In this document: positions 1-64,000 of the stretch, piece by piece
How positions within the stretch are numbered: the stretch's first letter is position 1
Layout: the number at the start of each line of letters is the position of its first letter
IMG/VR virus record: IMGVR_UViG_3300049573_000219
Coordinates: 123,034-187,033 of that record
Reading direction: 5' to 3' (one strand)
Length of the DNA: 64,000 bases
DNA from: a virus
Lineage: Duplodnaviria; Caudoviricetes
Program-made: the position numbers and the translations under genes
Notes under the pieces: generated by a model
What the model was told of the DNA's origin: nothing
Databases searched by the model: none
The model's input: only the letters and a program-made list of their open reading frames with translations

Positions 1-1
1 C

Positions 2-1444
2 GTCGCCGAGCTGGCCGACCTGTCGGCCAAGGAGCTGGAGAAGCTGGGCCCGCGCCTCGCGGAGATCGGCGGTGACGCCACAAGCAACCTCGCGGCGGCC
101 ATCATCCAGAACTCCGGAAAGATCGAGAACGCCACGCTCCAGGCCAGGACCGTCATCGCCGACGTCTTCGGCAACCTGATCGACAAGGCCAAGACGAGCG
201 AGGACTTCGCCGACATCTCGAACCAGTACTCCGCGCTGGTCACCAAGCTCAGCCAGCTCAAGGGCGTGAAGATCGACATCTCGGCCGATGACGCGAAGGC
301 GTTCAAGTCGCTCAACGACCTGAGCCTCTACATCGACCTCATCAGCAAGAAGAAGGTCAAGCCCGAGGTCGCCATCGACATCATCAAGGCGCAGGGCGAC
401 ATCGCCAAGCTCCAGGAACTGCTGAAGAATGCGGACCTGAACAAGGAGGGCAAGGCGACCATCAACACCCTGCTCTTCCAGGCGCAGCTCGCCCAGCTCA
501 CCACCTACGTGGACGGCCTGGAGGCCGAAGGCAAGCTGGACGCCAAGGGCAAGGGCGAGCTGAGCGACGCCGAGTACCGGGCGAAGGTGCTCGCGATGAC
601 CGAGTTCCTGGCCTCCACGGAAGGGCAGGGGCTGCTCAACCCGAAGGGCAAGGCGCAGCTCGACGACAAGGGGTACCGCGCCCAGATGCAGGCCCTCGCC
701 AACCTGATCCTCGGCGAGGAAGCGGCGGGCAAGTTCGACGCCAACGGTGACGGAAAGCTCTCGACCGGGGAGTTCAAGGCCCTCCTCGAAGCCCTGAAGC
801 GCGCCGTTGCCGACGCCAACCGGGGCAAGCTGAGCCCGAAGGGCACGGTCGTCCTCGCGGGCGTCAGCAACTTCAACCGTCAGCTCGGCGGTATCGTCCA
901 GGCGGCCTGGCGCTCCGGCAGCTCCATCCAGCAGGCCCTCACTCGGTCGGCGACCGTCTCGGTCGGCTACTACTACTACGCGAAGAACTCACCCCCGAAG
1001 GTCGCCCAGGTGGCCACGGGTGGCTGGATCAACGGACCCGGCGGCCCGACGTCGGACTCGATTCCGGCCATGCTGTCGAACGGTGAGTTCGTGGTGAACG
1101 CCGCTGCGGCCCGCAGGTTCGGTGCCCTGCTGGAGGTCATCAACCGCTCTGGCGGCCGTGGCTTCTCCGGCGTGGTCAGCAGGCTGATGAACGACTTCGG
1201 CCCGACCGGCGCCAGCCAGGTGAAGCTGCGGCGCTCGGGTGCCTCGAACACCATGCTGGGCGGCAGCTCGGCCATCAACCAGATGCCGCCGGAGTCGGCC
1301 GCCGCCTTCTCCGCGACCCTCGCGGTGCAGCAGCAGGGACCGACGAACGTCTTCAACATCAACAACCAGTACCCGCAGGCAGAGCCCACGTCGACTACGA
1401 TCAACCGGTCGCTGGCGTATGCGGCGACGATCAGCGGGGTGTGA
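2..1444 (+). CDS. Tape measure protein, C-terminal part (5' truncated by window)
   Basis: Frame is open from base 2. Ala/Lys-rich helical sequence ending in the typical TMP C-terminal motif ATGGWINGPGGPTSDSIPAMLSNGEFVVNAAA; directly upstream of tail-tip genes. Confidence 0.85.
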   Translation, partial: VAELADLSAKELEKLGPRLAEIGGDATSNLAAAIIQNSGKIENATLQARTVIADVFGNLIDKAKTSEDFADISNQYSALVTKLSQLKGVKIDISADDAKAFKSLNDLSLYIDLISKKKVKPEVAIDIIKAQGDIAKLQELLKNADLNKEGKATINTLLFQAQLAQLTTYVDGLEAEGKLDAKGKGELSDAEYRAKVLAMTEFLASTEGQGLLNPKGKAQLDDKGYRAQMQALANLILGEEAAGKFDANGDGKLSTGEFKALLEALKRAVADANRGKLSPKGTVVLAGVSNFNRQLGGIVQAAWRSGSSIQQALTRSATVSVGYYYYAKNSPPKVAQVATGGWINGPGGPTSDSIPAMLSNGEFVVNAAAARRFGALLEVINRSGGRGFSGVVSRLMNDFGPTGASQVKLRRSGASNTMLGGSSAINQMPPESAAAFSATLAVQQQGPTNVFNINNQYPQAEPTSTTINRSLAYAATISGV

Positions 1445-1447
1445 TTC

Positions 1448-2290
1448 ATGGCGACGGCATACAAGATCAACGGGTTCACGATCGGCGGCAACGCCGTGAA
1501 CGCGGGTATCTACCTCCTGGAGGGCACCGAGTACGCCCCAGCCTTGGCGCCGCGCCGCGCGGTCATCGAGATCCCCGGCGTCCACTACGCGATCCCGCAG
1601 TGGAATGACCCGCTGTCGCAGATCACGGTGTCCTTGAGGGTCAGAGTGGTGGACGGCGACGCGGAGTCGCTGGCGTCCCGCTGGAACACCCTGATGGGCC
1701 TGCTCGGGATGGGCACCAACCAGCCCATCACGCTCACGCGGGTGCGCGGCACGATCGAGGAGACGGCGGACGCCCAGCTCGTTTCGATGAACACCCCGGA
1801 CTTCTCCTGCCCCGGCAGCAGGGCCGACGCGACGCTCATCTTCAGCATCCCCGGGGGCGCCTGGCGCGGGGCTGAGACCACCGTCACCTTCTTCAACAGC
1901 GCCTCGAACACCTTGGCCAACGCGCTCGCCTCGACGGTTCCGATCGCCGACGCCCTCCTGCTGCTGAAGGGTCCGGCCACTTCCCTGACGGTCACCGACA
2001 ACACCTCAACGACCACGATCTTCTGGGGGGACGGGTCCTCCTCGGTCAGCGCGGCGCAGTGGCTGCTGATCGATCCCCGCTACATGCGGGCCCGGCTCCA
2101 GTCCTCGGAAACATGGAGTTTCACCACGGGAACCAACGTGACCGGCGCCCTGGAATTCCGTGGAAACGGCCCCCTGACTTTCACGTCTCGTGGCTCCGGT
2201 GCTTTCGGGAACAGGACCGGCACATTTACCGTTACAACTGCCGGAGGGAACAACGGAGTGCAGGTTCGATCACGGTATGCGGTGGTGTAG
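1448..2290 (+). CDS. Minor tail protein, distal-tail (Dit)-like
   Basis: 280 aa, beta-rich, immediately after the TMP; conserved siphovirus gene order. Confidence 0.7.
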   Translation: MATAYKINGFTIGGNAVNAGIYLLEGTEYAPALAPRRAVIEIPGVHYAIPQWNDPLSQITVSLRVRVVDGDAESLASRWNTLMGLLGMGTNQPITLTRVRGTIEETADAQLVSMNTPDFSCPGSRADATLIFSIPGGAWRGAETTVTFFNSASNTLANALASTVPIADALLLLKGPATSLTVTDNTSTTTIFWGDGSSSVSAAQWLLIDPRYMRARLQSSETWSFTTGTNVTGALEFRGNGPLTFTSRGSGAFGNRTGTFTVTTAGGNNGVQVRSRYAVV

Positions 2291-2293
2291 CAC

Positions 2294-5200
2294 ATGGCCC
2301 TGGTGAATACCCTGGTCGTCCGGTTCCGGGCATACGAGGCGAACGGGTCGCCGATCGGAGTCCTGCCGCATCCGCTCTCCTGGGAAGCGGGCATCCCGCT
2401 GAACGACATGCCGTCGCTCACGATGACCTACCCGGACGGCTCCGACGCGGCCAACCTCCTGAAGACGCCCTGCGAAGTCGCGCTTGAGCTGCGGGATCCG
2501 GTCACGGGCACCTTCACCGAGCACCCCGGGTGCCGGTTCATGAACATCCGCCGGTCCTTCGACCTGGCGGCCCGCCCCCGCATTCTCTCCTTCACGATGC
2601 CGTCGTACGGCTGGCAGCTCAAGAAGGTCCGCTGGATGGACCCCGACCTGCCGCGCCTGAACAAGGACGGACAGGTCGCCTACAAGACGGCCGTCTCGCC
2701 AGCTCTGCCGATCAAGGAGATCATCGACTACGCCAAGAACCGGGGCAACATCCCGGGTCTGACCTACTCCTTCACCGGAAGCGTGGACTCGGCGGGGACC
2801 GCGTGGGGTGTCACGATGAAGGGCAACTTCGACTACGGGCAGGATGCCTGGTCGATGATCGACGCCCTCTCCCGTCAGGGGTTCTTCGACTGGCGGATGA
2901 ACGGCCGGGCCCTTCAGCTCTACAAGGCCGACACGACTCTGCGCAGGCAGCTCGACTCGGACACGGGCGTGCACATCCACAGCATGCTCGGAACCACCGA
3001 GGAGCCGGTCGAACGCACATGGGAAGACCTCGCCGGGTTCATCGTCGCGATCGGTGACCAGCAGCTCATCTCCGGCATGGTCGAGGCGCCGGACTCGGTC
3101 GACTACCCGTGGGGCAAGTGGGACGAGGCGATCTCCGCATCCGGCGTGACGGACGTGCAGACGCTTGCACAGATCACCGACAATCTGCTGCTCACGAAGT
3201 ACAAAAGCCGCACCCAGTACACGAAGAAGTTCGTGTGGACCGAGGGCGCCCCGGTGCCCCTGGTGGACTACCGGCCGGGCGACTTCATCCGGGCCATGAG
3301 CGATGCGACGACAGGCGCCCAGAAGGCGTCCATGCGCGTCTACCAGGTCACGCTCTCCGGCACCGATCCGTACGGCGTGAACATCTCTCTCACGCTGAAC
3401 GACCGCTTCACGGACCGCGCACTTCAGACGGAGCGGTGGGTTGCCCGCGTCTCGGGCGGCGGCGGCTCGGTCGGAGGGGGAGGCACGGGCGCGGGCACCA
3501 AGCCCCAGAAGCCCGCACCGATCGACTCCACGCCGCCGAAGGCGCCCATCCTGAACACGGTCGTCAACGAGCCGTACTTCTCCGAACTGGGTGACCCGGT
3601 CTCGATGGCCGATGTCGCATTCCAGGTGGTGACCCAGGACGTCGAGAACCGGACGATCGAGATCCTGCGGTACAACGTTGCGGCCCGCCGCTCGGACTTC
3701 AACTGGCAGCAGGCGTTCACCGTTCAGGTGACCCAGCCCGACTCGCCTTCAACCGGTCAGGTCATTCACGCGAAGGTGCCACTGCTGGACTCGGGTTACA
3801 GCTACGAGTTCCGCGTTCAGGCGATCCGTGATTCCGGCTACGCATCCGCCTGGTCGAATGCCATCGTGCAGACGATGGGATACCCGACAACGGCTCCGGA
3901 AATCCCCTCTGCTCCGATCCTCTCCTCGAAGCTCAGCACGGTGAAGGCGGAGTGGGACGGGCTGGACGAGGTCGGCAACGGCTACCCGCCTGAGTTCCGC
4001 GAGATCCAGGTCGAGGTCTCTGTGGACAACTCGAACTGGTACCACGCGGGAGAGATCTTCTCCCCCGGCGCCTCGATCATCATGAGCGGCAAGGGTGGCA
4101 TCCCAACGTGGAACGTCGGGGACACGGTCTACGTGCGCTACAAGGCGATGAACAGCGCCTCGGTCATCTCGCCCGCTTCGGCCGTTTCATCGATCGTTGT
4201 TCTCGGTGTCGTCGGTCCTGACATCGCGGCCAACACCATCACGGCGAACAACATCGCCGCAGGAACGATCACCGCCGAGGAGATCAAGGCGCACAGCCTT
4301 TCGGTGGAGACGCTTTCCGTCGGCGATCCCAACAACCTGGTGATCGACCCGACTTTCTCCTCGGCCGAGCTGAACACGGCGCGCATCACGCAGGCTAACG
4401 ACTCCTCGGCTTCCGGCGTCCTGTGGTCCATCACGTCCGCTGGCGCCGTGCGCATCGACAACAACACGACCGCCAACTCGTTCAACCGGTTCGGCCTGAC
4501 CAACAACACCCTGGTCAACTACCCTCTCCAGACCTTCCCGGGTCCTGGCCTGTCCAGCAACGAGCTGGCCATCCCCTACACGCTGCCTGCCAACGCCTCG
4601 GGTGGCAGTGGCGCCATCAGGGCGCGCTTCGTGGTGACCGCGACCGGCATCCCGGCGAGCCCCGGCGCAGCGACGATCAACATCGCGATGCTGGCCCGCC
4701 AGTTCCAGCGCAGCGGTGCAGGTATCGGCTCATCGGGAACAGTCATCGCCGATTTCAGCATCACGGCGAATGGCACCTACACGGTTCAGTCCGTCAATGG
4801 GTGGACGCCAGCCGCTGGCACGGTCAGCTACATCCCCTACATCTACGTGAAGTTCGAGAACGGGGTTTCCGCAGATGTCGCCCTGGAGGTCACGCAGATC
4901 GAGGTGTGGCAGGAATCCTCGGTGTTCATCGGGAACGGTTTGATCAAGGCGCCCTTGATCGATGCGAATGCGGTGACCACGGACAAGCTCGATGCCGACG
5001 CCATTACGGCGAAGCATTCGATCCGTTCCGCCTACTACGAGATGACCAGCCAGTCCGGTGCAGCCGTCGTCAAGATCACCGAGAATGCCAACTATAACGG
5101 CCAGTCGGGAATCCGGTGGGACGGCCTGACGAACTACGGCCCTCGCATCTTCCAGGTCGACGCAACGGGTACGGGCGGCTGGGATCCGCGAGGCTTCGTC

Positions 5201-5611
5201 ATCACCGGACCCGAGCAGACGGTGAACTCCTCCGGCCGCGTCGACCTCCAGTTCGCATACGGAATCACAAACTCGCACGTCGCGAGGAAGTACGGTTCGG
5301 AAACGATTTCCGTACAGGGGATTTACTGGGACAGCTCGGTTGCCCGTTTCCGCATTGGCGGTATGTTCAACACGGGCCACTACACGAACGACATGCTCCG
5401 CATGGACCGCCTCAGCTTCCAGAACGGAACCTACTCGTACGGATCCGTGACGACGCGCAGGTACTACCCGGTCCTCTGCCCCAACGGCGGATCGAGTCCG
5501 ACCACAAGTTCGATCTACCAGTTCCCCAGCGGAACCGAAGGTGGCTTCCAGTACGTTTCCAGTGCGGGCGTGAGCGAAGTCTTCTTCATCTGCATGTGTG
5601 GAACTCCGTGA
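2294..5611 (+). CDS. Large minor tail/tail-tip protein (hub plus FN3-like domains and fibre)
   Basis: 1105 aa after Dit; Gly linker, FN3-like YEFRVQA...SAWS segment, ITANNIAAGTITAEEI-type fibre repeats. Confidence 0.8.
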   Translation: MALVNTLVVRFRAYEANGSPIGVLPHPLSWEAGIPLNDMPSLTMTYPDGSDAANLLKTPCEVALELRDPVTGTFTEHPGCRFMNIRRSFDLAARPRILSFTMPSYGWQLKKVRWMDPDLPRLNKDGQVAYKTAVSPALPIKEIIDYAKNRGNIPGLTYSFTGSVDSAGTAWGVTMKGNFDYGQDAWSMIDALSRQGFFDWRMNGRALQLYKADTTLRRQLDSDTGVHIHSMLGTTEEPVERTWEDLAGFIVAIGDQQLISGMVEAPDSVDYPWGKWDEAISASGVTDVQTLAQITDNLLLTKYKSRTQYTKKFVWTEGAPVPLVDYRPGDFIRAMSDATTGAQKASMRVYQVTLSGTDPYGVNISLTLNDRFTDRALQTERWVARVSGGGGSVGGGGTGAGTKPQKPAPIDSTPPKAPILNTVVNEPYFSELGDPVSMADVAFQVVTQDVENRTIEILRYNVAARRSDFNWQQAFTVQVTQPDSPSTGQVIHAKVPLLDSGYSYEFRVQAIRDSGYASAWSNAIVQTMGYPTTAPEIPSAPILSSKLSTVKAEWDGLDEVGNGYPPEFREIQVEVSVDNSNWYHAGEIFSPGASIIMSGKGGIPTWNVGDTVYVRYKAMNSASVISPASAVSSIVVLGVVGPDIAANTITANNIAAGTITAEEIKAHSLSVETLSVGDPNNLVIDPTFSSAELNTARITQANDSSASGVLWSITSAGAVRIDNNTTANSFNRFGLTNNTLVNYPLQTFPGPGLSSNELAIPYTLPANASGGSGAIRARFVVTATGIPASPGAATINIAMLARQFQRSGAGIGSSGTVIADFSITANGTYTVQSVNGWTPAAGTVSYIPYIYVKFENGVSADVALEVTQIEVWQESSVFIGNGLIKAPLIDANAVTTDKLDADAITAKHSIRSAYYEMTSQSGAAVVKITENANYNGQSGIRWDGLTNYGPRIFQVDATGTGGWDPRGFVITGPEQTVNSSGRVDLQFAYGITNSHVARKYGSETISVQGIYWDSSVARFRIGGMFNTGHYTNDMLRMDRLSFQNGTYSYGSVTTRRYYPVLCPNGGSSPTTSSIYQFPSGTEGGFQYVSSAGVSEVFFICMCGTP

Positions 5612-5617
5612 GGAACG

Positions 5618-6388
5618 ATGGCTGAAATCGACGTGACCCGGCACGTGATCCGAGAGCACCAGCCTGCAAAGGGGGAGGACTACGACCCGACGCAGGACAT
5701 GCTGATCGTCGTCCACAAGAACCCCAACAACCCGGACGACCCAGTCGAGTTCGGGCACCACATCCGCATGAGCGTGATCGCCTACCGCAAGGAGATGTGG
5801 GGTCTTCCGGACTACGCCAGCACCATCGACATGGAACTGAAAGACCTGGAGCGGTACTACGCCCGGGAGTCAGACGACGAGGACTACGGGGTCCATCCGC
5901 TGGCCGGTATCACGGAGCACTACTTCGAGGTGCCCCCGGTGCGCATGAAGTCGTTCAATCCGGACTACGTTTTCGACCGTGTCGAATCCAAGGCGACAGC
6001 CCTTCCGGCCACCACTGACGGCGCCGTGGCCATGTGCCTGGAGACGGTGCTCTCCGGCGTGGGGGACGTCAAGGCGTGCCTCGCCTCGGCCGACCAGAAG
6101 AACTTCGCCTGCCGTGGCATGACCGGCTTGTCGACCGATACGGTCAACCAGCGGCGGGAGACCAACCGGCGGACCGAGGAGCAGACCCGGCGCATCACCC
6201 TGGTCCCTTCGGCGCCACTGGACGCCGTCAGGCAGTTGCTGACCGACCGTGAGCCGGACCTGGAACGGGCGCGCGAAGGGTTCGTGAATCACGCCCTCAT
6301 GGAGGGCGATGTTCCGGAGATCATGCGCAAGAGGGTGGTGGCCGCAGCCGTCAGGCGTGGCCTGCTGAAGGAGAACACGTGGATGTAG
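5618..6388 (+). CDS. Hypothetical protein (tail region)
   Basis: 256 aa ORF with GAGG RBS, contiguous with the tail operon. Confidence 0.7.
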   Translation: MAEIDVTRHVIREHQPAKGEDYDPTQDMLIVVHKNPNNPDDPVEFGHHIRMSVIAYRKEMWGLPDYASTIDMELKDLERYYARESDDEDYGVHPLAGITEHYFEVPPVRMKSFNPDYVFDRVESKATALPATTDGAVAMCLETVLSGVGDVKACLASADQKNFACRGMTGLSTDTVNQRRETNRRTEEQTRRITLVPSAPLDAVRQLLTDREPDLERAREGFVNHALMEGDVPEIMRKRVVAAAVRRGLLKENTWM

Positions 6389-6393
6389 GGACC

Positions 6394-6540
6394 GTGTCGT
6401 CAGAGGACGTGCTGGCCTCGTACGAACGCCAGCTCACCGAGGCTCATAGGAAGATCGCGATGCTGGAGGCCGCGCTGGAGCGCGAGCGCCGGTCGTCGGC
6501 GCAGGCCCGCATCGCCGCACGCGAGGAGCAGGAACAGTGA
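6394..6540 (+). CDS. Small coiled-coil protein (48 aa; not in ORF track)
   Basis: GTG...TGA, VSSEDVLASYERQLTEAHRKIAMLEAALERERR...; fills the gap and overlaps the next gene by GTGA. Confidence 0.6.
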   Translation: MSSEDVLASYERQLTEAHRKIAMLEAALERERRSSAQARIAAREEQEQ

Positions 6541-7007
6541 CCACGGTGACGATCCCCACGGACGGGGTGCCCGCGTCCTTCACGTTCGAGGTGCCCGCGC
6601 CGGGCGACCTGACCACCCTGGGCGGCATCAGGCTCTACTTCGTCTTCTCCGGCCAGGTGCCGAATCCGTTCGTGCCGGGCCTCACGCTGGAGGGCACCCC
6701 GTACGACGTCTCACAGACCGCCTCCGGGCCGACGAGCCGCACCTTCGCAGCCCAGTTCCCCGAGGCCCTGGATGCGCCGCAGGAGGCCGTCCTGACGGTC
6801 AACGAGGGCTCCGTCCTCCAGGCCGGGAGCACGGTCACCATCTACGCCTGGGGCGCCCAGACCGAGTCCGGCACGGGCGCCCTGAACCCTGACGAGGGAG
6901 GCGAGCCGAGCATCATGACCGACACCATCGAGGTCGGTACGGTGCAGGTCGTCACCTGGCAGGAGTGGAACCGGATGACGGGCGCGAACGAGGGCTACGG
7001 CTCGTAG
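6537..7007 (+). CDS. Hypothetical beta-rich protein, possibly virion-associated
   Basis: 156 aa; translationally coupled to the upstream gene. Confidence 0.65.
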   Translation: MTTVTIPTDGVPASFTFEVPAPGDLTTLGGIRLYFVFSGQVPNPFVPGLTLEGTPYDVSQTASGPTSRTFAAQFPEALDAPQEAVLTVNEGSVLQAGSTVTIYAWGAQTESGTGALNPDEGGEPSIMTDTIEVGTVQVVTWQEWNRMTGANEGYGS

Positions 7008-7530
7008 CTCCGCCACCCTTGGGGTAGGCGGCCCGGCACACCGGCAGGTAGCGCATCCGGGTCAGGTGTGTCACCGCGTGCCGCAGCGAGTCTCTGACGT
7101 GGCGCTGGGCGTGCTGGTGCTCCATGTGCAGCCCCAGCGCCTCCAGCACCTCGTCGGGAACCATGTGCTTGGCCTCGACCGGTTCTTGCGGGTGGACGGA
7201 TTCGTACAGGCGCCGCTCGAACAGCACCTGCTCCACGGACCCGATCACCCGCAGAGCGGTCGTGTCCTTCTGGGCGCTGTTGTTGCGCAGGTGGAAGTTC
7301 TCGTACAGGAACTGATGCCTGCCCGGGTGCCGGTCCACCCACTCGATCAGCTTCATGGAGGGCATGGCGCCGTCGGCCTCCAGGGACGGGTCGTAGGGGA
7401 CGGTCGCCCAGTCGACCAGCTCGAAGTCGTCGGCTTCGATGCGGAGCAGACTGAGCCCGGTGTCCCCGCCCGGGTCCATGCAGTGCAGGAAGAAGCCGTG
7501 CCGGGTGCTCATGGAAGTCGTTCTGGACAT
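6952..7530 (-). CDS. RuvC-like Holliday junction resolvase
   Basis: MDPGGDTG strand-1 motif, YENF glutamate, HVRDSLRHA C-terminal helix; RBS GAAAGG. Confidence 0.75.
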   Translation of the reverse strand: MSRTTSMSTRHGFFLHCMDPGGDTGLSLLRIEADDFELVDWATVPYDPSLEADGAMPSMKLIEWVDRHPGRHQFLYENFHLRNNSAQKDTTALRVIGSVEQVLFERRLYESVHPQEPVEAKHMVPDEVLEALGLHMEHQHAQRHVRDSLRHAVTHLTRMRYLPVCRAAYPKGGGATSRSPRSRPSSGSTPAR

Positions 7531-7703
7531 CTCTCACCTTTCCGATAAATATGCGCTAATGAGCGAAAATCTGTGGCGTCATGTTCACGCGTGGCCTGTT
7601 CCGGTCACCGACACCGCTGGCCACCCGCACCAGGTGCAGTATCAGGAGGATGCGGAAACCCGGCGCGTGCGCTACGTCCACCTGCCTGCATGCTGGTGCC
7701 GGG

Positions 7704-9671
7704 CTACGCCGCCTTCTCGTAGCAGCCGATCCAGCTCTTCGACGCCGGGCTGACGCCGCACGTAATCGGGACGGTCTCGAAGAAGGTCGTGAGTGCCTTC
7801 ATGGCCCGCTCGGCGATCTCATCCACCCGGTCCTCGGGCACCTCCAGCACGATCTCATCGTGGATCACGAGGACCAGCATCTCCAGCACCTCGCGGTCCA
7901 TCCTGAGCAGGCCGTCGCACAGCAGGTCACGAGTCGTCGACTGGCCCACCTGGGCGGGGGCCTGCGTGTACTCCTGCCCCGGGATGACCCGCAGCGGCCT
8001 GCCCCACTTGCTGGGGACGAGACCGGTCTGCTCAGCCCGGCGTCGGATCCGGTCACGCCAGCGGCACAACACCGGGAAGGCGCGCTTCATCCCGTCGTCG
8101 AACTTCCTGGTGGTCTCCAGTGGGAGCCCGGTGTGGGCCGAGGCGCCCTTCGGGCCCTGGCCGTAGTTCCAGGCGTGGGTGATCGCCTTCGCCTTGCCAC
8201 GCGCTTCGTCGTCCCGGCTACCGAAGACCCGGAAGGCGACCTCGCGGTGCATGTCCATGCCGGGCCTCGCGAGTTTCATGTACTCGGGGTCCTGGCACCA
8301 TCCGGCCACGGCTCGGGCATCGACCTGGTCGAGGTCGATCGCGATGAAGACGCATCCCTTCTTCGCCCGGAACATCCGGCGCTGGAGCAGTGCGGCGCCG
8401 CGCTTTCCGATGTTCGTCACGGACGGTTTGATGTGCGCCCACCGGCCGGACGCCTGAATGTCGCCGATCTGGGCGTGCACGCGGCCGTCGGGGCAGACGT
8501 TCTCCAGCACCTCTTCGGCCTTGCCGCTGGCGGAGCCGACCATGATGGCCGCTTCGCACAGCTCAAGCACCTCGGGGTTGTCGGCGTACTTCCGGCTGAG
8601 TCCGGGAATCGATTCCTGGCCCCGCAGCCACGCGTCCTTGCCGAGCGCGTCCTTGGACAGCGCGAGCTTGCCGCCGTTCAGGGTGTAGGGAATGTCTTCG
8701 TCACGCACCCCCGCCGCACGCAGCGCCTGCTCGAATGCGTCGCGCCCCCGGTTGGTCGACAGCGGGGACGGGCCGATCACGTCGGTGCGCCACCGGTATC
8801 CCGCGCGCACGTCCGGGCAGGGTCGCTTGAACAGGCTCTCGTACAGGCGGCGGACCCGCTTGCCGTGAGGCGTGGTGCGCGGGATTTTCACTTCGACCTG
8901 CTCCTGCCAGAGGATCTGCGAGTTCGGGAGGGGCACCCCGGCCTTCTCGTGGAGGAAGTGGTACGCCTTGGCCCGCTGCTCTTCGGCCGCGCGGATCTGG
9001 GCATGCACCTCGTCGAGATCGACTTCGAGCCCCTTGAGGTACATGCCGTTCTGGATCGCCGCGATCAGCATTTCGCGCTTCACGACGGGGATCAGGTTCT
9101 TGCGGTGGGCCCGGCGCCCCATCTCGCGGTAGACGTCACGTGATGCGACGAGGTCGCCGCGCAGGTAGTCCCAGTACTCGGCCAGGTCGATGGGGATCTT
9201 GTCGTAGCCGCCGTACTGCGCGGCCATGCGCGGGAGGTGGTCCGTCTTGCCCTCGAAGCCGTAGCGTGCCGCCACGTCGTTGAGGCGGTAGCTGATGCGC
9301 AGGTCCGCCGGGGTGAGGCCGCGCCGGGCGAGCGCCCGGAAGTTCAGCTTCACGCCGGGCCGCAGCTTCGGATAGGGCGGGTTGATGGTCCGCTCGCCCA
9401 CGAGGGTGTCGATCGCCTTAGCGGCCAGTTCGTGGTAGTCGGCCCCGCAGTGGACCGCCAGGGCGATGAGGTCGAAGCCGAGGACGTTGTGCCCGTAGAT
9501 CACGCTGGCATCACGCAGGACGGCGAGCAGATCTTCCGGGTCGGTGGAGATCTGCGGTTCGCCGTCGTCCACCACCCAGCCGACGAGGCGCACGAAGGGA
9601 CCCTCGTAGCCGCCTTTGAAGATCAGCTCGGCGCTGGCTGTCTCGATGTCGAAGCCGACTACACCGGCCAT
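7704..9671 (-). CDS. polA: DNA polymerase, family A, with 3'-5' exonuclease
   Basis: ExoI FDIET, ExoII HNVLGFD, ExoIII YLRGD; motif A DLDQVDAR, motif B RGKAKAITHAWNYG, motif C IHDEIV. Confidence 0.95.
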   Translation of the reverse strand: MAGVVGFDIETASAELIFKGGYEGPFVRLVGWVVDDGEPQISTDPEDLLAVLRDASVIYGHNVLGFDLIALAVHCGADYHELAAKAIDTLVGERTINPPYPKLRPGVKLNFRALARRGLTPADLRISYRLNDVAARYGFEGKTDHLPRMAAQYGGYDKIPIDLAEYWDYLRGDLVASRDVYREMGRRAHRKNLIPVVKREMLIAAIQNGMYLKGLEVDLDEVHAQIRAAEEQRAKAYHFLHEKAGVPLPNSQILWQEQVEVKIPRTTPHGKRVRRLYESLFKRPCPDVRAGYRWRTDVIGPSPLSTNRGRDAFEQALRAAGVRDEDIPYTLNGGKLALSKDALGKDAWLRGQESIPGLSRKYADNPEVLELCEAAIMVGSASGKAEEVLENVCPDGRVHAQIGDIQASGRWAHIKPSVTNIGKRGAALLQRRMFRAKKGCVFIAIDLDQVDARAVAGWCQDPEYMKLARPGMDMHREVAFRVFGSRDDEARGKAKAITHAWNYGQGPKGASAHTGLPLETTRKFDDGMKRAFPVLCRWRDRIRRRAEQTGLVPSKWGRPLRVIPGQEYTQAPAQVGQSTTRDLLCDGLLRMDREVLEMLVLVIHDEIVLEVPEDRVDEIAERAMKALTTFFETVPITCGVSPASKSWIGCYEKAA

Positions 9672-9686
9672 CTCTTCCCCTCTCCG

Positions 9687-10634
9687 TCAGGCTGTTCCCG
9701 TGGTTGCCGGGAGGAGGTACTTGTCCTCCCAGGCGTAGAGCAGGCTGTAGTACCTGCTGCCGAGATGCCGGGCCCGATGTGGCCTAGGCAGCTCCGGGAT
9801 GCACAAATGGTAACAGTCCTCGCCGTTTCTCGGTACCGGGGTAGAGGTGAAAACGTACTCCTTCAAGAGCGTTTCCGGGAACAGGTCGCGCACCCATTCC
9901 TGCCCGTAGACGTACGGCTCAAGGTCGACGGTCCTCTCGCTCGCCATGCCAGCCCACATCATCACCTCCTCGCGCGAGCGGACCGACAGCGTGTCGAGGT
10001 CGGGGCCCACGGGGGTGAACTGAACCCCCCGAGTCGGCTCCAGGAGGGCCACCTTGGGCACTCCGGTCAGGCGGGACGCCATCGCCTCGGGGACACCTTT
10101 GTCGCGGACGATGTCGGCGGCGAAGGTCCGGAACGCCGTGTCTCCACGGGTCGCCGCTTCCAGTGCCAAGTGGATCACCCGCATGTCGCACGAGCCCGTC
10201 ACGCGGGTCGCCAGCATGTCCTCCGACCGTGTCATCCACTTCTGGCAGGTGATCGCCGACAGGTCGGTCATCTCCTCGAAGAACGACGAGCTGAAGAGCA
10301 TGAGCGGTGACAGCAGCGTGACGGCGGCCAGCCGACGACGCCTGCTCCACCTGCGCCGGTTCACGTATGCCCACCAGGTGAAGGAGAGGATCTGCCCCCT
10401 CTCCGCCGGGCTGTACACGTGGAGCAGGTCGACGTCGGCCGGGTTGGTGTTGTACGGGCTGCGGAAGACGGTCCGGTTGGGGGACTCCATGACGCGTTCC
10501 ACGGCCCGCAGAAGGTGCGGGAAGCGGTGCAGGGAGGGAATGAGCGTTCTGGCCCGCGAGACACGCTCCTGGGGCGTTCCATGGCGGTCCCCCGGGGGCC
10601 TCCCCGGCGGGCGCCCGGTCGGCTTTCGGGCCAC
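9687..10634 (-). CDS. Hypothetical protein, basic GRPPGRPP N-terminus, possibly DNA-binding
   Basis: 315 aa between primase and polymerase; GGAGG RBS. Confidence 0.65.
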   Translation of the reverse strand: MARKPTGRPPGRPPGDRHGTPQERVSRARTLIPSLHRFPHLLRAVERVMESPNRTVFRSPYNTNPADVDLLHVYSPAERGQILSFTWWAYVNRRRWSRRRRLAAVTLLSPLMLFSSSFFEEMTDLSAITCQKWMTRSEDMLATRVTGSCDMRVIHLALEAATRGDTAFRTFAADIVRDKGVPEAMASRLTGVPKVALLEPTRGVQFTPVGPDLDTLSVRSREEVMMWAGMASERTVDLEPYVYGQEWVRDLFPETLLKEYVFTSTPVPRNGEDCYHLCIPELPRPHRARHLGSRYYSLLYAWEDKYLLPATTGTA

Positions 10635-10646
10635 GCTTCCTCCGGG

Positions 10647-12932
10647 TCAGGTCCGTGCGATCGGTACGTACCGCACCCTTCCGCGTTCCATCGTCTTGTG
10701 AATCAGGCCAGCCTTCGCGAGAACGTGCAGGTCCGATTCGATGTCCCTCTCCTGGATCTTAGAGCGGAACCGCGAGTAGATGTCCTGCTCCGTGACGCCC
10801 TCCTTGCGCGCCTGGATCGCGGTGAGGATTTCGTTCTGCCTGGCCGCCCATTCCGAGTGGAGGATCTTGCCCGCCACGCGCGCCGTCGAGCGGTACCACT
10901 CCTCGGTCAGGGCCATCGCCTTGAGAAGGTGCGGCATCCGCACGATCTTCTCCCGCTCGGACATCGCGATGAGGACGGCGGTCTTCATCATCGAGTCGCC
11001 CATGCGGGATGTCGTGGGCAGCAGCACCTCGGACAGTTCATGGTTGTCGGCCGCGTTGTACAGCTCCCACTTGGCCTTCTGGAGGCGCCGCCAGGTCGGG
11101 TCGTCGAAGGGGATCATCACCGTGTCGCCGGGCGTGGTCTCCTCCATCCAGAAGGCGCGCACCGCGAACATGTCGTTGAGCAGCCCCTGGCGGAGGACGT
11201 CGTCGGCCGGGGTCTGGCCGTCGAACTGCTCGGTGAACATCGCCTCTTCCGTCATCGGGGGCGGATCGGCCTCCGCGATGAGGAAGCGGGCGAGGTGGCC
11301 GGACTGGTAGTCGCCGATCGTCAGGTGTTCCGTGACCTGCTGGAGCGTGCCGCACAGGAACATCAGGAAGTTCGTGCGGATGACCGAGAGGTCGCGGTCC
11401 TCGTGTTCCTTGAGGTTGCCGACACGCAGGGCGATGCGAACGCGGCCGGTGAACAGCTCGGTCATGTGCTCGCGCACGCCTGCCAGGTAGCGCTTCGCCG
11501 CCTGCTCGTACAGCAGGCCGTGGGCCTCGTCGCGGTAGAAGACGGACGAGCGCCCGTTGCGGTCGGGCAGGATGACGCTCAGGGCCTCCGAGGTCACGTC
11601 GGATCCGAGCAGGTAGGGGAAGCTGTCGTTGGACAGCTCGTCGAGGAAGTCGACCCACATCATCATCGCGGTGGTCTTCCTGGCCCGAGTGGTGGGACCG
11701 AGGATGAAGAACCACAGGGTGAGGTTGGTGTCGAACTTCGTCGGGCACTTTCCGAACTCGCCCAGGACGGTCGAGAGGATGGTCGCCGCTCCGGCCCGGT
11801 GGTAGCACGACGGCGCGTCGGTGCGCGTCTCCGCCCACGCCTGGTAGCGGTCGATGAAGGTGTCGTGCGGCACCAGATCGCGCTCTTCGGGACGCAGGAT
11901 CGAGACGGATTCGGCGAACGCGGTGAGCTTGTTCTCCGGGTTCTCTTCGCTCTCGTCGGCCTCCTTGCGGTAGCCGATGTCGGAGAAGCTGTTCCTCTTG
12001 GGCTGGTTCTCCGGGTGGTCGTACGCCTTGCAGAGCTGCTGCCACAGCTCCTCTTCGGGGCGACCGTCGATCTTGTACTTGTTGCACTTCGCCGACCACG
12101 CGATGTGCATGGCCGTGATCCGCGAGACGTTCAGCCGGGAGAGCAGACTGAGCAGCTTCCAGAGCGTCTTCGAGCGGTCCTGGTCCGGCTTCAGATCGGC
12201 CGCGTAGAGGTCGTGGACCTCCGGGCTGGACCGGAAGACCTCGGCCGATTCCCGGATGGACTGCGCCGAGAAGTACCACTCGTTCTTCGGCGGCATGTCA
12301 CTCGCGACGCTCGGCCGGTCCTGCGTGCTGTACGGCGGATACTGACTGATCAGCGACTTGAGGGTGTACGTCGCACCCATCTTCGGCTGAGGGATCTGCC
12401 AGCGTGGGCGCCCGTGCCGGGCGTACTTGTTGTTCGCCGTGCCCGGCACCCGCAGGAGCTGGCCCGCGTCCCAGCCGCTCGGGTCGCACCCCTCGCGGGC
12501 GTGCTCGGCGGCGATGGTCCGGGAGATGTCGATGAGCTGTTCCGGGTCGTCGGTCTCGGTGACCCAGTACAGGTGGTTCCGGCCCTCCGAGGTCTCGACG
12601 ACCATCGTCGGCTGGAGCTTCAGCCGGTCGAGCGGAAGGTGCTCCGCGTCGGCGTATGCCGCCCACTGGTGCGAGATGTTGCTGCCCTTGCGGCTGCCCC
12701 GGGTGCGGAATAGGGCGGGCACCGTGTAGACGTCCTTCTCGCTATTGGCAAGACAGAAGGCGATCAGGTCGTCACGCTGCGAGGGCCACGCGAAGAAGTG
12801 GGTCTGGGTCGGCCCCGTCTTGTCATCCGGGTCGTAGATGCCACCCGGGAACAGCGAGATCGCGACGAATCCCAGATCCTTTCCGTCGTCGTTGACCTTC
12901 GGAAAGAGGGTGTCGAAGAAGACGAAGCTCAC
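10647..12932 (-). CDS. DNA primase (RepB-type AEP) fused to DUF3987-like NTPase/helicase domain
   Basis: N-terminal VETSEGRNHLYW and LLRVPGTAN primase motifs; C-terminal LGPTTRARKTT, RDE and SGHLARFL motifs; terminal winged helix. Confidence 0.85.
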   Translation of the reverse strand: MSFVFFDTLFPKVNDDGKDLGFVAISLFPGGIYDPDDKTGPTQTHFFAWPSQRDDLIAFCLANSEKDVYTVPALFRTRGSRKGSNISHQWAAYADAEHLPLDRLKLQPTMVVETSEGRNHLYWVTETDDPEQLIDISRTIAAEHAREGCDPSGWDAGQLLRVPGTANNKYARHGRPRWQIPQPKMGATYTLKSLISQYPPYSTQDRPSVASDMPPKNEWYFSAQSIRESAEVFRSSPEVHDLYAADLKPDQDRSKTLWKLLSLLSRLNVSRITAMHIAWSAKCNKYKIDGRPEEELWQQLCKAYDHPENQPKRNSFSDIGYRKEADESEENPENKLTAFAESVSILRPEERDLVPHDTFIDRYQAWAETRTDAPSCYHRAGAATILSTVLGEFGKCPTKFDTNLTLWFFILGPTTRARKTTAMMMWVDFLDELSNDSFPYLLGSDVTSEALSVILPDRNGRSSVFYRDEAHGLLYEQAAKRYLAGVREHMTELFTGRVRIALRVGNLKEHEDRDLSVIRTNFLMFLCGTLQQVTEHLTIGDYQSGHLARFLIAEADPPPMTEEAMFTEQFDGQTPADDVLRQGLLNDMFAVRAFWMEETTPGDTVMIPFDDPTWRRLQKAKWELYNAADNHELSEVLLPTTSRMGDSMMKTAVLIAMSEREKIVRMPHLLKAMALTEEWYRSTARVAGKILHSEWAARQNEILTAIQARKEGVTEQDIYSRFRSKIQERDIESDLHVLAKAGLIHKTMERGRVRYVPIART

Positions 12933-13053
12933 CTACGTCTCTCCTTTTCTCGTGCGACTTTCCGGAACGCGAACGGGCGGGACCCCGGAAGGCCCCGCCC
13001 GTCAGAAACCGGGCGGATAGTCGATCGTATCCGTCCAGCTCACCTCTCCGCGA

Positions 13054-14304
13054 TCAGAGGTTCTTGGCGCCCGCGAACTCGTCGAGGCCGCTGCCCCCGC
13101 CGTCGCCCTCCGCCGGGACCTCGGTCCACTGGGTACCGAGCCAGACGGCGGTGATCTTCTTGCCGGTGCGGTCACCCGCACCCGAGCCGAGCAGGATGTC
13201 GACCGGGACGCCCGGCGTCTTGTTCAGCGTGATGGCGCCGACCGTGCCCCAGGTGATCTCGCCCTTGACCACCGAGCCGTCGCGCAGCTCGACCTCGACC
13301 TGCCGCTCCGGGACCGGCATGAACTTGGTCTTCAGGTAGTCGGTGGTCTGGGCGTACTCCTCCATCAGGGGCGCGGAGTTCTCACCCTTGTCGGCGATGG
13401 CGTACATCTTGCCCTCGACGTGCACCAGCAGCTTCGGGTTGCCCTCGTAGACGGCGCCGGAGCCGTCGTTGTACAGGTAGGTCTGGGTGTCGTCGCCCTC
13501 CTGCTTCTCGGTGGCGAAGACGGTGACCGGGGCGCCGGTCTCCGGGTCGAACAGGACCGAGATCGGCTGGTTGTTGGCGTCCAGGCGCGGACGGGTCTTC
13601 GTCTTGGTGGACAGCGTGATCTGCGCCATCACGATCTTGTCCTCCATGCGCTTGGCGATGCCCGGCATGGTCTTGAGGTTGACCTTCTCGCCCGGCTGGG
13701 TCGCCTGGGTGGCCTTGCGGAGCGAGGTGCCGTCCTCGTTCTTGAAGCCCTTCCGGCCGGAGCGCTGCTCCTTGAAGAAGGCCGTCTTGATCGTGAGGGC
13801 CGGGACCTCGATCTCGTACGGGTAGCGGCGCTGGCCGAACTCGGGCGCGACGTGGTTCGCCTCGCAGATGAAGTACGGCAGCTCGTACTCGCCGACGACC
13901 TCGGTGGCGCCCGCCTGGATCTGCGCCTCGACCTGCTCGAAGGGCACGTAGACCCGCTTCTTGCCGGTGGCCTCGTCGACCTTCACGGCGACGCAGACCT
14001 TCGAGGACAGGCGCGGGGTGTGCTTCTCCTTGAACTCGGCGACGCCGATGCGGATCGGGACCCACATCTTGTCCTTGAGGCCGACGTCCAGCGGGTTGAC
14101 GTAGGTGTCGCCCGCCTCGTAGACGCGGACGCCCTCCTCGGTCTCGTCCTCCTCCAGCTCCAGGTCGGCGTCGGCGAAGAGGTCGTCCAGCTCGGCGTCG
14201 AGGTCCAGGTCGCCCAGGATGTCGTCGCCGGACGTCGTCGCGTCGGTGACGTCGGCCGCGCCCTCGGGCTGGTTGAACGGGTCGAACTCGGTGTTGTCGC
14301 TCAT
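13054..14304 (-). CDS. Hypothetical acidic protein, possible ssDNA-binding protein
   Basis: 416 aa, acidic termini, strongly GC3-biased codons, between recombinase and primase genes. Confidence 0.6.
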   Translation of the reverse strand: MSDNTEFDPFNQPEGAADVTDATTSGDDILGDLDLDAELDDLFADADLELEEDETEEGVRVYEAGDTYVNPLDVGLKDKMWVPIRIGVAEFKEKHTPRLSSKVCVAVKVDEATGKKRVYVPFEQVEAQIQAGATEVVGEYELPYFICEANHVAPEFGQRRYPYEIEVPALTIKTAFFKEQRSGRKGFKNEDGTSLRKATQATQPGEKVNLKTMPGIAKRMEDKIVMAQITLSTKTKTRPRLDANNQPISVLFDPETGAPVTVFATEKQEGDDTQTYLYNDGSGAVYEGNPKLLVHVEGKMYAIADKGENSAPLMEEYAQTTDYLKTKFMPVPERQVEVELRDGSVVKGEITWGTVGAITLNKTPGVPVDILLGSGAGDRTGKKITAVWLGTQWTEVPAEGDGGGSGLDEFAGAKNL

Positions 14305-14338
14305 GTGTTCTTGTCCTTGTCCTTGTGGTCCGCGTGTC

Positions 14339-15502
14339 TCAGTCGCGGAGGGAGTTGACGATGGATTCCAGGTGGAGGCTCAGCGGAACCTGGGCATCTC
14401 CGTCGCCCTGGCCCACCGCCTCGTCCCCCTTACCCGCCTCCTGCGCCGCCTTCTGCACGGCGTAGATGCGGGAGATCTTGTCGTCGGGCGACAGCTTGTC
14501 GTCTCCGGCGGTCCGCGCGGCCCAGTCGGCGAGCTGCTGCGGGGAACCCTGCTCGGCCGCCTTGCGCGCGGCGTCCAGCATGGCCTTCTGCTTCTTGCTG
14601 CCGCCCTTGGTGACGTCGATGACCTCACCCTGGATCGGCCGTTCGTTCTCGTCCACCTCGGCGCCCAGCTCCTCCGGCGGGTACAGTGCGGAGGCCATGG
14701 CGAGCTGGTCGTTGTCGTCCTCGGAGAGGGTCAGGCCCATCTCGGTGAGGATGTTCTTCACGCCGAGGATCACGTCGATCGCACCGTCGCGGACGACACC
14801 CGACTTGCAGCGGTTCTTCAGCATCTCGGGCCCGAACTTCTGCCAGACGCCCTTGTTGCCGAGACCGATCTGCTGCGCCCTGGTCATCGTCCACGTGGAC
14901 TCGAACCGCACCAGCTTGCTGAGGTCGAAGTCCGTCGTGCTGATCGACTTGCGCAGTTCGTCGAAGTCGTACTGGCCGTGCAGCTCGGCAAGCTGCTTGC
15001 GCAGTCCGGCGATCTCCTCCGCAGACGGCTCTTCGCCGAAGGCGTCGAGGGCGCGGAGGTCTTCGATGCGCTCAAGGAGCTGGCCCCGCTGCATCTTGTA
15101 CAGGCGGTCCATGTCCTCAAGGCGGGCGGTCTTCAGGCGCCGCTCCTGCTCGCGCATCATCTCGAAGCGCTGGAGCTGTTCGGCCGACGTCTTGCGGACC
15201 AGGACGGCGGTCGCCTTCATCGCGTTGCCCTCGACGTGGACGGTGTGACCGGCCGCGATGGCGAGAGCCTGCATGAGGTGGGCGGACATACCGGCCTTGA
15301 GTCGGCCGTCGCCGTCCTTGAAGACGAAGATGTGCTGGAAGGAGGACATCGGGTCGATGCCCAGCGCGGCGCCGAAGCGCATCATGTACTCGACGGAGGC
15401 CGCATCACCTGCGATGTGCTCCGGCATCAGCTTCGACTTCGAGAGCCGTGCTGCTTCGGCGGGATCCACCTCGCCGGTCGTGCGACGGACAAGCTCAGTC
15501 AT
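14339..15502 (-). CDS. RecT-like ssDNA annealing protein with coiled-coil insertion
   Basis: GAALGIDPM...MSAHLMQAL and WTMTRAQQIGL...WQKFGPEMLKNRC...DVILG segments; start moved to the ATG with GAGG RBS. Confidence 0.75.
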   Translation of the reverse strand: MTELVRRTTGEVDPAEAARLSKSKLMPEHIAGDAASVEYMMRFGAALGIDPMSSFQHIFVFKDGDGRLKAGMSAHLMQALAIAAGHTVHVEGNAMKATAVLVRKTSAEQLQRFEMMREQERRLKTARLEDMDRLYKMQRGQLLERIEDLRALDAFGEEPSAEEIAGLRKQLAELHGQYDFDELRKSISTTDFDLSKLVRFESTWTMTRAQQIGLGNKGVWQKFGPEMLKNRCKSGVVRDGAIDVILGVKNILTEMGLTLSEDDNDQLAMASALYPPEELGAEVDENERPIQGEVIDVTKGGSKKQKAMLDAARKAAEQGSPQQLADWAARTAGDDKLSPDDKISRIYAVQKAAQEAGKGDEAVGQGDGDAQVPLSLHLESIVNSLRD

Positions 15503-15586
15503 GCGTGCCTCGGTTTCCGTGCTTGTTCTCGTGTCGTTTTTAGTGCCGTGTGGTGTCGTGTTCTTGTGTCTCCACTCTACCACTAT

Positions 15587-16429
15587 TTAGCCGCGCAGCC
15601 TAGGCCGAATCGAGCACGGGAAGCACTCGGGGTGCGCCGCAAGCTCGTTGATGCGCCCGGCCTTCACCAGGGATGCCAGGTGGGCCGCCCTGTTGATCAC
15701 TCCCTGGGCCACATCCTGCCGGTAGGCACAGGAGGCAACCCAGATGTCGCTCACGTTGTTCGAGTCCCGGGGGATGAACGCGAGGACAGCGTAGTCCGCC
15801 TCTCGCCCCATCGCCCGCAGTCCGTACAGGTACAGCATCGTCTGGCCCATGTACTCCGACGGCACACCGCCCGAGTGCTCCTCGGAGCGCGACATCAGCA
15901 TGACCATGCGGCCCAGGTCGGCCTCGGCCAGCAGGCCCGCGCGGTCCATGGCCTTCAGCTTGGTCAGCTCTTCGCGCTCCGGGGCGGTGAGCCCCTGGAC
16001 GTAGGCGCCCAGTCCGGCCTGCGACTGGTAGCCCTTGAGCTTCTTCATGTCGGTCGTCTTGTAGTCGACCAGGGTCTTCTTGCGCGAGAGGAACAGGTCG
16101 ACGTGGCCCTGCACCAGCCCGATGCCGGGGATGTGAGCGATGTCGACCGTGATCTCTCGCTCGGCGTGAGCGTAGACGCCCGGCAGATCCTTCTCCAGCT
16201 TCTCGTGCACGGCTGTTCCCAGCCACGCCTTGAGGCTGAACCCCCGCTCGGTGTGGGTGCCCATGCCCAGCGAGGAGGCAATCTTCCTTGCGACGCAGAG
16301 ATCACACTTGTCGGCCAGGTCGCTCGGCCCGGGTGTCTGCTGCTTGTCGCGCGCCGACGGCCTCGTGATGGTGGCCACCACGATTCCTTCGACAAAAGCG
16401 CGAATATTTTCCTGGTCTTCTGCTGTCAT
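15587..16429 (-). CDS. Cas4/RecB-like PD-(D/E)XK exonuclease
   Basis: GPSDL..C, GTAVH, GHVD, DYKT, Q..LY and C-terminal CFPC motifs; adjacent to the RecT-like gene. Confidence 0.85.
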   Translation of the reverse strand: MTAEDQENIRAFVEGIVVATITRPSARDKQQTPGPSDLADKCDLCVARKIASSLGMGTHTERGFSLKAWLGTAVHEKLEKDLPGVYAHAEREITVDIAHIPGIGLVQGHVDLFLSRKKTLVDYKTTDMKKLKGYQSQAGLGAYVQGLTAPEREELTKLKAMDRAGLLAEADLGRMVMLMSRSEEHSGGVPSEYMGQTMLYLYGLRAMGREADYAVLAFIPRDSNNVSDIWVASCAYRQDVAQGVINRAAHLASLVKAGRINELAAHPECFPCSIRPRLRG

Positions 16430-16438
16430 GTCGCAACC

Positions 16439-17146
16439 CTACACCGGGGCACTGACACTGGCGGCGAGGTCGCGGGCGCCCTTCAGCAGGTCGTCCCACT
16501 CGCCGTGTATCCGCGCCTCCTTGTAGAGCTTCAGCCGGGCCAGGGACTGCGGCGACCCCGCGTACCTGCTGAGCCTGACCGGCTTCTCGTGCCACAGGTG
16601 GTAGAGGGGTGCGACGCCCCGCCAGGGGGCGCCGTAGAGGCCGTTCAGTGCCATGGCCCACGCCTCGTCCTCCTGCCCCCACCCGACGAAGCCGGGGTCG
16701 AGCGGGCAGTTCAGGTAGACCTCGCGCCGCAGCACTGTGATGCCGCCGCCCTCGTAGCCCTTGTAGGGGCTCTGGTCGAGCCACCGCATCTGGCCGGTGA
16801 GTGCACCCGGGTTGACCCCCTCGAAGATCTTCTGTGAGGCCGCCTGCCCCATCCGGTAGACCTTCAGGTGGGGCATGGCCCAGGGTGCCCCCTGCTGCAC
16901 GGCGCGCACCGCGCCTTTGATGCCGGGCGTCACGCAGTCGGCATCCGCAATGATCACGATCGGCTCCTCGCAGGAAGCCAGCGCGGCGGCCACGGCCTTC
17001 GCCTTGCACCACGGATCGGAGTGTTCTCCGATTTCCACCCTGACGCTTTCCAGCTCCTTCTCGTACCACTTCTTCACGTGGTCCAGGGCCTTCTTGCGCC
17101 AGGCGGTTTCGTTCCCGTAGGGGATCAGGACGGCGATGTCGTTCAT
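16439..17146 (-). CDS. GT-A glycosyltransferase (GT2/GT7-like)
   Basis: VLIPY start, DAD motif, FVGWGQED, YHLWH. Confidence 0.8.
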   Translation of the reverse strand: MNDIAVLIPYGNETAWRKKALDHVKKWYEKELESVRVEIGEHSDPWCKAKAVAAALASCEEPIVIIADADCVTPGIKGAVRAVQQGAPWAMPHLKVYRMGQAASQKIFEGVNPGALTGQMRWLDQSPYKGYEGGGITVLRREVYLNCPLDPGFVGWGQEDEAWAMALNGLYGAPWRGVAPLYHLWHEKPVRLSRYAGSPQSLARLKLYKEARIHGEWDDLLKGARDLAASVSAPV

Positions 17147-17163
17147 GGCCGTATCCTGACACG

Positions 17164-17203
17164 GAAACGGGCCGCCGCTCAGGGGACGGCAGCGGCCCGT
17201 TTC
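17164..17203. terminator. GC-rich hairpin, probable intrinsic terminator
   Basis: GAAACGGGCCGC...GCGGCCCGTTTC inverted repeat just after a stop codon. Confidence 0.6.
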
Positions 17204-17214
17204 GCGCGCTCGGC

Positions 17215-17919
17215 TCAGCCGTCGAAGCTGAAGTCCTCGCTGTCGTCGCCGGACGGCCGGGAGGCCAGGTACTTGGCACGGTCCTCGTCGGTGGCCTTGC
17301 GCACCGTGAGGGTCGGACCGTTGTCCTTCAGGCAGGCCGCCAGCTTCTCGGGCTCGTGCTCGAAGAGCTTGCGCGCCATCGTGGCGTCGGGCTTCGGCAG
17401 GAGGATCCGCTTGTAGTCCTCGGCCGACAGGTTCCGCTTGGCGGTCGGCGCGTCGAACTTCGAGCCGGAGGTGTACACCAGGGCCACGTCGCCCTGGATG
17501 TCGATGCCGAGGTTGCCGCCACGGCGGTGCTTGGCGACCGCCTTGGCCCGGTCGACGAGGTCGGCCGCGTCCTTCTTGATGCGCTCCTGCTCCAGGATGA
17601 AGGCCGCGAGCGCGTCGTCGCTCAGGGTGTCGATGTCGTCGGGGTGCATGCTGCTCCAGTCCGTCTTCGGCGCCTTCACGGCGTGGGGGTGGCCCTCCGG
17701 CAGGGCCGCCAGCGGCACGTAGCCGGAGGTGTGGGGCTGGCCGTCGTGGGCCAGGTAGTCCTCGTGGAAGGCGGCGGCCCGGACGGAGCGGCTGCGGCCG
17801 GTGCTGTCGCCGTTGACGGTGGCGATCGAGGCCCGGCGGGTGTCCTTCGACAGGACGGTCACAACCGTGTTGGTCCGGACGTTGAGGTACAGGTTCTTCG
17901 CGTCGGTGATGCTCGGCAC
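17215..17919 (-). CDS. Hypothetical protein
   Basis: 234 aa, strong codon bias, acidic DFSFDG tail. Confidence 0.75.
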   Translation of the reverse strand: MPSITDAKNLYLNVRTNTVVTVLSKDTRRASIATVNGDSTGRSRSVRAAAFHEDYLAHDGQPHTSGYVPLAALPEGHPHAVKAPKTDWSSMHPDDIDTLSDDALAAFILEQERIKKDAADLVDRAKAVAKHRRGGNLGIDIQGDVALVYTSGSKFDAPTAKRNLSAEDYKRILLPKPDATMARKLFEHEPEKLAACLKDNGPTLTVRKATDEDRAKYLASRPSGDDSEDFSFDG

Positions 17920-18021
17920 GTTTCTTTCCCCTTCCGAAGCCCCGCCTCCGGGGCTTGTGAGTACTACTCTACCAGGAATCTGCGAGGTTTTCGCAAGTCC
18001 CTGCTCTGGAGAATCGAAGAT

Positions 18022-18519
18022 CTACGAAGAAGTGCCTTCTTCGGGATCGACGATTTCGAGGTTGAGCTTCCAGCCCAGGATCCTCATCGCCGCCTGGATC
18101 GTGCCGACCGGATGGTCAGCGATGTGCCGGGCAAGCGAGTCGGCCGCCGGGTTGTCGGGCTCCTCCTCGTTCAGTTCGAACTTACGCCACGCCTCTGACA
18201 TCGCCCGCTGGGCGCCGTACCGCTCGGACTTCTCCAGCCCGTCGGCGTAGTGCATGTACGCGGCGTTCAGGGCCGCCGTCAGGCGCCTCCGGGCCTCGCC
18301 CTCGGTCATGTCACCCGGGAGCCCGGGGAAGGCGGCGTCGTACGCCGCGTCGAGCGCCCCGGGAACGGCCGTAGCCTTCATGCCGACCGGCACGACGGCG
18401 GCCAGCGGGCGCCCGTCGCGGGTCAGGTAGAAGATCTCCCCGTTCTCGTGCGCCCGCTCCGCCAGCTCTTCGGTCCGGTCGCAGCATCCGCGCACCGGAA
18501 CGTCCTGCTCACGCTTCAC
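18022..18519 (-). CDS. Protein with Phd/YefM antitoxin-like N-terminus
   Basis: EIFYLTRDGRPLAAVVP matches the Phd/YefM signature. Confidence 0.55.
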   Translation of the reverse strand: MKREQDVPVRGCCDRTEELAERAHENGEIFYLTRDGRPLAAVVPVGMKATAVPGALDAAYDAAFPGLPGDMTEGEARRRLTAALNAAYMHYADGLEKSERYGAQRAMSEAWRKFELNEEEPDNPAADSLARHIADHPVGTIQAAMRILGWKLNLEIVDPEEGTSS

Positions 18520-19075
18520 TCTTCTTCTCCTTCAGGCTGTCGGCCCACGCGGCGAGCGTGGCGAAGTCGTGTTCGAGCAGCCCCAGGCGGGGGCTGACGT
18601 GGTGCAGGAGGGCGTCGCCGTGGTGGTACGTGGCGACGTACTCCGGGTCGCGGTCGGCGATCTCGTCGTCCACCCACGCGAACGGGCGCCCGGCCGCGTA
18701 CTCCACGAGCAGCGGGGTCTTCCAGTAGACGCCGTTGGTCCGTTCGGGGCGGCCGGGGTCCTCGTTCTTGGCCCAGAAGTTCACGTACTCCAGCTCGGGA
18801 AGGCCGAGTTCAGGTCCGATCAGCCGGTTCGCCTCGGGTCCCCAGGTGGTGGCCCACACCAGCGTGAAGCGGTCTGCCAGGGTCAGGAGGTCGGGGCCGT
18901 GGGAGGGCTTCAGCCAGACCCTCAGCGGCTTGCGGTAGGTGGTGGTCCACTTGATGCCGTGCTGGTCGACAGGGTCCATCCGGTAGGTGCTGTAACCCTC
19001 GGGGCGGCGGTGCGGCTTCTCCGCGTAGGGGTTCAGCGGACCGTCCACGTCGAGCAACAACAGGGGCTTGCCCAT
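18509..19075 (-). CDS. HAD-family phosphatase (Swiss-Army-knife RNA-repair type)
   Basis: LLLDVDGPL, VWATTW, WKT and FAWVDD motifs. Confidence 0.8.
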   Translation of the reverse strand: MGKPLLLLDVDGPLNPYAEKPHRRPEGYSTYRMDPVDQHGIKWTTTYRKPLRVWLKPSHGPDLLTLADRFTLVWATTWGPEANRLIGPELGLPELEYVNFWAKNEDPGRPERTNGVYWKTPLLVEYAAGRPFAWVDDEIADRDPEYVATYHHGDALLHHVSPRLGLLEHDFATLAAWADSLKEKKSEA

Positions 19076-19135
19076 CTCTTCTTCCTCTCCTCATCCGGGA
19101 GGGGCCCCGCCGAAGCGGGGCCCCGGATGCTGCGG

Positions 19136-19528
19136 TCAGGCGGTTCCGTGGGTCCATCCGGAGTTGCAGGTGATGATGTCCTCGGGACCACCCTCACCGA
19201 TGCAGGGCCGGTAGTAGACCGACGTTCCCTCGGGGATCGCCGTGCCGTATCCGTAGCTCAGCGTGGTTCCGGCCCCCTGCTTGTTCCAGAGGTAGTTCGC
19301 CACGATCGAGCACGACGACGGGGCGCACACCTGCGCGACCGCCGAGTGCCCGTCGGCCTTGGAATCCTGCACGTAGATCCGGTCGCCGTCGTGCTTGAAC
19401 CACACGCAGGCGCCCTGGATGCACAGGGTCGGCCCGTCGGCCGCCGCGTAGGCGGTACCGGCGTTGAGTCCGATCACCATGCCCAGTGCGGCGACGCCCG
19501 TTCCCAGCGTCGTGAGCAGCTTCCTCAC
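19136..19528 (-). CDS. Secreted Cys-containing protein
   Basis: Sec signal VRKLLTTLGTGVAALG...AYA after AGGAG RBS; WFKHDGD..DSKADGHSA motif typical of small Streptomyces secreted proteins. Confidence 0.7.
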   Translation of the reverse strand: MRKLLTTLGTGVAALGMVIGLNAGTAYAAADGPTLCIQGACVWFKHDGDRIYVQDSKADGHSAVAQVCAPSSCSIVANYLWNKQGAGTTLSYGYGTAIPEGTSVYYRPCIGEGGPEDIITCNSGWTHGTA

Positions 19529-19590
19529 TGTGTTTCTCCTTGCTCGACATGACGTCACCCCTGCCGGGATGCAGTGGGCGTCACGCCGTC

Positions 19591-19932
19591 TCACGGGACC
19601 TCGATGCCGAGAGCCCGGTACACCTCCTCCATCGGGGGAGCCACCTTCAGCTCGGGCCACTCCAGGCGCTCACCACTCTCGTGCTCGAACGGCGGCGCGT
19701 TCTCCAGGTCGAGCCTTGCCATGAAGGTCATGCCCTCCAGGGAGGACACGCCGCTGGTTCCGGCCGCCTCCAGGAAGGGCTCGGCGTGGGTGAGCGCGGC
19801 CCTGCGGTACGACCAGCCGCCGACGACCACCCAGACCTTCCTCGGATCGTCGTCGCAGCAGTCCATCGGGCCGTGGTCCTCCTCGGCCTTCAGGACGTAC
19901 AGGGGCGACGGGAGGAAGCGGTGCCCGGACAT
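19591..19932 (-). CDS. Hypothetical protein
   Basis: 113 aa, coupled to the upstream gene. Confidence 0.6.
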   Translation of the reverse strand: MSGHRFLPSPLYVLKAEEDHGPMDCCDDDPRKVWVVVGGWSYRRAALTHAEPFLEAAGTSGVSSLEGMTFMARLDLENAPPFEHESGERLEWPELKVAPPMEEVYRALGIEVP

Positions 19933-20558
19933 CAGTCCTCCAGCAGCTCGACGCCGCAGGCCACCCGCACGGTCCTGGAGTGCTCCAGCAGGAACTCGTG
20001 CACCTCGCGGTCCCAGCGGGCGTCGTAGAGGGCGTGGTGGGCCTTCTCGGTGTACTTCTCGGGCAGCCGCAGGCCGTTGGGGAGGTGGTCGTCCTCGACG
20101 TGGGCGATGTCCTCCAGTGTGGCCAGGTCATGGAACGGCCGCTTCGGGACGGCGGACGGCATCCGGCCGAACCAGTCGTTGCCGAACAGGTTGTGCAGCC
20201 GCTGCATGTCCTGGGTGCCGTGGTCGGCGATGATCCCGATCCGCTGCCGGTAGCTTCGCCCTCCGGTGAGGAAGGTGAAGAACTTGGCGGCCTCGGAGGC
20301 CATCCGCTCGTACGGCATCACGTGCTCGTCGGCCGGGTCGATCTCGCCGTTGGACAGGAGCGGGAGCTTGCTCCAGATGTGCTCCTCGCGGAACGGGGAG
20401 GAGCAGAAGTCCTTGCGGTCGGCGTCCTGGTGAACCATGTACAGACTGCCGGACGCGGAGTGCGCGGCGAACGAGACGAGACCGCCGGGGGTGTGGTTGT
20501 CGGGGGTGAACTCGGCGTCGATGTAGACGAATTCGAAGCCGGGGAAGGTCGCCTTCAC
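19932..20558 (-). CDS. DEDDh 3'-5' exo(ribo)nuclease, RNase AS-like
   Basis: YIDAEF, D and HHALYDARW motifs. Confidence 0.75.
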   Translation of the reverse strand: MKATFPGFEFVYIDAEFTPDNHTPGGLVSFAAHSASGSLYMVHQDADRKDFCSSPFREEHIWSKLPLLSNGEIDPADEHVMPYERMASEAAKFFTFLTGGRSYRQRIGIIADHGTQDMQRLHNLFGNDWFGRMPSAVPKRPFHDLATLEDIAHVEDDHLPNGLRLPEKYTEKAHHALYDARWDREVHEFLLEHSRTVRVACGVELLED

Positions 20559-20577
20559 GTTTCTCTCTTTCCGTTGC

Positions 20578-20859
20578 TCATCGGTAGATGCTACCCCCGC
20601 AGAAGAGGCAACCGGGGTCTTTCCGGCTCGCGGTGATCTCGAACACGCAGTGCTCGATGGGTGACTCCGGGCAGATGTGGTGCGAGTCGACCAGTGTGGC
20701 CTCCGGATCGCCCAGCAGGGCGGCGAGTTCGGCGAGGAATGCCCGCTCGATCTCGCCGCGCCTGCTGGCCAGGCGGAAGATCTGTTCGTTGATCCGCCCG
20801 ATCTCGGCCCGCTTCTCCTTCAGGGAGTCGAGCGACTTCCCCTGCCACTCGGACTTCAC
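20578..20859 (-). CDS. Hypothetical Cys-containing protein
   Basis: GTG overlapping upstream stop; C-terminal CLFCG. Confidence 0.6.
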   Translation of the reverse strand: MKSEWQGKSLDSLKEKRAEIGRINEQIFRLASRRGEIERAFLAELAALLGDPEATLVDSHHICPESPIEHCVFEITASRKDPGCLFCGGSIYR

Positions 20860-21200
20860 GTGATCATCGGATCCTGGAGGTACGTGCGTGCCGCCGCCAG
20901 TACGTCGCGCCCGTTCCCACGGCCGATCTCGTCGATCGGGTTCTTGTCTTCGAGGAGCGGGTTCATGCCGATCATCCAGGCGCGGGCGGTGTCGGCGCAT
21001 TCGGCCCGGCGCAGGATGGTGAAGACCTCGTGCCCGGTGCGCAGCTTCGCCTCCTCGTCGGCGCTCGGGGGCTGCACCTGCCACCGCTTCAGCGGCGCCG
21101 GGCCGTCCAGCCCGCACAGCCCGCCCACCAGTGCCGGTCCGAGCCAGTTGGTCAGGCTCCTGACGACGACCTGGATGGTCGGCACTTCCTTCTGGTTCAC
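20856..21200 (-). CDS. Xre/MbcA/ParS-like antitoxin-domain protein
   Basis: ARAWMIGMNPLLEDKNPIDEIGRG resembles the MbcA/ParS C-terminal domain. Confidence 0.6.
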   Translation of the reverse strand: MNQKEVPTIQVVVRSLTNWLGPALVGGLCGLDGPAPLKRWQVQPPSADEEAKLRTGHEVFTILRRAECADTARAWMIGMNPLLEDKNPIDEIGRGNGRDVLAAARTYLQDPMIT

Positions 21201-21397
21201 GCCTCTCCCTTCTCGTGCCAGGCGGCGATGACGGCCGCCCTCTCGCTGGATCTATTGCTCTTGGCGCTCACCCACGGCATCCCGGGCCGGTTGCGCCCGG
21301 GGCAGTGGACCTTCTGGTCGCCCCGCCGGTACTCGTGGCCCGCATGGTTGAACGGCTCCCACAGGTGGCACGGGATCCGGGGTGTCGGCTCGCCCAT
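21197..21397 (-). CDS. Hypothetical protein
   Basis: 66 aa with coupled overlaps at both ends. Confidence 0.5.
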   Translation of the reverse strand: MGEPTPRIPCHLWEPFNHAGHEYRRGDQKVHCPGRNRPGMPWVSAKSNRSSERAAVIAAWHEKGEA

Positions 21398-21822
21398 CAG
21401 TCTCCCTCGTCACGCTCGACGATGATGTGCCTGCGGATGGTGCCTGACGACTGAAGCATGGTGTGCCCGTCACTCACGATCTTCCAGTCGTGCGTGACCC
21501 CACGGCCATGGTGCTTGCCGAGGCAGGAGCAGGTGCACTCCCGGCTCTTCGCCTTCCGGCACCGGGTGTCACAGCGCTCGACCTGCCGGAAGTCCATGTA
21601 GACGTCGATCTTTCCGAGCCTGTTCGCCAGTGCCTCGACGACCGGGCCGAAGTGGTTCCTGGCGATCTCCCAGCGCCTCAGCTCCTTGTTCCAGTCGGGC
21701 CGGATCCGTGACCCGAGGACCGCCTTGAGCCAGGCCCGGTTGGTCGGGGCGAAGGGCATCTTGATGACCAGGCGCCCCTCGACGGGGCGCCATACGCCGT
21801 ACTGCGGCTTCACGAGTTCCAT
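21397..21822 (-). CDS. Hypothetical protein with Cys/His cluster
   Basis: CDTRC...CTCSCLGKHHG motif; start MELVKP. Confidence 0.65.
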   Translation of the reverse strand: MELVKPQYGVWRPVEGRLVIKMPFAPTNRAWLKAVLGSRIRPDWNKELRRWEIARNHFGPVVEALANRLGKIDVYMDFRQVERCDTRCRKAKSRECTCSCLGKHHGRGVTHDWKIVSDGHTMLQSSGTIRRHIIVERDEGD

Positions 21823-22343
21823 CCTTCTTCCAGCACCACGTAGGCGCCGGGGATCGGCTCGCCGTTCTTCTTGCTGGAGAGGTGGACGCAGCGCGGGTTC
21901 CAGTCGCACCGGTAGGCACGCTGGAGACCTTCACTGCCAGCCTCCTGGGCGACCCTGCGGGCGAAGGCCGATCCACGAATGAGGGACCGGTGTCTCTTCT
22001 TGTCGCAGGGGCAGTGGGTGGGCCTGGTGAAGCTCTCACCCTTCTCCAGGCCGTCGATCCCCAGGGAGAGGAACCCGGTGAAGGCTTCCTCGTCGCACTC
22101 GACCCATTCCTGCACGCCTCGCGGGAGGGCGTACCTCTTCAGCAGCAGCCGCCCGTCGTCGTCGAAACGGGCGGTGACCATGGACTCGTCGAGACCTCGC
22201 GGGTTGTGCTTCCGGGCGTGTACGAACTCCTGGAAGGTCTTCCGCTGGTAGCCGGTCTCGATGGTCCAGCCGAGCTGGCGGAGTTCCGTGATGGGCTCCA
22301 CCAGCTCGGCCTTCAACCAGCTCCGGTCGGACTCAGACGGCAT
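21810..22343 (-). CDS. Hypothetical protein with Zn-finger-like C-terminus
   Basis: CPC...AYRC...HLSS. Confidence 0.6.
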   Translation of the reverse strand: MPSESDRSWLKAELVEPITELRQLGWTIETGYQRKTFQEFVHARKHNPRGLDESMVTARFDDDGRLLLKRYALPRGVQEWVECDEEAFTGFLSLGIDGLEKGESFTRPTHCPCDKKRHRSLIRGSAFARRVAQEAGSEGLQRAYRCDWNPRCVHLSSKKNGEPIPGAYVVLEEGWNS

Positions 22344-23820
22344 CGGTGACCGGGTCCGAGTAGTTGTCGATCCACTTCAGGCCACCTCGGTCCAGGTGCT
22401 TCTTGGCCCTCGTGACGGCGACGTAGTGGATCATCGCCTCGTGCTTGTCGATCGGACCCAGCTCCATCTCCTGGGTGAGCGGGTTCTCGAACGGCTCCGG
22501 CTCGAAGAAGTCGTCCCCGATCTGGACGTTGTCCCACTCCAGACCCTTGATCGAGTGGCAGGTGGTGACCGCCACGTCGTGCGGGTCACGGTAGGACGTC
22601 ATCTTGTTGCAGGCGTCGATCAGCTTGCTGATGCCGTAGACGTCGATCAGGCGGACCATCGCCTTCAGGTGACCACCGCCGGGCTCCTTGGTGAACTCGA
22701 CCAGCTCGGCCCAGTTCTCGAAGGCGCTCAGCTCCAGGCTCTTCGCCTTGCGGCCCGCCATCAGGTCGCGGGCGGCGTACGCGATGTCGAGGATCTGCTT
22801 GGTGCCCTTGACCATCGCGACCCGCTTGCCCGCCATCAGGTAGCTCATGGCGTAGGTCATCGAACCGGCGTTGGTCCGGCACAGGACGACGTCGGGCTCC
22901 TCCATGTCGTCCTCGGAGACCATGTCGTTGATCGAGGGCAGGCCCTTGATCGTGACCCCGGTCTCCGTGTGGGGCAGGTGCTTCATCGCCTCCTCGGCGA
23001 CGGCGTCGCCGAACCGGAAGGACTGCGTCAGGTACAGCTTCTCGCCCTTGTGGCGCAGGATCTGGTCGGTCGCCCCGCGCCAGGCGTACAGGCTCTGGGC
23101 CGGGTCACCGATCAGAATCCCCTGCGCACCCTTCTGGTTCTTGAGGAACTTCATGGTGGCGTTGTTGCTGTCCTGGGCCTCGTCGATGATCACGACGTCG
23201 TAGCCGTAGTCCTTGCCGCCCTCGGCCACCAGCTTGAACGCGTAGTTCATCGTGAACCGGAGGTTCGAGTTCGGCATGATGGCCTGCTGCCACAGAGCCT
23301 GCGCGAGGCGGGCGATGTAGCTGCGGGCCGCCTCGATGGCCACCTCACCCGGGCCGACCACGGGAATGTGGACGTCCTTCTCCGTGATGCGGATGTGGTC
23401 CGAGTTGCAGAACCGCTCGATCGTGTCGGCAGCCAGGCGGGCCTGGGTGAACCCGTCGAGGACCAGCTTGTCGCCGAAGTCCTGGGGGCGCAGGTCGAGC
23501 GCCTTGGCGACGTCCTTCGCGGGAACCGCAGGGGCGTCGATGCGCATGCGGTCCTTGTGGGTGTCGGCGTACGCGCGCCAGGCGAGCTGGCTGGTGGTCC
23601 GGACGTCGACCCAGGTGAGTCCGGCCCGCTTGAACTTCACCTCCGCGTCCTTGCGCGCCTGCGTGTTGTAGACCAAGTAGAGGATGCGCTTGCCCCGGAG
23701 GTTCTTGGCCATTCCGAGCGCCGTGGCGCTCTTGCCGGAACCGGCGGGGGCGACGAGGGAGAACGACTCACCCTTCACAGCCAGGTCGATCGCGGCCTGC
23801 TGCTCGTCCGTGAACTTCAC
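22333..23820 (-). CDS. UvrD/Rep-like SF1 helicase
   Basis: APAGSGKS, DEAQD, GDPAQSLYAWRGA, LTQSFRFG, HSIKGLEW, YVAVTRAK. Confidence 0.92.
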   Translation of the reverse strand: MKFTDEQQAAIDLAVKGESFSLVAPAGSGKSATALGMAKNLRGKRILYLVYNTQARKDAEVKFKRAGLTWVDVRTTSQLAWRAYADTHKDRMRIDAPAVPAKDVAKALDLRPQDFGDKLVLDGFTQARLAADTIERFCNSDHIRITEKDVHIPVVGPGEVAIEAARSYIARLAQALWQQAIMPNSNLRFTMNYAFKLVAEGGKDYGYDVVIIDEAQDSNNATMKFLKNQKGAQGILIGDPAQSLYAWRGATDQILRHKGEKLYLTQSFRFGDAVAEEAMKHLPHTETGVTIKGLPSINDMVSEDDMEEPDVVLCRTNAGSMTYAMSYLMAGKRVAMVKGTKQILDIAYAARDLMAGRKAKSLELSAFENWAELVEFTKEPGGGHLKAMVRLIDVYGISKLIDACNKMTSYRDPHDVAVTTCHSIKGLEWDNVQIGDDFFEPEPFENPLTQEMELGPIDKHEAMIHYVAVTRAKKHLDRGGLKWIDNYSDPVTDAV

Positions 23821-23828
23821 GGCTTCTC

Positions 23829-24107
23829 CTATTCCGTCTTTTCGTCTTCTGGGCCCGGAACGAAGTCGCCGGGCCACATCTCGAAAAACTCGGCGAGTTG
23901 ATCGAGTTCTTTCGCATCCCACGTACCCGCCTGGATCTTCCTCGGCAGGTACGCTTCAGAGACTCCGAGGTGCTTGGCCAGCTCCCTCAGCTTCTCCGTG
24001 TACACCTTGCGAACGGTGCTTCCAGCCAGGCTGTCTCGGTCCTCGCTGACCCGGATGGCCAGAAGATTCTCGACTGTCTGGCTGATGGTCGCGCCAGTGC
24101 TCTGCAT
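23829..24107 (-). CDS. XRE-family HTH regulator
   Basis: KLRELAKHLGVSEAYLPRKIQAG...WDAKELDQLAEFF; strong GAGGAGG RBS at ATG 24107. Confidence 0.75.
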   Translation of the reverse strand: MQSTGATISQTVENLLAIRVSEDRDSLAGSTVRKVYTEKLRELAKHLGVSEAYLPRKIQAGTWDAKELDQLAEFFEMWPGDFVPGPEDEKTE

Positions 24108-24184
24108 CAGATACCTCCTCGTGAACTTGTCACTCAAAGATACCTGCGTTTTCCCTTCTTCTGCGATTCTATCACCGCAGGTGC

Positions 24185-24727
24185 TCAACTGCCAAGCACT
24201 GAAGCGAGATACGCGCCCAGCGTGATCGGCTCACCGTTGATCACGATCGGGTAGTCGGTCAGCCTGTTCTCCTCGGCCTCGTCGAGGATGCGCTGCTTGT
24301 GGGCCTTCGCCTTGGCGACCGTGGCCTGCGCGACCAGCGCGTCCACCCGGGCCTTGCGCTGCTTCTCGATGATCCGCCGGGCGCCCTCCTGCTTCGATGA
24401 GACCTGCCCCCTGGCCGCCAGGGGGATCACCTCGGCCTCCGGCTCGGCGGCGGGGACGGGCTCCGGCTGAGGCTCCGGCTGAGGCTCCGGCTGAGGCGGA
24501 GGGCTGGCGACGTGACCGGCCTGCGGCTCAGGCTCCTCCACCCGAGGAGCCTGCTGGACCTCTTGCGACAGACCGCAGAGTGCGAAGGCCGCCTGCTGGC
24601 CGTCGCGGATGTACGCCTCGATCACTCCGGACATCGCGATGAAGTCGCCCGGCGCGGGCGGCGCGGTGCACATGAGGCGTGCGGTCGCGCTCGCCGCAGC
24701 AGCCCTGATCTCCTGCTCGGTGTTCAC
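24185..24727 (-). CDS. Hypothetical protein with (EPQP)n linker
   Basis: GTG start with GGAAAGG RBS; 12-bp tandem repeat at about 24460-24495. Confidence 0.65.
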   Translation of the reverse strand: MNTEQEIRAAAASATARLMCTAPPAPGDFIAMSGVIEAYIRDGQQAAFALCGLSQEVQQAPRVEEPEPQAGHVASPPPQPEPQPEPQPEPVPAAEPEAEVIPLAARGQVSSKQEGARRIIEKQRKARVDALVAQATVAKAKAHKQRILDEAEENRLTDYPIVINGEPITLGAYLASVLGS

Positions 24728-24749
24728 GTCTTCCCCTTTCCAGGCCCCG

Positions 24750-24875
24750 TCACTTCCAGCGGGGCCACTCCTGGTAAATCGCGAGATGGCCGACGATGAA
24801 CAGCGCGGAGAAGATGGCAGCCGCGACAACCGCGAACGCCACCTCCTTCGCCACTGCCTTCATGACCTTCTTCAC
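24750..24875 (-). CDS. Small single-TM protein (41 aa; not in ORF track)
   Basis: VKKVMKAVAKEVAFAVVAAAIFSALFIVGHLAIYQEWPRWK; GTGA overlap with the upstream gene. Confidence 0.5.
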   Translation of the reverse strand: MKKVMKAVAKEVAFAVVAAAIFSALFIVGHLAIYQEWPRWK

Positions 24876-25057
24876 TGCTGGTACATCCGCTTCACATCGC
24901 GGACGTCGTCCAGCCGGTAACGGATTCCCTGAGCCGTCCTGACCGGGCGGACCAGGTTCTTCGCCAGGATGATCCGCGCCCTCTTCTCCTTCACGCCCAT
25001 CCGGGCCGCCGCTTCGGAGATGTCCACGAGCGGGTCGTTCGTCGTCATGTTCGCCAT
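24872..25057 (-). CDS. Small HTH protein (excisionase/MerR-like)
   Basis: DISEAAARMGV...IRYRLDDV. Confidence 0.65.
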   Translation of the reverse strand: MANMTTNDPLVDISEAAARMGVKEKRARIILAKNLVRPVRTAQGIRYRLDDVRDVKRMYQQ

Positions 25058-25061
25058 GCGA

Positions 25062-25265
25062 TCACTCTGCCACGTTTTCCCGGTGGCTGACCAGCAGGTC
25101 ATCTACGGCCTGAAGGGCGAGATTCCGCACGACGTCGACCTCGTACTTCAGGCCGAGTATCTTGCGCGCCTCGTCGATCTTCGACCGTTCGCTTTCGGTG
25201 AAGCGGGCGACGATCCGCTTGTCGCGCTTCTCGTCGCCCTGCTCCGATTTGGGGCGTCCAGCCAT
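25062..25265 (-). CDS. Ribbon-helix-helix protein (MobC/CopG-like)
   Basis: GRPK...KRDKRIVARFTESERSKID. Confidence 0.6.
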   Translation of the reverse strand: MAGRPKSEQGDEKRDKRIVARFTESERSKIDEARKILGLKYEVDVVRNLALQAVDDLLVSHRENVAE

Positions 25266-25272
25266 CAGTTCC

Positions 25273-25494
25273 TCACGTCCAGTCGATTCCCGAGACCGAA
25301 CGGCTGCCGGAACCACTCGCGGTGGCGTCCCCGGTGTTCTTCACCGTGATCCGCTGACCGCGCCGGGGCGGCGGTCCGGAGTACCCGGTCACCGCCTTGC
25401 CTCCCTCGGTCTCCGTCACGGCGCCCGTGTTCTTGACGGTCAGGTCACCATCGCGGTGACCCATCAGTCGCGCCACCCTGGCCATGATTCCCAT
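25273..25494 (-). CDS. Hypothetical protein
   Basis: 73 aa with internal repeat TVKNTG x2. Confidence 0.55.
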   Translation of the reverse strand: MGIMARVARLMGHRDGDLTVKNTGAVTETEGGKAVTGYSGPPPRRGQRITVKNTGDATASGSGSRSVSGIDWT

Positions 25495-25546
25495 GAACTT
25501 CCCTTCCGTTCGGGTAAGTTCAGTCTATGGCAGCCATCCGATTCCG

Positions 25547-25969
25547 TCAATCGACATCACGGTACTGCTGCCCAGGGGAGGACATCAGGGCGAACACGAC
25601 GGCCACACCGGCTATCGCCAGGTGCATCAGGTCGAACGTGAGGAAGGCGGTCACCGCGCTGATGCCCGCGACGATCCACATGCCGATGTACAGCCGGTAG
25701 TCGTGCACCTTGTGCTCGACCACCTCCTGCGCGATGTACGGGGACTCCTGCTGGATCAGCTTGGTCCGCTCGTAGGCCATCATCTGGGCACGCTCGACCG
25801 CTTCCGGCCCGAACGGGCTTCCGTCACCCACCGCCATGGTGGGGACATCCGGCCGCGCCGGGGCGACGGGTGCCCGGTAGTCCATCGTCGGGAGATCATC
25901 CTGGGCGCGCGTGTACGCCAGAGTCCGGCGCGTCGTCGTGCCGTAGACCTCGTCCTTCTCGTACGTCAC
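25547..25969 (-). CDS. Two-TM membrane protein
   Basis: Two C-terminal hydrophobic helices. Confidence 0.6.
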   Translation of the reverse strand: MTYEKDEVYGTTTRRTLAYTRAQDDLPTMDYRAPVAPARPDVPTMAVGDGSPFGPEAVERAQMMAYERTKLIQQESPYIAQEVVEHKVHDYRLYIGMWIVAGISAVTAFLTFDLMHLAIAGVAVVFALMSSPGQQYRDVD

Positions 25970-26043
25970 CGGAATCGCATCACCTTTCCCTCCACTTCCG
26001 CGTTCAATTGTGCGTCAAAACCGATCAGTTCGCCAGAAGCGAA

Positions 26044-26067
26044 AAGGCCCGGCCGAAGCCGGGCCTT
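26044..26067 (-). terminator. Intrinsic terminator
   Basis: AAGGCCCGGC-CGAA-GCCGGGCCTT, followed by U residues on the minus strand. Confidence 0.65.
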
Positions 26068-26069
26068 CC

Positions 26070-26783
26070 TTACGCCGCCATCAGGACCAGGAGCACGTTG
26101 GACGCCACAGCGACACCCACCGCAGGACCCTTCTCGGCCATGGAGCCGGAGGAGATCATCCCGTCGAGCAGCCGGATGTTCCACCACCGCTTGCCCTGGA
26201 TCTTCACGGGCCAGAAAGCGGGGACACCTCCCTTGGTGCATCCGTCCGCCACGACATGACTGACGTATCCGCCGGTCACGGCGAGGGCCATGAGCCAGGG
26301 GGTCAGGTAGATCGCAGCACCGGCCGCAGCACCGGCCGCGCCGAGAACCACCAGGCCGATCGTCTTCCGGTAGAGCGGCCACAGCATCAGAACCCCGAGA
26401 GCTGCCGTCGCGCCGATCGCTACCGCTGACGTCTGCGACAGGAGGTACACAGCGGCACCCAGAACCAGCGACGCCAGCAGCGTGTGGGTCAGGGTCCGGT
26501 GGTACGGATCGCGCTTGTTGATCTGCTTCCATCGGATGTAGCTGCGGTCCCGCCCCGAAGCCGAAGCGCTGACGACCATCCTGCATGCACCGTGAACCGC
26601 CTTGTGTACGGGCGACCCGAGCGCCTTCGTGGCGCACGCGTTCGGGTGGTCGAGGTCCGGCAGGAGGGAGAACCCAGCCGAGACGGCGGCCATCACCGCC
26701 CCCTGGACCACGTTCACGTTCTGGGTGAGCACGAGGCCGACCGGCGCCGAGGCGCCGATCGCCGCGTGCACAGTCCCCCTCAC
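26070..26783 (-). CDS. YdjM-like membrane metal-dependent hydrolase
   Basis: H, LLPDLDHP, HRTLTH and SHVVAD..T..GVP..WP motifs. Confidence 0.85.
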   Translation of the reverse strand: MRGTVHAAIGASAPVGLVLTQNVNVVQGAVMAAVSAGFSLLPDLDHPNACATKALGSPVHKAVHGACRMVVSASASGRDRSYIRWKQINKRDPYHRTLTHTLLASLVLGAAVYLLSQTSAVAIGATAALGVLMLWPLYRKTIGLVVLGAAGAAAGAAIYLTPWLMALAVTGGYVSHVVADGCTKGGVPAFWPVKIQGKRWWNIRLLDGMISSGSMAEKGPAVGVAVASNVLLVLMAA

Positions 26784-27109
26784 TGGAGGATCCTGGCGCT
26801 GATGACGTTCGGGCTCTTGTTGACGGTCGCCGCGAACGTCTGCGCCGCGATCCACTCACCCCCGTCGTAGGACGCCTGCCACGTGAAGTCCATCAGGCTT
26901 CCGGGGCTGTCGAGGATCGTGTCGTCGTCGGCGGGCCCGCGCCCGATCTGGACCTTCATCCGGTCGAGCTGCATGGTGTCGCCGGACAGCGGGAGCGACG
27001 TCATGTCGGGCCACGCCACCTCGACCGCGACCTTCTTCTGATGGCTGAGCGCCTTCAGAAGCTCGACCTCCAGCAGGACCACCCCTGCGGCGCTGTTCTT
27101 CTTGCTCAT
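26780..27109 (-). CDS. Hypothetical protein
   Basis: Start MSKKNS with AGGAG RBS; coupled overlaps. Confidence 0.6.
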   Translation of the reverse strand: MSKKNSAAGVVLLEVELLKALSHQKKVAVEVAWPDMTSLPLSGDTMQLDRMKVQIGRGPADDDTILDSPGSLMDFTWQASYDGGEWIAAQTFAATVNKSPNVISARILQ

Positions 27110-27447
27110 CCTTCTCCTTCCCTGATGGCGCGCACGACTCCCTGCATGCGCACCTCCTGCACGTCTTCCCGGTCCTCGGACGCCGCCTCGAACCAGTCCT
27201 TCACGACCCCGACCATCTCGCCGGGTTCGAAGTAGTCGCCCTGGAAGTCGATCTCGACCTCCAGATGGACACGGTTCGCGCCGGTCGGCCGGACCGGGGG
27301 CTCCTCGTCGCCCCTGATGAGGTTCTGGAGGACCCGGCACGCGGACCTGAGTCCGGGCTTGTTGCGGTCCGGAGCCTGCGGGTCCTCCGCCTCGGCCTTC
27401 ATGCGCAGAAGTGCGCCGGTCAGGACGGCTCGTTCCATGTGGTCCAC
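27106..27447 (-). CDS. Hypothetical protein
   Basis: GGAG RBS, biased codons. Confidence 0.55.
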   Translation of the reverse strand: MDHMERAVLTGALLRMKAEAEDPQAPDRNKPGLRSACRVLQNLIRGDEEPPVRPTGANRVHLEVEIDFQGDYFEPGEMVGVVKDWFEAASEDREDVQEVRMQGVVRAIREGEG

Positions 27448-27515
27448 GTTCTTCTCCGGTTTCGTCGCGCACGAACGGGCGACCGGCTGAACCGGCCGCC
27501 CGAAGTGCTTGCGGG

Positions 27516-27986
27516 TCACGCCATCTGCTTGGCGATCAGCAGGTAGATCTCGCCGTCGGAGCGCTTGTCGTCGGCGCTGAAGGCGGCCTCGGTGATCTCC
27601 TCGACCGACTTGCCCTCCTTGGCCATCCGGATCAGGTCGACGCGCTCCGTGGCCATCTCCATGATGACGTTCTGACTGATGGACATCCGGGTGGCGGGGT
27701 CCTGCCCCTCCTCCAGAGCGGCGTCGTAGATCTTCTCCCAGGCGGGGAGGTTCTTGCGGTAGTGGGCCTGCATGAGGTTCACCAGCCACGGCGCCCGGCG
27801 CCGCCCCTCGGTCACCATCATCTCGGCCAGCTTGCGGTCGATCTTCTCGTCGGTCACGTCACCCTCGACGCGAAGGGCCGCCTCGAACCCCTTCGTGAGG
27901 AACGCGATGGCCGTCTCACGGCCGACTCCGAAGTGCTTCATCGCGTGCCGGAGCATGTCGTCGGGGGTCTGGAATCCCTGGTTCAC
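27516..27986 (-). CDS. Hypothetical protein
   Basis: GTG start with GGAG RBS, coupled. Confidence 0.65.
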   Translation of the reverse strand: MNQGFQTPDDMLRHAMKHFGVGRETAIAFLTKGFEAALRVEGDVTDEKIDRKLAEMMVTEGRRRAPWLVNLMQAHYRKNLPAWEKIYDAALEEGQDPATRMSISQNVIMEMATERVDLIRMAKEGKSVEEITEAAFSADDKRSDGEIYLLIAKQMA

Positions 27987-28282
27987 TTCTTCTCCGTTTC
28001 CGTGCCGGTTTCCGCCCGGCGCGCTTCGTCTTCCTTGAAAGCCAGCTCGCACAGCGTGTAATCGCCGATCCCGAGATGACCGCCTTCGGGGCGTTCGATC
28101 TGCGCGTAAATCCGCAGCCGCTTTCCGCCCTCCTTGTATTCAGCTTCGACGACCTTCTCCAGGGCGTCTTTGAGGCTGGCCGCCTCAAGGCTGACCTCGT
28201 CGCGCTCCAGACTCTGAATTCTCGTGGGATCCCCCACGAGAGGTCGAGTCCTTCGCCATACACGAACGGTGAATTCAGCCAT
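27983..28282 (-). CDS. Hypothetical protein
   Basis: 99 aa, coupled. Confidence 0.6.
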   Translation of the reverse strand: MAEFTVRVWRRTRPLVGDPTRIQSLERDEVSLEAASLKDALEKVVEAEYKEGGKRLRIYAQIERPEGGHLGIGDYTLCELAFKEDEARRAETGTETEKK

Positions 28283-28875
28283 CAGGCAACCCTCGTCGCT
28301 CCGAAGTAGTCGGGCATGTAGTGCACCTTGTCGATCCGGATCTTCGTTCCGGTCCGAGGCGCGTGAAGCATCTCACCGTTACCGATGTAGATCCCCACGT
28401 GATGGATGGAGCGCCAGTTCCCCTTCTGGCCGAAGAACACCAGATCTCCGGGCTTCAACTCATTCCACGAGGGGTGATTGTCGGTCGTCTTGTACTGATC
28501 GTTGGCCACGCGCGGAATACTGATTCCCGCCTTCGCGTAAGCGGCCTTGGTGAGACCGGAGCAGTCGAACCGGCCACCCTGTTCAGCCGTCCCGTTGCCG
28601 CCCCAGAGGTAGGGGATTCCGATCTTCGTGCGCGCGTATGCGATGGCCGCCTTTGCGGGATCGCTGGCGCGTGAGTCCGACACGTTGCCCGCGTCGGCGT
28701 TCTGCCGCTTCGCTTCCTTCGCGCGCTCTTCCGGCGAATACCAGTTGATCTTCTCGATCGCCGGATTGGAATTCGCAGTCGAGTTCGAGATGGGCGCCGC
28801 GTGAAGGGCGCCGCACCCCGATGTGAGCAGGACGGCCGAGACGGCGGCTACCGCCGATCGCTTGATCCGGTTCAC
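28282..28875 (-). CDS. NlpC/P60 peptidoglycan endopeptidase, lipoprotein
   Basis: Lipobox LLTSGC; PYLWGG, FDCSGL, PGDLVFF, HVGIYIG, HAP. Confidence 0.92.
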   Translation of the reverse strand: MNRIKRSAVAAVSAVLLTSGCGALHAAPISNSTANSNPAIEKINWYSPEERAKEAKRQNADAGNVSDSRASDPAKAAIAYARTKIGIPYLWGGNGTAEQGGRFDCSGLTKAAYAKAGISIPRVANDQYKTTDNHPSWNELKPGDLVFFGQKGNWRSIHHVGIYIGNGEMLHAPRTGTKIRIDKVHYMPDYFGATRVA

Positions 28876-29513
28876 TGCTCGTACTTCCTCGTCTTCTGCT
28901 CGATGATCTTCACGTAGTTGTACGTCTCGCACTTGGCGAAGGAGCACGGCGGGACGCCGTTGTACTGCTGCACCCGGAAGCCACCCGCGTTGTATCCGGC
29001 GAGCATGTTCTTCCAGGTCGGGCCGGGAATGTCCTTCAGGCCCTTCGCCAGCTTGCAGTCGAACGTCGCGGCCGACGGGATCGCGTCCTCCGGGTCGAAC
29101 TGGCTCCTCTTGCCGTCGCCGTTCGCGTCCAGCCCCTCAGTCGCCCACGTGCTGTCGATGAACTGGGCTATCCCCTTGGCCATGGCCGGGGAGTGCCGCC
29201 TGCCTTCGACCACGTCACGGTTGAACCCCATGCTTTCCTGGTCGAGCTGCGCCGCCAGGAGGGCCGGGGTCAACGTCTTGCACTTGTTGCCCCACTTGTT
29301 CACCAGTTCCTCCCAGCGCTTCACGGGAAGGGATCCCGGCCGAACCGGTCCGGCGTTCCCGGTGAAGGTGTACTTCTCCTGCGGCGCCGCCTCCTGCTTC
29401 TGAGGGATCGCGGTCGCTGCTGACGGGACGGCGGGGATGAATCCGGTGACGGCCTGGATGGCGCCTACGACCAGAAAACCTCCGAAAAACACGCCACCGG
29501 CTCTGCGCATCAC
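28872..29513 (-). CDS. Lytic transglycosylase (SLT), secreted
   Basis: AAQLDQES, GIAQF, AGYNAG and ETYNYV motifs; N-terminal signal/TM. Confidence 0.88.
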   Translation of the reverse strand: MMRRAGGVFFGGFLVVGAIQAVTGFIPAVPSAATAIPQKQEAAPQEKYTFTGNAGPVRPGSLPVKRWEELVNKWGNKCKTLTPALLAAQLDQESMGFNRDVVEGRRHSPAMAKGIAQFIDSTWATEGLDANGDGKRSQFDPEDAIPSAATFDCKLAKGLKDIPGPTWKNMLAGYNAGGFRVQQYNGVPPCSFAKCETYNYVKIIEQKTRKYEQ

Positions 29514-29535
29514 GCTCCTCCTCTCTCCGGCTTTC

Positions 29536-29565
29536 AGCCTAACACTGACCTAGGCCATCCAACAA
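29536..29565 (-). promoter_or_regulatory. Putative promoter with GGCCTAGG operator in spacer
   Basis: TTGTTG-N18-TAGGCT; GACCTAGGCC at 29547-29556. Confidence 0.5.
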
Positions 29566-29636
29566 GGCTACGAAACAAGCACATTGGGGAAAGCGGAACG
29601 GCCGGACCCCGAGGAGGGCCCGGCCGTTCACACTGC

Positions 29637-30209
29637 TCACTTGCCGAGGTTCATGACCTGCGGAATCCAGTTGCCGATCTGAAGGGTGATCTCGGCGAAG
29701 ATGCCACCACCCAGCGGGAAGAAGAACCCGCAGATCGCACCGAAGACGAGGTCCGTCTTGTCGTCGTCCTTGTTCCTCATCGCGAGGAAGAAGAGCAGGA
29801 GGCAGATGCCGCCTGCCCCGATGTCCGACAGGACCGGCCAGCCGCCGAGCGTCATGACGATGCCCTGGAAGAAGTCGACCAGGTCGACCACGAAGCCGCC
29901 GGTGGAAGAGACGATCGACGTCATAGCCCACATTCCGATGAGGAATGTCATCAGGGACTTCCAGTCGAACCCCTCGGACCCACCGCCCCACTTCGAGGCC
30001 ATGCGCTTGGTCGGCTCCGTGACGGCCTTGTTCATCAGGACGCCGAACATCGGACCCCAGGGGCCCATGGGAACGCCCTTCTTGTTCCCCTTGATGCACA
30101 TGAACGCGATGACCAGCAGGATGATGCCGAATCCCGCCATGGTGGTGTGACCCACCCAGGAGTTCTCCGGAACATCGATCGTCTGCTGCTGCGTAACAGC
30201 CAGAAACAC
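29637..30209 (-). CDS. Multi-pass membrane protein (spread/transfer-like)
   Basis: About 4 hydrophobic Gly-rich helices. Confidence 0.7.
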   Translation of the reverse strand: MFLAVTQQQTIDVPENSWVGHTTMAGFGIILLVIAFMCIKGNKKGVPMGPWGPMFGVLMNKAVTEPTKRMASKWGGGSEGFDWKSLMTFLIGMWAMTSIVSSTGGFVVDLVDFFQGIVMTLGGWPVLSDIGAGGICLLLFFLAMRNKDDDKTDLVFGAICGFFFPLGGGIFAEITLQIGNWIPQVMNLGK

Positions 30210-30422
30210 CTTTCCCTCTCCTTCTCAGGGGGCCGCCGGGAGGCGGCCCCTCTGATTCACCGACCAGGGCGAGCGGGCGTCAGGATCGGAAGCCCGTTCA
30301 GGTCGTCGTCCTTACGGAACACGACACATCCCCTTTCCAAGCGGCACACTCGTCCGCTTCGCACCTCCGTCCGGAACGACCCGGAGCAAGCCCGTCTTCA
30401 TCGACGGCGGAGGCCCCTCGCA

Positions 30423-31334
30423 TCACCAGGCAGCACCCGGCGCATACAGCGCCGCCCCGGTGATGACCGATGCGAGAGGGGTCATCAACAGGACGTGGAA
30501 GTATCCGAGTCCGAGACCCTTTTCGATCCGGTCGAACACCCACATGGTGCAGTAGAACGTGGCACAGAACAGGCCAGCGACCCAGAACTGCCACCACTGG
30601 AACGTCCACGGAGATCCGAAGATCCACGTGATCTCGTCGGGGTACGAGACTCCGACGAAGAAGCCGATGGGCACCAGGTAGGCGGCCCGGGTGAGCCACC
30701 GGACGCCCGCCTCGGCGAGCCGCCCCCGGTAGGTCCCCTGGGCCAGGTACCCGGCCGTCAGGTTCCTGACGAACATGATGACCATCGGTGCGAGCCCCAG
30801 GATTGCCGCCCAGATCAGGCCGCCCATCCTTCCGGTCTCGTACGCCATGCCGACGGTGTCCCTGAACCACCTGCCAAGGCCGTTCAGAAGTCCCCACTCG
30901 GTCGTGGAGGTGCCGAAGCGAATCCGCTCATACAGAGCGATCAGGATCTGCGGACCGGCGACCCACGAAACGACGGAGGAAATCATGAACGAAGTGACGT
31001 ACGGCCGGGTCTTGCCATTCTCGGGATCGAGGTTGGTCTTCACCGTCTCGATCGCCTTGTAGACCGGCTTCATCACCTCGCCAGCGATCTTCTTCTCTTC
31101 GCTGACTTTCTCCTTGACGGGGGCCAGGATCTCCTTGGCCTCCTTGCGCACCTTCTTCTTCTTGTCCTCGGCCTTCGTCTTGTCGTCGGACCACTTGGCC
31201 CGAGCCGAGGAGAGCTTGCCCTTCAGGGCCTTGAGGTCGCCCTTCAGGGTTCGCGGCGGCTTCCGGTGCTGGCCCTTCAGGTGCACGGTCGGGGCCTTCT
31301 TCGGCTTCGGGGGAATCCCCGTCTGCGTCGCCAC
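30423..31334 (-). CDS. Multi-pass membrane protein with Lys-rich N-terminus
   Basis: Basic coiled N-terminus then about 5 TM helices; AGGAGG RBS. Confidence 0.75.
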   Translation of the reverse strand: MATQTGIPPKPKKAPTVHLKGQHRKPPRTLKGDLKALKGKLSSARAKWSDDKTKAEDKKKKVRKEAKEILAPVKEKVSEEKKIAGEVMKPVYKAIETVKTNLDPENGKTRPYVTSFMISSVVSWVAGPQILIALYERIRFGTSTTEWGLLNGLGRWFRDTVGMAYETGRMGGLIWAAILGLAPMVIMFVRNLTAGYLAQGTYRGRLAEAGVRWLTRAAYLVPIGFFVGVSYPDEITWIFGSPWTFQWWQFWVAGLFCATFYCTMWVFDRIEKGLGLGYFHVLLMTPLASVITGAALYAPGAAW

Positions 31335-31349
31335 GTTCCTCCTTCCGAT

Positions 31350-31493
31350 CTACGGCTTTCCGTCGGAAGCTACTCCGATCTTCGCCTCGACCACTTCCTC
31401 CAGGATCGAGATAGCCTGGTTGACGTCGGGATCGTTCGTGAGCATCTGCGTTTCACCCTGGGGCTTCTCGCCCGCTTCCGCACTCTCCTCCAT
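31350..31493 (-). CDS. Small acidic protein
   Basis: 47 aa, AAGGGGG RBS. Confidence 0.45.
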   Translation of the reverse strand: MEESAEAGEKPQGETQMLTNDPDVNQAISILEEVVEAKIGVASDGKP

Positions 31494-31532
31494 GACGCCC
31501 CCTTTGATCTCTCTACTGGCGTTGTGGTGTCC

Positions 31533-31561
31533 AGCATGACACAATACGGCCTAGGCCACAA
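31533..31561 (-). promoter_or_regulatory. Divergent promoter region with perfect GGCCTAGGCC operator
   Basis: TTGTGG-N17-CATGCT; palindrome at 31548-31557, just upstream of the GntR start. Confidence 0.65.
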
Positions 31562-31580
31562 GTGAAGGCGAGGAGAAAAA

Positions 31581-32315
31581 GTGAGCGAACGGGTTCCCAA
31601 GTACCGTGCCATTGCGGCGCATTACCGATCCCTGGTCACGTCGGGAGAGCTGGAGCCGGGCACGCCCCTGGAGTCCAGGAGGAAGCTCGCGCGGATCCAC
31701 AAGACGTCCCGGGTCACCATCGACAAGGTCGTGGAACTCCTGACGGCCGAGGGAATCCTGGAGCCGTCCGACGGCAACAGGCCGCCCATCGTGGCGGACA
31801 TCTCCGGCCGCACGGCCACCGTTCAGGACCGCGTCGGCAACGCCGCAGTCAGCGGCCGGGCGCTCGGCGCCAAGGAGACGTCCAGGATTCTGCGGGTCGA
31901 GGCAGTTCCGTGCCCGCCGGACGTCGCGCCTCTGCTGGGGGTCCAGCCGGGTGACGAGGTGATCCTGCGGGAGCGCCTGAACCTGATCGACGGCGAGCCC
32001 GTGGCGACCGGGCACTCGTACTACCCGCCGGAGGTCAGCGACCTGACCCCCGAGCTGAGGATCCCCCAGTCGATCCCGTCCGGCTCGCGCGAGCTGGCTG
32101 CGGAGCGGATGGGGTCCCGGCAGAAGGATCTCATTCCCGTGATCACGTCGCGTCTGGCGACCGACCGGGAGCGTGAACTGCTGAAGCTGAAGGGTGCCTA
32201 CGAGGTGGTGACGCAGACGGCACGCCGGATCCTGCTGGCGAACGGAAAGGTCGTCGAGGTCGCCGTGAAGATCAACAAGGGCACCCGCCCGGTCTCGTTC
32301 CACATCCCCCTGTGA
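31581..32315 (+). CDS. GntR (HutC/UTRA) repressor, KorSA/TraR-like
   Basis: PKYRAIAAHYRSLVTSGELEPGTPLESRRKLA winged HTH plus UTRA domain; lone + strand gene divergent from the membrane-protein operon. Confidence 0.9.
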   Translation: MSERVPKYRAIAAHYRSLVTSGELEPGTPLESRRKLARIHKTSRVTIDKVVELLTAEGILEPSDGNRPPIVADISGRTATVQDRVGNAAVSGRALGAKETSRILRVEAVPCPPDVAPLLGVQPGDEVILRERLNLIDGEPVATGHSYYPPEVSDLTPELRIPQSIPSGSRELAAERMGSRQKDLIPVITSRLATDRERELLKLKGAYEVVTQTARRILLANGKVVEVAVKINKGTRPVSFHIPL

Positions 32316-32335
32316 GGAATCATGCGGAACAGCAG

Positions 32336-32367
32336 AGCCCCCGTCGCAACGGAGCGACGGGGGCTTT
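32336..32367. terminator. Probable bidirectional terminator between convergent genes
   Basis: AGCCCCCGTCGC...GCGACGGGGGCT. Confidence 0.7.
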
Positions 32368-32376
32368 CGCGTTCTC

Positions 32377-33123
32377 TCAGGGCTCGACCAGCTTGAAGGC
32401 GTCTTCGCCCCGGTCCAGCTCCTCCCTCATGGACTGGTAGTCCTCGTACCGGTGCTGCGGGTACAGCCAGATCAGGTGGGCCCGCAGGTCGTCGTTCCAG
32501 CCCCGCTCGGTCTCGTCGTCGACCTTCACGCACTCGGCGGGGTTCACTCCGTACAGCCACGTCAGGGCGCCGAAGCCGATCCAGTGCCGCTGACCGTCGC
32601 TGGCGGACGTGATCCAGCCCGGGACGACGGCGTACTTCTTGCCCGCCAGGCCGCGCGGGAGGGGCTGTCGGTCGCCAGGTTCCGGCTCGGACTGACGGGC
32701 CTCTCGTGCCAGCCGATGAGCCACGGATCCCTTCACTCCGGCCGGTCTGAACGGGGTGCGCCGCTTCGCCCTCAGACGCTCATCGTCGGGGGACCAGCCC
32801 TCGGGGATCGGCTTCCAGTCCTTGTCGGCCTTCCTTCTCTCGGGATCCCACAGCTTCGCCCCTCCGGCCTTCACCCACCCCCGCACGTCGGACAGGTAGG
32901 TGGCCGAGAAGACCAGTCCGCGTCTGTGCCGGTCCATGGCGGAGAAGCGGGTGTCGAGAACCATCCATGACCCGAACTCAGGTTTCCCCTCCTCGGCGTC
33001 GGAGTAGTACGCCTCGACGACGAGGTGGTCATGGCCGTGCACCCGGTACTTCTTGTCGTACCTCCCCATCGAGGGGAGACGATGCAGGGCCGGTTCAGTC
33101 ACTGGCCGCCACCACATCTCCAC
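32377..33123 (-). CDS. Hypothetical protein (start uncertain)
   Basis: 248 aa ORF with plausible codon usage. Confidence 0.55.
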   Translation of the reverse strand: MEMWWRPVTEPALHRLPSMGRYDKKYRVHGHDHLVVEAYYSDAEEGKPEFGSWMVLDTRFSAMDRHRRGLVFSATYLSDVRGWVKAGGAKLWDPERRKADKDWKPIPEGWSPDDERLRAKRRTPFRPAGVKGSVAHRLAREARQSEPEPGDRQPLPRGLAGKKYAVVPGWITSASDGQRHWIGFGALTWLYGVNPAECVKVDDETERGWNDDLRAHLIWLYPQHRYEDYQSMREELDRGEDAFKLVEP

Positions 33124-33757
33124 CGAGATCTATGAGGGCGATCTGGCCGGGAGTCTTCCGGGAAGCGAATTCGACCGTTCCCGTGACGGTCTCGCCGGGC
33201 TGCACCTCGCGTGATCCGGGCGCGAGAGTCCCCTCGCCGACGACGGCTGCCCGTCCGTCCCCCTTGACCATCGACGGCATGATGATCACCGCACTGTCGG
33301 TGTTGTTCGTGACGGTCACCTTCACGATTGCTCCGATCTGGCCGACGCCCGCAGGGGTCGCGGAGAGGGTGACCGTCTTCGGCTTCTGGACGGAAGTCCG
33401 GGTCGGGCTTTCTTCCGGCGTGCCCCCCGCCGCCCCTCCAGGCCCCCCTCCGGCCGCCGGAAGGCCGCCGTCCTGACCGGAGACCACAGAGGGTCCGGCC
33501 GTCCCGGCGGGCGCCCCCGCGCCGCCGTCGGGCATGACGGCGAAGACCAGGATTCCCGCCACGGCAGCACCGGCAGCACCCAGAAGGATCCCCTTGCGCC
33601 GGTCGGGCTTCTTCTCTCCGGGCTCCTCCGGCGCGCTGGGCTCTTCGCTGCGCACCGGGGCGGCCGGTTCCGGCTCCGGGTCCCATCCGATCGCCACGGG
33701 AACTGCGGTGTGCCCCTCGGCCGACTGCCGGGGCTCCGTGTTCCACCAGTCGGTCAC
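33095..33757 (-). CDS. Single-TM protein with extracellular Ig-like domain
   Basis: TM GILLGAAGAAVAGILVFAV, Gly/Pro linker, VKVTVTNN...VQPGETVTGTVEF. Confidence 0.7.
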   Translation of the reverse strand: MTDWWNTEPRQSAEGHTAVPVAIGWDPEPEPAAPVRSEEPSAPEEPGEKKPDRRKGILLGAAGAAVAGILVFAVMPDGGAGAPAGTAGPSVVSGQDGGLPAAGGGPGGAAGGTPEESPTRTSVQKPKTVTLSATPAGVGQIGAIVKVTVTNNTDSAVIIMPSMVKGDGRAAVVGEGTLAPGSREVQPGETVTGTVEFASRKTPGQIALIDLGGDVVAASD

Positions 33758-33963
33758 GCCTTCTCCCCTTTCCGGATCTTCTTCACCACGTTCAGCCCGA
33801 CTCCTGTTGCCGCTCCGGCCACGATGGCTCCGGTCGGCGGGACGCCCAGGGCCGAGAAGGTCGCCGTATCGAGCGCCGCGCCCATGAGGGCCGCTGTGGT
33901 CACGCTGTCGTCGATGTCCTCGACGGCCTGGGATATGGCCCAGGTGACGACCTTCTCCATCAT
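33754..33963 (-). CDS. Small hydrophobic Gly/Ala-zipper protein
   Basis: 69 aa, coupled. Confidence 0.6.
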   Translation of the reverse strand: MMEKVVTWAISQAVEDIDDSVTTAALMGAALDTATFSALGVPPTGAIVAGAATGVGLNVVKKIRKGEKA

Positions 33964-34274
33964 GAGGCCGACTCGACTTTCGCGGTGACGGTGTACGCGG
34001 CCAGGTACTCGTAGCTCCAGATGGAGTGCTCACCGTCGTCGGGCCCGGACTCGACGATGCTGTAGCCCATGATCGTGTACTCCATCCCGATGCGGTCCCG
34101 GTAGACGAACCCGAGCGGAAAGACGGGGAGCGTCGGGTGGTCGCGTCCACCCTTCGGGGAGACCTTGATGATCGCGTGCCTGATCGGGTCGTTGGGGTCG
34201 TCATCGGACACGGGCTGGATGACAACGAGATTGGCGGATCCGGTTCCTCCGGATGCCTCGATTCGCCATGCCAC
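33960..34274 (-). CDS. Hypothetical protein
   Basis: AGGAG RBS. Confidence 0.6.
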   Translation of the reverse strand: MAWRIEASGGTGSANLVVIQPVSDDDPNDPIRHAIIKVSPKGGRDHPTLPVFPLGFVYRDRIGMEYTIMGYSIVESGPDDGEHSIWSYEYLAAYTVTAKVESAS

Positions 34275-34385
34275 GGCATTCTCCTCTCCTACTTCAACAC
34301 AACCAGAATACAGCGGAGTTGGGTCTCATGGAAAGGCAGAAGGCCCCCTCCCTTGCGGGAGAGGGCCCTCGGCCTCGTGCTGGTC

Positions 34386-35576
34386 TCAGCGACCCATCGC
34401 CGCCTTGTACTCCTCGGTGGCCTGCTCCAGGAACTCGCTCAGGCCGTTCTGCGCGAACCACTCCAGGGTGAAGACCTTCGTCGCCTCGGTCACCCGGGGG
34501 GCACCCGTGCCGAGCGCCTTCGCGAAGGCCGCCTTGGTGATACCGCCCTCGGCGGCGTCGGCCGCGTAGTACCGGGCGGCCAGCATCGCCTTGCGCTGGT
34601 CGGCGTCGCTCAGGTTCAGCTCGGCCAGGACGCCCTCCTCGTCGGACTCGCCGCCGTCGGCCGACTTGGCGAGCTGGGGGCGGGCCGGAACCGTCTGACC
34701 CTGGATGATCTGGATCCCCAGCGGCTGCCGGAGGCGGATCTCCTGCTCGGCGTCCAGACGCTCCAGCGTGATCTCCTGCTGGGTGCGCATCGTCTCGATC
34801 TGAAGGCGGGCGCTGAGGTGCTGGCGCATCGCCTTGATCTGGTTGGCGCCCTCCAGCTCGGCCTTCTCCGCCTCGAACTTCGCCTCACGCTCCAGCTTCT
34901 CGCGCTCGATCTGCGCCTGCACCTTCTCGCGCTCGATCTCCGCCCGGCGCCGCTCCTCCGCCAGGGCCGCCTCGTGGTCCCGCTGCCGCTGGATCATCTC
35001 GGCCTCGTGCTTCTCGGCGGTCGCGGCGGTGCGGGCCCGGGTCATCCGGGACTCACGCCGCTGCTCGGCGATCTCGGCCTTCTGGTCCTCGGTCAGGTCG
35101 TTGGGGTCCTTCAGTCCGTTCAGCGCCAGCATCCACGTGAACTTCGTGAAGATCGGAAGCACCGCAGCGAAGGTGGCCGCGCCGCCGCCGACCGTCGAGC
35201 CGTGGTAGCCGAGCAGCGCCGCGACGAACAGCACCTCCACCCATCCCAGGAGCGGGAGGATGTTGAACGTCTTCGGCTCGCCCTTCTTCAGGCTCCAGGT
35301 GAACGGGAGCTTCTGTCCCCGGTACTCCGCGACCATCGTGGCGGACCAGAAGATGTCCATCGTCACGGCCGCCGAGAGGCCGATGAGGCTGATGTTGCCC
35401 ATCTTCTCGATCGTCAGGGCGTCGACCTGGAAGAGGTCGAGCATGGACCAGGTGGTCCATGCGAGGGATCCGATGGAGAGGAGACCGGCCATCGCCACCA
35501 GGAGGGAGAACCGCTTCGGCCCGTCCTCGGCGATGTCGACCTTCTCGACCTTTCCGCTGTTCTCCGTCTTGTCCAT
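34386..35576 (-). CDS. SpdB-like membrane/coiled-coil spread protein
   Basis: Four N-terminal TM helices (SLAWTTWS...D..W), long coiled coil, possible C-terminal HTH; architecture of Streptomyces Spd proteins. Confidence 0.65.
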   Translation of the reverse strand: MDKTENSGKVEKVDIAEDGPKRFSLLVAMAGLLSIGSLAWTTWSMLDLFQVDALTIEKMGNISLIGLSAAVTMDIFWSATMVAEYRGQKLPFTWSLKKGEPKTFNILPLLGWVEVLFVAALLGYHGSTVGGGAATFAAVLPIFTKFTWMLALNGLKDPNDLTEDQKAEIAEQRRESRMTRARTAATAEKHEAEMIQRQRDHEAALAEERRRAEIEREKVQAQIEREKLEREAKFEAEKAELEGANQIKAMRQHLSARLQIETMRTQQEITLERLDAEQEIRLRQPLGIQIIQGQTVPARPQLAKSADGGESDEEGVLAELNLSDADQRKAMLAARYYAADAAEGGITKAAFAKALGTGAPRVTEATKVFTLEWFAQNGLSEFLEQATEEYKAAMGR

Positions 35577-35641
35577 TTTCTCGCTTCTTCCTTTCCGGAA
35601 ACCCCCGATTCTCGGAACCTCGTGTGGGGGCGTTACGCATG

Positions 35642-35670
35642 ACTGTGCCATGTGGCCTAGGCCGTGTCAA
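35642..35670 (-). promoter_or_regulatory. Promoter with perfect GGCCTAGGCC operator in spacer
   Basis: TTGACA-N17-CACAGT; palindrome at 35654-35663. Confidence 0.7.
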
Positions 35671-35708
35671 GCAGATCGATCGCTCCAGGCTTCCAAGGTG
35701 CGGTTCGT

Positions 35709-35978
35709 CCGATTCGGGGTCATTCGCCAGGAGCCTCCGGAACTGCCGCCCCGCCGTGTGCCGATTCGTCCGATTCGAGTGGAGAAGGACCACCTCATCT
35801 TCCAGGTCTTCCAGCGGGACGGCGTGATCCGGAAGATCAGGAAGTCTGCGCCCCTCCGAAGAGCCTCTTCCAGAACCCCTTCCTCTCCCCGCGATGCCTC
35901 CCGGAAGCCGCCTGAACGTCGCCGGATTCCTTCTGACCTGCCACGTCGCGATCCTGTGCCCCGATTCGACCCGATTCG
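35709..35978 (+). repeat. Cluster of five CCGATTCG direct repeats
   Basis: Exact copies at 35709, 35761, 35770, 35961 and 35971. Confidence 0.7.
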
Positions 35979-36268
35979 ACCTCAGAATCCTGCACGGAAG
36001 CGGGCTCGATCGTGGTCATGTTCAGCACGTAGACGTTGGCGCCACGGAGACCGGAGGAGGAGAACCCGGGCTCCGTGCGGAGGAGGCTCGCCTGGGTGAG
36101 TTCCGTGCGGGCGCGCACGAGGGCCCCCTGGGTCAGGCCGCTCTCCTTCAGGAGGGTGGAAGTTGCCACCTGGGCCCGTCCGATCTCGTTCACGTGGTCC
36201 AGCAGAACGTCCAGCAGTTTCGTGGCCTCACTGCTCAGAACGCTGCGGTCGAAGATGTTCTCGCCCAT
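35837..36268 (-). CDS. Winged-helix DNA-binding protein
   Basis: LLKESGLTQGALVRARTELTQASLLR...ANVYVLN. Confidence 0.65.
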   Translation of the reverse strand: MGENIFDRSVLSSEATKLLDVLLDHVNEIGRAQVATSTLLKESGLTQGALVRARTELTQASLLRTEPGFSSSGLRGANVYVLNMTTIEPASVQDSEVESGRIGAQDRDVAGQKESGDVQAASGRHRGERKGFWKRLFGGAQTS

Positions 36269-36370
36269 GCCCTTGCCTTCCTGTCGGCACCATCGGGCAT
36301 CAGCGTACGGCGAAGGGGCGCCGGAATGATGTCCGGCGCCCCTTGAGGTAGGCCACTTCCCGTGGCCTGG

Positions 36371-37804
36371 TCAGCCCGCCCACGGGTCGTCGCTGAGCCA
36401 TCGCGTGACCGTGGATCCGTCCACGCCGAGGATGCGGGCGCCCTCGGCGCGGGTCAGGTGCCCCTGCTCCACCTCCTCGCGCAGCCAGGCGATGACAGCG
36501 GAGCGGGCCTCCGTCTTCTCCTCGGGGGTGAAGCCGGACTTCGGCGCCTGGGAGGCGTGGTACGTGAGCACGACCATCGGATGGCGGCCGACGGGGACCT
36601 GCGGGGCTTCCTGCTCCGCCTCCACGGCCTCCTGGAGGATCTGGGGCGCCTCGGGTGCGGCGTCCTCCTGAACGGGCTCAGGGACCGCCTCCTCGCCCTC
36701 CTGGACGGGCTCGATGTCGGGGGCCACCACCCACCAGTTCTCGTGCACCGGCTCGTCTCCGGCCGGGTACGGGCCGGGAGTGGCGAACTGGACCTGCAAG
36801 ACGCCCTGCAACGGTTGCTGCACGGGCTCTTTCGTGAGGCTGACCTGCGGAGATTCGATTGCATCGGGCTGCTCGTGCAAGCCGGTGCGCACTGCCGCCC
36901 GCAGGGGGGTGGTCGGCTCGTCGAGAATCGCCCCGTCGTCACCCTCGGTGACGTCCGAAACGTCCACATCCGACCAGTCCGAAGTGGCCTCCTGCAAGCC
37001 GTCGGTCAAGGGCTCGACATCGTCCTTGACCAGCGAATACGGAGGCTCGGGGGTGGCCGGTCGCAAGTCCTCGCGCCGGAACTCGTCCACGACCGAGGTG
37101 ATGGCGTCGAAGTGGTCTTCCGATTCCTCCGGCTTTGCACCCTCCGTAGTGGCCTGGTGCATCGGCTCGTGCGTCGGTCGCTCAGGCAGCTCCGGGCCAG
37201 GAATCACAACGGTTTCCGGCTCCTGGCGAATGGCCTGCTGCACCTCTTCGTGCAAATCGGCCTGTTCGATTCGAGCGGTTTCGACCGAATTCTCCGAATC
37301 GTCCTCCGAGATTTCGCCGACCTCGACAGGTCCCGACTCGCTGACCTGCACGTTCTCCAGAACCTTGGTCTCCTCCTCCGACGCGGCGACCTCCTGGGTC
37401 TCCGCTTCGGAGTCCTCACTCTCGGTGACTTCCTCGTCCTCGAAGTCGCGCCACGGCTCCTCCCTGCCCAGCCTGCGCTCTCGCGCGGAGAAGACCGCCA
37501 GGCCGACCACGCAGACCAGCACCGCGCCCATGAAGGACTGGAAGACGCTGACCGAGTGGCCGCCGCGCTCCGGTCCGCCCGTGAAGGCACTGGTGACGAT
37601 CCAGACCGGGATCGTCACGACGAACACCCGGAACGCCTTGCTCCAGACGGAGCGGTGCTCGCCGTTCTCCTCGGGCTCCAGCACCCAGTTCTTGCTGCCA
37701 TGGAGCCCCCTGCGCAGCATCTTCTTGATGCCCGTGGTGCCCTGACGGACCTCCACCGAGCGCCGCACGCCTGCCATCTGCGGAACCTTCATGCGCGTGT
37801 TCAT
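36371..37804 (-). CDS. Two-TM protein with long acidic linker and C-terminal HTH
   Basis: 2 TM helices, Glu/Pro-rich region, TRAEGARILGVDGSTVTRWL. Confidence 0.75.
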   Translation of the reverse strand: MNTRMKVPQMAGVRRSVEVRQGTTGIKKMLRRGLHGSKNWVLEPEENGEHRSVWSKAFRVFVVTIPVWIVTSAFTGGPERGGHSVSVFQSFMGAVLVCVVGLAVFSARERRLGREEPWRDFEDEEVTESEDSEAETQEVAASEEETKVLENVQVSESGPVEVGEISEDDSENSVETARIEQADLHEEVQQAIRQEPETVVIPGPELPERPTHEPMHQATTEGAKPEESEDHFDAITSVVDEFRREDLRPATPEPPYSLVKDDVEPLTDGLQEATSDWSDVDVSDVTEGDDGAILDEPTTPLRAAVRTGLHEQPDAIESPQVSLTKEPVQQPLQGVLQVQFATPGPYPAGDEPVHENWWVVAPDIEPVQEGEEAVPEPVQEDAAPEAPQILQEAVEAEQEAPQVPVGRHPMVVLTYHASQAPKSGFTPEEKTEARSAVIAWLREEVEQGHLTRAEGARILGVDGSTVTRWLSDDPWAG

Positions 37805-37882
37805 GACCTCCTCATCTCCTCTCCGGGTGGCCCGCCGGAACCCTTCCGGCGGGCCGTTTTCCTGTTGTTCGGCAGGCCACTT

Positions 37883-38146
37883 TCAGGTGGCCGTGAGCCA
37901 GTTCTTCGGGTCGTTGTGACCCTCGATCGAGGGGACCGTGATGGGGTCCCCGTAGCGGTTGTGCCCGATCGTCGAGCCGGGCGGCATGATGCGATTGCCC
38001 ACCGACGGTCCATTGCAGGAGAGGCAGGGATCGCCCTCCAGGCGGCCGTGTTCGCAGCGGTGCAGGTCGAGCAGGATCCTGGCCAGGCGGCCGTTGATGA
38101 CGTCCTGCTCGCGCGGTCCGTCAGCCACGGGAGGCTTCCATGACAC
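37883..38146 (-). CDS. Hypothetical Cys/His protein (start uncertain)
   Basis: RCEHGR...CLSC motif. Confidence 0.5.
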   Translation of the reverse strand: MSWKPPVADGPREQDVINGRLARILLDLHRCEHGRLEGDPCLSCNGPSVGNRIMPPGSTIGHNRYGDPITVPSIEGHNDPKNWLTAT

Positions 38147-38324
38147 GCTTCGAAGCGGACGAATTGGAGCGAATCCCCCTGAATTCGTTGCAGGCGCAGG
38201 TGCTCCGGCCCTGAGCCAGGGGGTGACGGCACGACGTCTTCGTGCCCTTCGGGTGCGGCGCCGTGTGCTCGCTCCTGGGGTGGCCGCACCCACTCGGCCC
38301 CGAACACAGCTCCAGGTCGTTCAT
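38121..38324 (-). CDS. Small Cys/His-rich protein
   Basis: CGH...H...C...CAC..F. Confidence 0.5.
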   Translation of the reverse strand: MNDLELCSGPSGCGHPRSEHTAPHPKGTKTSCRHPLAQGRSTCACNEFRGIRSNSSASKRVMEASRG

Positions 38325-38599
38325 CAGCTCTCCCTCTCCCTCCGGCCCAGCTCGGCCAGCTTCGTCGCCAGCTTCGCACTCAGGTCCAGCGCCTGCTCGT
38401 AGGTCAGCTCGATGAAGGAGCCCGGGTCGTCGCCCATCTGCTCGTCGGTGAGCGGCACCGTCAGGCGCTGCCCGAAGCCCGTCCTCACCGGCCCGAAGCC
38501 GCCGACGACGATGCTCTTTCCGCTGGTCAGGCTGTCGTCCACCGTGAGTGTGGCGTCGGTGTCGACGTCGCTCCAGGTCAGCTCACGGATGTCGCTCAC
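38324..38599 (-). CDS. Hypothetical protein
   Basis: GAGGAGG RBS; coupled. Confidence 0.6.
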   Translation of the reverse strand: MSDIRELTWSDVDTDATLTVDDSLTSGKSIVVGGFGPVRTGFGQRLTVPLTDEQMGDDPGSFIELTYEQALDLSAKLATKLAELGRRERES

Positions 38600-38925
38600 G
38601 TTTCCTCCTCGTCCGTCCAGGTGTTGCCCTGGTAGTCCTTGTGCCGGGTGGCCGGGTGATGACCGGCCTGCTCTTCGCACTGCCACGGGTTCACGGGGTG
38701 CTCGCCGTGGCACTTCTCGACGTTGCCGTGCTCGGCCATGGCCTCGCGGATGATGGACTCCTCGTCGAGCCCGCCGACGCCGTAGTCCTCGGGGTCCCAG
38801 CCCTCGTCCTTGAGGGCGCCGATGAGCGCGTAGACCACGTCCTTGCCGGAGAGGTCACCCTCCTCGCGGTTCTCGATCGCCTCCGAAACCTTCTCGAAGA
38901 TCCTGGTTCCACCGGTCCAGCTCAC
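38596..38925 (-). CDS. Hypothetical protein
   Basis: 109 aa; GGAGG RBS. Confidence 0.65.
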   Translation of the reverse strand: MSWTGGTRIFEKVSEAIENREEGDLSGKDVVYALIGALKDEGWDPEDYGVGGLDEESIIREAMAEHGNVEKCHGEHPVNPWQCEEQAGHHPATRHKDYQGNTWTDEEET

Positions 38926-38946
38926 GTTCTTCCTCCATTCCGAAGA

Positions 38947-38993
38947 TTCTTCCGGGGGTTCGCCTTGTAATGTTCGACGAACCCCCGGAAGAA
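38947..38993. terminator. 16-bp perfect inverted repeat (terminator or processing stem)
   Basis: TTCTTCCGGGGGTTCG-N15-CGAACCCCCGGAAGAA. Confidence 0.55.
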
Positions 38994-39000
38994 CCTCACA

Positions 39001-39219
39001 TCAGACGGTCTCCACCCGGGTCACGTGGGTGTAGACGGCCTGGTAGATCTCACGGACACCCTCGGCGTCCACGTCGTCGAGTTCCACCAGGACGGTGTGG
39101 TGCTCGCCCGTCACGTCGGTGCACGGCAGGCCGTTCACCGGGCACGGGCCGGTCTTCTTGTCGCGCGGGTTGTGCTCCGGGTTCTTCGGGAGCTTGACCG
39201 TGACCAGGTACTTCGCCAT
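39001..39219 (-). CDS. Hypothetical protein
   Basis: 72 aa, coupled to the NlpC gene. Confidence 0.6.
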   Translation of the reverse strand: MAKYLVTVKLPKNPEHNPRDKKTGPCPVNGLPCTDVTGEHHTVLVELDDVDAEGVREIYQAVYTHVTRVETV

Positions 39220-39701
39220 CAGCCGATCCGCCCGTAGAACGCCTTCGGGGAGCCCTTGGTGTACTCGGAGATCGGCGCCTTCACGACCTTGTACCCCCGG
39301 TACGACGCGGAGTTGGCGTTCCACATCCAGCCCTTGCCGTTCTTCCAGCCAGCGTAGATGCCGACGTGGTAGATGCCCTTCTTCGAGGTGCCGATGAAGA
39401 CCAGGTCGCCGACCTTGCGGTTGGACGCGGAGATCTTCCGGGACATGTTGTACTGCCCCTGCGCACTCAGGCGCTTCTTCCAGCGGTAACCGGCCTTCTT
39501 GTAGGCGAAGTGGACCAGCCCGGAGCAGTCGAAGCGGCTGGGCCCGGTGGCGCCGCGCTTGTAGCGGTCCCCCTTCTGCTTCGCGGCAATCTTCAGGGCT
39601 TCGCTGCGTATCGAGGTCGCGGCGCTGGAGGTGGGCGCCAGGGTCAGCACCATCCCTCCCGCGAGCGCGGTGGACAGGGCGACGGTGGTGAGCTTCCGCA
39701 T
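39219..39701 (-). CDS. Secreted NlpC/P60 peptidase
   Basis: Signal MRKLTTVALSTALAGG...SSA; FDCSGL, GDLVF, HVGIYAG. Confidence 0.9.
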   Translation of the reverse strand: MRKLTTVALSTALAGGMVLTLAPTSSAATSIRSEALKIAAKQKGDRYKRGATGPSRFDCSGLVHFAYKKAGYRWKKRLSAQGQYNMSRKISASNRKVGDLVFIGTSKKGIYHVGIYAGWKNGKGWMWNANSASYRGYKVVKAPISEYTKGSPKAFYGRIG

Positions 39702-39760
39702 GGTGCTTCTCCTTGGATTCCGAGATTCTTCGGGTTGTTCGCGCTGGAATCGGAGCCGAA

Positions 39761-40225
39761 CTACCAGCTCATTCCTTCGGGGCTGAAGTGGATGGGGATC
39801 CCCGCCGCTCGCGCCTTCTCCACGCAGTCGAATGTGCCGTGGGTGGGGTGCTCGCCGGGCGGGCACCAGGGGGCCTTCTTCTCGCACGGAAGGGCCCATG
39901 CCATCAGGGCGTCCATCCCCGCGTCGACCATCCCCTGGTTGCGCAGGAAGCCAGCCTGGTTGCCGTGGCGTCCCCAGTCGGCCGGGTGCGGGTCTTCGAG
40001 GACCAGGTGGTCTGGGAAGCGTTCCGCCCAGTCGCTGACGTGACGGTCGACGCCTCTCCTGGCCTTGCCATTGCGCACGATGAGTCGTCGGTGGTGGCGC
40101 AGCATCCGTGTCAGCGGCACCCAGACGGAAGACCGCCTGGTCCACCCCCTGGACCCGGTCACTCCCAGCACGAATGCCGGGTTGGCTTTCAACCACGCTG
40201 CCAGTTCGGCGTCTTGGGCTTTCAC
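39761..40225 (-). CDS. SLOG-family (YspA/DUF2493) protein
   Basis: VTGSRGW, GVD, ADW..HG..AGFLRNQGMV, GT..C. Confidence 0.8.
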   Translation of the reverse strand: MKAQDAELAAWLKANPAFVLGVTGSRGWTRRSSVWVPLTRMLRHHRRLIVRNGKARRGVDRHVSDWAERFPDHLVLEDPHPADWGRHGNQAGFLRNQGMVDAGMDALMAWALPCEKKAPWCPPGEHPTHGTFDCVEKARAAGIPIHFSPEGMSW

Positions 40226-40240
40226 GAGCCTCCTCTCAAC

Positions 40241-40572
40241 GGCCTAGGCCGATCCTACCCGATGGCCTACCTCCTGGGTAGGCCACTAGGTTGACCTGTT
40301 TGTCCAGATTCGCTGCGATTCGCCTACCATTCGAATCATCATGAATCGCCAAGAATCGGACACCAGATGCCAGTTTTTCATGGATCCCCGACACGCTACA
40401 GCAGGACAAAATCACCCAAACCATGCTGACCGATTCGTGCCGTACGACCGATTCGTTCCCTACCGTTCGGTAACTTCTCTTCCGAGATTCGGCCGACTTC
40501 CAAGCCGATTCTTGTTACTTACCGGTAGCTTCTCTTCGCTTCCACGAGGAAGGAAAGTTACCGAACGGTAGG
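40241..40572. promoter_or_regulatory. Lower-GC non-coding region with operator, GAWTC cluster, 11-bp direct repeats and 18-bp inverted repeat (candidate ori/clt)
   Basis: GGCCTAGGCC 40241-40250; GACCGATTCGT x2 (40428, 40446); CCTACCGTTCGGTAACTT 40459-40476 inverted at 40555-40572. Confidence 0.55.
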
Positions 40573-40618
40573 AAGCTGGCATGCAAAAGGCCCGCCGGTC
40601 GCGCCGACGGGCCTCGCG

Positions 40619-40903
40619 TCAGTCGAACGGGATCCAGTCAGGGATCACGTCGGGACGGATTTCGCACTCCTCGATCATCGCGCCCCAGTCGTCATGGCGC
40701 ACCCGACCCCTGTCGTCGAACATGAAGCGGTCGATGTGGACGACGTCCCCCTCGCGCCAGATCTCCGGCCACAGAGGAACCGCCCTGGGGTCCACTCCGC
40801 ACGACCGGAGCATCGCGTTGACTTCCTGCCTGCGTCGCTCCAGGAGTCTCACAGCCGCGTCGGCAACGCGTGCCAGGTGAAGCGTCACGGGATCCAGCCT
40901 CAT
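40619..40903 (-). CDS. Hypothetical protein
   Basis: 94 aa with RBS; flanked by hairpins. Confidence 0.6.
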   Translation of the reverse strand: MRLDPVTLHLARVADAAVRLLERRRQEVNAMLRSCGVDPRAVPLWPEIWREGDVVHIDRFMFDDRGRVRHDDWGAMIEECEIRPDVIPDWIPFD

Positions 40904-40960
40904 CTCTCTCCTTCCATGCCGAAGGGGCGCGGCGGGTTGCCGCGCCCCTTCGGACTTCGA

Positions 40961-41377
40961 TCAGTTGAACTGGACGTCGGTTCCATCAGGCCAGACGAAC
41001 CGGGCATCCTCCTTGCGGACACCCTCGTCGTCGATCACGACGCGCCAGATGTCACCGGCCCACTCGGTGCTGGTGACGACCATCATGCCGCGAACACTCC
41101 GCCCGATCTCCGCCATCTCGGAGACCAGCCCCCTGGCGTCTTCCTCCAGGTTGCGACAGTCGAAGGACTCGCGCCACGGAACGGCGAACTTCGCCGTGAA
41201 GATGGTGGAGATCCCGGTGTCGGTCTCCTCTTCGGAGCGTTCCACGTCGAGGACGATTCCCGGCTCATCGCGAGCCTGCGGCTTGTTCGTCAGGTGGAAC
41301 TTACTGTCCCTGATCTCGGCCCATGTCAGCGGCGGTTCGATGGTGAAGACCCCGTTGACTGATGCGGTGTAGCTCAC
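40961..41377 (-). CDS. Hypothetical protein
   Basis: VSYTASVNG..I.PPLTWAEI; AAGGAG RBS. Confidence 0.65.
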   Translation of the reverse strand: MSYTASVNGVFTIEPPLTWAEIRDSKFHLTNKPQARDEPGIVLDVERSEEETDTGISTIFTAKFAVPWRESFDCRNLEEDARGLVSEMAEIGRSVRGMMVVTSTEWAGDIWRVVIDDEGVRKEDARFVWPDGTDVQFN

Positions 41378-41465
41378 CTTCTTCTCCTTTCGAGCAGCAG
41401 AAGGAACGCGTGGGTGGCCACCCCGGATCCTGCCAGGATGGCCACCCATTCGATCGCGTACCGCA

Positions 41466-42107
41466 TCAGCCCTTGGTGCAGAGCGGGAAGAGCTTGGCCT
41501 TCTGGCCAGCCGGGATCCCGGCACCCTCGCACTTGCGGTAGTCCGCCTCGCGGACGTCCTGCTCGTAGAGGTAGCCGTCCTTGGCCAGCACGAAGATTTC
41601 GTACTCCTCCTCGCAGCCCTTGAGGTTGGCCGGGATGAGGAGCTTCGGGATCGTCAGGCCCTTGAGCTTCTGGGGCTTCTCGGGCTTCTTCTCCAGCTTG
41701 ACGCCCTTGTTCTTGGGGGCGGCGGGCTTGCTGCTCTTCTTGCCCTGGCCGGAGTCCGAGTTCGAGGAGTCGCTGTTGTTCTTGCGGTTCGAGTCCGACT
41801 TGGCGCCGGAGTCGGAGTCCGACTTGCTGGACTTGTTGCCGTTCGAGTTCGAGTTCGAGTTCGAGTTCGAGTTCGAGTTCGAACTGCTACTGCTGGACCT
41901 CCCCCCGGATCCGCCGGAGCTTCCACCCTTGCCGGTGACGAAGGCGACGGCGTCCATGGCGACGTCCTCGCCGGGGCAGTCGTAGTCGATCTGCTGACCC
42001 TGAACGAGGCCCGAAACCTGGTACTCGTGGGTCTCCCCGGAGCACGCGGAGGCGGTCAGGATGATGCCAGCGGCACCGGAGACGATCATTGCGGTCTTCT
42101 TGTTCAC
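41466..42107 (-). CDS. Lipoprotein with Ser/Asn/Lys-rich low-complexity centre
   Basis: Lipobox LTASAC; (SN)n tract. Confidence 0.7.
   Translation of the reverse strand: MNKKTAMIVSGAAGIILTASACSGETHEYQVSGLVQGQQIDYDCPGEDVAMDAVAFVTGKGGSSGGSGGRSSSSSSNSNSNSNSNSNSNGNKSSKSDSDSGAKSDSNRKNNSDSSNSDSGQGKKSSKPAAPKNKGVKLEKKPEKPQKLKGLTIPKLLIPANLKGCEEEYEIFVLAKDGYLYEQDVREADYRKCEGAGIPAGQKAKLFPLCTKG
41841..41882 (+). repeat. Perfect hexamer microsatellite (GTTCGA)7
   Basis: Directly visible; encodes (NS)n. Confidence 0.95.
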
Positions 42108-42215
42108 GTTCAATCCCCTTTCCAAGAAACAGTCTTGCAGAAAACCGGGAAGTTGTCGAGTCGCTTCTTCGTAGATCCGTGCGAAGCTATCCCTGTCACA
42201 CGGAAGGAGGAACCC

Positions 42216-43301
42216 GTGTCTGCACCGATGAGCGCAGCCAGGTTTCTGGCCGCTCTGAAGGCCGAAGGTGTCGACGTCGTCGAGGTCGGCGACTGGGAGC
42301 ACCACAACCGCAACAGCAAGGGCGCATGGGGTCCCGTGCACGGCGTGATGATCCACCACACCGTGACCAGCGGCACCCAGAACACCGTCAACATCGTCAA
42401 GAACGGGTACTCGGGACTGCCCGGCCCGCTCTGCCACGGCATGATCGCCAAGAGCGGCAGGGTCTACCTGGTTGGCTACGGCCGTGCCAACCACGCGGGC
42501 CTGGGCGACGACGACGTGCTGCGCGCCGTCATCAACGAGACCGACGCACCGGCCGACAACGAGGCCAACACCGACGGCAACAGGGCCTTCTACGGCTTCG
42601 AGTGCGAGAACAAGGGCGACGGCAAGGACCCTTGGCCCGCAGCCCAGCTCGAAGCCATCGAGCGTGTCTCCGCAGCCATCTGCCGGGCGCACGGCTGGGG
42701 CCCCCTGTCGGTCATCGGCCACCTGGAGTGGCAGCCTGGCAAGGTGGACCCGCGCGGGTTCACGATGGACTCGATGCGCAGCCGCATCAGGGCCCGCCTG
42801 GCGGTCGACCCGAGCAAGCCGACCCCGCCGCCCTCGACGGGCACCACCTACACGGTGAAGCCCGGTGACACCCTGAGCGGCATCGCGAAGGCCCTCGGCG
42901 TGACGGTCGATGCCCTCTTCCAGGCGAACCGGGACAGGATCAAGGACAAGAACGAGATCTTCCCCGGTCAGGAGCTGGTCGTCCCGAAGGGGTCCGGCCT
43001 GCCGAAGCCGGTCAAGCCGAAGGTGGACCTGTCGCAGCTCGTCGCGGCTGCCCGCTCGAACCCGAAGGCTTCCGGCCAGCCGGTCACCTACGCGGGCGTC
43101 AAGACGGTCGAGGCCGCCCTGGTGGACGAAGGGCTCCTGTCCAAGACGTACTCGGACGGGCACTACGGGACCACCACCGTGAGCGCCTACGCCGCCTGGC
43201 AGAGGCGCTGCGGGTACACCGGAAGTGATGCCGATGGCATCCCCGGAAAGTCGAGTCTCACTAGGCTCGGCGACAAGCACGGTTTCACTGTCGTCGCGTG
43301 A
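42216..43301 (+). CDS. Endolysin: amidase_2 + LysM + peptidoglycan-binding domain
   Basis: IHHT, RANHAG, GFECEN, GHLEW..GK.DP; LysM YTVKPGDTLSGIA; DGHYG/ADGIPG binding domain; AAGGAGG RBS. Confidence 0.93.
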   Translation: MSAPMSAARFLAALKAEGVDVVEVGDWEHHNRNSKGAWGPVHGVMIHHTVTSGTQNTVNIVKNGYSGLPGPLCHGMIAKSGRVYLVGYGRANHAGLGDDDVLRAVINETDAPADNEANTDGNRAFYGFECENKGDGKDPWPAAQLEAIERVSAAICRAHGWGPLSVIGHLEWQPGKVDPRGFTMDSMRSRIRARLAVDPSKPTPPPSTGTTYTVKPGDTLSGIAKALGVTVDALFQANRDRIKDKNEIFPGQELVVPKGSGLPKPVKPKVDLSQLVAAARSNPKASGQPVTYAGVKTVEAALVDEGLLSKTYSDGHYGTTTVSAYAAWQRRCGYTGSDADGIPGKSSLTRLGDKHGFTVVA

Positions 43302-43318
43302 CCACGAAAGGTGGCCAA

Positions 43319-43696
43319 ATGCGTATCTTCGGTCGTGAGCCGGTGTACATCCTGGCTTTCGTCGCCGTCGCCCTGAAGCTGGGGTCGGCATACGGGCTGG
43401 ATGTCTCCGATGAAATGCAGGGCGCCATCATGGCGTTCCTGAGCCTGGTGGTCGCGCTCGTCGAGGCGGTCGTCCTGAAGACCGGTGCCGTCGGCGCCGC
43501 CGTGATCAATCTGGCACAGGGCGCCCTGGCCCTCTTCCTCGCCTTCGGGCTGGACATGAGCGCAGAGCAGCAGGCCCTGTGGATCCTGATCGTGGAGAGC
43601 GCCGTGGCGCTGTGGCTCCGCGAGAAGGTCACCGCACCGGTCACCATCCTGCCGGTCGAGCAGAGGGCGCCCGCCGCCGTCAGCAAGGCGGCCTGA
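43319..43696 (+). CDS. Holin
   Basis: MRIFGREP start, 4 TM, R..VTAP C-terminus; follows the endolysin. Confidence 0.8.
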   Translation: MRIFGREPVYILAFVAVALKLGSAYGLDVSDEMQGAIMAFLSLVVALVEAVVLKTGAVGAAVINLAQGALALFLAFGLDMSAEQQALWILIVESAVALWLREKVTAPVTILPVEQRAPAAVSKAA

Positions 43697-44130
43697 TGGC
43701 CACGGCGATCCGGCGACTGTACAAGCGGCTGGGTCGCCGTGGCACCGCACTCGTGCTCCTGGGCCTGGGCAAGGTGTGCTTCGGCCTGGGATACGCCCTC
43801 GATCCGGGCCCGCGCCCGGTCGGACTCGAACTCCTGAACAGACATGGCGGCATTCAGTGCTGGTCGTCCGTCTGGATCGTCTGCGGAACCATCACCTTCC
43901 TGTGTGCATGGCTCCGCATCGGGAGGGACTGGCTCGGGTTCTTCTCCGCGCTGGTTCCTCCCTTCCTCTGGGGTTCCGCGTTTCTCTGGGGTGCGGTATC
44001 CGGCGAATACCCAAGGGGCTTCGCCCTCGCCGCGTGGTACGCGATCAGCCACATCGGCATCATCCTGTGGGCCGCATCGGTTCCCGAGTACTCGATGCCC
44101 CACCCGACCCTCCAGAAGGAGCGAAGATGA
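43696..44130 (+). CDS. Four-TM lysis-cassette membrane protein
   Basis: LGRRG..LLLG pattern; coupled to the holin. Confidence 0.7.
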   Translation: MATAIRRLYKRLGRRGTALVLLGLGKVCFGLGYALDPGPRPVGLELLNRHGGIQCWSSVWIVCGTITFLCAWLRIGRDWLGFFSALVPPFLWGSAFLWGAVSGEYPRGFALAAWYAISHIGIILWAASVPEYSMPHPTLQKERR

Positions 44131-44501
44131 GCGAAGACTGGGGGGCGGTTCTGCCCGTCATCGGCACCCTGCTGGGCGCGCTCGCACTTCTCGGATCTGG
44201 GCTCTTCGCGGCACGCGCAACACGCGCGGCGGCCCGCATGACCTCGGAGGCGCAGCGTGCGACCGCGCTGGCCAGTGCGGAACCGGCACAGCGGCAGGCC
44301 GACCTGGCGACGTTCAGGGAGATCCGCGACGGTCTGGAGAGGAAGCTGGAGCGCCACGAGACGCGCATCGACAGCCTCACCAGCCTGGTCAGGGCGTTCT
44401 CCTGGTACGTCTCCGAGCTGACCGGGCAGATGAGGTCTCACGGCATCGAGCCCCCGGCTCCGCCGGAGCGGATCGTGGAGTACAACCGGAACGGCAACTG
44501 A
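44127..44501 (+). CDS. TM plus coiled-coil lysis accessory protein
   Basis: N-terminal TM, coiled coil, GIEPPAPP tail. Confidence 0.7.
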   Translation: MSEDWGAVLPVIGTLLGALALLGSGLFAARATRAAARMTSEAQRATALASAEPAQRQADLATFREIRDGLERKLERHETRIDSLTSLVRAFSWYVSELTGQMRSHGIEPPAPPERIVEYNRNGN

Positions 44502-44502
44502 C

Positions 44503-44532
44503 GAAGGCCCGGCCGGGGGAGGCCGGGCCTTC
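44503..44532. terminator. Terminator hairpin between convergent genes
   Basis: GAAGGCCCGGCC-N6-GGCCGGGCCTTC. Confidence 0.7.
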
Positions 44533-44537
44533 CCGCG

Positions 44538-44831
44538 TCAGCGCCGCCGCATGGCCGCACTGCGGATGACGGATCCCTGGCGGACGGCCGACTCGCCCGG
44601 TCGGCCGTCGTTCATCTGGACGTACTCGGCCACCGACGAGGTCTGCTTCGCCTCCCTGCGCTCACCCCAGGGCAGGCCGGGGAACTCCTTCTTCGCCTTC
44701 TGGAGGCGCGTGTTGATGGTCTGCGGCGAGCAGTCGTACTTCACCGACAGGCTGAGCTGCGACATGCCGTCCAGCCAGTCGAGCGCGATGGACCGGTTGC
44801 ACAGGTCGGGGCGCTTCACCCGGCCGTCCAC
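44538..44831 (-). CDS. Small HTH protein
   Basis: GMSQLSLSVKYDCSPQTINTRL. Confidence 0.55.
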   Translation of the reverse strand: MDGRVKRPDLCNRSIALDWLDGMSQLSLSVKYDCSPQTINTRLQKAKKEFPGLPWGERREAKQTSSVAEYVQMNDGRPGESAVRQGSVIRSAAMRRR

Positions 44832-45361
44832 TGCACACCTCCCGCCCACTCGGGCTTGAGTGCCTTCAGTTCGGGCAGCAGGCTCGGGTTGACGATCTCC
44901 AGGATCGCCTGGATGTCGCCCCCGTGGAGGTGCGGCCACATCATCAGCCGCGCCTCCCTGTACTTCGCCTCCAGGCGGGCCCTGGTGGGCCCGTCGAGGT
45001 GCTTGAGGCGGTCCGGCAGGGAGTTGTGGGCGTTGTCGCTGGTCTTCACCAGCATGGCCGGGTAGCCGCCCGCGATGACCCGCTCGATCTGCTCGCGCTT
45101 CGTGGAGCCGGGGACCTTCGTCACGGCGTCGATGATGCCCAGCGAGTAGCTGGACACGCCGACCGAGGCCAGGGATTCCAGGGTCTCGTCAGTGTCTTCG
45201 ACGACGTCGTGCAGGACACCGGCAACCTGGATCGGTACAGCGAACAGGGACAGGCCAGCCGCCACGGCGCGTACGTGCTCGATGTACGGCACGCCGTTCT
45301 TGTCGATCTGCCCTTCGTGGGCCTTGGCCGCGACGATGTCGGCCTCCCAGAGGTGCATCAC
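44816..45361 (-). CDS. HD-domain hydrolase (RelA/SpoT hydrolase-like)
   Basis: AHEGQ..K.GVPYIEH, LHDVVEDT, VK.SD..HN. Confidence 0.85.
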   Translation of the reverse strand: MMHLWEADIVAAKAHEGQIDKNGVPYIEHVRAVAAGLSLFAVPIQVAGVLHDVVEDTDETLESLASVGVSSYSLGIIDAVTKVPGSTKREQIERVIAGGYPAMLVKTSDNAHNSLPDRLKHLDGPTRARLEAKYREARLMMWPHLHGGDIQAILEIVNPSLLPELKALKPEWAGGVQWTAG

Positions 45362-47004
45362 TTCTTCTCCTTTTCCGCATCGTCCTGGTACAGGGAGCCC
45401 ATCCGGGCCCGCTTCTCCAGATTCTTCAGGTAGACATCATCGTCGATGCTGCCTTCCGTGATGAACCTCCACCGCTGGACCGGAGACTTCTGGCCGGGCC
45501 GGTGCAGACGCCCTTCGGCCTGCTCGTTCATCACGTTGTCCTCGGTGAAAGAGATGATCGCCTCACACCGGCAGACATCCTTCAGCCAGTCGACCCCTTC
45601 CGAGAGGGACTGGAGTTGAGCGATCAGCACCCGCCATTGAGTTCCGAATCCCTCTTCGATCTGCTTTCGCTTGGACGGCGTGGTCTTCATCGTCCAGGCA
45701 ACTGCGGAAGAGCCGATCGCTTTCTCCGCCATTCGAGCCCAGCGCGCCGAATGCGTCCACACGAGAAGCGGTTCATCCGGCGGAAGGTCGGCCAGCAGGT
45801 CGATCAGCGCGGTGAGCTTCGGCTGTGCGGCCTGCTCTTCGTAGGACACCTCCAGCTTGTCCACCGCGTAGGAGATGTGCGTCTTGAGGTGACCGGTCTC
45901 CTCGTCGACCTGATCTTCGATCACCTGGATGTCGTAGATCTTCGGGTCGCGCTTGAGGTCGAAGAGCTTCTGCTGGGTGACCCAGCTCTTCTTCCGCGTC
46001 GTCGTCTCGTCTGCACGCAGGGTGCCGAGGGCGGACTGCCTGAGACGGGTTCTCTGCTCGACCGGAAGGGGCGCGGCCACCGGCTGATCGGCGAGCCACG
46101 CGAGCGACTGCCCCTCGAAGTCCCGGTACTGCTCCTCCTGTTCCGGAGCCATCGGGACGCGCACCTCGCGCTCGATGACCGGCGGAAGCTGATCGACAAC
46201 CTCTTCGGTCCGGTAGCGGACGACGGCCGGGATGTCGCGCCAGACGCCGCCCGGGACAAGCTCGTCACCGATGACCTCGTGCTCGACCTTCTTGCCGCCC
46301 TTGTAGTACCCCTTGTCCTCGAACTGGAAATGCCTCCGGGCCCAGTCGTGGAAAGCCGGGTAGCGGTCCGGCCAGACGAGGTTGAGAGGGGTCCACAGGC
46401 CCTCCGGCTTGTTTCCGCCCGGGGTTGCGGACAACAGGAGCCAGCGGTCCGCCTTGATGCACTTCAGGACGTGACGCGGGACGCCGTGCCGGTTCACCAT
46501 GCGGTGCGACTCGTCGAGGATGACGAGATCCCAGGTGCCGGTCCTGGTCCACGGTGGGACGGTGCCCTCCTTCATCGCCTTCAGGGCCGCAGCCTTGGTG
46601 GCCTTGGGTTCCTTCGCCAGCGCGTTGCGGCCGGACGACGCCCGGCGCCGGATGTCCTCCGGGATGCCGCCGTGCATGGCGTTCCAGCCGATGATGAAGA
46701 CGCCTGGCGGCTTCTTCCTGGAGGTGAGGGCCGACCAGTTCTCGGTGTCCTTGCGGTGCGTACCCAGAATCCTGGTCAGCCCTTTCTCGGCGAGCGAGGG
46801 GTACTGCTCCTCGAAGGTGCGCTGCCACTGGCCGAGCGTGTTGATCGGGGCCACCACGAGGACGCGAGGAATGCGGCCAAGGTCCAGCAGACGCACGGCC
46901 TCGACGCTGGTCACGGTCTTACCGGCACCGAGGCCGGAGGCGTTGATGCCGCCTCCGGCCAGGATGCGCCGCGTCTCCTCCTGGTAGGGACGCAGGGTCT
47001 TCAT
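45358..47004 (-). CDS. SNF2-like SF2 helicase
   Basis: LRPYQ, GLGAGKT, DESH, SATP, QAEGRLHRPGQ. Confidence 0.9.
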   Translation of the reverse strand: MKTLRPYQEETRRILAGGGINASGLGAGKTVTSVEAVRLLDLGRIPRVLVVAPINTLGQWQRTFEEQYPSLAEKGLTRILGTHRKDTENWSALTSRKKPPGVFIIGWNAMHGGIPEDIRRRASSGRNALAKEPKATKAAALKAMKEGTVPPWTRTGTWDLVILDESHRMVNRHGVPRHVLKCIKADRWLLLSATPGGNKPEGLWTPLNLVWPDRYPAFHDWARRHFQFEDKGYYKGGKKVEHEVIGDELVPGGVWRDIPAVVRYRTEEVVDQLPPVIEREVRVPMAPEQEEQYRDFEGQSLAWLADQPVAAPLPVEQRTRLRQSALGTLRADETTTRKKSWVTQQKLFDLKRDPKIYDIQVIEDQVDEETGHLKTHISYAVDKLEVSYEEQAAQPKLTALIDLLADLPPDEPLLVWTHSARWARMAEKAIGSSAVAWTMKTTPSKRKQIEEGFGTQWRVLIAQLQSLSEGVDWLKDVCRCEAIISFTEDNVMNEQAEGRLHRPGQKSPVQRWRFITEGSIDDDVYLKNLEKRARMGSLYQDDAEKEKK

Positions 47005-47264
47005 GCGCGCTTCTCCAGGGGGTTCACGGGGCGCTGGTCGCACGCCGAGTCGTACGCCTTCAGGCTCTTCTCGGCATCGAACCGGAATCCCAGCACGTCC
47101 TGGGACGCCTCGCCCTGGCTGGTGACCCAGCCGTAGTCCACCGATGCCTCACCCTCGCGGGGTATCTCGAAGGTCCACCCCAGGATGCGCCGCCAGACGT
47201 TGCGTACCGGTCTGAACTCCTTGGCTCCGGGGTGAGCCCTCCGGGCCGCATCCTCGTGAATCAC
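47001..47264 (-). CDS. Hypothetical protein
   Basis: Coupled overlaps; GGAGG RBS. Confidence 0.55.
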   Translation of the reverse strand: MIHEDAARRAHPGAKEFRPVRNVWRRILGWTFEIPREGEASVDYGWVTSQGEASQDVLGFRFDAEKSLKAYDSACDQRPVNPLEKRA

Positions 47265-47599
47265 GTGATCTCCTCCCCTTCCTTCTCTGTCGCCCTTCTG
47301 GTGGCGACCTCCTTGCGCGCCTCCCGCAGGAGGCGCTTCCCGTCGGTCCAGCGTTCGGGGACGCCGTTGATGAACTGCGTGAGCCGGTCGCGGATCTCGA
47401 TCGCGTCGGCCAGGCTCAGATGGGGATCCGTCGTGCTGATCCCCGGCAGGTCGCTCTCGTCGGTGAACAGCCAGACGTGCGGACCTTCGGCCGACGACGA
47501 CTCCTGCACACGGACCGGATGGCCGTAGGAGGTGCGCACCGCGCTGCCCCCGTAGAGGAGGAATCCGCGACCGTTCGGCGAGGGTTCGTTCACAGGCAT
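47261..47599 (-). CDS. Hypothetical protein
   Basis: RGF...VRVQESSSAEGPHVWL motif. Confidence 0.6.
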   Translation of the reverse strand: MPVNEPSPNGRGFLLYGGSAVRTSYGHPVRVQESSSAEGPHVWLFTDESDLPGISTTDPHLSLADAIEIRDRLTQFINGVPERWTDGKRLLREARKEVATRRATEKEGEEIT

Positions 47600-47835
47600 G
47601 CGAACACCGCCGCAGCGTCCTCGTCGCTCGCCAGGCCGGAGTCGGCCGCCATGTCGGCGATGTCGTACGGCCACATCTTGTTGCTGTACGAGATGACGAC
47701 GTACGAACCCTCCTGGATGGCCGAGTTGCTGCCCTTGCGGGCGGCAGGGACCTTCTCGGTCTCTTCGACGACCTTCTTGGCCGACTCCTCGTCCAGGCAC
47801 TTCAGTCGGACTTCCAGCAGACCTTCAGTCGCCAT
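47590..47835 (-). CDS. Hypothetical protein
   Basis: 81 aa with RBS. Confidence 0.6.
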   Translation of the reverse strand: MATEGLLEVRLKCLDEESAKKVVEETEKVPAARKGSNSAIQEGSYVVISYSNKMWPYDIADMAADSGLASDEDAAAVFACL

Positions 47836-47998
47836 CGAGAATCACCTTTCCGGCGTCGGCGAGCTTCGAGCGCAGATACAGAACCGCACCCTGTTGCGCC
47901 ATCGCGTCGTCCGTCGTGTGAGGAGTCTCTGACTCCGCTTCCGCGATGAGTTCACGTATCACGCGAACCCTCTCGTGGTCGTAATTCCTGTCAGCCAC
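47825..47998 (-). CDS. Hypothetical protein
   Basis: AAGGA RBS. Confidence 0.5.
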   Translation of the reverse strand: MADRNYDHERVRVIRELIAEAESETPHTTDDAMAQQGAVLYLRSKLADAGKVILDGD

Positions 47999-48023
47999 GG
48001 TCTTCCTTTCTCTGGGTCTTCGG

Positions 48024-48224
48024 TCACTGAATGGACCGGACCACGGTCCCGACTCCGCCCAGAAGCATCTTTCCGGTTTCGGTTCCGGCAAGGAGGAGGC
48101 CGAAGACCAGCACGATGGCGACCGTCAGCAACTCGTCGTTCCTGCTGCGCGCCTCGGTTCTGCGGCGCAGCCTGATGAAGATGACGACCGCCAGAAGGAC
48201 GGCCAGATCGATCGTGACGTTCAC
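48024..48224 (-). CDS. Small two-TM protein
   Basis: 66 aa, two hydrophobic helices, AGGAGG RBS. Confidence 0.65.
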   Translation of the reverse strand: MNVTIDLAVLLAVVIFIRLRRRTEARSRNDELLTVAIVLVFGLLLAGTETGKMLLGGVGTVVRSIQ

Positions 48225-48239
48225 GCCTCCTCCTTGAGG

Positions 48240-48467
48240 CTACCGACGGAAGATCACCTTCACCCAGGCGGGAGACAGGCAGTGAGACGGGTGGTTGAAT
48301 CCGATGCCGCAGCAGGAGCACAGGCGGACCCCGATGAACCAGTGGGGAACCTGCGCCAGGCGCGAGTCGGCCGACTCACGGTGCGCCGACTCGGGCTGAC
48401 CGCAGTTCGGGAAGAGGCAGCGCGCCTCCCCACGGAAGACGTGATCGGCGATGAGGGTCAGTGCCAC
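48240..48467 (-). CDS. Small Cys/His-rich protein
   Basis: C..CG...H motifs. Confidence 0.5.
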   Translation of the reverse strand: MALTLIADHVFRGEARCLFPNCGQPESAHRESADSRLAQVPHWFIGVRLCSCCGIGFNHPSHCLSPAWVKVIFRR

Positions 48468-48952
48468 CTGCGTCGCACCTCCTCGATCAGGTGGAACGTC
48501 TCGGGCGAGGACATCATCTGGTGGGCGTGCGCCACGCAGCGCTCCAGGGTCTCCGTCTTCGACCCCTTGACGACCGCGATGAGGAACGGAGCCGCGAGCC
48601 CGCACGGGCCGAGTTCCGCGTCACCGAATGCGCCGGTCAGCGCAGCCTTGCACTGGCCTCCGGCGTTCGGCCGGACCGGCACCCACTCGGTGACGAACTT
48701 CGGCCGAGGCCGCACCTCGACCGCCTGCACGTCGAGATCGCCACCCCAGGTCTCCACGTGGACCTCGGAGGTGTTGGGCTCCAGGTACGAGGTCTTCCAG
48801 TGGCGTCCCTCGTCCGTGAAGACGACGGACCACAAGGAGCCGTACTCCTGGTGCTCGACGAACTCGCGGTGCACGACCAGCTTGCTCATGCCCTCGACGG
48901 CGATGTGGTGGCGCTCAAGCCACTCGACCGGGAAGGTGCGCGTCTCGCTCAC
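48458..48952 (-). CDS. Hypothetical protein
   Basis: 164 aa, coupled. Confidence 0.6.
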   Translation of the reverse strand: MSETRTFPVEWLERHHIAVEGMSKLVVHREFVEHQEYGSLWSVVFTDEGRHWKTSYLEPNTSEVHVETWGGDLDVQAVEVRPRPKFVTEWVPVRPNAGGQCKAALTGAFGDAELGPCGLAAPFLIAVVKGSKTETLERCVAHAHQMMSSPETFHLIEEVRRRWH

Positions 48953-49188
48953 TCGCCCTTCCCCTTCGCCGCCTCGTCCACGGCCAGCACGGCGCGGTTG
49001 ACGGTCCTGCGCACGGCGCCGACCTTCATGCCGCCGATGCCCGCTGCGGTCAGGATGCCGGTGGTGGCGACGCCGACGGCCGGGTCACCGGTTACCGCAG
49101 CGGCGACAACGCCGAGCGCACCGGAGACGGCCAGGGTTGCGGCATCATGCGCCACCAGGTGGTCGTCGATGTCCTCGATTCGCTTCAC
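48949..49188 (-). CDS. Small hydrophobic Gly/Ala-rich protein
   Basis: 79 aa, coupled. Confidence 0.6.
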   Translation of the reverse strand: MKRIEDIDDHLVAHDAATLAVSGALGVVAAAVTGDPAVGVATTGILTAAGIGGMKVGAVRRTVNRAVLAVDEAAKGKGE

Positions 49189-49376
49189 GTGTCTTCTCTC
49201 TTTCCGTTGGCGACCTTGTCGATCGCCTCGTGCAGTACGGGGAATCTGGTGTAGAGGATCAGGTAGGCCATCGTGTAGAGCACAAAGGCAAGGGCTCCGA
49301 ACAGGAAGGCGAGCACGAAGGCGACGCCCAGGCTCGACAGCAGCGCGACAGCCAGATATCGGCGCTGCCCCTTCAT
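49185..49376 (-). CDS. Small membrane protein
   Basis: Long hydrophobic stretch. Confidence 0.55.
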   Translation of the reverse strand: MKGQRRYLAVALLSSLGVAFVLAFLFGALAFVLYTMAYLILYTRFPVLHEAIDKVANGKREDT

Positions 49377-49524
49377 CGCCTGATCCAGGAGTCCTGGGGC
49401 AGCGATGCGAGGATCATCATGCACGCCGTGATCCAGATGGCCGCAGCGAGCAGACCCATCTCCTCGTTCAGTACGAGCCCGGGGCCGAGGACGACAAGTA
49501 TCCTGGCCAGGTAGGCACCCACCT

Positions 49525-49833
49525 TCAACTCTCCTCCGTTTCGAACAGGGCAGCTTGGTCCTGGTGGCCGCCCGGCGGCTTTCCGCCGTTGTCCACCAGC
49601 GCCCAGTGGGCAGCCGGGTCACTCAGATCGAGACGGTGCGCGAGCCATTCGCGCAGGAGAGGGAGCTGGTCGGCGCCCCATGCCGGGTTCTCCTGGCGCG
49701 GCCTGTCCCCGTAGCGGACCGATGCGATGGGCATCGGGAAGGCCGCTGTCGGGCGGTCGGCCCAGTTGATGACGGTCGACTTGGTGACGCCGAGGTGCTT
49801 CGCGACGTAGACCGGGTCGTAGAGGGTCTGCAC
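49525..49833 (-). CDS. HTH DNA-binding protein (AlpA/excisionase-like)
   Basis: VAKHLGVTKSTVINW...FPMP; operator GGCCTAGGCC at 49848-49857 next to the RBS. Confidence 0.7.
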   Translation of the reverse strand: MQTLYDPVYVAKHLGVTKSTVINWADRPTAAFPMPIASVRYGDRPRQENPAWGADQLPLLREWLAHRLDLSDPAAHWALVDNGGKPPGGHQDQAALFETEES

Positions 49834-49883
49834 GTGCTTCTCCTTTCGGCCTAGGCCAGCTTACCACGAAGCTGGCCCCAACT

Positions 49884-50282
49884 TCACTGAACGCCAGAAG
49901 ACTTGAGGAGCGCGTCCTCCAGGACGGCGATCACGTCGCGCAGCGTCTCGGTGGAGTACGGGCTGAGGCCGTCCTTGCCGGGACCGGCCATGCGCGCCTC
50001 GATGCCGAGGTCGCGGAGTCTCGCCTTCGCCATCGCCCGCACCTGCTCCTGGGCTACTTCGGTCTTCGTCTTGAAGTAGCTGTGGTAGGCACCCTGCTGC
50101 GAGGAGCGGTCCTCCTTGCCGTACGGCACCGGCTTGAAGCCGTAGGGCGACTCGATGAAGACGCGCTTGGTGCCGATGTCCGTGATCGTCAGTTCGCGCT
50201 GGCTGTTGCCGTCGAAGACGACAACCTTGCTTCCGACCCGGAGTACTTCGCCCCCGGTCTCGAAGGTTCGTTCCTTCGCCAT
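49884..50282 (-). CDS. Hypothetical protein (beta-barrel-like N-terminus)
   Basis: LRVGSKVVV...ITDIGTKRVFI. Confidence 0.6.
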   Translation of the reverse strand: MAKERTFETGGEVLRVGSKVVVFDGNSQRELTITDIGTKRVFIESPYGFKPVPYGKEDRSSQQGAYHSYFKTKTEVAQEQVRAMAKARLRDLGIEARMAGPGKDGLSPYSTETLRDVIAVLEDALLKSSGVQ

Positions 50283-50346
50283 GCCTATTCTCCGCCTTTC
50301 CTCAACTAATCCAATCTTAGCGGAAGTTGAGGCGCCGGGAAACACG

Positions 50347-50375
50347 ATGACCCCCTCCAGACGGGAGGGGGTCAT
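50347..50375 (-). terminator. Hairpin after the Ro60 gene
   Basis: ATGACCCCCTCC-N5-GGAGGGGGTCAT. Confidence 0.6.
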
Positions 50376-50385
50376 GTGCCTTACG

Positions 50386-52050
50386 TCACTGCATCCACGG
50401 CCACGGCGCGTTCTTGCCGCGCTCCAGCAGGTCGATCAGGGAGAACGACGCATCCGACAGGCCGCCGAAGCAGTGCCGGTTCGTGCCGCCGGTCTCCAGG
50501 ATCGAGGCCGAGTAGCCCGCCATGTTCCACAGGTAAACCGGGACCGTCTTCGGGATCAGGTCGTCGATCTTCGTCTCGGGCATCCCCCCGTTGCGGCCCA
50601 TGTTCGACGGCAGCATGCCCGGCTGGGACTGCTCGTCGGTCACGATGACCACGCGGGTGTAGTCGGCCGTGAAGTTGTCCTTCACGGCACGCGGGATGTC
50701 CGTGCCACTGATCGGCTCGCCGAAGCTCTCGACCACCTTCAGGACGCTGGCGCCGCGCGGGACGTTGACCCGGCGCGACCCCGGGGCGTTGCGGTCCCAG
50801 CCGTTCCACGACCAGCCGGTGCTGCCACCGAACTCGACCAGCGTCGCATCCTGCGCCTTCACCGCCAGGCACGCCCCGAAGAGCGCAGCCTGGTCGGCCA
50901 GGGTGATGTCCCCCTTGTGCGGGGTGGACCCCTGGTACCCCGGGAACATGCTCGGCGAGCGGTCCACGAGGATGAGCGTCTTGCCGCGCAGGGCCGGGAC
51001 CAGCTCCAGCGAAGCAGCCAGGCCACGCTCCAGGGTGTGCCCCCAGCGCAGCGACGGGGCCGCGCGGTAGGCCGCCAGGAAGCGGTACGGGAAGAGCCGG
51101 GCCTTGCGGATGCGCTCGCCGTCCGTCAGGACCCTGGACACCTCGTCGGCCACGGAGTCAGAGATGCCGACCTCGTCGAAGTTGCGCAGGTTCCTGATCA
51201 GGGCGCCGGGCGCCATGGCCGGAACGACCGACTCCCACACCATCTTCTTGTCGAGCCGCCCGCCCAGCTCCGACAGCACGTCCTCCCAGGTCAGACCCGC
51301 CGCACGAATGAACTTGCGGTCGAGCAGACGACGGTCGGACGGGTTGGACTGGGCGAGGGCACGCCACTCCTTCAGCGCGCCGATCATCGTCATGTTCTCG
51401 GTGACGGTCCCCGTCCTGCCGTGGCGGCGGTCGAGGATGTACCGGAACAGGTCGGACTGCGCGACGTCCTTCGGGGCCGGGTGCACGATGTCGATCACGT
51501 CGGCGAACCGGTAGGCCCGCTTGGCGGAGTCCCACTTGCCGTACGAGTACTCGCTGTAGAGCCTCTGGACGGCGCGCTTGAGCCCGCGCTTGACCACCTG
51601 GTAGCGCTTCGGCCACGCCTTGCCCGCGATCGAGAACCAGTAGGCCAGGAACTCGCCCGGCTCGTCGGCGCGCTGGAGGGCGCCGTCGATCATGTCCTCG
51701 ACATGGTCGTAGCGGTGCTGGTCGCAGAGTGCCTTCGCCGCCTCGGCCGCACCGAGCACGGAGGCCGTGCGCATGTAGCCGTCGGTGCGCAGCCACGGGA
51801 GCATGTGCGTGACGTGGTACTGCTCCAGGAGCGCGGTGCCCCTGAGCAGGTCGACGTAGCGCTCGTTGCGCGGGTCGGCCGCCTCGTGGAACATCTCCGT
51901 CGTGACGAGGTTCGACACCGACAGCAGGTAGAGGTCCGACAGCGGGTTGCGGCCGAAGCCGGAAGCGCCGAGCGCCGTGGTGGCCGGTCCGGTGGCGGTG
52001 ACCGGGGAGGTCGTGCGCGGCCGGACGGAGCGCTTGTTGTACGTGGCCAT
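50386..52050 (-). CDS. rsr: Ro60/TROVE-domain RNA-binding protein with vWA domain
   Basis: LQRADEPGE, DVIDIVHP, TWE, ALIRNLRN, RLFPYRFL; vWA MIDAS DRSPSM, GTD, VTDEQ. Confidence 0.95.
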   Translation of the reverse strand: MATYNKRSVRPRTTSPVTATGPATTALGASGFGRNPLSDLYLLSVSNLVTTEMFHEAADPRNERYVDLLRGTALLEQYHVTHMLPWLRTDGYMRTASVLGAAEAAKALCDQHRYDHVEDMIDGALQRADEPGEFLAYWFSIAGKAWPKRYQVVKRGLKRAVQRLYSEYSYGKWDSAKRAYRFADVIDIVHPAPKDVAQSDLFRYILDRRHGRTGTVTENMTMIGALKEWRALAQSNPSDRRLLDRKFIRAAGLTWEDVLSELGGRLDKKMVWESVVPAMAPGALIRNLRNFDEVGISDSVADEVSRVLTDGERIRKARLFPYRFLAAYRAAPSLRWGHTLERGLAASLELVPALRGKTLILVDRSPSMFPGYQGSTPHKGDITLADQAALFGACLAVKAQDATLVEFGGSTGWSWNGWDRNAPGSRRVNVPRGASVLKVVESFGEPISGTDIPRAVKDNFTADYTRVVIVTDEQSQPGMLPSNMGRNGGMPETKIDDLIPKTVPVYLWNMAGYSASILETGGTNRHCFGGLSDASFSLIDLLERGKNAPWPWMQ

Positions 52051-52069
52051 GATCTTTCCTTCCCTGTGC

Positions 52070-52822
52070 TTACTTGATGCCGAGGGTCCGGCGGTAGTCC
52101 TGGAAACGCGCCTTGGCGATGCGGCTGCGGTCGGGCGAGCGAAGAACGATGCCCTCCGCAGGTCCCTGTTCGGTCAGGCCGCAGCGCGTACGCGGTGCCT
52201 TCCGGGTCAGCCAGTCGAGGGTGTTCTCGTGCCCGGTGGGCAGGTCCGTGGAGTGGCAGCGGCCGACCTCCGGGACCATCTCGACGCCCTCCAGGCCGCC
52301 CGTGAGCGCCTTCACCTGGTCCCACGGCATCCACTTCTGGCCGCCGTTCTTCCTCCAGACCGACGCCGCCTCGGGCTCGGTCAGGAAGATCTCCGGCGCG
52401 ACGTGAGCGATGTCGAAGATCCTGAAGCCGGTGGCGCCGGACTTCGAGTAGTTCTTCGCACTGCCGCCGATCTTGCCGCCGTAGACCTCCATGAAGTAGA
52501 CCCGGACGCTCTCGAACGGCGCCGGAAGGCGTTCCGGCAGGTCGCCGAGTGCTTCGACGACCCCCTGGAACTTGTTGGCAACCCGGTCGCCCTGAGCCGT
52601 CAGGAGGTCTTCCCGGGAGCCGATCAGCCAGTCGCCGCCGGGCTCCTTCACGACGCGGATGTTGGTGCCGTCGACCTTCTCGGAGAAGATCACCTCGCCG
52701 TCGAACTCGGTCACCTCGTCCGTGAGGCGCCCGCGCTCGCCCAGAGCGTGATAGGTCAGGATCTCCGGATACTTCGTCGCCGTGTTGATCGTCGGCAGAA
52801 GTTCCTTCATCAGCAGCGTCAC
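52070..52822 (-). CDS. RNA ligase (Rnl2-type nucleotidyltransferase)
   Basis: Motif I EKVDGTN, EVYG, FRIFDI, EGIVLR, IAK; GTG start after AGAGGAG. Confidence 0.88.
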   Translation of the reverse strand: MTLLMKELLPTINTATKYPEILTYHALGERGRLTDEVTEFDGEVIFSEKVDGTNIRVVKEPGGDWLIGSREDLLTAQGDRVANKFQGVVEALGDLPERLPAPFESVRVYFMEVYGGKIGGSAKNYSKSGATGFRIFDIAHVAPEIFLTEPEAASVWRKNGGQKWMPWDQVKALTGGLEGVEMVPEVGRCHSTDLPTGHENTLDWLTRKAPRTRCGLTEQGPAEGIVLRSPDRSRIAKARFQDYRRTLGIK

Positions 52823-52849
52823 GACTTCTCTCCTCTTTCCGGAAAATGC

Positions 52850-52881
52850 AAAACCCCCTGTCCCGAAATGGGAGCAGGGGG
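52850..52881 (-). terminator. Intrinsic terminator between the Y-RNA array and the ligase gene
   Basis: CCCCCUG/CAGGGGG stem followed by UUUUGCAUUUU on the minus strand. Confidence 0.65.
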
Positions 52882-52891
52882 CGCATGTCAA

Positions 52892-53073
52892 TGTGTGGAT
52901 GGGGTGCCCGGCCAACAGATAGGCCCCGGTGGCTCTTGCGAGCCTTCCTCGACCGACGCTCTGCCAATTGAGCTACCCACGAGAAGCCTCGCAGGTCAGG
53001 ACTCGAACCTGAAACATTCGGTTCCACTGTGAAGTAACCGTTGCCAAGACGCTCCGGGCACCTCACCCACACA
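52892..53073 (-). ncRNA. yrlA: YrlA-type Y RNA with permuted tRNA-like module
   Basis: About 20-bp terminal stem; T arm UCAGG-UUCGAGU-CCUGA precedes a closed acceptor-like stem, then UA and D arm GCUC-AAUUGGCA-GAGC; upstream of Ro60. Confidence 0.85.
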
Positions 53074-53081
53074 CTGAGCTA

Positions 53082-53240
53082 ACGGAAGGAACAGAGGGCC
53101 ACCGGCCAACAAGATGAGCCCCGGGGCGCCCGTTATGCCATGTGTCGGCGTCGGCGGGATTCGAACCCGCCCTCGTTCCTTTTTTGCAGAAAGAAGTAAC
53201 CGTTGCTCTGAACGCTCCGGTGACCTTCTGTTCCTTCCGT
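53082..53240 (-). ncRNA. Y-RNA-like RNA with T arm only
   Basis: About 24-bp terminal stem, shared CCGGAGCG...AACGGUUACUUC...UUGGCCGG core, T arm GCGGG-UUCGAAU-CCCGC. Confidence 0.75.
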
Positions 53241-53242
53241 CA

Positions 53243-53322
53243 TGCGCCCCGGCCAACTAAGTGACGCCCGGCTTGCTCTTCGCCAGATGAAGTAACCGTT
53301 CGTCTGAACGCTCCGGGGTGCA
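53243..53322 (-). ncRNA. Minimal Y-RNA-like RNA (no tRNA module)
   Basis: 80 nt with the same core; its 5' end coincides with the predicted TSS. Confidence 0.7.
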
Positions 53323-53328
53323 GATAAA

Positions 53329-53358
53329 ACATTACGCGATCCTGCGAGGGGATCGCAA
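53329..53358 (-). promoter_or_regulatory. Promoter of the Y-RNA array
   Basis: TTGCGA-N18-TAATGT, 6 nt before the first RNA; overlapped by inverted repeat GCGATCC/GGATCGC. Confidence 0.65.
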
Positions 53359-53363
53359 GGGGA

Positions 53364-53852
53364 TTACTGGTCCGGTGCCAGGATCCACGTCGCGCGCCCC
53401 TGGGTGGGCTCCATCCCGAGAGCCCGCAGCGCGTTGTGCAGGTAGCCGTCGTCGGGGAAGTCCACGCCAGGCGTGTGCAGGTTGGGATTCCACTCGAAGT
53501 TCGGCGTGATGGGCGACGGGGACCAGTCACTGGCGCGGTAGACCGAGCCGGTGAGCGCGAGCCCGTAGAACAGGGTGTTGTAGTGCCCGAACGTGATGAT
53601 CTCCATCGAGCACCGGTCCTTCATCAGGGCCTCGGCGTTCTCGCTGGTGATCTCGCCTGCGGGCACCTCGTCGGCCAGCAGGACGGCGCGACGCATGTGG
53701 TACTCGTATCCGTCACCGTCGTCGTCGGCCTCCATGTCGGCCTCCGCCTGGACGAGCCAGTCCGGCTCGAACTCCTCCTCGTTGCGGATGGCCCACCCCG
53801 TGTCGTCGGGGGCGCCGAGGCTGTAGCCGTAGAACAGGACCGCTGCCGACAT
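53364..53852 (-). CDS. Hypothetical acidic protein
   Basis: LFYGYSLG start, 162 aa. Confidence 0.65.
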   Translation of the reverse strand: MSAAVLFYGYSLGAPDDTGWAIRNEEEFEPDWLVQAEADMEADDDGDGYEYHMRRAVLLADEVPAGEITSENAEALMKDRCSMEIITFGHYNTLFYGLALTGSVYRASDWSPSPITPNFEWNPNLHTPGVDFPDDGYLHNALRALGMEPTQGRATWILAPDQ

Positions 53853-53907
53853 GTCGACATGTCTCCTTGCTCGGGAGGGGCCCCGGAGGGCCCCTCGGAG
53901 GGTGACG

Positions 53908-54105
53908 TCAGGGTGTCGAGGTGTTGCCCGCAGCGGAGCCGTTCTCGGCGCGCACGGTCTCGGCGATGACCTCCGACAGCGGGGTGCCGCTGTCGCGCGC
54001 CACCTGGACGCACTGCTCGGCCACCCGCCGGGCGGTGGAGTTGTCGAGCCCGGGGTGGGCCGCCTTCACCTGCTCGGTCTCGCGGTTGTACTTGGGCCTG
54101 TTCAC
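53908..54105 (-). CDS. Hypothetical protein
   Basis: GGGAG RBS. Confidence 0.55.
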   Translation of the reverse strand: MNRPKYNRETEQVKAAHPGLDNSTARRVAEQCVQVARDSGTPLSEVIAETVRAENGSAAGNTSTP

Positions 54106-54120
54106 GTACGTCTTCTCCCT

Positions 54121-54312
54121 TCAGCGTCTGCGGACCGGCCTGGCCCACTGCTCGGGCGGCACTCCGCTCGTCTCCGCCTTCGGGCGGTCGGGGACCTCGA
54201 CCCGCTTGAAGGGCTGCGATCCGTAGTTGCCGATCGCGTGCCCCTGGGTCGCCGTCGGCCCGGAGTCCACCAGGTCGGATGCGGCGTCCAGCTCGTCTCC
54301 GAGATCACGCAT
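54121..54312 (-). CDS. Hypothetical protein
   Basis: GGAGGAG RBS. Confidence 0.5.
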   Translation of the reverse strand: MRDLGDELDAASDLVDSGPTATQGHAIGNYGSQPFKRVEVPDRPKAETSGVPPEQWARPVRRR

Positions 54313-54446
54313 AGGCGTGCTCCTCCCAAGCGAGCATGATCTTCTGCTCGCGGTAGTCGTCCAGTTCACGCTGGGAGAGGAAGGTGATTCCGTCCTCCAC
54401 CAGAACCCCGACCTTCGGGGCCTTCTCCTGTTCCGATTCGTTCACG

Positions 54447-54564
54447 TATGCACAGCGGGATTCGAACCCGCGAGCCGCCTGGATTCTCCAGATCCAGTCG
54501 GCCGCCTGCCTCCTCCGCTGGGACGGATTCAGCAGGCCCCCTTTGACCACTCGGGCATGTGCAC
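54447..54564 (-). ncRNA. Class-II tRNA-like RNA with 24-nt structured anticodon region and long variable arm
   Basis: Acceptor GUGCACA/UGUGCAU+A, D arm CCCGAGUGGUCAAAGGG, T arm GCGGG-UUCGAAU-CCCGC; no 7-nt anticodon loop. Confidence 0.75.
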
Positions 54565-54666
54565 CGCCGGGCTGATCGACCCGGCCCAGGTTCCGCTTGC
54601 AGAGGTCATGCGCCCATACGGGTCGTCTACACGGAACCAGAGGCTCTTCTTCCTCCTCTGCCTCAG

Positions 54667-54751
54667 AGTCCACGACGGGATTCGAACCCGCGTCTCCCCT
54701 CGCTGGCTTGACCCAGTAGAGGGGTGTGCTCGGCCGCTGCACTACGTGGAC
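54667..54751 (-). ncRNA. Class-I tRNA-like RNA with extended anticodon hairpin
   Basis: Acceptor GUCCACG/CGUGGAC, D arm GUGC/GCAC, T arm GCGGG-UUCGAAU-CCCGU; 19 nt between the anticodon-stem strands. Confidence 0.75.
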
Positions 54752-54905
54752 AGCCCGGCTTCCTCAAGGCCGGGCGGGCGGACTTCCGTCGCCGGGTAGC
54801 CAGCCCGGCTGTGCCTGTGACGGAAGCCCTCAGTGGCACGTCACCCCGTCACCGGCTTTCCCAGCAGGGGACGGGGGGATTGCGGTCACCATTTTGGTGA
54901 CCTTG

Positions 54906-54980
54906 TTGGCGGAGAGGGACTTGAACCCCCGGCCTCTTCCTTATCAGGGAAGCGCTCTGACCGAACTGAGCTACCCGCCA
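54906..54980 (-). tRNA. tRNA-Ile(GAU), CCA not encoded
   Basis: Full cloverleaf; anticodon arm CUUCC-CUGAUAA-GGAAG; U1-A72, A73. Confidence 0.9.
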
Positions 54981-55092
54981 GCGATCCAGCCGGAGGCAGG
55001 TCGGATCTACCTCCGGAGGATCGGTACATCGAGCCGGGCCGTAACCGGCTCGATGTGTTTCGTTCGGGCGTCGGATTCCCGAACTAAGTGAA

Positions 55093-55122
55093 ACTCTACC
55101 GGACGTTGCTGGCCTAGGTCAA
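55093..55122 (-). promoter_or_regulatory. Promoter of the tRNA/ncRNA cluster with overlapping operator
   Basis: TTGACC-N18-TAGAGT; GGCCTAGGTC at 55111-55120 overlaps the -35. Confidence 0.75.
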
Positions 55123-55132
55123 GACTCGCACG

Positions 55133-56431
55133 TCAGGCCACGAGACGGAAGGCGCCACCCTCCGCAACCACCAGCCCCTCGTGCGAGAAGGACCGCAGAA
55201 AGCGGCTCGCCTGACGCGCCCCGCACCCCGTGTGGGAGGCCAGGAGCTGCGGCGTCCAGACGGCCTCCGGCTGGGTGTTCAGGGCCCGCAGGGCGACATC
55301 CCTGGGGTACTGACCACGGCCGTGGTCCGGGTGCGCGAGAAGGCCGATCATCTCGTCCGTGACCGTCCAGGTCTGGATGAGCGAAGGTCCGTAACCACCC
55401 AGGTAGCCGAAACCACGGTTCCTCGGGTCAGCCGTGAGCAGGTGCGGGCCGTAGTCCGCGTCGTCGCCGAGCGCCACCGTGGCGTGGCCGGGCTTGCTCA
55501 CGCGCAGGGAGAAACGCCAGTCGGCGTTGGCGTCGATGTTCGTGTCGATGCCGGGCGCCTTGCCGGAGACGATCGGGTACTGGGTGGCCCACCACAGGAA
55601 GACGCCCCAGGCGCGGCCCATGCTGGAGATCTTGATGACCTTGTCCAGGCACTCACCCTCGTCGGGCGACATCTCGGCCTCGGCGTCCTCTTCGCTGCGC
55701 CTCTTCAGCCGGGCCATCTTCTGGTTGACCTGGTCGATCCGGCGCAGGTTGCCCAGGAACTCGCGCCCCTCGTCCACGATGTAGACCTTGTAGGGGCCGA
55801 ACTCCGGCCGCCACACCGTGGAGCGCTCGCGGCGCATCAGGTCGGCCCGGCTGTTCATGTCGTCGACCGCGCGGTCCAGCATCTCGTCGAACTGGCCCGG
55901 ATAGAAGACCGGCATCAGCCCTTCCCAGAAGGTGCCTTCGACAATCTTCGGGTCGGCGAAGACCGGGCTGATCTCCGGCATCAGGACGGCACGGGCCATC
56001 AGCGGTCGCATCGCCCAGGACTTGCCCGACCCCTTGGCGCCGGAGACCTGGAGCTGGGACGTGAACGGGATGTCCACGGTCTCGCCGGTCACGCTGTCTG
56101 CACCGAGTCCCCTGCGGCCCGGGTGCCAGAGCATGTCCATCTCCTCGGTCACGCGCCGGGTGCGCACGGCGAGCTTCGCCCGTCGCGCCCTGCCGCCCGG
56201 GAGGATGACCAGCGGGTGGTCGTCCTCGACGTCGAGGATCAGGCGCAGCCGGTCGCGCTTGTCCTCCAGCTTCTCGCGCGTCATCTCGCCGGAGAGTTCG
56301 ACGTCTGCCAGCACCCCGGCACGCGTCATCTCGGACCGGGTGATCAGGACGTCCTTCATCCCGTTCGCGGTCCACCACTCGGGCGTGAGCTGTTCCAGCA
56401 GGCGCTCTTCCTCATCCGTCGGAGTCAGCAC
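55133..56431 (-). CDS. FtsK/SpoIIIE-family ATPase, Streptomyces TraB-like
   Basis: Walker A GAKGSGKS, DPK, Walker B IVDE, GRAWG...ATQYP, C-terminal winged helix ending GAFRL; GGAGG RBS. Confidence 0.82.
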   Translation of the reverse strand: MLTPTDEEERLLEQLTPEWWTANGMKDVLITRSEMTRAGVLADVELSGEMTREKLEDKRDRLRLILDVEDDHPLVILPGGRARRAKLAVRTRRVTEEMDMLWHPGRRGLGADSVTGETVDIPFTSQLQVSGAKGSGKSWAMRPLMARAVLMPEISPVFADPKIVEGTFWEGLMPVFYPGQFDEMLDRAVDDMNSRADLMRRERSTVWRPEFGPYKVYIVDEGREFLGNLRRIDQVNQKMARLKRRSEEDAEAEMSPDEGECLDKVIKISSMGRAWGVFLWWATQYPIVSGKAPGIDTNIDANADWRFSLRVSKPGHATVALGDDADYGPHLLTADPRNRGFGYLGGYGPSLIQTWTVTDEMIGLLAHPDHGRGQYPRDVALRALNTQPEAVWTPQLLASHTGCGARQASRFLRSFSHEGLVVAEGGAFRLVA

Positions 56432-56732
56432 CGGGCACCTCCACGACCGAGTCGAGCAGCGGGTCCAGGCCGAGCGGGAAGAAGACACACTGCTCCGGAT
56501 CGACCATGATGAAGATCCTGTTGGGTGCCATGAAGGAGCACACCCGACCGGCCTCCTCCAGTCCGGCCTTCCTCGTCAGCGGCCAGACGGCGAACATCTG
56601 ACCGGCCTCCGGGACGCCGAGCTGGATCGCCGCGTCGTGGGGGGTTGCCGCGACGACCCCGTTGCCGTCGAGCGGGTTGTAGAACAACGTCCTGTTCTCG
56701 CGCCGCACGGGGACGGCGTAGTAAGAACTCAC
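56412..56732 (-). CDS. Hypothetical protein
   Basis: 106 aa overlapping the traB-like start. Confidence 0.6.
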   Translation of the reverse strand: MSSYYAVPVRRENRTLFYNPLDGNGVVAATPHDAAIQLGVPEAGQMFAVWPLTRKAGLEEAGRVCSFMAPNRIFIMVDPEQCVFFPLGLDPLLDSVVEVPGADSDG

Positions 56733-56810
56733 TTTCGTTTCCTCTCCTCGATACGCGGAAGGCCGGACCCGGCGTGGGGTGCCAGGTCCGGCCTTCTCTG
56801 GGTGCCTCGA

Positions 56811-57323
56811 TCAGTGCGAGGCGACGGGGGAGCCGTAGCCGTAGCTGACGGCGTCGGTGGAGCCGGTGGTGTCGTCGTCCGAGCCCGCCTCGTCGGCGGA
56901 GTCGTCCGAGTCCGAGTCCGAGTCCGAGTCCGAGTCCGAGTCCGAGTCGGCGTCGGCGTCGTCGGCACGGTCGGCCAGGGCGGCGACGTACTCGCGGGCC
57001 TGCTCCTCGGTGAAGTCGGCGAGCACGAGGGCGGAGACCGGGTCGACACCCTTCTCGTTCGCCTTGTCGACGACCGGCTTGACGACGTTCACGAGGACGG
57101 AGTCGCGCAGGTTCTCGGCCCACGCCTCGCCGCGCTCGGCGGCCTCGGCCAGCTCCTTGTCGGCGGCGCCGACGGCCTCTTCGTCCTTGTAGGTGGACTT
57201 GAGGTTGGTCGCTGCGGCCTCGTAGATGAGCTTCGCGTAGACGGCGATGTCGGCTTCGGCGGCACCGGGGAACTTCTTGGCTGCGCTGCGGAAGACGGAG
57301 CGCACTGCGGTGGTCAGGGACAC
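56811..57323 (-). CDS. Acidic protein with (DS)n tail
   Basis: 170 aa; GAGG RBS. Confidence 0.7.
   Translation of the reverse strand: MSLTTAVRSVFRSAAKKFPGAAEADIAVYAKLIYEAAATNLKSTYKDEEAVGAADKELAEAAERGEAWAENLRDSVLVNVVKPVVDKANEKGVDPVSALVLADFTEEQAREYVAALADRADDADADSDSDSDSDSDSDSDDSADEAGSDDDTTGSTDAVSYGYGSPVASH
56904..56945 (+). repeat. Perfect hexamer microsatellite (GTCCGA)7
   Basis: Directly visible; encodes (SD)n. Confidence 0.95.
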
Positions 57324-57419
57324 GTTTCGATCCTCTCCGAGGTTCTGCTTGCTCTGCGAACTTTGTTGTACGTGCTCGCTGTTCGTCGGTAACAGCGTAT
57401 CACGATTCGGCCTGGGCCA

Positions 57420-57779
57420 CTAGCTCCTGGAGGGCCCCTTCGCCTGCTTCCGGATCGTCGTGTCCTCCGGGTTCGCCGAGTTGGCGAACTCGTTCAGGCG
57501 CGGGCTGACGTTGAACTTGACGGCCTTGCGAGCCGGGACTTCGATGCGGGCGCCGCTGTGGGGATTGCGCGCCATCCTGGACTTCTTGTCGACGCGCTCC
57601 AGGCTGCCGAAGTTCGTGATGGAAACGGTGCAGCCCTGCGCCACCGTCCAGGCGCAGATGTCGAAGATGGTCTCGACAGCCTCCGCCGCGACAGATCGCG
57701 CCAGACCCATGCGCTCGGCGAGCGAGTCGGCGAGGAGCTGCTTGTTCAGGTTGCGAGGCTTCTGCTCGTCATTGGCCAC
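57420..57779 (-). CDS. hup: HU histone-like DNA-binding protein
   Basis: NKQLLADSLA...VSITNFGS...RMARNPHSG..IEVPARKAVKF. Confidence 0.92.
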   Translation of the reverse strand: MANDEQKPRNLNKQLLADSLAERMGLARSVAAEAVETIFDICAWTVAQGCTVSITNFGSLERVDKKSRMARNPHSGARIEVPARKAVKFNVSPRLNEFANSANPEDTTIRKQAKGPSRS

Positions 57780-57940
57780 GTTGGGCTCCTTTCCTCAACT
57801 GCACCTATCGTAGCACCCCTTGGTAATCAAGTTGGCCAAAAGTGCATGTTGGATGGGTAACGAACGGGGTGTGGGGAGAACAAGGTTACGTCGAAGAAAC
57901 GTTCAACGCTCCACCAACGGGTGAAAACATCCGGCCACGA

Positions 57941-57974
57941 CAACGGGGACCTGGCGAAAACCAGGTCCCCGTTG
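57941..57974. terminator. 14-bp hairpin, probable terminator
   Basis: CAACGGGGACCTGG-CGAAAA-CCAGGTCCCCGTTG. Confidence 0.65.
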
Positions 57975-57995
57975 GGTCCGGAAGGTGGTGATGCC

Positions 57996-58196
57996 TCAGC
58001 CGAGCGGCGGGAGGCTCTGGTTGTGGCGGCGGGCCCGCTGCACGGACTCCTCGCTGCGCGGCTCGGCGATCACGCGCCGCATCACCGTCATCGGGTCCTC
58101 CGCCGTCTTCGCGCGGCTCTTCGCGGCGGCCTTCTCGCTGGCCGACTTCCTGCCCGCGTACTTCGTCTGCGCCAGACGGCGGTCACGCTCGCTCAT
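57996..58196 (-). CDS. Small basic protein
   Basis: KYAGRKSASEKAA; coupled. Confidence 0.55.
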   Translation of the reverse strand: MSERDRRLAQTKYAGRKSASEKAAAKSRAKTAEDPMTVMRRVIAEPRSEESVQRARRHNQSLPPLG

Positions 58197-58594
58197 GCGT
58201 TCTCCTCGCTGGAATGGACCAGCGGGAGGTGTACCGCCAGCCAGATCTTCTCGGTCTCGTCGGACGAGTCGAAGGGGCCGTCGGTGAAGTACACGATGAC
58301 CCGGTCGATCCCTTCGGTCTCCTCGCTCTTCACGGTGAGCGGTGAGATCACGTACATGCGGCCGAGCGAGACATAGAGGGCGCTGCCCTTGATCTCGACG
58401 TAGCCGCTCCCCTCGGCGGGAATGCCGGAGTGCGTCGGGTAGGAGATGTACTCGGCTCCGCAGGAGTGGGCCGTCGCCTCCGCCTCAACCCTTCCGTCGG
58501 GGTCGGGGTGATGCAGGAAGACGCTCAGTACGTCCCACTTCGGCGGCGTGCCGATGACCACCTCGACGTCGACAACTTCGGGACCCGGGGTCAT
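58193..58594 (-). CDS. Hypothetical protein
   Basis: 133 aa, coupled. Confidence 0.6.
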   Translation of the reverse strand: MTPGPEVVDVEVVIGTPPKWDVLSVFLHHPDPDGRVEAEATAHSCGAEYISYPTHSGIPAEGSGYVEIKGSALYVSLGRMYVISPLTVKSEETEGIDRVIVYFTDGPFDSSDETEKIWLAVHLPLVHSSEENA

Positions 58595-58710
58595 CAGGGG
58601 CGACCCATGTTGTCGTAGTCGAGCGCGACCGCCTCCTCAAGACGGCTTCCGATCAGGACGGCGAGCGCCCCGGCGGCCGAGAGCAGGATCCAGCGCTTCA
58701 GCTTCTTCAC
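58594..58710 (-). CDS. Small TM peptide
   Basis: VKKLKRWILLSAAGALAVLIG; GAGG RBS. Confidence 0.5.
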   Translation of the reverse strand: MKKLKRWILLSAAGALAVLIGSRLEEAVALDYDNMGRP

Positions 58711-58903
58711 GTTCCTCTCCGGTTTCCTGTTGCTTTTCTCTGGTGTTCTGCGTACGGAATGCACCCGGCAGAAGAGCGGACCGCAGCCTTCTGGCAACCG
58801 GTCCGCTCAGCTCCCCCGTCATCACCCCTGGTTCCCGCCGAGGCCGTGGCCGCAGTTGGATCCGTTGGGCTGCCCGCACTGCGGGCACGGGTTGGGGTAC
58901 ATG

Positions 58904-59155
58904 TCAGGCCGTCGCTCCCTCCAGCCTCTTGAGGACGTCGTTCGCCCAGGAGTTCTTCTTCCGCTTGGCCGCCGTCTTGAGGCGGGACTTCATCCGCCGG
59001 AGCATCATGGAGTCGTCGTAGCCGTACGTGCTGGCCACGTCCTTCACCATGGAGGTGAGCCCCTGGACGGCCTCGGGGGGGAGGCCCTTGGTGAGTTCCT
59101 GCGCCGCCTTGTCGAATCCGCTGATGCGCTTCTTGTTGTTTCGGCCGTTGCTCAC
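58904..59155 (-). CDS. Small basic protein
   Basis: 83 aa; first gene of the leftward transcript. Confidence 0.6.
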   Translation of the reverse strand: MSNGRNNKKRISGFDKAAQELTKGLPPEAVQGLTSMVKDVASTYGYDDSMMLRRMKSRLKTAAKRKKNSWANDVLKRLEGATA

Positions 59156-59175
59156 GTTTCAGATCCCTTCCGAGA

Positions 59176-59217
59176 CCGCCCTGTCCGGCGGTTCATCCAG
59201 CCGCCCTGTCCGGCGGT
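59176..59217 (+). repeat. Two 17-bp direct repeats CCGCCCTGTCCGGCGGT
   Basis: 59176-59192 and 59201-59217. Confidence 0.85.
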
Positions 59218-59224
59218 GATGCTT

Positions 59225-59253
59225 ACTCTTCCAGAAGTGGCCCAGGCCGTCAA
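59225..59253 (-). promoter_or_regulatory. Leftward promoter with operator variant
   Basis: TTGACG-N17-AAGAGT; GGCCCAGGCC at 59239-59248. Confidence 0.55.
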
Positions 59254-59301
59254 GTCCGGCAAACGAAGGTACACTTGACCTGCATAGACGAAGGAGGTGG
59301 G

Positions 59302-59757
59302 ATGAGGAAGACAGCACTGGACGCGGCGCGCAGGGCCAAGGTGGACGTCCTGGCGCCCTTCATGGGTGCGCCGGTCGGCGGTACGCAGCCGCCGTTCACG
59401 AAGATCCCCGACTGGCTGATGCTCTGCGAGAGGATCAACGCCACCGCCTTCCGCCTGTGGTGCGTACTGCGCTCGATGCAGTTCGAGAACGGCCCGGGAA
59501 TCCCGCCTCTGACTCTCGACGAGATCTGCTGGCTGCTGCCCGGGGTGAACGGGAAGCCGACCTCGAAGGCGAGAGCCAGGGAGGCCCTGGAGAGCCTTCT
59601 CGAAGAGGGCGTGCTGAAGGACGTGACGGAGGAGGGTGCGCCGAGGACCGCTCCACGCCTCTATGTGGCCCTCGACGAGCCGCAGAAGGCGATGGGATTC
59701 AGCGGTGCGCGCAGGAAGCTCAGGCGGTACAGCAAGTTCTGGCGCCAGGGGGGATGA
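59302..59757 (+). CDS. Winged-helix protein resembling replication-initiator N-domains
   Basis: FTKIPDWL...ATAFRLWCVL...AREALESLLEEGVL; AAGGAGG RBS. Confidence 0.65.
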   Translation: MRKTALDAARRAKVDVLAPFMGAPVGGTQPPFTKIPDWLMLCERINATAFRLWCVLRSMQFENGPGIPPLTLDEICWLLPGVNGKPTSKARAREALESLLEEGVLKDVTEEGAPRTAPRLYVALDEPQKAMGFSGARRKLRRYSKFWRQGG

Positions 59758-59822
59758 ACCTCGAACCTCTGGACTTCCTCAAGAAAGGTGACATCTGATT
59801 TCCTGCTGGGGAAGATGCCAGC

Positions 59823-60161
59823 ATGACGATCCGAAACCCGTTCAAGAAGAAGCAGGAAAAGAAGGCTGAGACCCCCCGGGTTCAGCCCCCCGCCAGCACC
59901 ACGGCGCGACCGGCGTCGGCAGCTTACGACCCGGTCCAGCACGCGGTGCTGTACACGCCCCCGGCGTACGACCCCCCGGCCCGGACCGACGACTGCTCCA
60001 CGTCCAGCGGTTCGCCCTCGTCCTACGACTCGGGGTCCTCGTACGGCGGCTCTTCGTCCTACGACTCGGGGTCCTCGTCCAGCTCGTACAGCTCCAGCAG
60101 CTCGTACGACTCGGGGTCCTCGTCCTCCAGCTCGTCGTGCGACAGCGGGGGCGGCTTCTGA
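59823..60161 (+). CDS. Ser-rich low-complexity protein (SSYDSGSS repeats)
   Basis: Three near-identical DNA repeats at about 60020-60125. Confidence 0.65.
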   Translation: MTIRNPFKKKQEKKAETPRVQPPASTTARPASAAYDPVQHAVLYTPPAYDPPARTDDCSTSSGSPSSYDSGSSYGGSSSYDSGSSSSSYSSSSSYDSGSSSSSSSCDSGGGF

Positions 60162-60342
60162 GAAGATGTGCGGTGCGGGCTCACCCGGGAGCGTCGGTCC
60201 TCCGGGTGGGCCCGCTTCGTCACAGTACGCCGACGACTGCCAGGATCAGCAGGATCAGCAGGATCGCGACGAGGAGATAGATCAGACCTCCTGGTGTCAT
60301 GTCGCCCTCCCTTCGCAGTACGGATACCCGGCGTCGCACCCT

Positions 60343-63300
60343 CTACGTGGCAAGCGCCACCCAGAACCTGTTACCTCCGTCGGTGCTGATGGTCGGAAGG
60401 CTTGTGGGGAGGGTCGCCCCGGGCGCCGAGTTGTAGCCGAAACGCTTGATGCCGTTGAAGGTGAGCACGTTCGGCGGTGCGCCGAAAGCGTTTTCGTACT
60501 GGAGGATCTGCGGCCCGTCCGCCGGGGACGCGGTGTAGTTGTGCCGCCAGGCCACCAGGTAGACACCGGCAGCCAGTGAGACGGGTCCGCCGTCCAGGGG
60601 TGCGTAGTGCATGGCGCCGCCCGCATTGTGCACCTCGGCGGGCTCGCTTCCGGGTGCGGAGAGGTTCGCCACCCCAGCCAGCCGGGTCGTTCCGGTGGAG
60701 TTCCAGATGCCCGCCCAGGATCCGGTCAGCAGGCCGCCGTCGTAACCGCCCGCATACCAGACGATCTTCCCCACGGTCTTCGGACTGTGCAGTACGACAG
60801 CCGTGACGCGCATGACGCCGACACCGCAGAAGGCTGGAGTCGACTGGCACGCTGCGGGGTCCGACGACCAGGCGAGAAGGCCCGCGTCCTCGGGCGCCCA
60901 GGTGTCAGGGAAGTACAGATCGCTGAGATCGGGAAGCTGCGCCAGGGGCACCTCGCTGGAGGCGTCGAGCGTGGCGACACCGTTGGCCGCGCCGAGCTGG
61001 TCCGTGGTGACGACAGGGTCGCCGTCGGCGCCGCCCCCGAAGTTGCTCCTGGCGATCGTGCCGGGGGCGTTCAGGTCGAGCGCGGCGACCGCCAGGGTGC
61101 CCTTGGTGATGAGCATGTTGCCGACGATCAGGTTGCTGCCCGAGCTGCCGACCGACTCCTCGCGGATCAGGGAGTGCGCGGATCCGTTGACGGTGTGAGA
61201 GGCGATCGAGTTGCCGGAGACCAGGTTGCCGGTGGCTCCGAATTCCAGGTGGACACCCGTGTAGGCACCGGCCGTACCGACAGCCCCGATGCCGAAGATG
61301 GTGTTGCCCTCGACCACGCAGTTCTGGGCGGCAAGGAAGATCGCGTCACCCGCCACCCCGTCGAAGTTGCAGGCCACGATCTTCGTGGCCGCAGCGTCCT
61401 GCACGCGAATGGCGGGTCGGCTATTGCCACCGTTCACGAAGTTGCAGCCGAGAATCGTCTGCGTTCCGGCGGCGTCATGGATCATGCCCATCGCCGGGCC
61501 TGACCCCCCGAGGAACTGGAAGTCGCAGGCCACGATGAAGTTCTCGTCGTTCGACGTCATGTAGATCGCGTTGCCCTCCAGGGTGGAGGTGTTCGCGTTG
61601 TCGAACAGGCAGTGCGTGACGATGTTGTTGTGGCCGAACGCCGGGCCGGTGATGGCACCGAGGACCAGGCCGGTGCTCTTGCAGGCGGTGAAGTGGATCC
61701 GCTGGAACACGCACTCGACGGCGCCGATGGCCCAGATGCCGCCGCTCGGGCCGGTCGTCTGGTTGGTGTGGTTGCCGTCGATGGTGAAGTCGGAGAAGGT
61801 CGAGCGCGTCTCGCCGCCGGAGAAGGTGATCGCGTTGTCGTCGACTCCGGCGGCCAGCTTCAGCACGGTTCCCCAGCCCGACCCCACCAGGCCCAGCCCG
61901 ACCCCGTCCGGCCAGTTGATCGTGGCGCCCAGGTTGAACGTGCCGTCGAGCAGGCGGATGCGGCCCTTCCCGGGGGCGGAGTCGACCAGGTCGATGGCCT
62001 GCTGGATCACGAGGTGGTCGTTGGTTCCGGTGCAGATCAGGTCCGCTTCCGCCTTCGACGCCGAGTCGGCTGCGGCAACGGTGATCTCTCCGACGAGCGC
62101 CCTGCTCCTGGTGAAGGTACTCGTGGTGCCGACGGCGTAGGTGATGTTCGCCCCCAGGCGGATCTCCCCGTTGTTCCCCGCGTCGAAGATGCCGCCAGTC
62201 GCCGCATGCAGGTAGGCGTTGTCGATCTGCACGAAGGTGCTGTTGGTGAAGGAGCCGCCGTACTCGGGGGAGTTCGTCGCGGCGCCTCCGTCGTCCACGC
62301 CGGGGAAGTTGGTCCAGTCGCCGATGATGACCGGGGTGGTGGCAGCGTTCACGGCCACGCCCGCGTATCCGCCACCGCCGGTTCCGCCGTTGCGGCCGTC
62401 GCGCCGGGTCATCAGGTTCGAGATGACGATGGGCGGGGTTCCCGTCGCGTCGATGTAGACGCCGTTGAATCCGTTGCGGTCGGTCGAGCAGCCCGACAGC
62501 AGCATGCCGCCCGATCCGGCGCCGTTGCCCCAGTCGCCACTCAGGTAGAAGCCATGATTTCCGTTCCATTCGGCGCGGCATCCCACCATCTGCGAGTTCG
62601 CCGCATTCTGGAGCATCCAGCCGTTGGACCAGTTGCCGATCGCCTGGCAGTCCACGGCCGTGAGATCGACCATGCGCTCGCCGAACATGCCATGCGTGTG
62701 GTTGTTGTCGAGCATGACGCGGTGCATGCGCCAGGAGTAGGGGGCCACGCCGCTCTGGAGTCCGCAGTAGATGCCGGAATTCGGAAAGCGCCGGATCGTG
62801 ACATCCCGGAGCGCGACGTTCTGAATATTCCCCTTGGCCTGAATGCCGTCGACTCCGGCAGCGATGTTGCTTCCGTCGAGCGTGACGTTCAGAACACGCT
62901 GCTCGCCGGAGATCGTCGCGTATCCGCCATCCGTCTGATCGAGGAACCGGATGGCCGCAACACCCGTGAAGGTGGACAGGGGCTTGATCTGGACATTGGG
63001 TTCGTAGAGACCCGTGACCGTCATCAGGTCCGAGCGCAGACCCATCAGCGTCTTGCCCGGCGGGACGACGATGGGGACGCCCGTGGCGTAGACGCGGGCC
63101 GGGAGAACGATGACACTTCCGGCCGGAGAGGTGGTCAGGATGGAGTTGATGGCCGGGGCGTCGTCGGTCACCCCGTCTCCCACCGCCCCGTGGTCGGCTG
63201 CGTTGATCCACAGGGAGTCCTGCGCCACGTAGAGGCCGTCCGCAGTGACCTGGTCGAGCGCCCCGACATCGGCAGCCGAGAGGGAGACCGCACCGGTTTC

Positions 63301-63999
63301 CCCGTTCACGGAGGTGACGGGCGCCGTGGGGAGCTGGGCGGAGGGGACCTTGCCGGTTCCGTCGAGGGTGGCCACGCCGTTCGCGGCGCCCTTCTCCGTC
63401 GTCGGGACAGCTCCGACGTCGGTCGCGCTCAGGCTGACGGCCCCCGTCTCGCCGTTGACCGAGGTGACCGGTGGGGTGGGGAGCTGGGTGGACGGCACCA
63501 GGCCGTCGAGCCCGAGCGTGGCAACGCCGCTGGCGGCCCCCTTCTCAGTGGTGGGGATCGCTTCGACGTCGGCGGCCGAGAGAGTCACGGCGGGCCCTGC
63601 CTCGCCGTTCACGGTCTCCACGACGGCCGGTCCGGACGTCGAGGTGTCGGAGATCAGGCCGAGCGCCGCAAGGCCCGTCAGGAGGCTCTGGAGGGCTTCT
63701 CCGGTGGACCTGTCACCTGTGACCGCCTGCTGGCCGACCGGGGTGACCCCGAAGAAGCCAGCCTGGTTGGCGACGCCGTCCAGGGTGTGACCCGTTCCGT
63801 CGAACGGGCCGTCACCGAACACCCACTTCCCGCTCGCGTGCGCGGTGAAGGAGCCGGACTCCAGGCGGAGGTAGGTCCGCTGGGCGCCCAGGAAGTTGAC
63901 CAGCTCGAACACTGAGAGGAACAGGTCGGCGCCCGAGGCGTCAAGGTCGAGCGACGCGCCGGACTGCCGGAAGCGGTACGCCTTGGCATCCTCCTGGCC
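60343..63999 (-). CDS. Tailspike/depolymerase-like protein with two right-handed beta-helix domains (5' truncated by window)
   Basis: Frame is open to the window edge; GAVGDGVTDDAPAIN pectate-lyase-3 start, second ADLICTGTNDHLVIQQAID start; KGAANGVATLD..G.VP..QLP and VTSVNGETGAV repeats. Confidence 0.85.
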   Translation of the reverse strand, partial: GQEDAKAYRFRQSGASLDLDASGADLFLSVFELVNFLGAQRTYLRLESGSFTAHASGKWVFGDGPFDGTGHTLDGVANQAGFFGVTPVGQQAVTGDRSTGEALQSLLTGLAALGLISDTSTSGPAVVETVNGEAGPAVTLSAADVEAIPTTEKGAASGVATLGLDGLVPSTQLPTPPVTSVNGETGAVSLSATDVGAVPTTEKGAANGVATLDGTGKVPSAQLPTAPVTSVNGETGAVSLSAADVGALDQVTADGLYVAQDSLWINAADHGAVGDGVTDDAPAINSILTTSPAGSVIVLPARVYATGVPIVVPPGKTLMGLRSDLMTVTGLYEPNVQIKPLSTFTGVAAIRFLDQTDGGYATISGEQRVLNVTLDGSNIAAGVDGIQAKGNIQNVALRDVTIRRFPNSGIYCGLQSGVAPYSWRMHRVMLDNNHTHGMFGERMVDLTAVDCQAIGNWSNGWMLQNAANSQMVGCRAEWNGNHGFYLSGDWGNGAGSGGMLLSGCSTDRNGFNGVYIDATGTPPIVISNLMTRRDGRNGGTGGGGYAGVAVNAATTPVIIGDWTNFPGVDDGGAATNSPEYGGSFTNSTFVQIDNAYLHAATGGIFDAGNNGEIRLGANITYAVGTTSTFTRSRALVGEITVAAADSASKAEADLICTGTNDHLVIQQAIDLVDSAPGKGRIRLLDGTFNLGATINWPDGVGLGLVGSGWGTVLKLAAGVDDNAITFSGGETRSTFSDFTIDGNHTNQTTGPSGGIWAIGAVECVFQRIHFTACKSTGLVLGAITGPAFGHNNIVTHCLFDNANTSTLEGNAIYMTSNDENFIVACDFQFLGGSGPAMGMIHDAAGTQTILGCNFVNGGNSRPAIRVQDAAATKIVACNFDGVAGDAIFLAAQNCVVEGNTIFGIGAVGTAGAYTGVHLEFGATGNLVSGNSIASHTVNGSAHSLIREESVGSSGSNLIVGNMLITKGTLAVAALDLNAPGTIARSNFGGGADGDPVVTTDQLGAANGVATLDASSEVPLAQLPDLSDLYFPDTWAPEDAGLLAWSSDPAACQSTPAFCGVGVMRVTAVVLHSPKTVGKIVWYAGGYDGGLLTGSWAGIWNSTGTTRLAGVANLSAPGSEPAEVHNAGGAMHYAPLDGGPVSLAAGVYLVAWRHNYTASPADGPQILQYENAFGAPPNVLTFNGIKRFGYNSAPGATLPTSLPTISTDGGNRFWVALAT

Positions 64000-64000
64000 C

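Follow-up and report, generated by a model that had tools for sequence, protein, structure and literature searches.

A large tailed Streptomyces phage lacking plasmid and lysogeny genes keeps diverged versions of a plasmid-type DNA pump, a membrane channel protein and a repressor, and may therefore spread inside the mycelium without particles. Sequence comparison indicates that the Tra/TraB-type translocase, the SpdB-family protein and the TraR/KorA-type GntR regulator encoded in the window (the whole 64-kb stretch analysed) are diverged homologs of plasmid transfer and spread proteins and conserved core genes of this phage; each component is retained, in synteny, both in Frankenweenie and in a relative with 44-74% identity. 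What we propose, tentatively and with somewhat less than even confidence, is that phage DNA passes through hyphal cross-walls without particles, driven by a soluble motor that docks on the SpdB-like protein, and not that the phage leads the life of a conjugative plasmid. If true, the phage would spread among hyphal compartments independently of virus particles. The three central genes are:

55133..56431, (-): Tra/TraB-family FtsK-like dsDNA translocase (tblastn, tree, motifs, AlphaFold2, Foldseek)
34386..35576, (-): SpdB-family membrane protein P0001 (PF27080, Atlas neighbours, hhalign, AlphaFold2)
31581..32315, (+): GntR/HutC-type regulator with a wHTH and a UTRA effector domain (Pfam GntR and UTRA)

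In the proposed mechanism, a soluble hexameric motor would be held at hyphal cross-walls by docking to the SpdB-like membrane protein, exported hydrolases would open the septal wall locally, and the motor would pump phage DNA into adjacent compartments, so that one infection would spread through the mycelium with no need of virions. The GntR repressor is predicted to bind a CTAG-centred palindrome overlapping 15 phage promoters, a putative pairing, and through its UTRA domain would time the spread genes together with many other early or middle genes. In plasmids, SpdB2 is a pore-forming, DNA-binding protein that co-purifies with TraB (PMC4447253).

Phage genome and lifestyle

The window is the final 64 kb of the 187-kb genome of a cluster-BM Streptomyces siphophage; the whole record is rated 100% complete by IMG/VR, with a terminal overlap, and Frankenweenie and Satis are collinear with it at 80-83% identity. 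Synteny with annotated relatives and Pfam place tape measure, tail, lysis and DNA polymerase genes on one contiguous genome, as the preliminary description had stated, and every item in its list was found where it had been placed. It had named a chimeric assembly as grounds for refutation; the genome is non-chimeric and 86% collinear with an isolated phage.

The same description had read the element as a phage-plasmid, kept as an episome and moving between mycelia by hypha-to-hypha conjugation through the TraB-like ATPase and clt, besides virions. This we had to give up as quite unlikely: inspection of the complete genome found no integrase, resolvase, ParA or ParB, none is annotated among Frankenweenie's 366 features, and the isolated relatives form plaques, with a temperate lifestyle described as unlikely (PMC10652959). 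Moreover, genome ends in BM phages are defined and consist of 1-kb direct terminal repeats, and these phages are considered non-temperate (PMC6687918, PMC10652959). The source genome is a virulent-type phage, not a plasmid. Points on the side of plasmid life are the position of the ATPase in the conjugative Tra clade, the presence of 8-bp direct repeats, the need for a tra gene in conjugal transfer of the plasmid-phage pZL12 (PMC3583192) and, in the isolate assembly of S. cucumeris NEAU-Y11, a syntenic relative that was assembled into a circle of its own (185,382 bp) and encodes a tyrosine integrase; the missing membrane domain of the ATPase and the lack of conservation of the repeat cluster in close relatives, both described below, weigh against it.

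The Tra-type motor and its putative membrane partner

The ATPase matches PHROG 17958 (E 1.9e-36), and Pfam FtsK_SpoIIIE with 22 bits only, under the cut-off of 24. Its plasmid matches are exclusively pIJ101-type Tra proteins (tblastn, E 1e-47 to 1e-15), whereas canonical FtsK reaches E values no better than 2e-4. Grouping with non-conjugative FtsK proteins had been named as grounds for refuting the phage-plasmid reading; in our tree the Tra clade is split from FtsK with support of 100/100 and the ATPase lies with conjugative Tra. The phage records with a Tra-type match, 18 in number, are all Streptomyces phages. The Walker A motif is GAKGSGKS (residues 131-138), D220 and E221 are invariant, and the AlphaFold2 model (pLDDT 87.5) shows an alpha-beta motor and a winged helix at 376-430, the top Foldseek match being the FtsK motor on DNA (6T8O). 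Hydropathy detects no TM segment, and the N-terminal membrane domain found in plasmid Tra is lacking; as modelled, the protein seems reduced to a soluble motor with a sequence-reading winged helix. The kinship with Tra holds (tblastn, tree), yet conjugation by "TraB alone" becomes doubtful because the membrane domain is absent. It is worth adding that TraA of pWTY27, devoid of a TM domain, is soluble and retains clt binding (PMC3583192).

Such a motor could instead act within the infected compartment, clearing or positioning concatemers at closing septa or pumping genomes into prespores for spore carriage, with the SpdB-like protein and the hydrolases in unrelated envelope roles. The soluble FtsK alpha-beta-gamma architecture would suit this role, as would the gene's neighbours, which encode DNA-binding proteins, one of them HU-like; a replication or developmental role has been suggested for phage FtsK-like genes (PMC11536984, PMC13587820), and a whole relative genome carried in an isolate culture would fit spore carriage. 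Nevertheless, the closest relatives of the ATPase are conjugative Tra proteins and not septal FtsK/SffA, and a purely intracellular role hardly accounts for the co-conservation with an SpdB-family protein seen in every large relative contig; at least 8 large viral contigs carry both the ATPase and the SpdB-like gene. We regard such a role as unlikely.

The "SpdB-like TM/coiled-coil protein" of the preliminary description is indeed of the SpdB family. In its AlphaFold2 model, four TM helices are accompanied by a ~120-residue helix, and the C-terminus forms a helical, HTH-like domain. A precomputed match to PF27080 (SpdB_N) exists for 14 of 57 orthologs, the Atlas neighbours carry SpdB_N, HTH_SpdB_C or DUF2637, and aligning 51 distant relatives with pIJ101 SpdB in hhalign yields a probability of 98% (E 2e-13). 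In a comparison with the pIJ101 region, neither SpdA, KilB nor any further Spd protein had a homolog in the phage.

Upstream of the SpdB-like gene lies a repeat array:

35709..35978, (-): direct repeat CGAATCGG in three tandem pairs

The pairs are spaced by 9-10 bp, two being perfect and one having an imperfect second copy, and 5 of the 16 copies of CGAATCGG in the 187 kb fall within these 270 bp. The cluster is a candidate protein-binding array. The clt-like 8-bp repeats announced earlier are present, but the cluster is specific to this genome and no conserved clt emerges: relatives hold just one or two copies, the cluster is not kept even by a relative whose ATPase is 94% identical, and a genome-wide 8-mer scan found nothing over-represented or skewed.

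The transfer- and spread-type genes are scattered over 28 kb (28282-56431) and form no module; 20 kb separate the ATPase gene from the SpdB-like gene, the genes are not co-transcribed, and the ATPase and the GntR regulator have their nearest plasmid relatives in different plasmid types. Gene dispersal, differing plasmid donors and the N-terminal truncation of the ATPase would be expected of decaying leftovers of past plasmid recombination with no present role. This we hold to be highly improbable, since the reading frames are intact, the catalytic residues invariant, synteny is retained among relatives only 44-74% identical and homologs are present on many large viral contigs.

Envelope genes, the GntR regulator and its predicted operator

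The SLT and the two NlpC/P60 proteins described earlier are borne out by Pfam, with predicted export signals in all three, and several other membrane proteins lie, as claimed, around them (hydropathy):

28282..28947, (-): NlpC/P60 peptidoglycan endopeptidase, RipA/RipB/RipC-like (Pfam NLPC_P60, 95 bits)
28872..29513, (-): SLT-type lytic transglycosylase (Pfam SLT, 37.8 bits; MltB-type NCBIfam matches)
39219..39701, (-): second NlpC/P60 endopeptidase (Pfam NLPC_P60, 65 bits; Sec signal peptide)
29637..30209, (-): three-TM membrane protein (hydropathy)
30423..31334, (-): membrane protein P0002, divergent from the GntR gene
36371..37804, (-): two-TM protein P0003 (hydropathy; conserved)
26070..26783, (-): YdjM-family inner-membrane protein (Pfam YdjM, 70 bits)

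The first NlpC/P60 protein has RipC/RipB/RipA-type NCBIfam matches and shares 82% identity with its Frankenweenie counterpart and 52% with that of the S. cucumeris element; a start at 28875 would likely give it the lipoprotein signal LLTSGC. The SLT gene is translationally coupled to it and its product has a Sec signal or anchor at the N-terminus; the Frankenweenie ortholog, gp104, carries the annotation "glycosyltransferase". The second NlpC/P60 protein is 98% identical in Frankenweenie. The three-TM protein, with no Pfam or PHROG match, keeps 74-76% identity in as distant a relative as the S. cucumeris element. P0002 (Lys-rich N-terminus, C-terminal TM bundle, conserved at 62-69%) and P0003 (long acidic linker, HTH-like C-terminal end) match no family in Pfam, PHROG or NCBIfam. 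The YdjM-family gene, at the distal end of the same leftward gene string as the SLT and NlpC/P60 genes, possibly belongs to the transfer/spread set.

The regulator had been called KorSA/TraR-like, which our comparisons uphold: it is 38-42% identical (E ~1e-35) to Streptomyces plasmid regulators that are divergent from FtsK/SpoIIIE-DUF2637 operons and also adjoin CTAG-centred palindromes, and 31% identical to pIJ101 KorA. It scores ~140 bits against plasmid TraR-type proteins versus only 43 bits against DasR. The 12-mer TGGCCTAGGCCA, the predicted operator, occurs 12 times in the window at up to 2 mismatches against 2.3 expected, and none of 100 shuffles reaches 12. The six good sites are all intergenic and conserved at orthologous Frankenweenie positions:

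29546..29557, (-): operator TGACCTAGGCCA, within the SLT-NlpC/P60 operon promoter; kept at Frankenweenie 69643
31547..31558: operator in the divergent GntR/membrane-protein promoter region, 23 bp ahead of the GntR start
35653..35664, (-): operator immediately past the -35 box TTGACA of the SpdB-like gene promoter
40240..40251, (-): operator ahead of the YAcAr/SLOG - NlpC/P60 - P0003 gene string
49847..49858, (-): operator ahead of the gene string ending in an SNF2 helicase and an HD-domain protein (45358-47004, 44816-45361; Pfam)
55110..55121, (-): operator overlapping the -35 box TTGACC of a promoter-like site facing the tRNA cluster; adjoins the 3' end of the ATPase gene

The promoter of the SpdB-like gene is near-invariant over its entire length in relatives. 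A shared operator is thus present at several operons, as first described, but the "integrated regulon" is not: the palindrome stands at 15 promoters genome-wide and none was found upstream of the ATPase gene. It is a genome-wide promoter mark, not a transfer regulon.

Perhaps these genes serve host takeover or competition, the "kil"-type tra/spd functions and hydrolases arresting or remodelling hyphae, or hindering resident plasmids, AICEs or superinfecting phages, under restraint of a Kor-type GntR. In plasmids, tra and spd act as Kil functions, retarding growth unless repressed by a GntR-type Kor/TraR (PMC4447253); such a repressor is kept here, with predicted operators at the SpdB-like and hydrolase promoters, and PHROGs assigns the ATPase family to its category of morons and host takeover. 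In addition, the ATPase is only 46% identical between lineages against 70-98% for neighbouring proteins; the allele appears to have been exchanged between lineages, and such a swap fits conflict genes. However, the intact motor residues and the conserved DNA-reading winged helix point to DNA translocation and not to mere toxicity, no defence or anti-defence family came to light in the analysis, and we judge this explanation unlikely.

Comparison with known transfer systems

Particle-free spread, our preferred reading, draws on several known systems. In pIJ101 (korA - tra - spdA - spdB - kilB; NC_001387), Tra residues ~189-499 align with the phage ATPase at 30% identity, SpdB aligns with the P0001 family at profile level and the identity between KorA and the phage GntR is 31%. 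The plasmid genes, however, form one compact divergent kil-kor unit while those of the phage lie up to 24 kb apart; the N-terminal 185 residues of Tra, with a TM helix, are missing from the phage ATPase; SpdA and KilB have no phage homolog; and the repeats at the KorA operator region differ from the phage operator.

The FtsK motor domain (PDB 6T8O, 2IUS) resembles the ATPase structurally (TM 0.58-0.65 over ~410 columns), with a gamma-like winged helix after the motor. Nonetheless, a very long branch separates the two in the tree, the Pfam FtsK_SpoIIIE score is below cut-off, and a sequence search of the PDB returned no match. DasR, a HutC-type GntR, is the top solved-structure match of the phage GntR, although far weaker in bit score than plasmid TraR-type proteins. 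Its dre operator is TGGTCTAGACCA; the phage palindrome has the same CTAG-centred layout but differs at two positions per half-site pair.

Against a TraB of the larger-plasmid (pSVH1) type, the phage ATPase gave no match at E<0.05. The pSVH1 TraB-TraR-SpdB2 DNA translocation complex is the subject of Thoma et al. (2015, PMC4447253) and of Vogelmann et al. (2011, cited there and in PMC3583192). The motor of this complex is FtsK-like and hexameric, with a C-terminal winged helix that recognises 8-bp repeats (PMC4447253, PMC3583192). The likeness extends to SpdB2, which has four TM segments, forms pores and binds both TraB and DNA, and to a GntR-type TraR (PMC4447253), and passage across septal cross-walls, shown for the plasmid proteins, is the role proposed for the phage set. 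The phage differs in lacking the ATPase membrane domain and a conserved clt, and in having exported SLT and NlpC/P60 hydrolases, which are outside the plasmid set as described (PMC4447253).

Among phages, the plasmid-phage pZL12/phiZL12 is a published precedent for transfer genes on a phage: its genome is that of a tailed phage from a mycelial actinomycete, with plasmid-type dsDNA transfer genes and tra-dependent conjugal transfer (PMC3583192). The present phage differs as a 187-kb non-temperate type with a truncated motor and dispersed genes, and ZL12 was not matched by its ATPase in the phage record search. The Streptomyces phages TP1604, Xkcd426 and Mischief19 (Woodruffvirus) encode the same Tra family ("FtsK-like DNA translocase"). 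Their genes, however, are located at the right end of the genome and specify full-length proteins (631-682 aa) sharing ~40% identity with pIJ101 Tra over the whole length; the translocase flanks that were examined contained no SpdB-like gene. Finally, phiC31 and VWB, actinophages that likewise encode an Spd-family membrane protein, have SpdB2 homologs suggested to help phage DNA spread (PMC4447253). Both are temperate and only the SpdB2 homolog has been noted in them (PMC4447253), whereas the present phage adds a Tra-type motor and a TraR-type repressor.

Genome context and relatives

The record is 187,033 bp long, is rated 100% complete and is a rotated phage map whose assembled ends overlap by 127 bp; the window, with 66% G+C and genes called by third-position G+C, is its final 64 kb. 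By megablast the window is collinear with Frankenweenie (200 kb) and with Satis, Kradal, Quantum and EhyElimayoE (186 kb each) at 80–83% identity, and cluster BM phages (the Satis, JustBecause and Frankenweenie group) cover 88–98% of the queried stretches. Nucleotide similarity and common gene order place the genome among the cluster BM Streptomyces phages, a group of siphoviruses whose heads are long and prolate and whose genomes have defined ends with direct terminal repeats of ~1 kb. Since 86% of the genome aligns collinearly to Frankenweenie, the genome is not a chimeric assembly. The genes and elements listed in the preliminary description were all confirmed as observations, and its interpretation was partly supported. 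The features on which the argument turns, together with other genes of interest, are as follows.

Features of the window
55133-56431, minus strand: ATPase, Tra-like, 432 aa
34386-35576, minus strand: SpdB-like protein, 396 aa
31581-32315, plus strand: GntR+UTRA regulator (Pfam GntR 28 bits, UTRA 52 bits)
30423-31334, minus strand: membrane protein P0002
28872-29513, minus strand: SLT protein
28282-28947, minus strand: first NlpC/P60 protein
39219-39701, minus strand: second NlpC/P60 protein
29547, 31548, 35654, 40241, 49848 and 55111: CTAG-centred operator, six sites, all intergenic
26070-26783: YdjM-family membrane protein
57420-57779: HU-like DNA-binding protein
39761-40225: YAcAr/SLOG-domain protein, DprA-like in the annotation of relatives
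40961-41524: DUF6205 protein

Apart from these, a single leftward stretch (49884-54980) holds Phage_ProQ_C-like and TROVE/Ro60-like genes, an RNA ligase that is missing from Frankenweenie and from the Streptomyces cucumeris element described below, and four tRNA-like genes, one of which is tRNA-Pyl(cta) according to ARAGORN.

Terminase, portal, capsid, tail, endolysin and holin genes are present, as judged by synteny with Frankenweenie and by Pfam. The preliminary description had proposed a phage-plasmid moving both by virion and by hypha-to-hypha transfer. The virion half of that proposal agrees with the capsid and terminase genes, whereas no tyrosine integrase, serine recombinase, ParB (ParB_N) or ParA-type ATPase (AAA_31) was found in the complete genome by searches that did give matches in control genomes, and no integrase, recombinase or Par gene is annotated among the 366 Frankenweenie features. 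With neither partition genes nor integrase found, a conjugative phage-plasmid is quite unlikely, even though its motor and regulator have plasmid relatives.

Frankenweenie and a distant relative at 44–74% identity both keep all components in syntenic positions, and the ATPase and SpdB-like genes occur together on at least 8 viral contigs of 46–260 kb. The distant relative comes from S. cucumeris NEAU-Y11, whose Scaffold14 (NZ_JANCLX010000014.1; 185,382 bp, 62% G+C, 127-bp end overlap) is an entire BM-like phage genome, assembling circularly as a separate scaffold within the assembly of a bacterial isolate. It carries an M4 metallopeptidase and two further genes:

Scaffold14, 11703-12833: tyrosine integrase
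Scaffold14, 13923-14612: second GntR regulator

No counterpart of these three was found in the window's genome. As a whole BM-like genome with an integrase was present in an isolate culture, the wider BM-like lineage may include members that persist in the host. For the genome studied here, nothing points to stable carriage as an episome.

A plasmid-type motor without a membrane domain

The ATPase is poorly described by general models: Pfam FtsK_SpoIIIE gives 22 bits only, under the cut-off, and no solved structure is matched by sequence. Among the PHROGs, it fits a family of FtsK/SpoIIIE-like phage proteins at 1.9e-36 (profile positions 204-517 of 682). Its Walker A motif, GAKGSGKS at 131-138, does not vary among 18 relatives, and neither do D220 and E221 (Walker B) or further motor residues; that this motor and its partners are relics is highly improbable. 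The AlphaFold2 model (pLDDT 87.5) shows FtsK alpha and beta domains followed at 376-430 by a predicted winged helix of three helices and a two-strand wing (pLDDT about 88), where full-length relatives have MarR_2 or IclR HTH matches. The top structural match of the model is an FtsK motor on DNA and the next is the conjugation coupling protein TcpA. There is no hydrophobic segment in the ATPase and the N-terminal membrane-association domain is missing; in the alignment, the protein starts exactly after the N-terminal 185–330 residues, with TM helices, of its full-length relatives. What is left corresponds to the soluble, clt-binding part of plasmid Tra/TraB (PMC3583192, PMC4447253). A plasmid Tra motor can thus function, or at the least be kept by selection, when the membrane domain is missing.

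The preliminary description had called the ATPase TraB-like and had left a grouping with non-conjugative FtsK proteins as the other outcome. Searching 72,556 plasmids by tblastn matched 15 records, 14 of which are small plasmids (5–16 kb; 13 from Streptomyces and one filed under Pseudomonas). The best match is an 8.7-kb S. californicus plasmid (33%, E 1e-47), and canonical FtsK appears only at E 2e-4. In all three plasmids inspected the match falls within the tra gene; pIJ101 is among these, with 30% identity over Tra residues of about 189-499. In a maximum-likelihood tree with two FtsK outgroups only (E. coli and Tsukamurella) and pSVH1-type TraB left out, the phage proteins and plasmid Tra form one clade with 100/100 support, joined to the FtsK motors by a branch of ~4 changes per site. 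Tree and plasmid search both place the ATPase with Tra, hence the FtsK grouping does not occur. Under a rival reading, the motor would serve intracellular DNA handling or spore carriage. We regard this as rather unlikely; the absence of a membrane domain and the structural match to an FtsK motor can be set on its side, and the kinship with conjugative Tra on the other.

Against the orthologs at the same position in Frankenweenie and Satis (compared at 8425-9726 of the stretch L002), the ATPase reaches only 45–46% identity, whereas neighbouring genes are 70–98% identical; alleles have therefore apparently been swapped at a fixed place in the genome. A much more distant relative has a copy that matches the ATPase at 62–63% identity. 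The winged helix is well conserved between the diverged alleles, so that a conserved DNA target is possible.

Tra-type matches occur in 18 phage records, all of Streptomyces phages. Woodruffviruses differ from the genome studied here in having a full-length Tra, about 40% identical to pIJ101 Tra. In the Woodruffvirus phages Mischief19, Xkcd426 and TP1604, a full-length pIJ101-type tra is the last gene at the right genome end; the Mischief19 protein is 62% identical to the S. californicus plasmid Tra over 280 residues, which suggests that plasmid-phage exchange of tra was recent in this group. The finding also suggests that Streptomyces phages of very different lifestyles repeatedly take up transfer genes from plasmids.

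The SpdB-like protein, the regulator and their sites

The SpdB-like protein is predicted to have four TM helices, a Glu-, Arg- and Lys-rich helix of ~120 residues, and a C-terminal helical domain, confident in the model at 313-393; HTH_23 and HTH_24 matches are seen in its distant relatives and none directly in the phage protein. Direct comparisons give little: Pfam (in a library without PF27080) and PHROGs return no match, pIJ101 SpdB is not matched by BLAST, a word-indexed profile search with the alignment returned the phage family alone, and the phage family by itself compares weakly with SpdB (P 1e-3). Three other lines agree on its family. Its protein-language-model neighbours, taken as a lead only, include clusters with SpdB_N, HTH_SpdB_C or DUF2637 (0.83–0.88); a precomputed Pfam SpdB_N (PF27080) match exists in 14 of 57 close orthologs; and a profile of 51 distant relatives, obtained by full HMM search, aligns in hhalign with pIJ101 SpdB, S. 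cellulosae SpdB and an S. californicus DUF2637 protein, at 98% probability and E 2e-13 against SpdB over the entire TM domain. A motif, LPL(G/A)AKxxW...ALT, is common to these relatives and plasmid SpdB. Because these lines agree, we accept the N-terminal domain, on profile grounds, as a member of the SpdB family, as the preliminary description had suggested.

The genomic setting of this gene is not that of a tra/spd operon. The gene is transcribed from a promoter of its own and lies 20 kb from the ATPase gene, and no SpdA or KilB homologs were found near it. A DUF2637 Pfam search of the genome gave no match, and when all 90 window proteins were compared by BLAST with six plasmid regions, the ATPase and the GntR regulator alone were matched. 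A Protein Atlas search with P0002 gave no match.

Compared at full length, the regulator shares 38–42% identity with regulators of Streptomyces plasmids 22–100 kb in size; in the three contexts inspected, these plasmid regulators are divergent from operons with an FtsK/SpoIIIE and/or a DUF2637 protein. It shares 31% identity with pIJ101 KorA, and DasR, the sole chromosomal GntR compared, reaches only 43 bits; it is on these grounds a TraR/KorA-type protein, and the KorSA/TraR-like assignment made from the sequence is borne out. The gene is divergent from that of P0002, not from the ATPase gene.

An operator shared by the transfer-type operons had also been proposed. The palindrome, GGCCTAGGCC (relaxed as G[GA][CT]CTAG[GA][CT]C), has 15 sites in the genome, and the six in the window are all kept at orthologous Frankenweenie positions. 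Every site overlaps a promoter-like element, either directly after a TAnnnT hexamer or between -35 and -10. CTAG itself is very rare, with 43 occurrences in 187 kb, about one third of them inside the 15 promoter palindromes. Operator sites lie ahead of the SLT-NlpC/P60 operon, the GntR gene, the SpdB-like gene and the string of the second NlpC/P60 gene. They also lie before a helicase string and the tRNA cluster and, outside the window, before nine further operons; none lies upstream of the ATPase gene. The shared operator therefore stands, and the transfer regulon does not: on this distribution the palindrome is a general phage promoter control. Even in relatives with proteins of only 43–70% identity, the SpdB-like promoter and the operator in it are almost unchanged. 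A palindrome centred on CTAG, GCTACTAGTAGC, is also present in the divergent regions of the plasmid GntR homologs, which supports, without proving, that the phage regulator binds GGCCTAGGCC; the pIJ101 korA-tra intergenic region has no GGCCTAGGCC-like site. The P0002 and SpdB-like promoters (31520-31560 and 35620-35670) have the same odd layout of TTG..., operator, ~10 nt and GTCATGC, and may share an alternative -10 element or sigma factor.

Candidate clt repeats fared less well. The repeat CGAATCGG has 16 copies in the genome, and its clustering is real: upstream of the SpdB-like gene, the stretch 35709-35978 holds five copies arranged as three tandem pairs, of which two are perfect and the third has an imperfect second member, and two more copies are at 40430 and 40448. 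Yet the cluster lies 20 kb from the ATPase gene and relatives keep only one or two copies, and covariation with the ATPase allele fails, as just one copy is seen in a contig whose ATPase is 94% identical. All relatives do keep GAATCGGACGAA, which is shorter. Upstream of the SpdB-like promoter (35600-35800), all relatives have two copies of GAA(T)TCGGAC(A)GAA, presumably the binding site of a conserved factor. Two perfect hexamer arrays, 7.5x GTCCGA (56904-56948) and 7x GTTCGA (41841-41882), were rejected as clt candidates; they encode a (Ser-Asp)n tract in an acidic protein and a (Ser-Asn)n tract in a lipoprotein, and are absent in relatives. Genome-wide, no KOPS-like motif that could guide the winged helix was found, and no 8-mer is notably over-represented (maximum z 3.4); the only skewed words are complements of the ribosome-binding site.

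Possible spread of phage DNA through the mycelium

The SLT and the two NlpC/P60 proteins noticed at first reading are present and all have predicted export signals: a Sec signal or anchor on the SLT protein, a lipoprotein signal on the first NlpC/P60 and a Sec signal on the second. Both peptidases score highest with actinobacterial RipA/RipB/RipC-type models, and the SLT and NlpC/P60 genes are separate from the endolysin-holin cassette at 42228-43696. In mycobacteria, RipA works with an Rpf transglycosylase at the septal wall; by analogy, the SLT-NlpC/P60 pairing would suit local opening of cross-walls. Host takeover or competition is another role that the plasmid-type genes and these exported enzymes might have, and we think it unlikely. 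The Frankenweenie ortholog of the SLT protein, gp104 (29972-30607 of the stretch L001), is labelled 'glycosyltransferase' in GenBank, whereas Pfam identifies the window's protein as an SLT lytic transglycosylase; the label is probably an annotation slip.

Intramycelial spread of phage DNA is the mechanism that we tentatively prefer, with the odds still somewhat against it. The full proposal, that a virulent 187-kb prolate-headed phage runs a split plasmid conjugation machine, is possible but doubtful. The soluble Tra motor would dock on an SpdB-type pore and, assisted by the exported RipA/Rpf-like septal hydrolases, would pump the genome across hyphal cross-walls, so that one adsorption could lead to the takeover of many compartments ahead of lysis. 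The step would be timed by the TraR-type repressor through its sugar-binding-type UTRA domain. Relatives that also have an integrase may persist in cultures via the same route.

Phage propagation through a multicellular septated mycelium is poorly understood, and particle-free spread of phage DNA has so far only been suggested, from single SpdB2 homologs. Here the motor, the channel protein, the repressor and the wall hydrolases are all conserved together in a cultured group of plaque-formers, that of Satis, Frankenweenie and their relatives; the idea is thus directly testable by deletion and imaging.

Precedents exist for separate parts of this arrangement. A 2015 paper pointed to SpdB2 homologs in phiC31 and VWB and remarked that these might aid phage DNA spread (PMC4447253), conjugal transfer of the plasmid-phage pZL12 depends on a tra gene (PMC3583192), and FtsK-like genes have been annotated in Streptomyces phages, their role not experimentally probed (PMC11536984, PMC13587820). 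What is new is their combination in a 187-kb phage of non-temperate type, where the motor has no membrane domain and the genes are dispersed.

Follow-up and report, generated by a model that had tools for sequence, protein, structure and literature searches.

Three tandem elements on the minus strand of the window are very probably bacterial Y RNAs of the YrlA/YrlB type, and the phage's own Ro60 protein probably binds them. The window is the whole 64 kb stretch of DNA analysed and is the last part of a complete virus record of 187,033 bp with direct terminal repeats. The Y array, an RNA ligase gene and the Ro60 gene are all on the minus strand. In 5′ to 3′ order of that strand the features are:

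53362–53323 (−): upstream element, a hairpin and a U-rich run
53322–53243 (−): Y RNA unit 1, 80 nt, short and YrlB-like
53242–53080 (−): Y RNA unit 2, 163 nt including the full stem
53076–52889 (−): Y RNA unit 3, 188 nt including the full stem, YrlA-type
52886–52848 (−): intrinsic terminator 3′ of the array, with UUUUGCAUUUU after a GC-rich hairpin
52822–52070 (−): stand-alone ATP-dependent RNA ligase, 250 aa, motif I EKVDGTN
52050–50386 (−): Ro60/TROVE protein, 554 aa
50375–49884 (−): protein with a phage ProQ C-terminal-like domain, 163 aa (PF24203, 3e-17)

The nearest cultured relatives are the Streptomyces phages Frankenweenie, at 78% identity across the 5.4 kb that surround the finding, and members of the Satis group, at 71%. 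The Ro60 open reading frame matches Pfam TROVE (4e-14), PHROG 850 (4e-32) and the Ro60 of a Thermus phage (PDB 9KOP/9L5Y, 8.6e-15), and it is the single TROVE match in the whole 187-kb genome. The Y units are 0.8–1.3 kb upstream of this gene on the same strand, inside the limit of about 4 kb used to define membership. Directly 3′ of the Ro60 gene, also on the same strand, is the ProQ-like gene; its product may add another RNA-binding protein to the locus.

Every unit displays the arrangement CCGG-AGCG ... AA-CGG-UUACUUC-[module]-CCG-GG ... UUGG-CCGG. The sequence CGGTTACTTC is present in exactly three copies in the 64 kb, one per unit, and there are 7 sites when one mismatch is allowed, compared with 1.75 expected. 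A structure was drawn by hand from the window sequence, and all of its counted pairs (139/139) are standard in the window. An earlier note on this DNA had proposed three tandem units built on one shared core, and the core letters given there are exact.

The structure was then compared with an alignment (A2) of six phages: the window, Frankenweenie, three IMG/VR contigs (L015, L039 and L111) and Satis. In A2, 93.8% of the pair cells are paired, a percentage that leans to the window because the structure was drawn from it; the value is 39–45% when the 3′ partners are slid by 1–3 columns. Compensatory counts do not have this leaning. Thirty-two pairs change on both sides, as against 8.6 ± 2.4 in shuffles, and none of 500 shuffles reaches any of five measures; it should be noted that A2 holds four closely related rows and that its cells are not independent events. 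A wider sample of 38 short units from unrelated IMG/VR contigs shows the core to be 87.1% paired (33–50% when slid), with 13 core pairs changing on both sides. The inner helices GACG/CGUC, GAGC/GCUC and GGC/GCC all pair, and the covariation that the earlier note had seen in them is upheld. These claims of covariation are based on column-wise pair counts. A duplex-energy test of own versus foreign inner-helix strands was also tried and gave no discrimination (−3.08 vs −2.91 kcal/mol), since many 3′ anchors had been wrongly placed and strands rich in GC pair indiscriminately. The in-register form of the duplex test shows a modest difference (3.63 vs 2.60 extra pairs).

The base 3′ of CGG is paired. 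In the 38 short units the combination CGGN/N′CCG is UA 21 times, UG 6, CG 5, AU 3 and GC 1. In each window unit a downstream GAA(G) is the pairing partner of the UUC in UUACUUC, and UAC is then the only clearly unpaired part. Thus GUUACUUC, previously described as single-stranded, is so at UAC, but its first U pairs with covariation and its UUC closes a hairpin. UACUUC is invariant in the 38 short homologues. A YUAY element is conserved in Y RNAs (PMC4201824), and in the YrlA crystal structure a conserved UA kinks the stem (bioRxiv 10.1101/312249). UUAC is found after the stem and before the V region in 3/3 units, and the UAC of the core matches the published YUAY/UA element. The AA/GG internal loop, which had been taken as invariant, is constant in the window, Frankenweenie, L015 and L111, but is altered in L039 and Satis; in the wider family (the rows of a further alignment, A1) its place is occupied by variable mismatches or by a continuous helix.

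Y RNAs of the YrlA/YrlB type, encoded upstream of Ro60 genes, form a large family in actinobacteria and actinophages, and the three units are members of it. A covariance model of short units (R1) was made from 38 sequences. Unit 1 scores 40.8 bits with R1 (E 4e-6), a score that is not independent because unit 1 and three close relatives are in the training set. Units 2 and 3 score 14.5 and 11 bits with R1, which penalises long insertions, and this underscoring led to a second model (R2), made from 42 actinobacterial units with both T and D arms and with the window lineage excluded. R2 solved the problem. It detects unit 3 over its full length (64.7 bits, E 2.5e-11) and unit 2 over its full length with the acceptor-like stem deleted (29.1 bits, E 4.6e-4); a scan with R2 over the 187-kb genome gave no match beyond units 2 and 3.

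The Rfam YrlA model (RF02553) aligns with unit 3 at positions 53020–52950, i.e. the T, acceptor-like and D arms (33.8 bits, E 6e-5). This match covers part of the model and is below its gathering score of 69. Seven actinobacterial and phage relatives score only 42–52 bits with the same model, thus the missed gathering score is a property of the clade and not of this locus.

The 5′ and 3′ motifs of the units occur in arrays of 2–6 units directly upstream of Ro genes, on IMG/VR contigs as well as on the chromosomes of genera such as Streptomyces, Kitasatospora, Amycolatopsis and Nocardia. By our estimate, dozens of single chance hits to the 5′-motif pattern are expected in IMG/VR; the true members are arrays just upstream of Ro genes, and the products of these genes begin with MSKFN. 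A motif-based unit finder gave 285 distinct candidates, a number that includes chance single hits, and, because it uses exact motifs, it undercounts units. After weak single hits were filtered out, two-unit arrays, mostly a short unit followed by a tRNA-like one, account for 57 of 82 in chromosomes; arrays of at least three units account for 7 of 82 in chromosomes and 12 of 53 in IMG/VR. Ro-like genes were found in 252 phage records. Searches with R1 and R2 upstream of Ro gave three or four matches in the Gordonia phage VanLee and up to five in the Streptomyces phage LuckySocke, some of them weak, and a single match in mycobacteriophage Bxz1 (R2, 60.5 bits).

The three units have the same core and differ in the module that it carries. 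Unit 1 has a stem of 3+6 bp, then the putative Ro-binding helix, GACG/CGUC, the AA/GG loop and CGGU/GCCG, and its module is only a 4-bp hairpin, CUUC-AUCUGGC-GAAG. A single-sequence fold of unit 1 recovers the core, and the pairs are kept in relatives.

Unit 2 has a stem of 16 bp, an A.C mismatch and 9 bp, and the core shared with the other units. It was previously thought to carry a T arm only. This is incorrect: the T arm (53171–53153, 6 bp, loop UUCGAAU) is between a V hairpin (53195–53176, 6 bp, 8-nt loop) and a hairpin termed H (53150–53127, 4 bp, 16-nt loop). Within the four closest lineages the loop of hairpin H keeps its sequence, which includes UGGCA; these letters recur in the D loop of unit 3. 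Infernal places a D-arm-like 3-bp hairpin in unit 2, which shows no variation, whereas hairpin H covaries (CG to UA); H was kept and the 3-bp hairpin rejected.

Unit 3 has a stem of 13 bp, an A.C mismatch and 9 bp. A closing helix of 5 bp (53022–53018 with 52956–52952) encloses a T arm (53012–52996), an acceptor-like stem-loop (52995–52976, 8 bp) and a D arm (52973–52958). An extra hairpin at 52944–52931 has a GNRA cap, GCAA here and GAAA in relatives, and its stem shows a C-G to U-A change; this hairpin is lineage-specific. The fold of unit 3 has a z value of −2.8, and relatives retain its pairs through compensatory changes. The T arm, acceptor stem and D arm first read from the letters for this unit agree with the Rfam YrlA alignment, with R2 and with the six-phage pairs. 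Total lengths of 159 and 182 nt had been given for units 2 and 3; the full stems bring these to 163 and 188 nt, and the 80 nt of unit 1 stands.

The permuted order of T, acceptor-like and D arms is found in unit 3 only, in the Rfam and R2 alignments as well as in the six-phage pairs. Unit 2 keeps the T arm without the acceptor-like stem, and unit 1 is without all three arms. Units 1 and 2 share the putative Ro-binding stem of the co-encoded YrlA-type unit 3 and have a reduced distal module. The graded series of modules described in the earlier note is present in the window, but is not a fixed design. The middle unit of Satis has T, acceptor-like and D arms, and that of L039 is reduced to a degenerate hairpin whose T-like loop is mutated. 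In evolution the middle module is thus labile and the core constant. The description of the units as Y RNAs with modular effector ends, on the other hand, is sustained by their same-strand linkage to the sole Ro60 gene, by the covariance models and by the Rfam YrlA alignment. General mimicry of an anticodon loop (CU-NNU-AA) by the hairpin that follows UUACUUC was also considered and rejected, as a 7-nt loop is found there in only 28 of 110 T-bearing units and the sequences are heterogeneous.

The terminal stems of units 1, 2 and 3 pair over 9, 25 and 22 bp, and those of units 2 and 3 show 8 and 10 pairs, respectively, that change on both sides in relatives. Within the terminal stem is a conserved bulged helix, in which 5′ GG-AGCG pairs with UGUU, a GG bulge, then CC. 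The published motif of the 5′ strand, GNCGAAN0-1G, which is a putative Ro-binding site, was not found; the window has GGAGCGUUC or GGAGCGUCU at this place. The 5′ strand reads GAGCGUU or GAGCGUC, so that GCG is present and CGAA absent. In the wider actinobacterial family the strand is GGUGCG(A/C)AG, and in Satis GGUGCGA. The geometry of the bulged helix is kept: two nucleotides bulge from the 3′ strand, and a helix of 4 bp comes next. The window lineage has an A for the U of the family, and the partner A is changed to U, a compensatory change (UA 29, AU 4); its 3′-strand bulge is GG where the family has CU, and the letters CGAA/CGCA are absent. The putative Ro-binding helix is thus recoded in the window lineage, a feature that is novel locally.

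A single A.C mismatch occurs just outside the outer stem in every unit (53319/53246, 53226/53096 and 53063/52902), after 6, 9 and 9 bp, and, as read by eye, units 2 and 3 of Frankenweenie share it. It may be a determinant of a processing site.

A terminator-like hairpin is present on either side of the array. The upstream element (53323–53362), at which a terminator-like site was found, has a 7-bp hairpin (53356–53336; −11.5 kcal/mol, z −3.6) and overlaps a −35/−10-like pair, TTGCGA-N18-TAATGT, and a 7-bp perfect palindrome. It is near-invariant in the six phages, the distant Satis included. A sigma-70 consensus scan gave no promoter at this element, hence the promoter reading of TTGCGA-N18-TAATGT is based on conservation. 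The element could be the terminator of the preceding open reading frame, the promoter of the array, both of these, or an operator. The fold of the terminator 3′ of the array has −26.1 kcal/mol and a z value of −4.8, and a matching hairpin is found in all six relatives.

The position of the array raises the question of whether it acts in cis. It might be a structured leader of the ligase-Ro60 operon, containing autoregulatory sites for Ro60 or processing and attenuation signals, and would then not consist of trans-acting RNAs. The array is directly upstream of the ligase and Ro60 genes on the same strand, in Frankenweenie and Satis it abuts the Ro60 ribosome-binding site, and no independent promoter passes the consensus scan. 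In all six relatives, however, the strong terminator and its U run stand between the array and the genes, M. smegmatis accumulates homologous RNAs in a stable form bound to Rsr (PMC4201824), and the tRNA-like domain is conserved in a detail that a leader does not need. A leader is accordingly considered very unlikely. We give similarly little credence to the view that the units mainly act as tRNA decoys or sponges, which would occupy host nucleases that target tRNAs or host factors that bind them, with Ro60 as no more than a shield against decay. Two tRNA mimics and a tRNA gene are close by (54447–54980), both the T and the D arms show conservation, and some members of the family hold a tRNA body of normal order in the Y stem, all of which fits a decoy; but unit 1 and the middle unit of L039 are without a tRNA elbow and still keep the core, and this places the conserved function in the Ro-binding core and not in tRNA mimicry.

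It is extremely improbable that the units are degenerate tRNA genes or pseudogenes of the phage tRNA island with no link to Ro60. This idea would draw on ARAGORN, which calls unit 2 a tRNA-Cys, and on GenBank, where tRNA-Pro, tRNA-Arg and tRNA-Ser are annotated in the matching regions of Frankenweenie, VanLee and LuckySocke. The tRNA-Cys is a miscall that has no support from the tRNA covariance model: a search of 53322–52889 with Rfam tRNA (RF00005) gave no match at the gathering score for any of the three units, and the only tRNA-related Rfam match on the units is to tRNA-Sec (19 bits, E 1.5). In addition, the arms of unit 3 are permuted (T, then acceptor-like, then D), a covarying core unlike that of a tRNA is present in dozens of units checked by hand, and the units are strictly linked to Ro genes.

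The GenBank annotations lying inside Y units are gene 148 of Frankenweenie, tRNA-Pro(tgg) (L001 4942–5032), gene 125 of VanLee, tRNA-Arg(tct) (L247 1599–1670), and gene 36 of LuckySocke, tRNA-Ser(gct) (L246 1669–1742), which alone reaches the Rfam tRNA threshold (29.5 bits). These are most likely tRNA-like modules that have been mis-annotated.

Upstream of the array in the window, at 54447–54980 (−), are a tRNA-Ile(gat) and two tRNA mimics. In the mimic at 54751–54667 (−), 17 nt replace 5 positions of the anticodon loop of the tRNA model. A tRNA-Ser at 54519–54448 (−) is called by ARAGORN only. R2 aligns with no more than the T arm of one of these elements (14.6 bits).

Much of the arrangement has precedents. 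In M. smegmatis, Rsr binds YrlA and YrlB, both products of a single cleaved precursor, and a T arm is present in YrlB (Chen 2014, RNA 20:1715, PMC4201824). As in the window, the Y RNAs are encoded in tandem, in the same orientation as the Ro60 orthologue and upstream of it, and they show a UUAC (YUAY) element as well as a terminal stem whose 5′ strand is conserved; YrlA, like unit 3, has permuted T, acceptor-like and D arms, and YrlB only a possible T arm. The window differs in having three units instead of two, and in a phage; in the helix, with A-U for U-A, a GG bulge for CU and CGUU/CGUC for CGAA/CGCA; in the extra GNRA hairpin of unit 3; and in the 23–26 bp stems of units 2 and 3. The rsr-yrlBA-rtcBA locus of Salmonella also brings together Ro60, an RNA ligase and Y RNAs, of which one resembles a tRNA (Chen 2013; Hughes 2020, PMC7790460). 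There, however, two Y RNAs are downstream of Ro60 and the ligase is RtcB, whereas in the window the Y RNAs are upstream and the ligase is a small ATP-dependent nucleotidyltransferase (PF09414).

Among phages, the Ro60 of Thermus phage phiLo forms an assembly with host PNPase and binds a pair of Y-like RNAs encoded upstream of it (NAR 2025, PMC12135203). The phiLo locus (Yrl1, Yrl2) resembles the window in that a phage Ro60 has several Y-like RNAs directly upstream, and its Ro60 (PDB 9KOP, 9L5Y) is the closest solved structure to that of the window; unlike the window units, the phiLo RNAs are reported to have a CGAA motif, and their description mentions no tRNA-like domain. Cluster C mycobacteriophages, e.g. 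Bxz1 and ET08 (22 phages), have a Ro-like protein with a YrlA-like RNA (Chen 2014, PMC4201824). Bxz1 shares with the window an actinophage Ro60 gene and a YrlA-type RNA upstream of it, but only one unit was detected, and the Ro proteins of Bxz1 and the window have an identity of only about 25%.

Multi-Y-RNA loci, a second Y RNA with only a T arm, one-precursor processing, modular effector domains, phage Ro60 with upstream Y-like RNAs, and the link between Ro60 and RNA ligase are therefore already published (PMC4201824, PMC12135203, PMC7824862, PMC7790460). The interchangeable adaptor is likewise the published working model for Y RNAs (PMC4201824; Wang 2018, bioRxiv 10.1101/312249). New locally are the unannotated three-unit array in Streptomyces phages with its labile middle module, and the ATP-dependent ligase between array and Ro60 in this phage only.

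The ligase open reading frame matches Pfam PF09414 (1.3e-17) and PHROG 548, RNA ligase; a PDB sequence search and NCBIfam gave no match. Frankenweenie and Satis are without a gene at the position between the array and Ro60 where the ligase is located. Phage homologues of the ligase were found in Nodularia phages only (34% identity). In these comparisons, the insertion of the ligase is specific to this phage. Searches of the genome gave no RtcA, RtcR or RtcB and no end-healing kinase (AAA_33). Without RtcB and the AAA_33 kinase, the ligase would need 3′-OH/5′-phosphate ends or end-healing enzymes of the host.

If the three elements are Y RNAs bound by Ro60, the array would be made as one precursor, as for YrlA and YrlB of M. 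smegmatis. The near-perfect 23–26 bp stems of units 2 and 3 would be cut, most plausibly by host RNase III, for which their length suffices, and a cut at the stem of unit 2 would also free unit 1, since this stem starts at 53242, next to the end of unit 1 at 53243. Ro60 would bind the bulged helix and stabilise each RNA, and the distal modules would gate Ro60 or tether it to different partners. In unit 3 the tRNA-like domain would engage proteins that recognise the tRNA elbow, with units 1 and 2 as reduced versions. The neighbouring tRNA genes, tRNA mimics, RNA ligase and ProQ-like protein point to a role in RNA quality control, surveillance or repair during infection, likely directed against tRNA-cleaving defences of the host, or in the recruitment of host PNPase. 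Recruitment of PNPase, by analogy with phiLo, is equally possible. With neither an end-healing kinase nor RtcB, a complete repair pathway is not evident.

A more far-reaching proposal, which we regard as unlikely, is that array and ligase form an RNA-repair or decoy machine private to the phage, in which the three adaptor RNAs direct Ro60, and perhaps the ligase, to different tRNA-related targets. Were this so, the recoded helix would keep the phage RNAs apart from the Rsr/Y RNA system of the host, the middle unit would be a naturally minimised mimic of the tRNA elbow, and the lineage would be a ready-made deletion series for finding the binding partner of the YrlA tRNA-like domain.

The lineage provides natural variants of one scaffold: one with no elbow, one with a T arm and a large-loop hairpin, and one with a full tRNA-like domain. 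Relatives add a fuller or a more decayed middle unit to the series, and the cultured relative Frankenweenie, which shares the array of three units, is available for genetics. An ATP-dependent ligase in the place of the bacterial RtcB is a second, independent link between Ro60/Y RNA and RNA ligation. The family is unannotated in actinophage genomes, and the tRNA counts of phages are inflated because parts of it have been entered as genes for tRNA-Pro, tRNA-Arg and tRNA-Ser.

Several other members of the family display unusual features. The largest array seen, in the IMG/VR contig L113 (about 2490–3390, units on the minus strand), has six tandem Y-type units with mixed modules. At L027:299–437 (−) a tRNA body of normal order (D, anticodon-like and T arms) is inside the Y stem; positions 328–393 score 40.2 bits with Rfam tRNA and are called tRNA-Thr(ggt) by ARAGORN. 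A second such body, at L112:2920–3061 (+), is read from the alignment row only, and ARAGORN gives no call there. In LuckySocke (L246 3862–4094, plus strand), a sequence between tRNA genes downstream of Ro matches the Rfam manA model at 47.8 bits (gathering score 55.2, E 7e-10).
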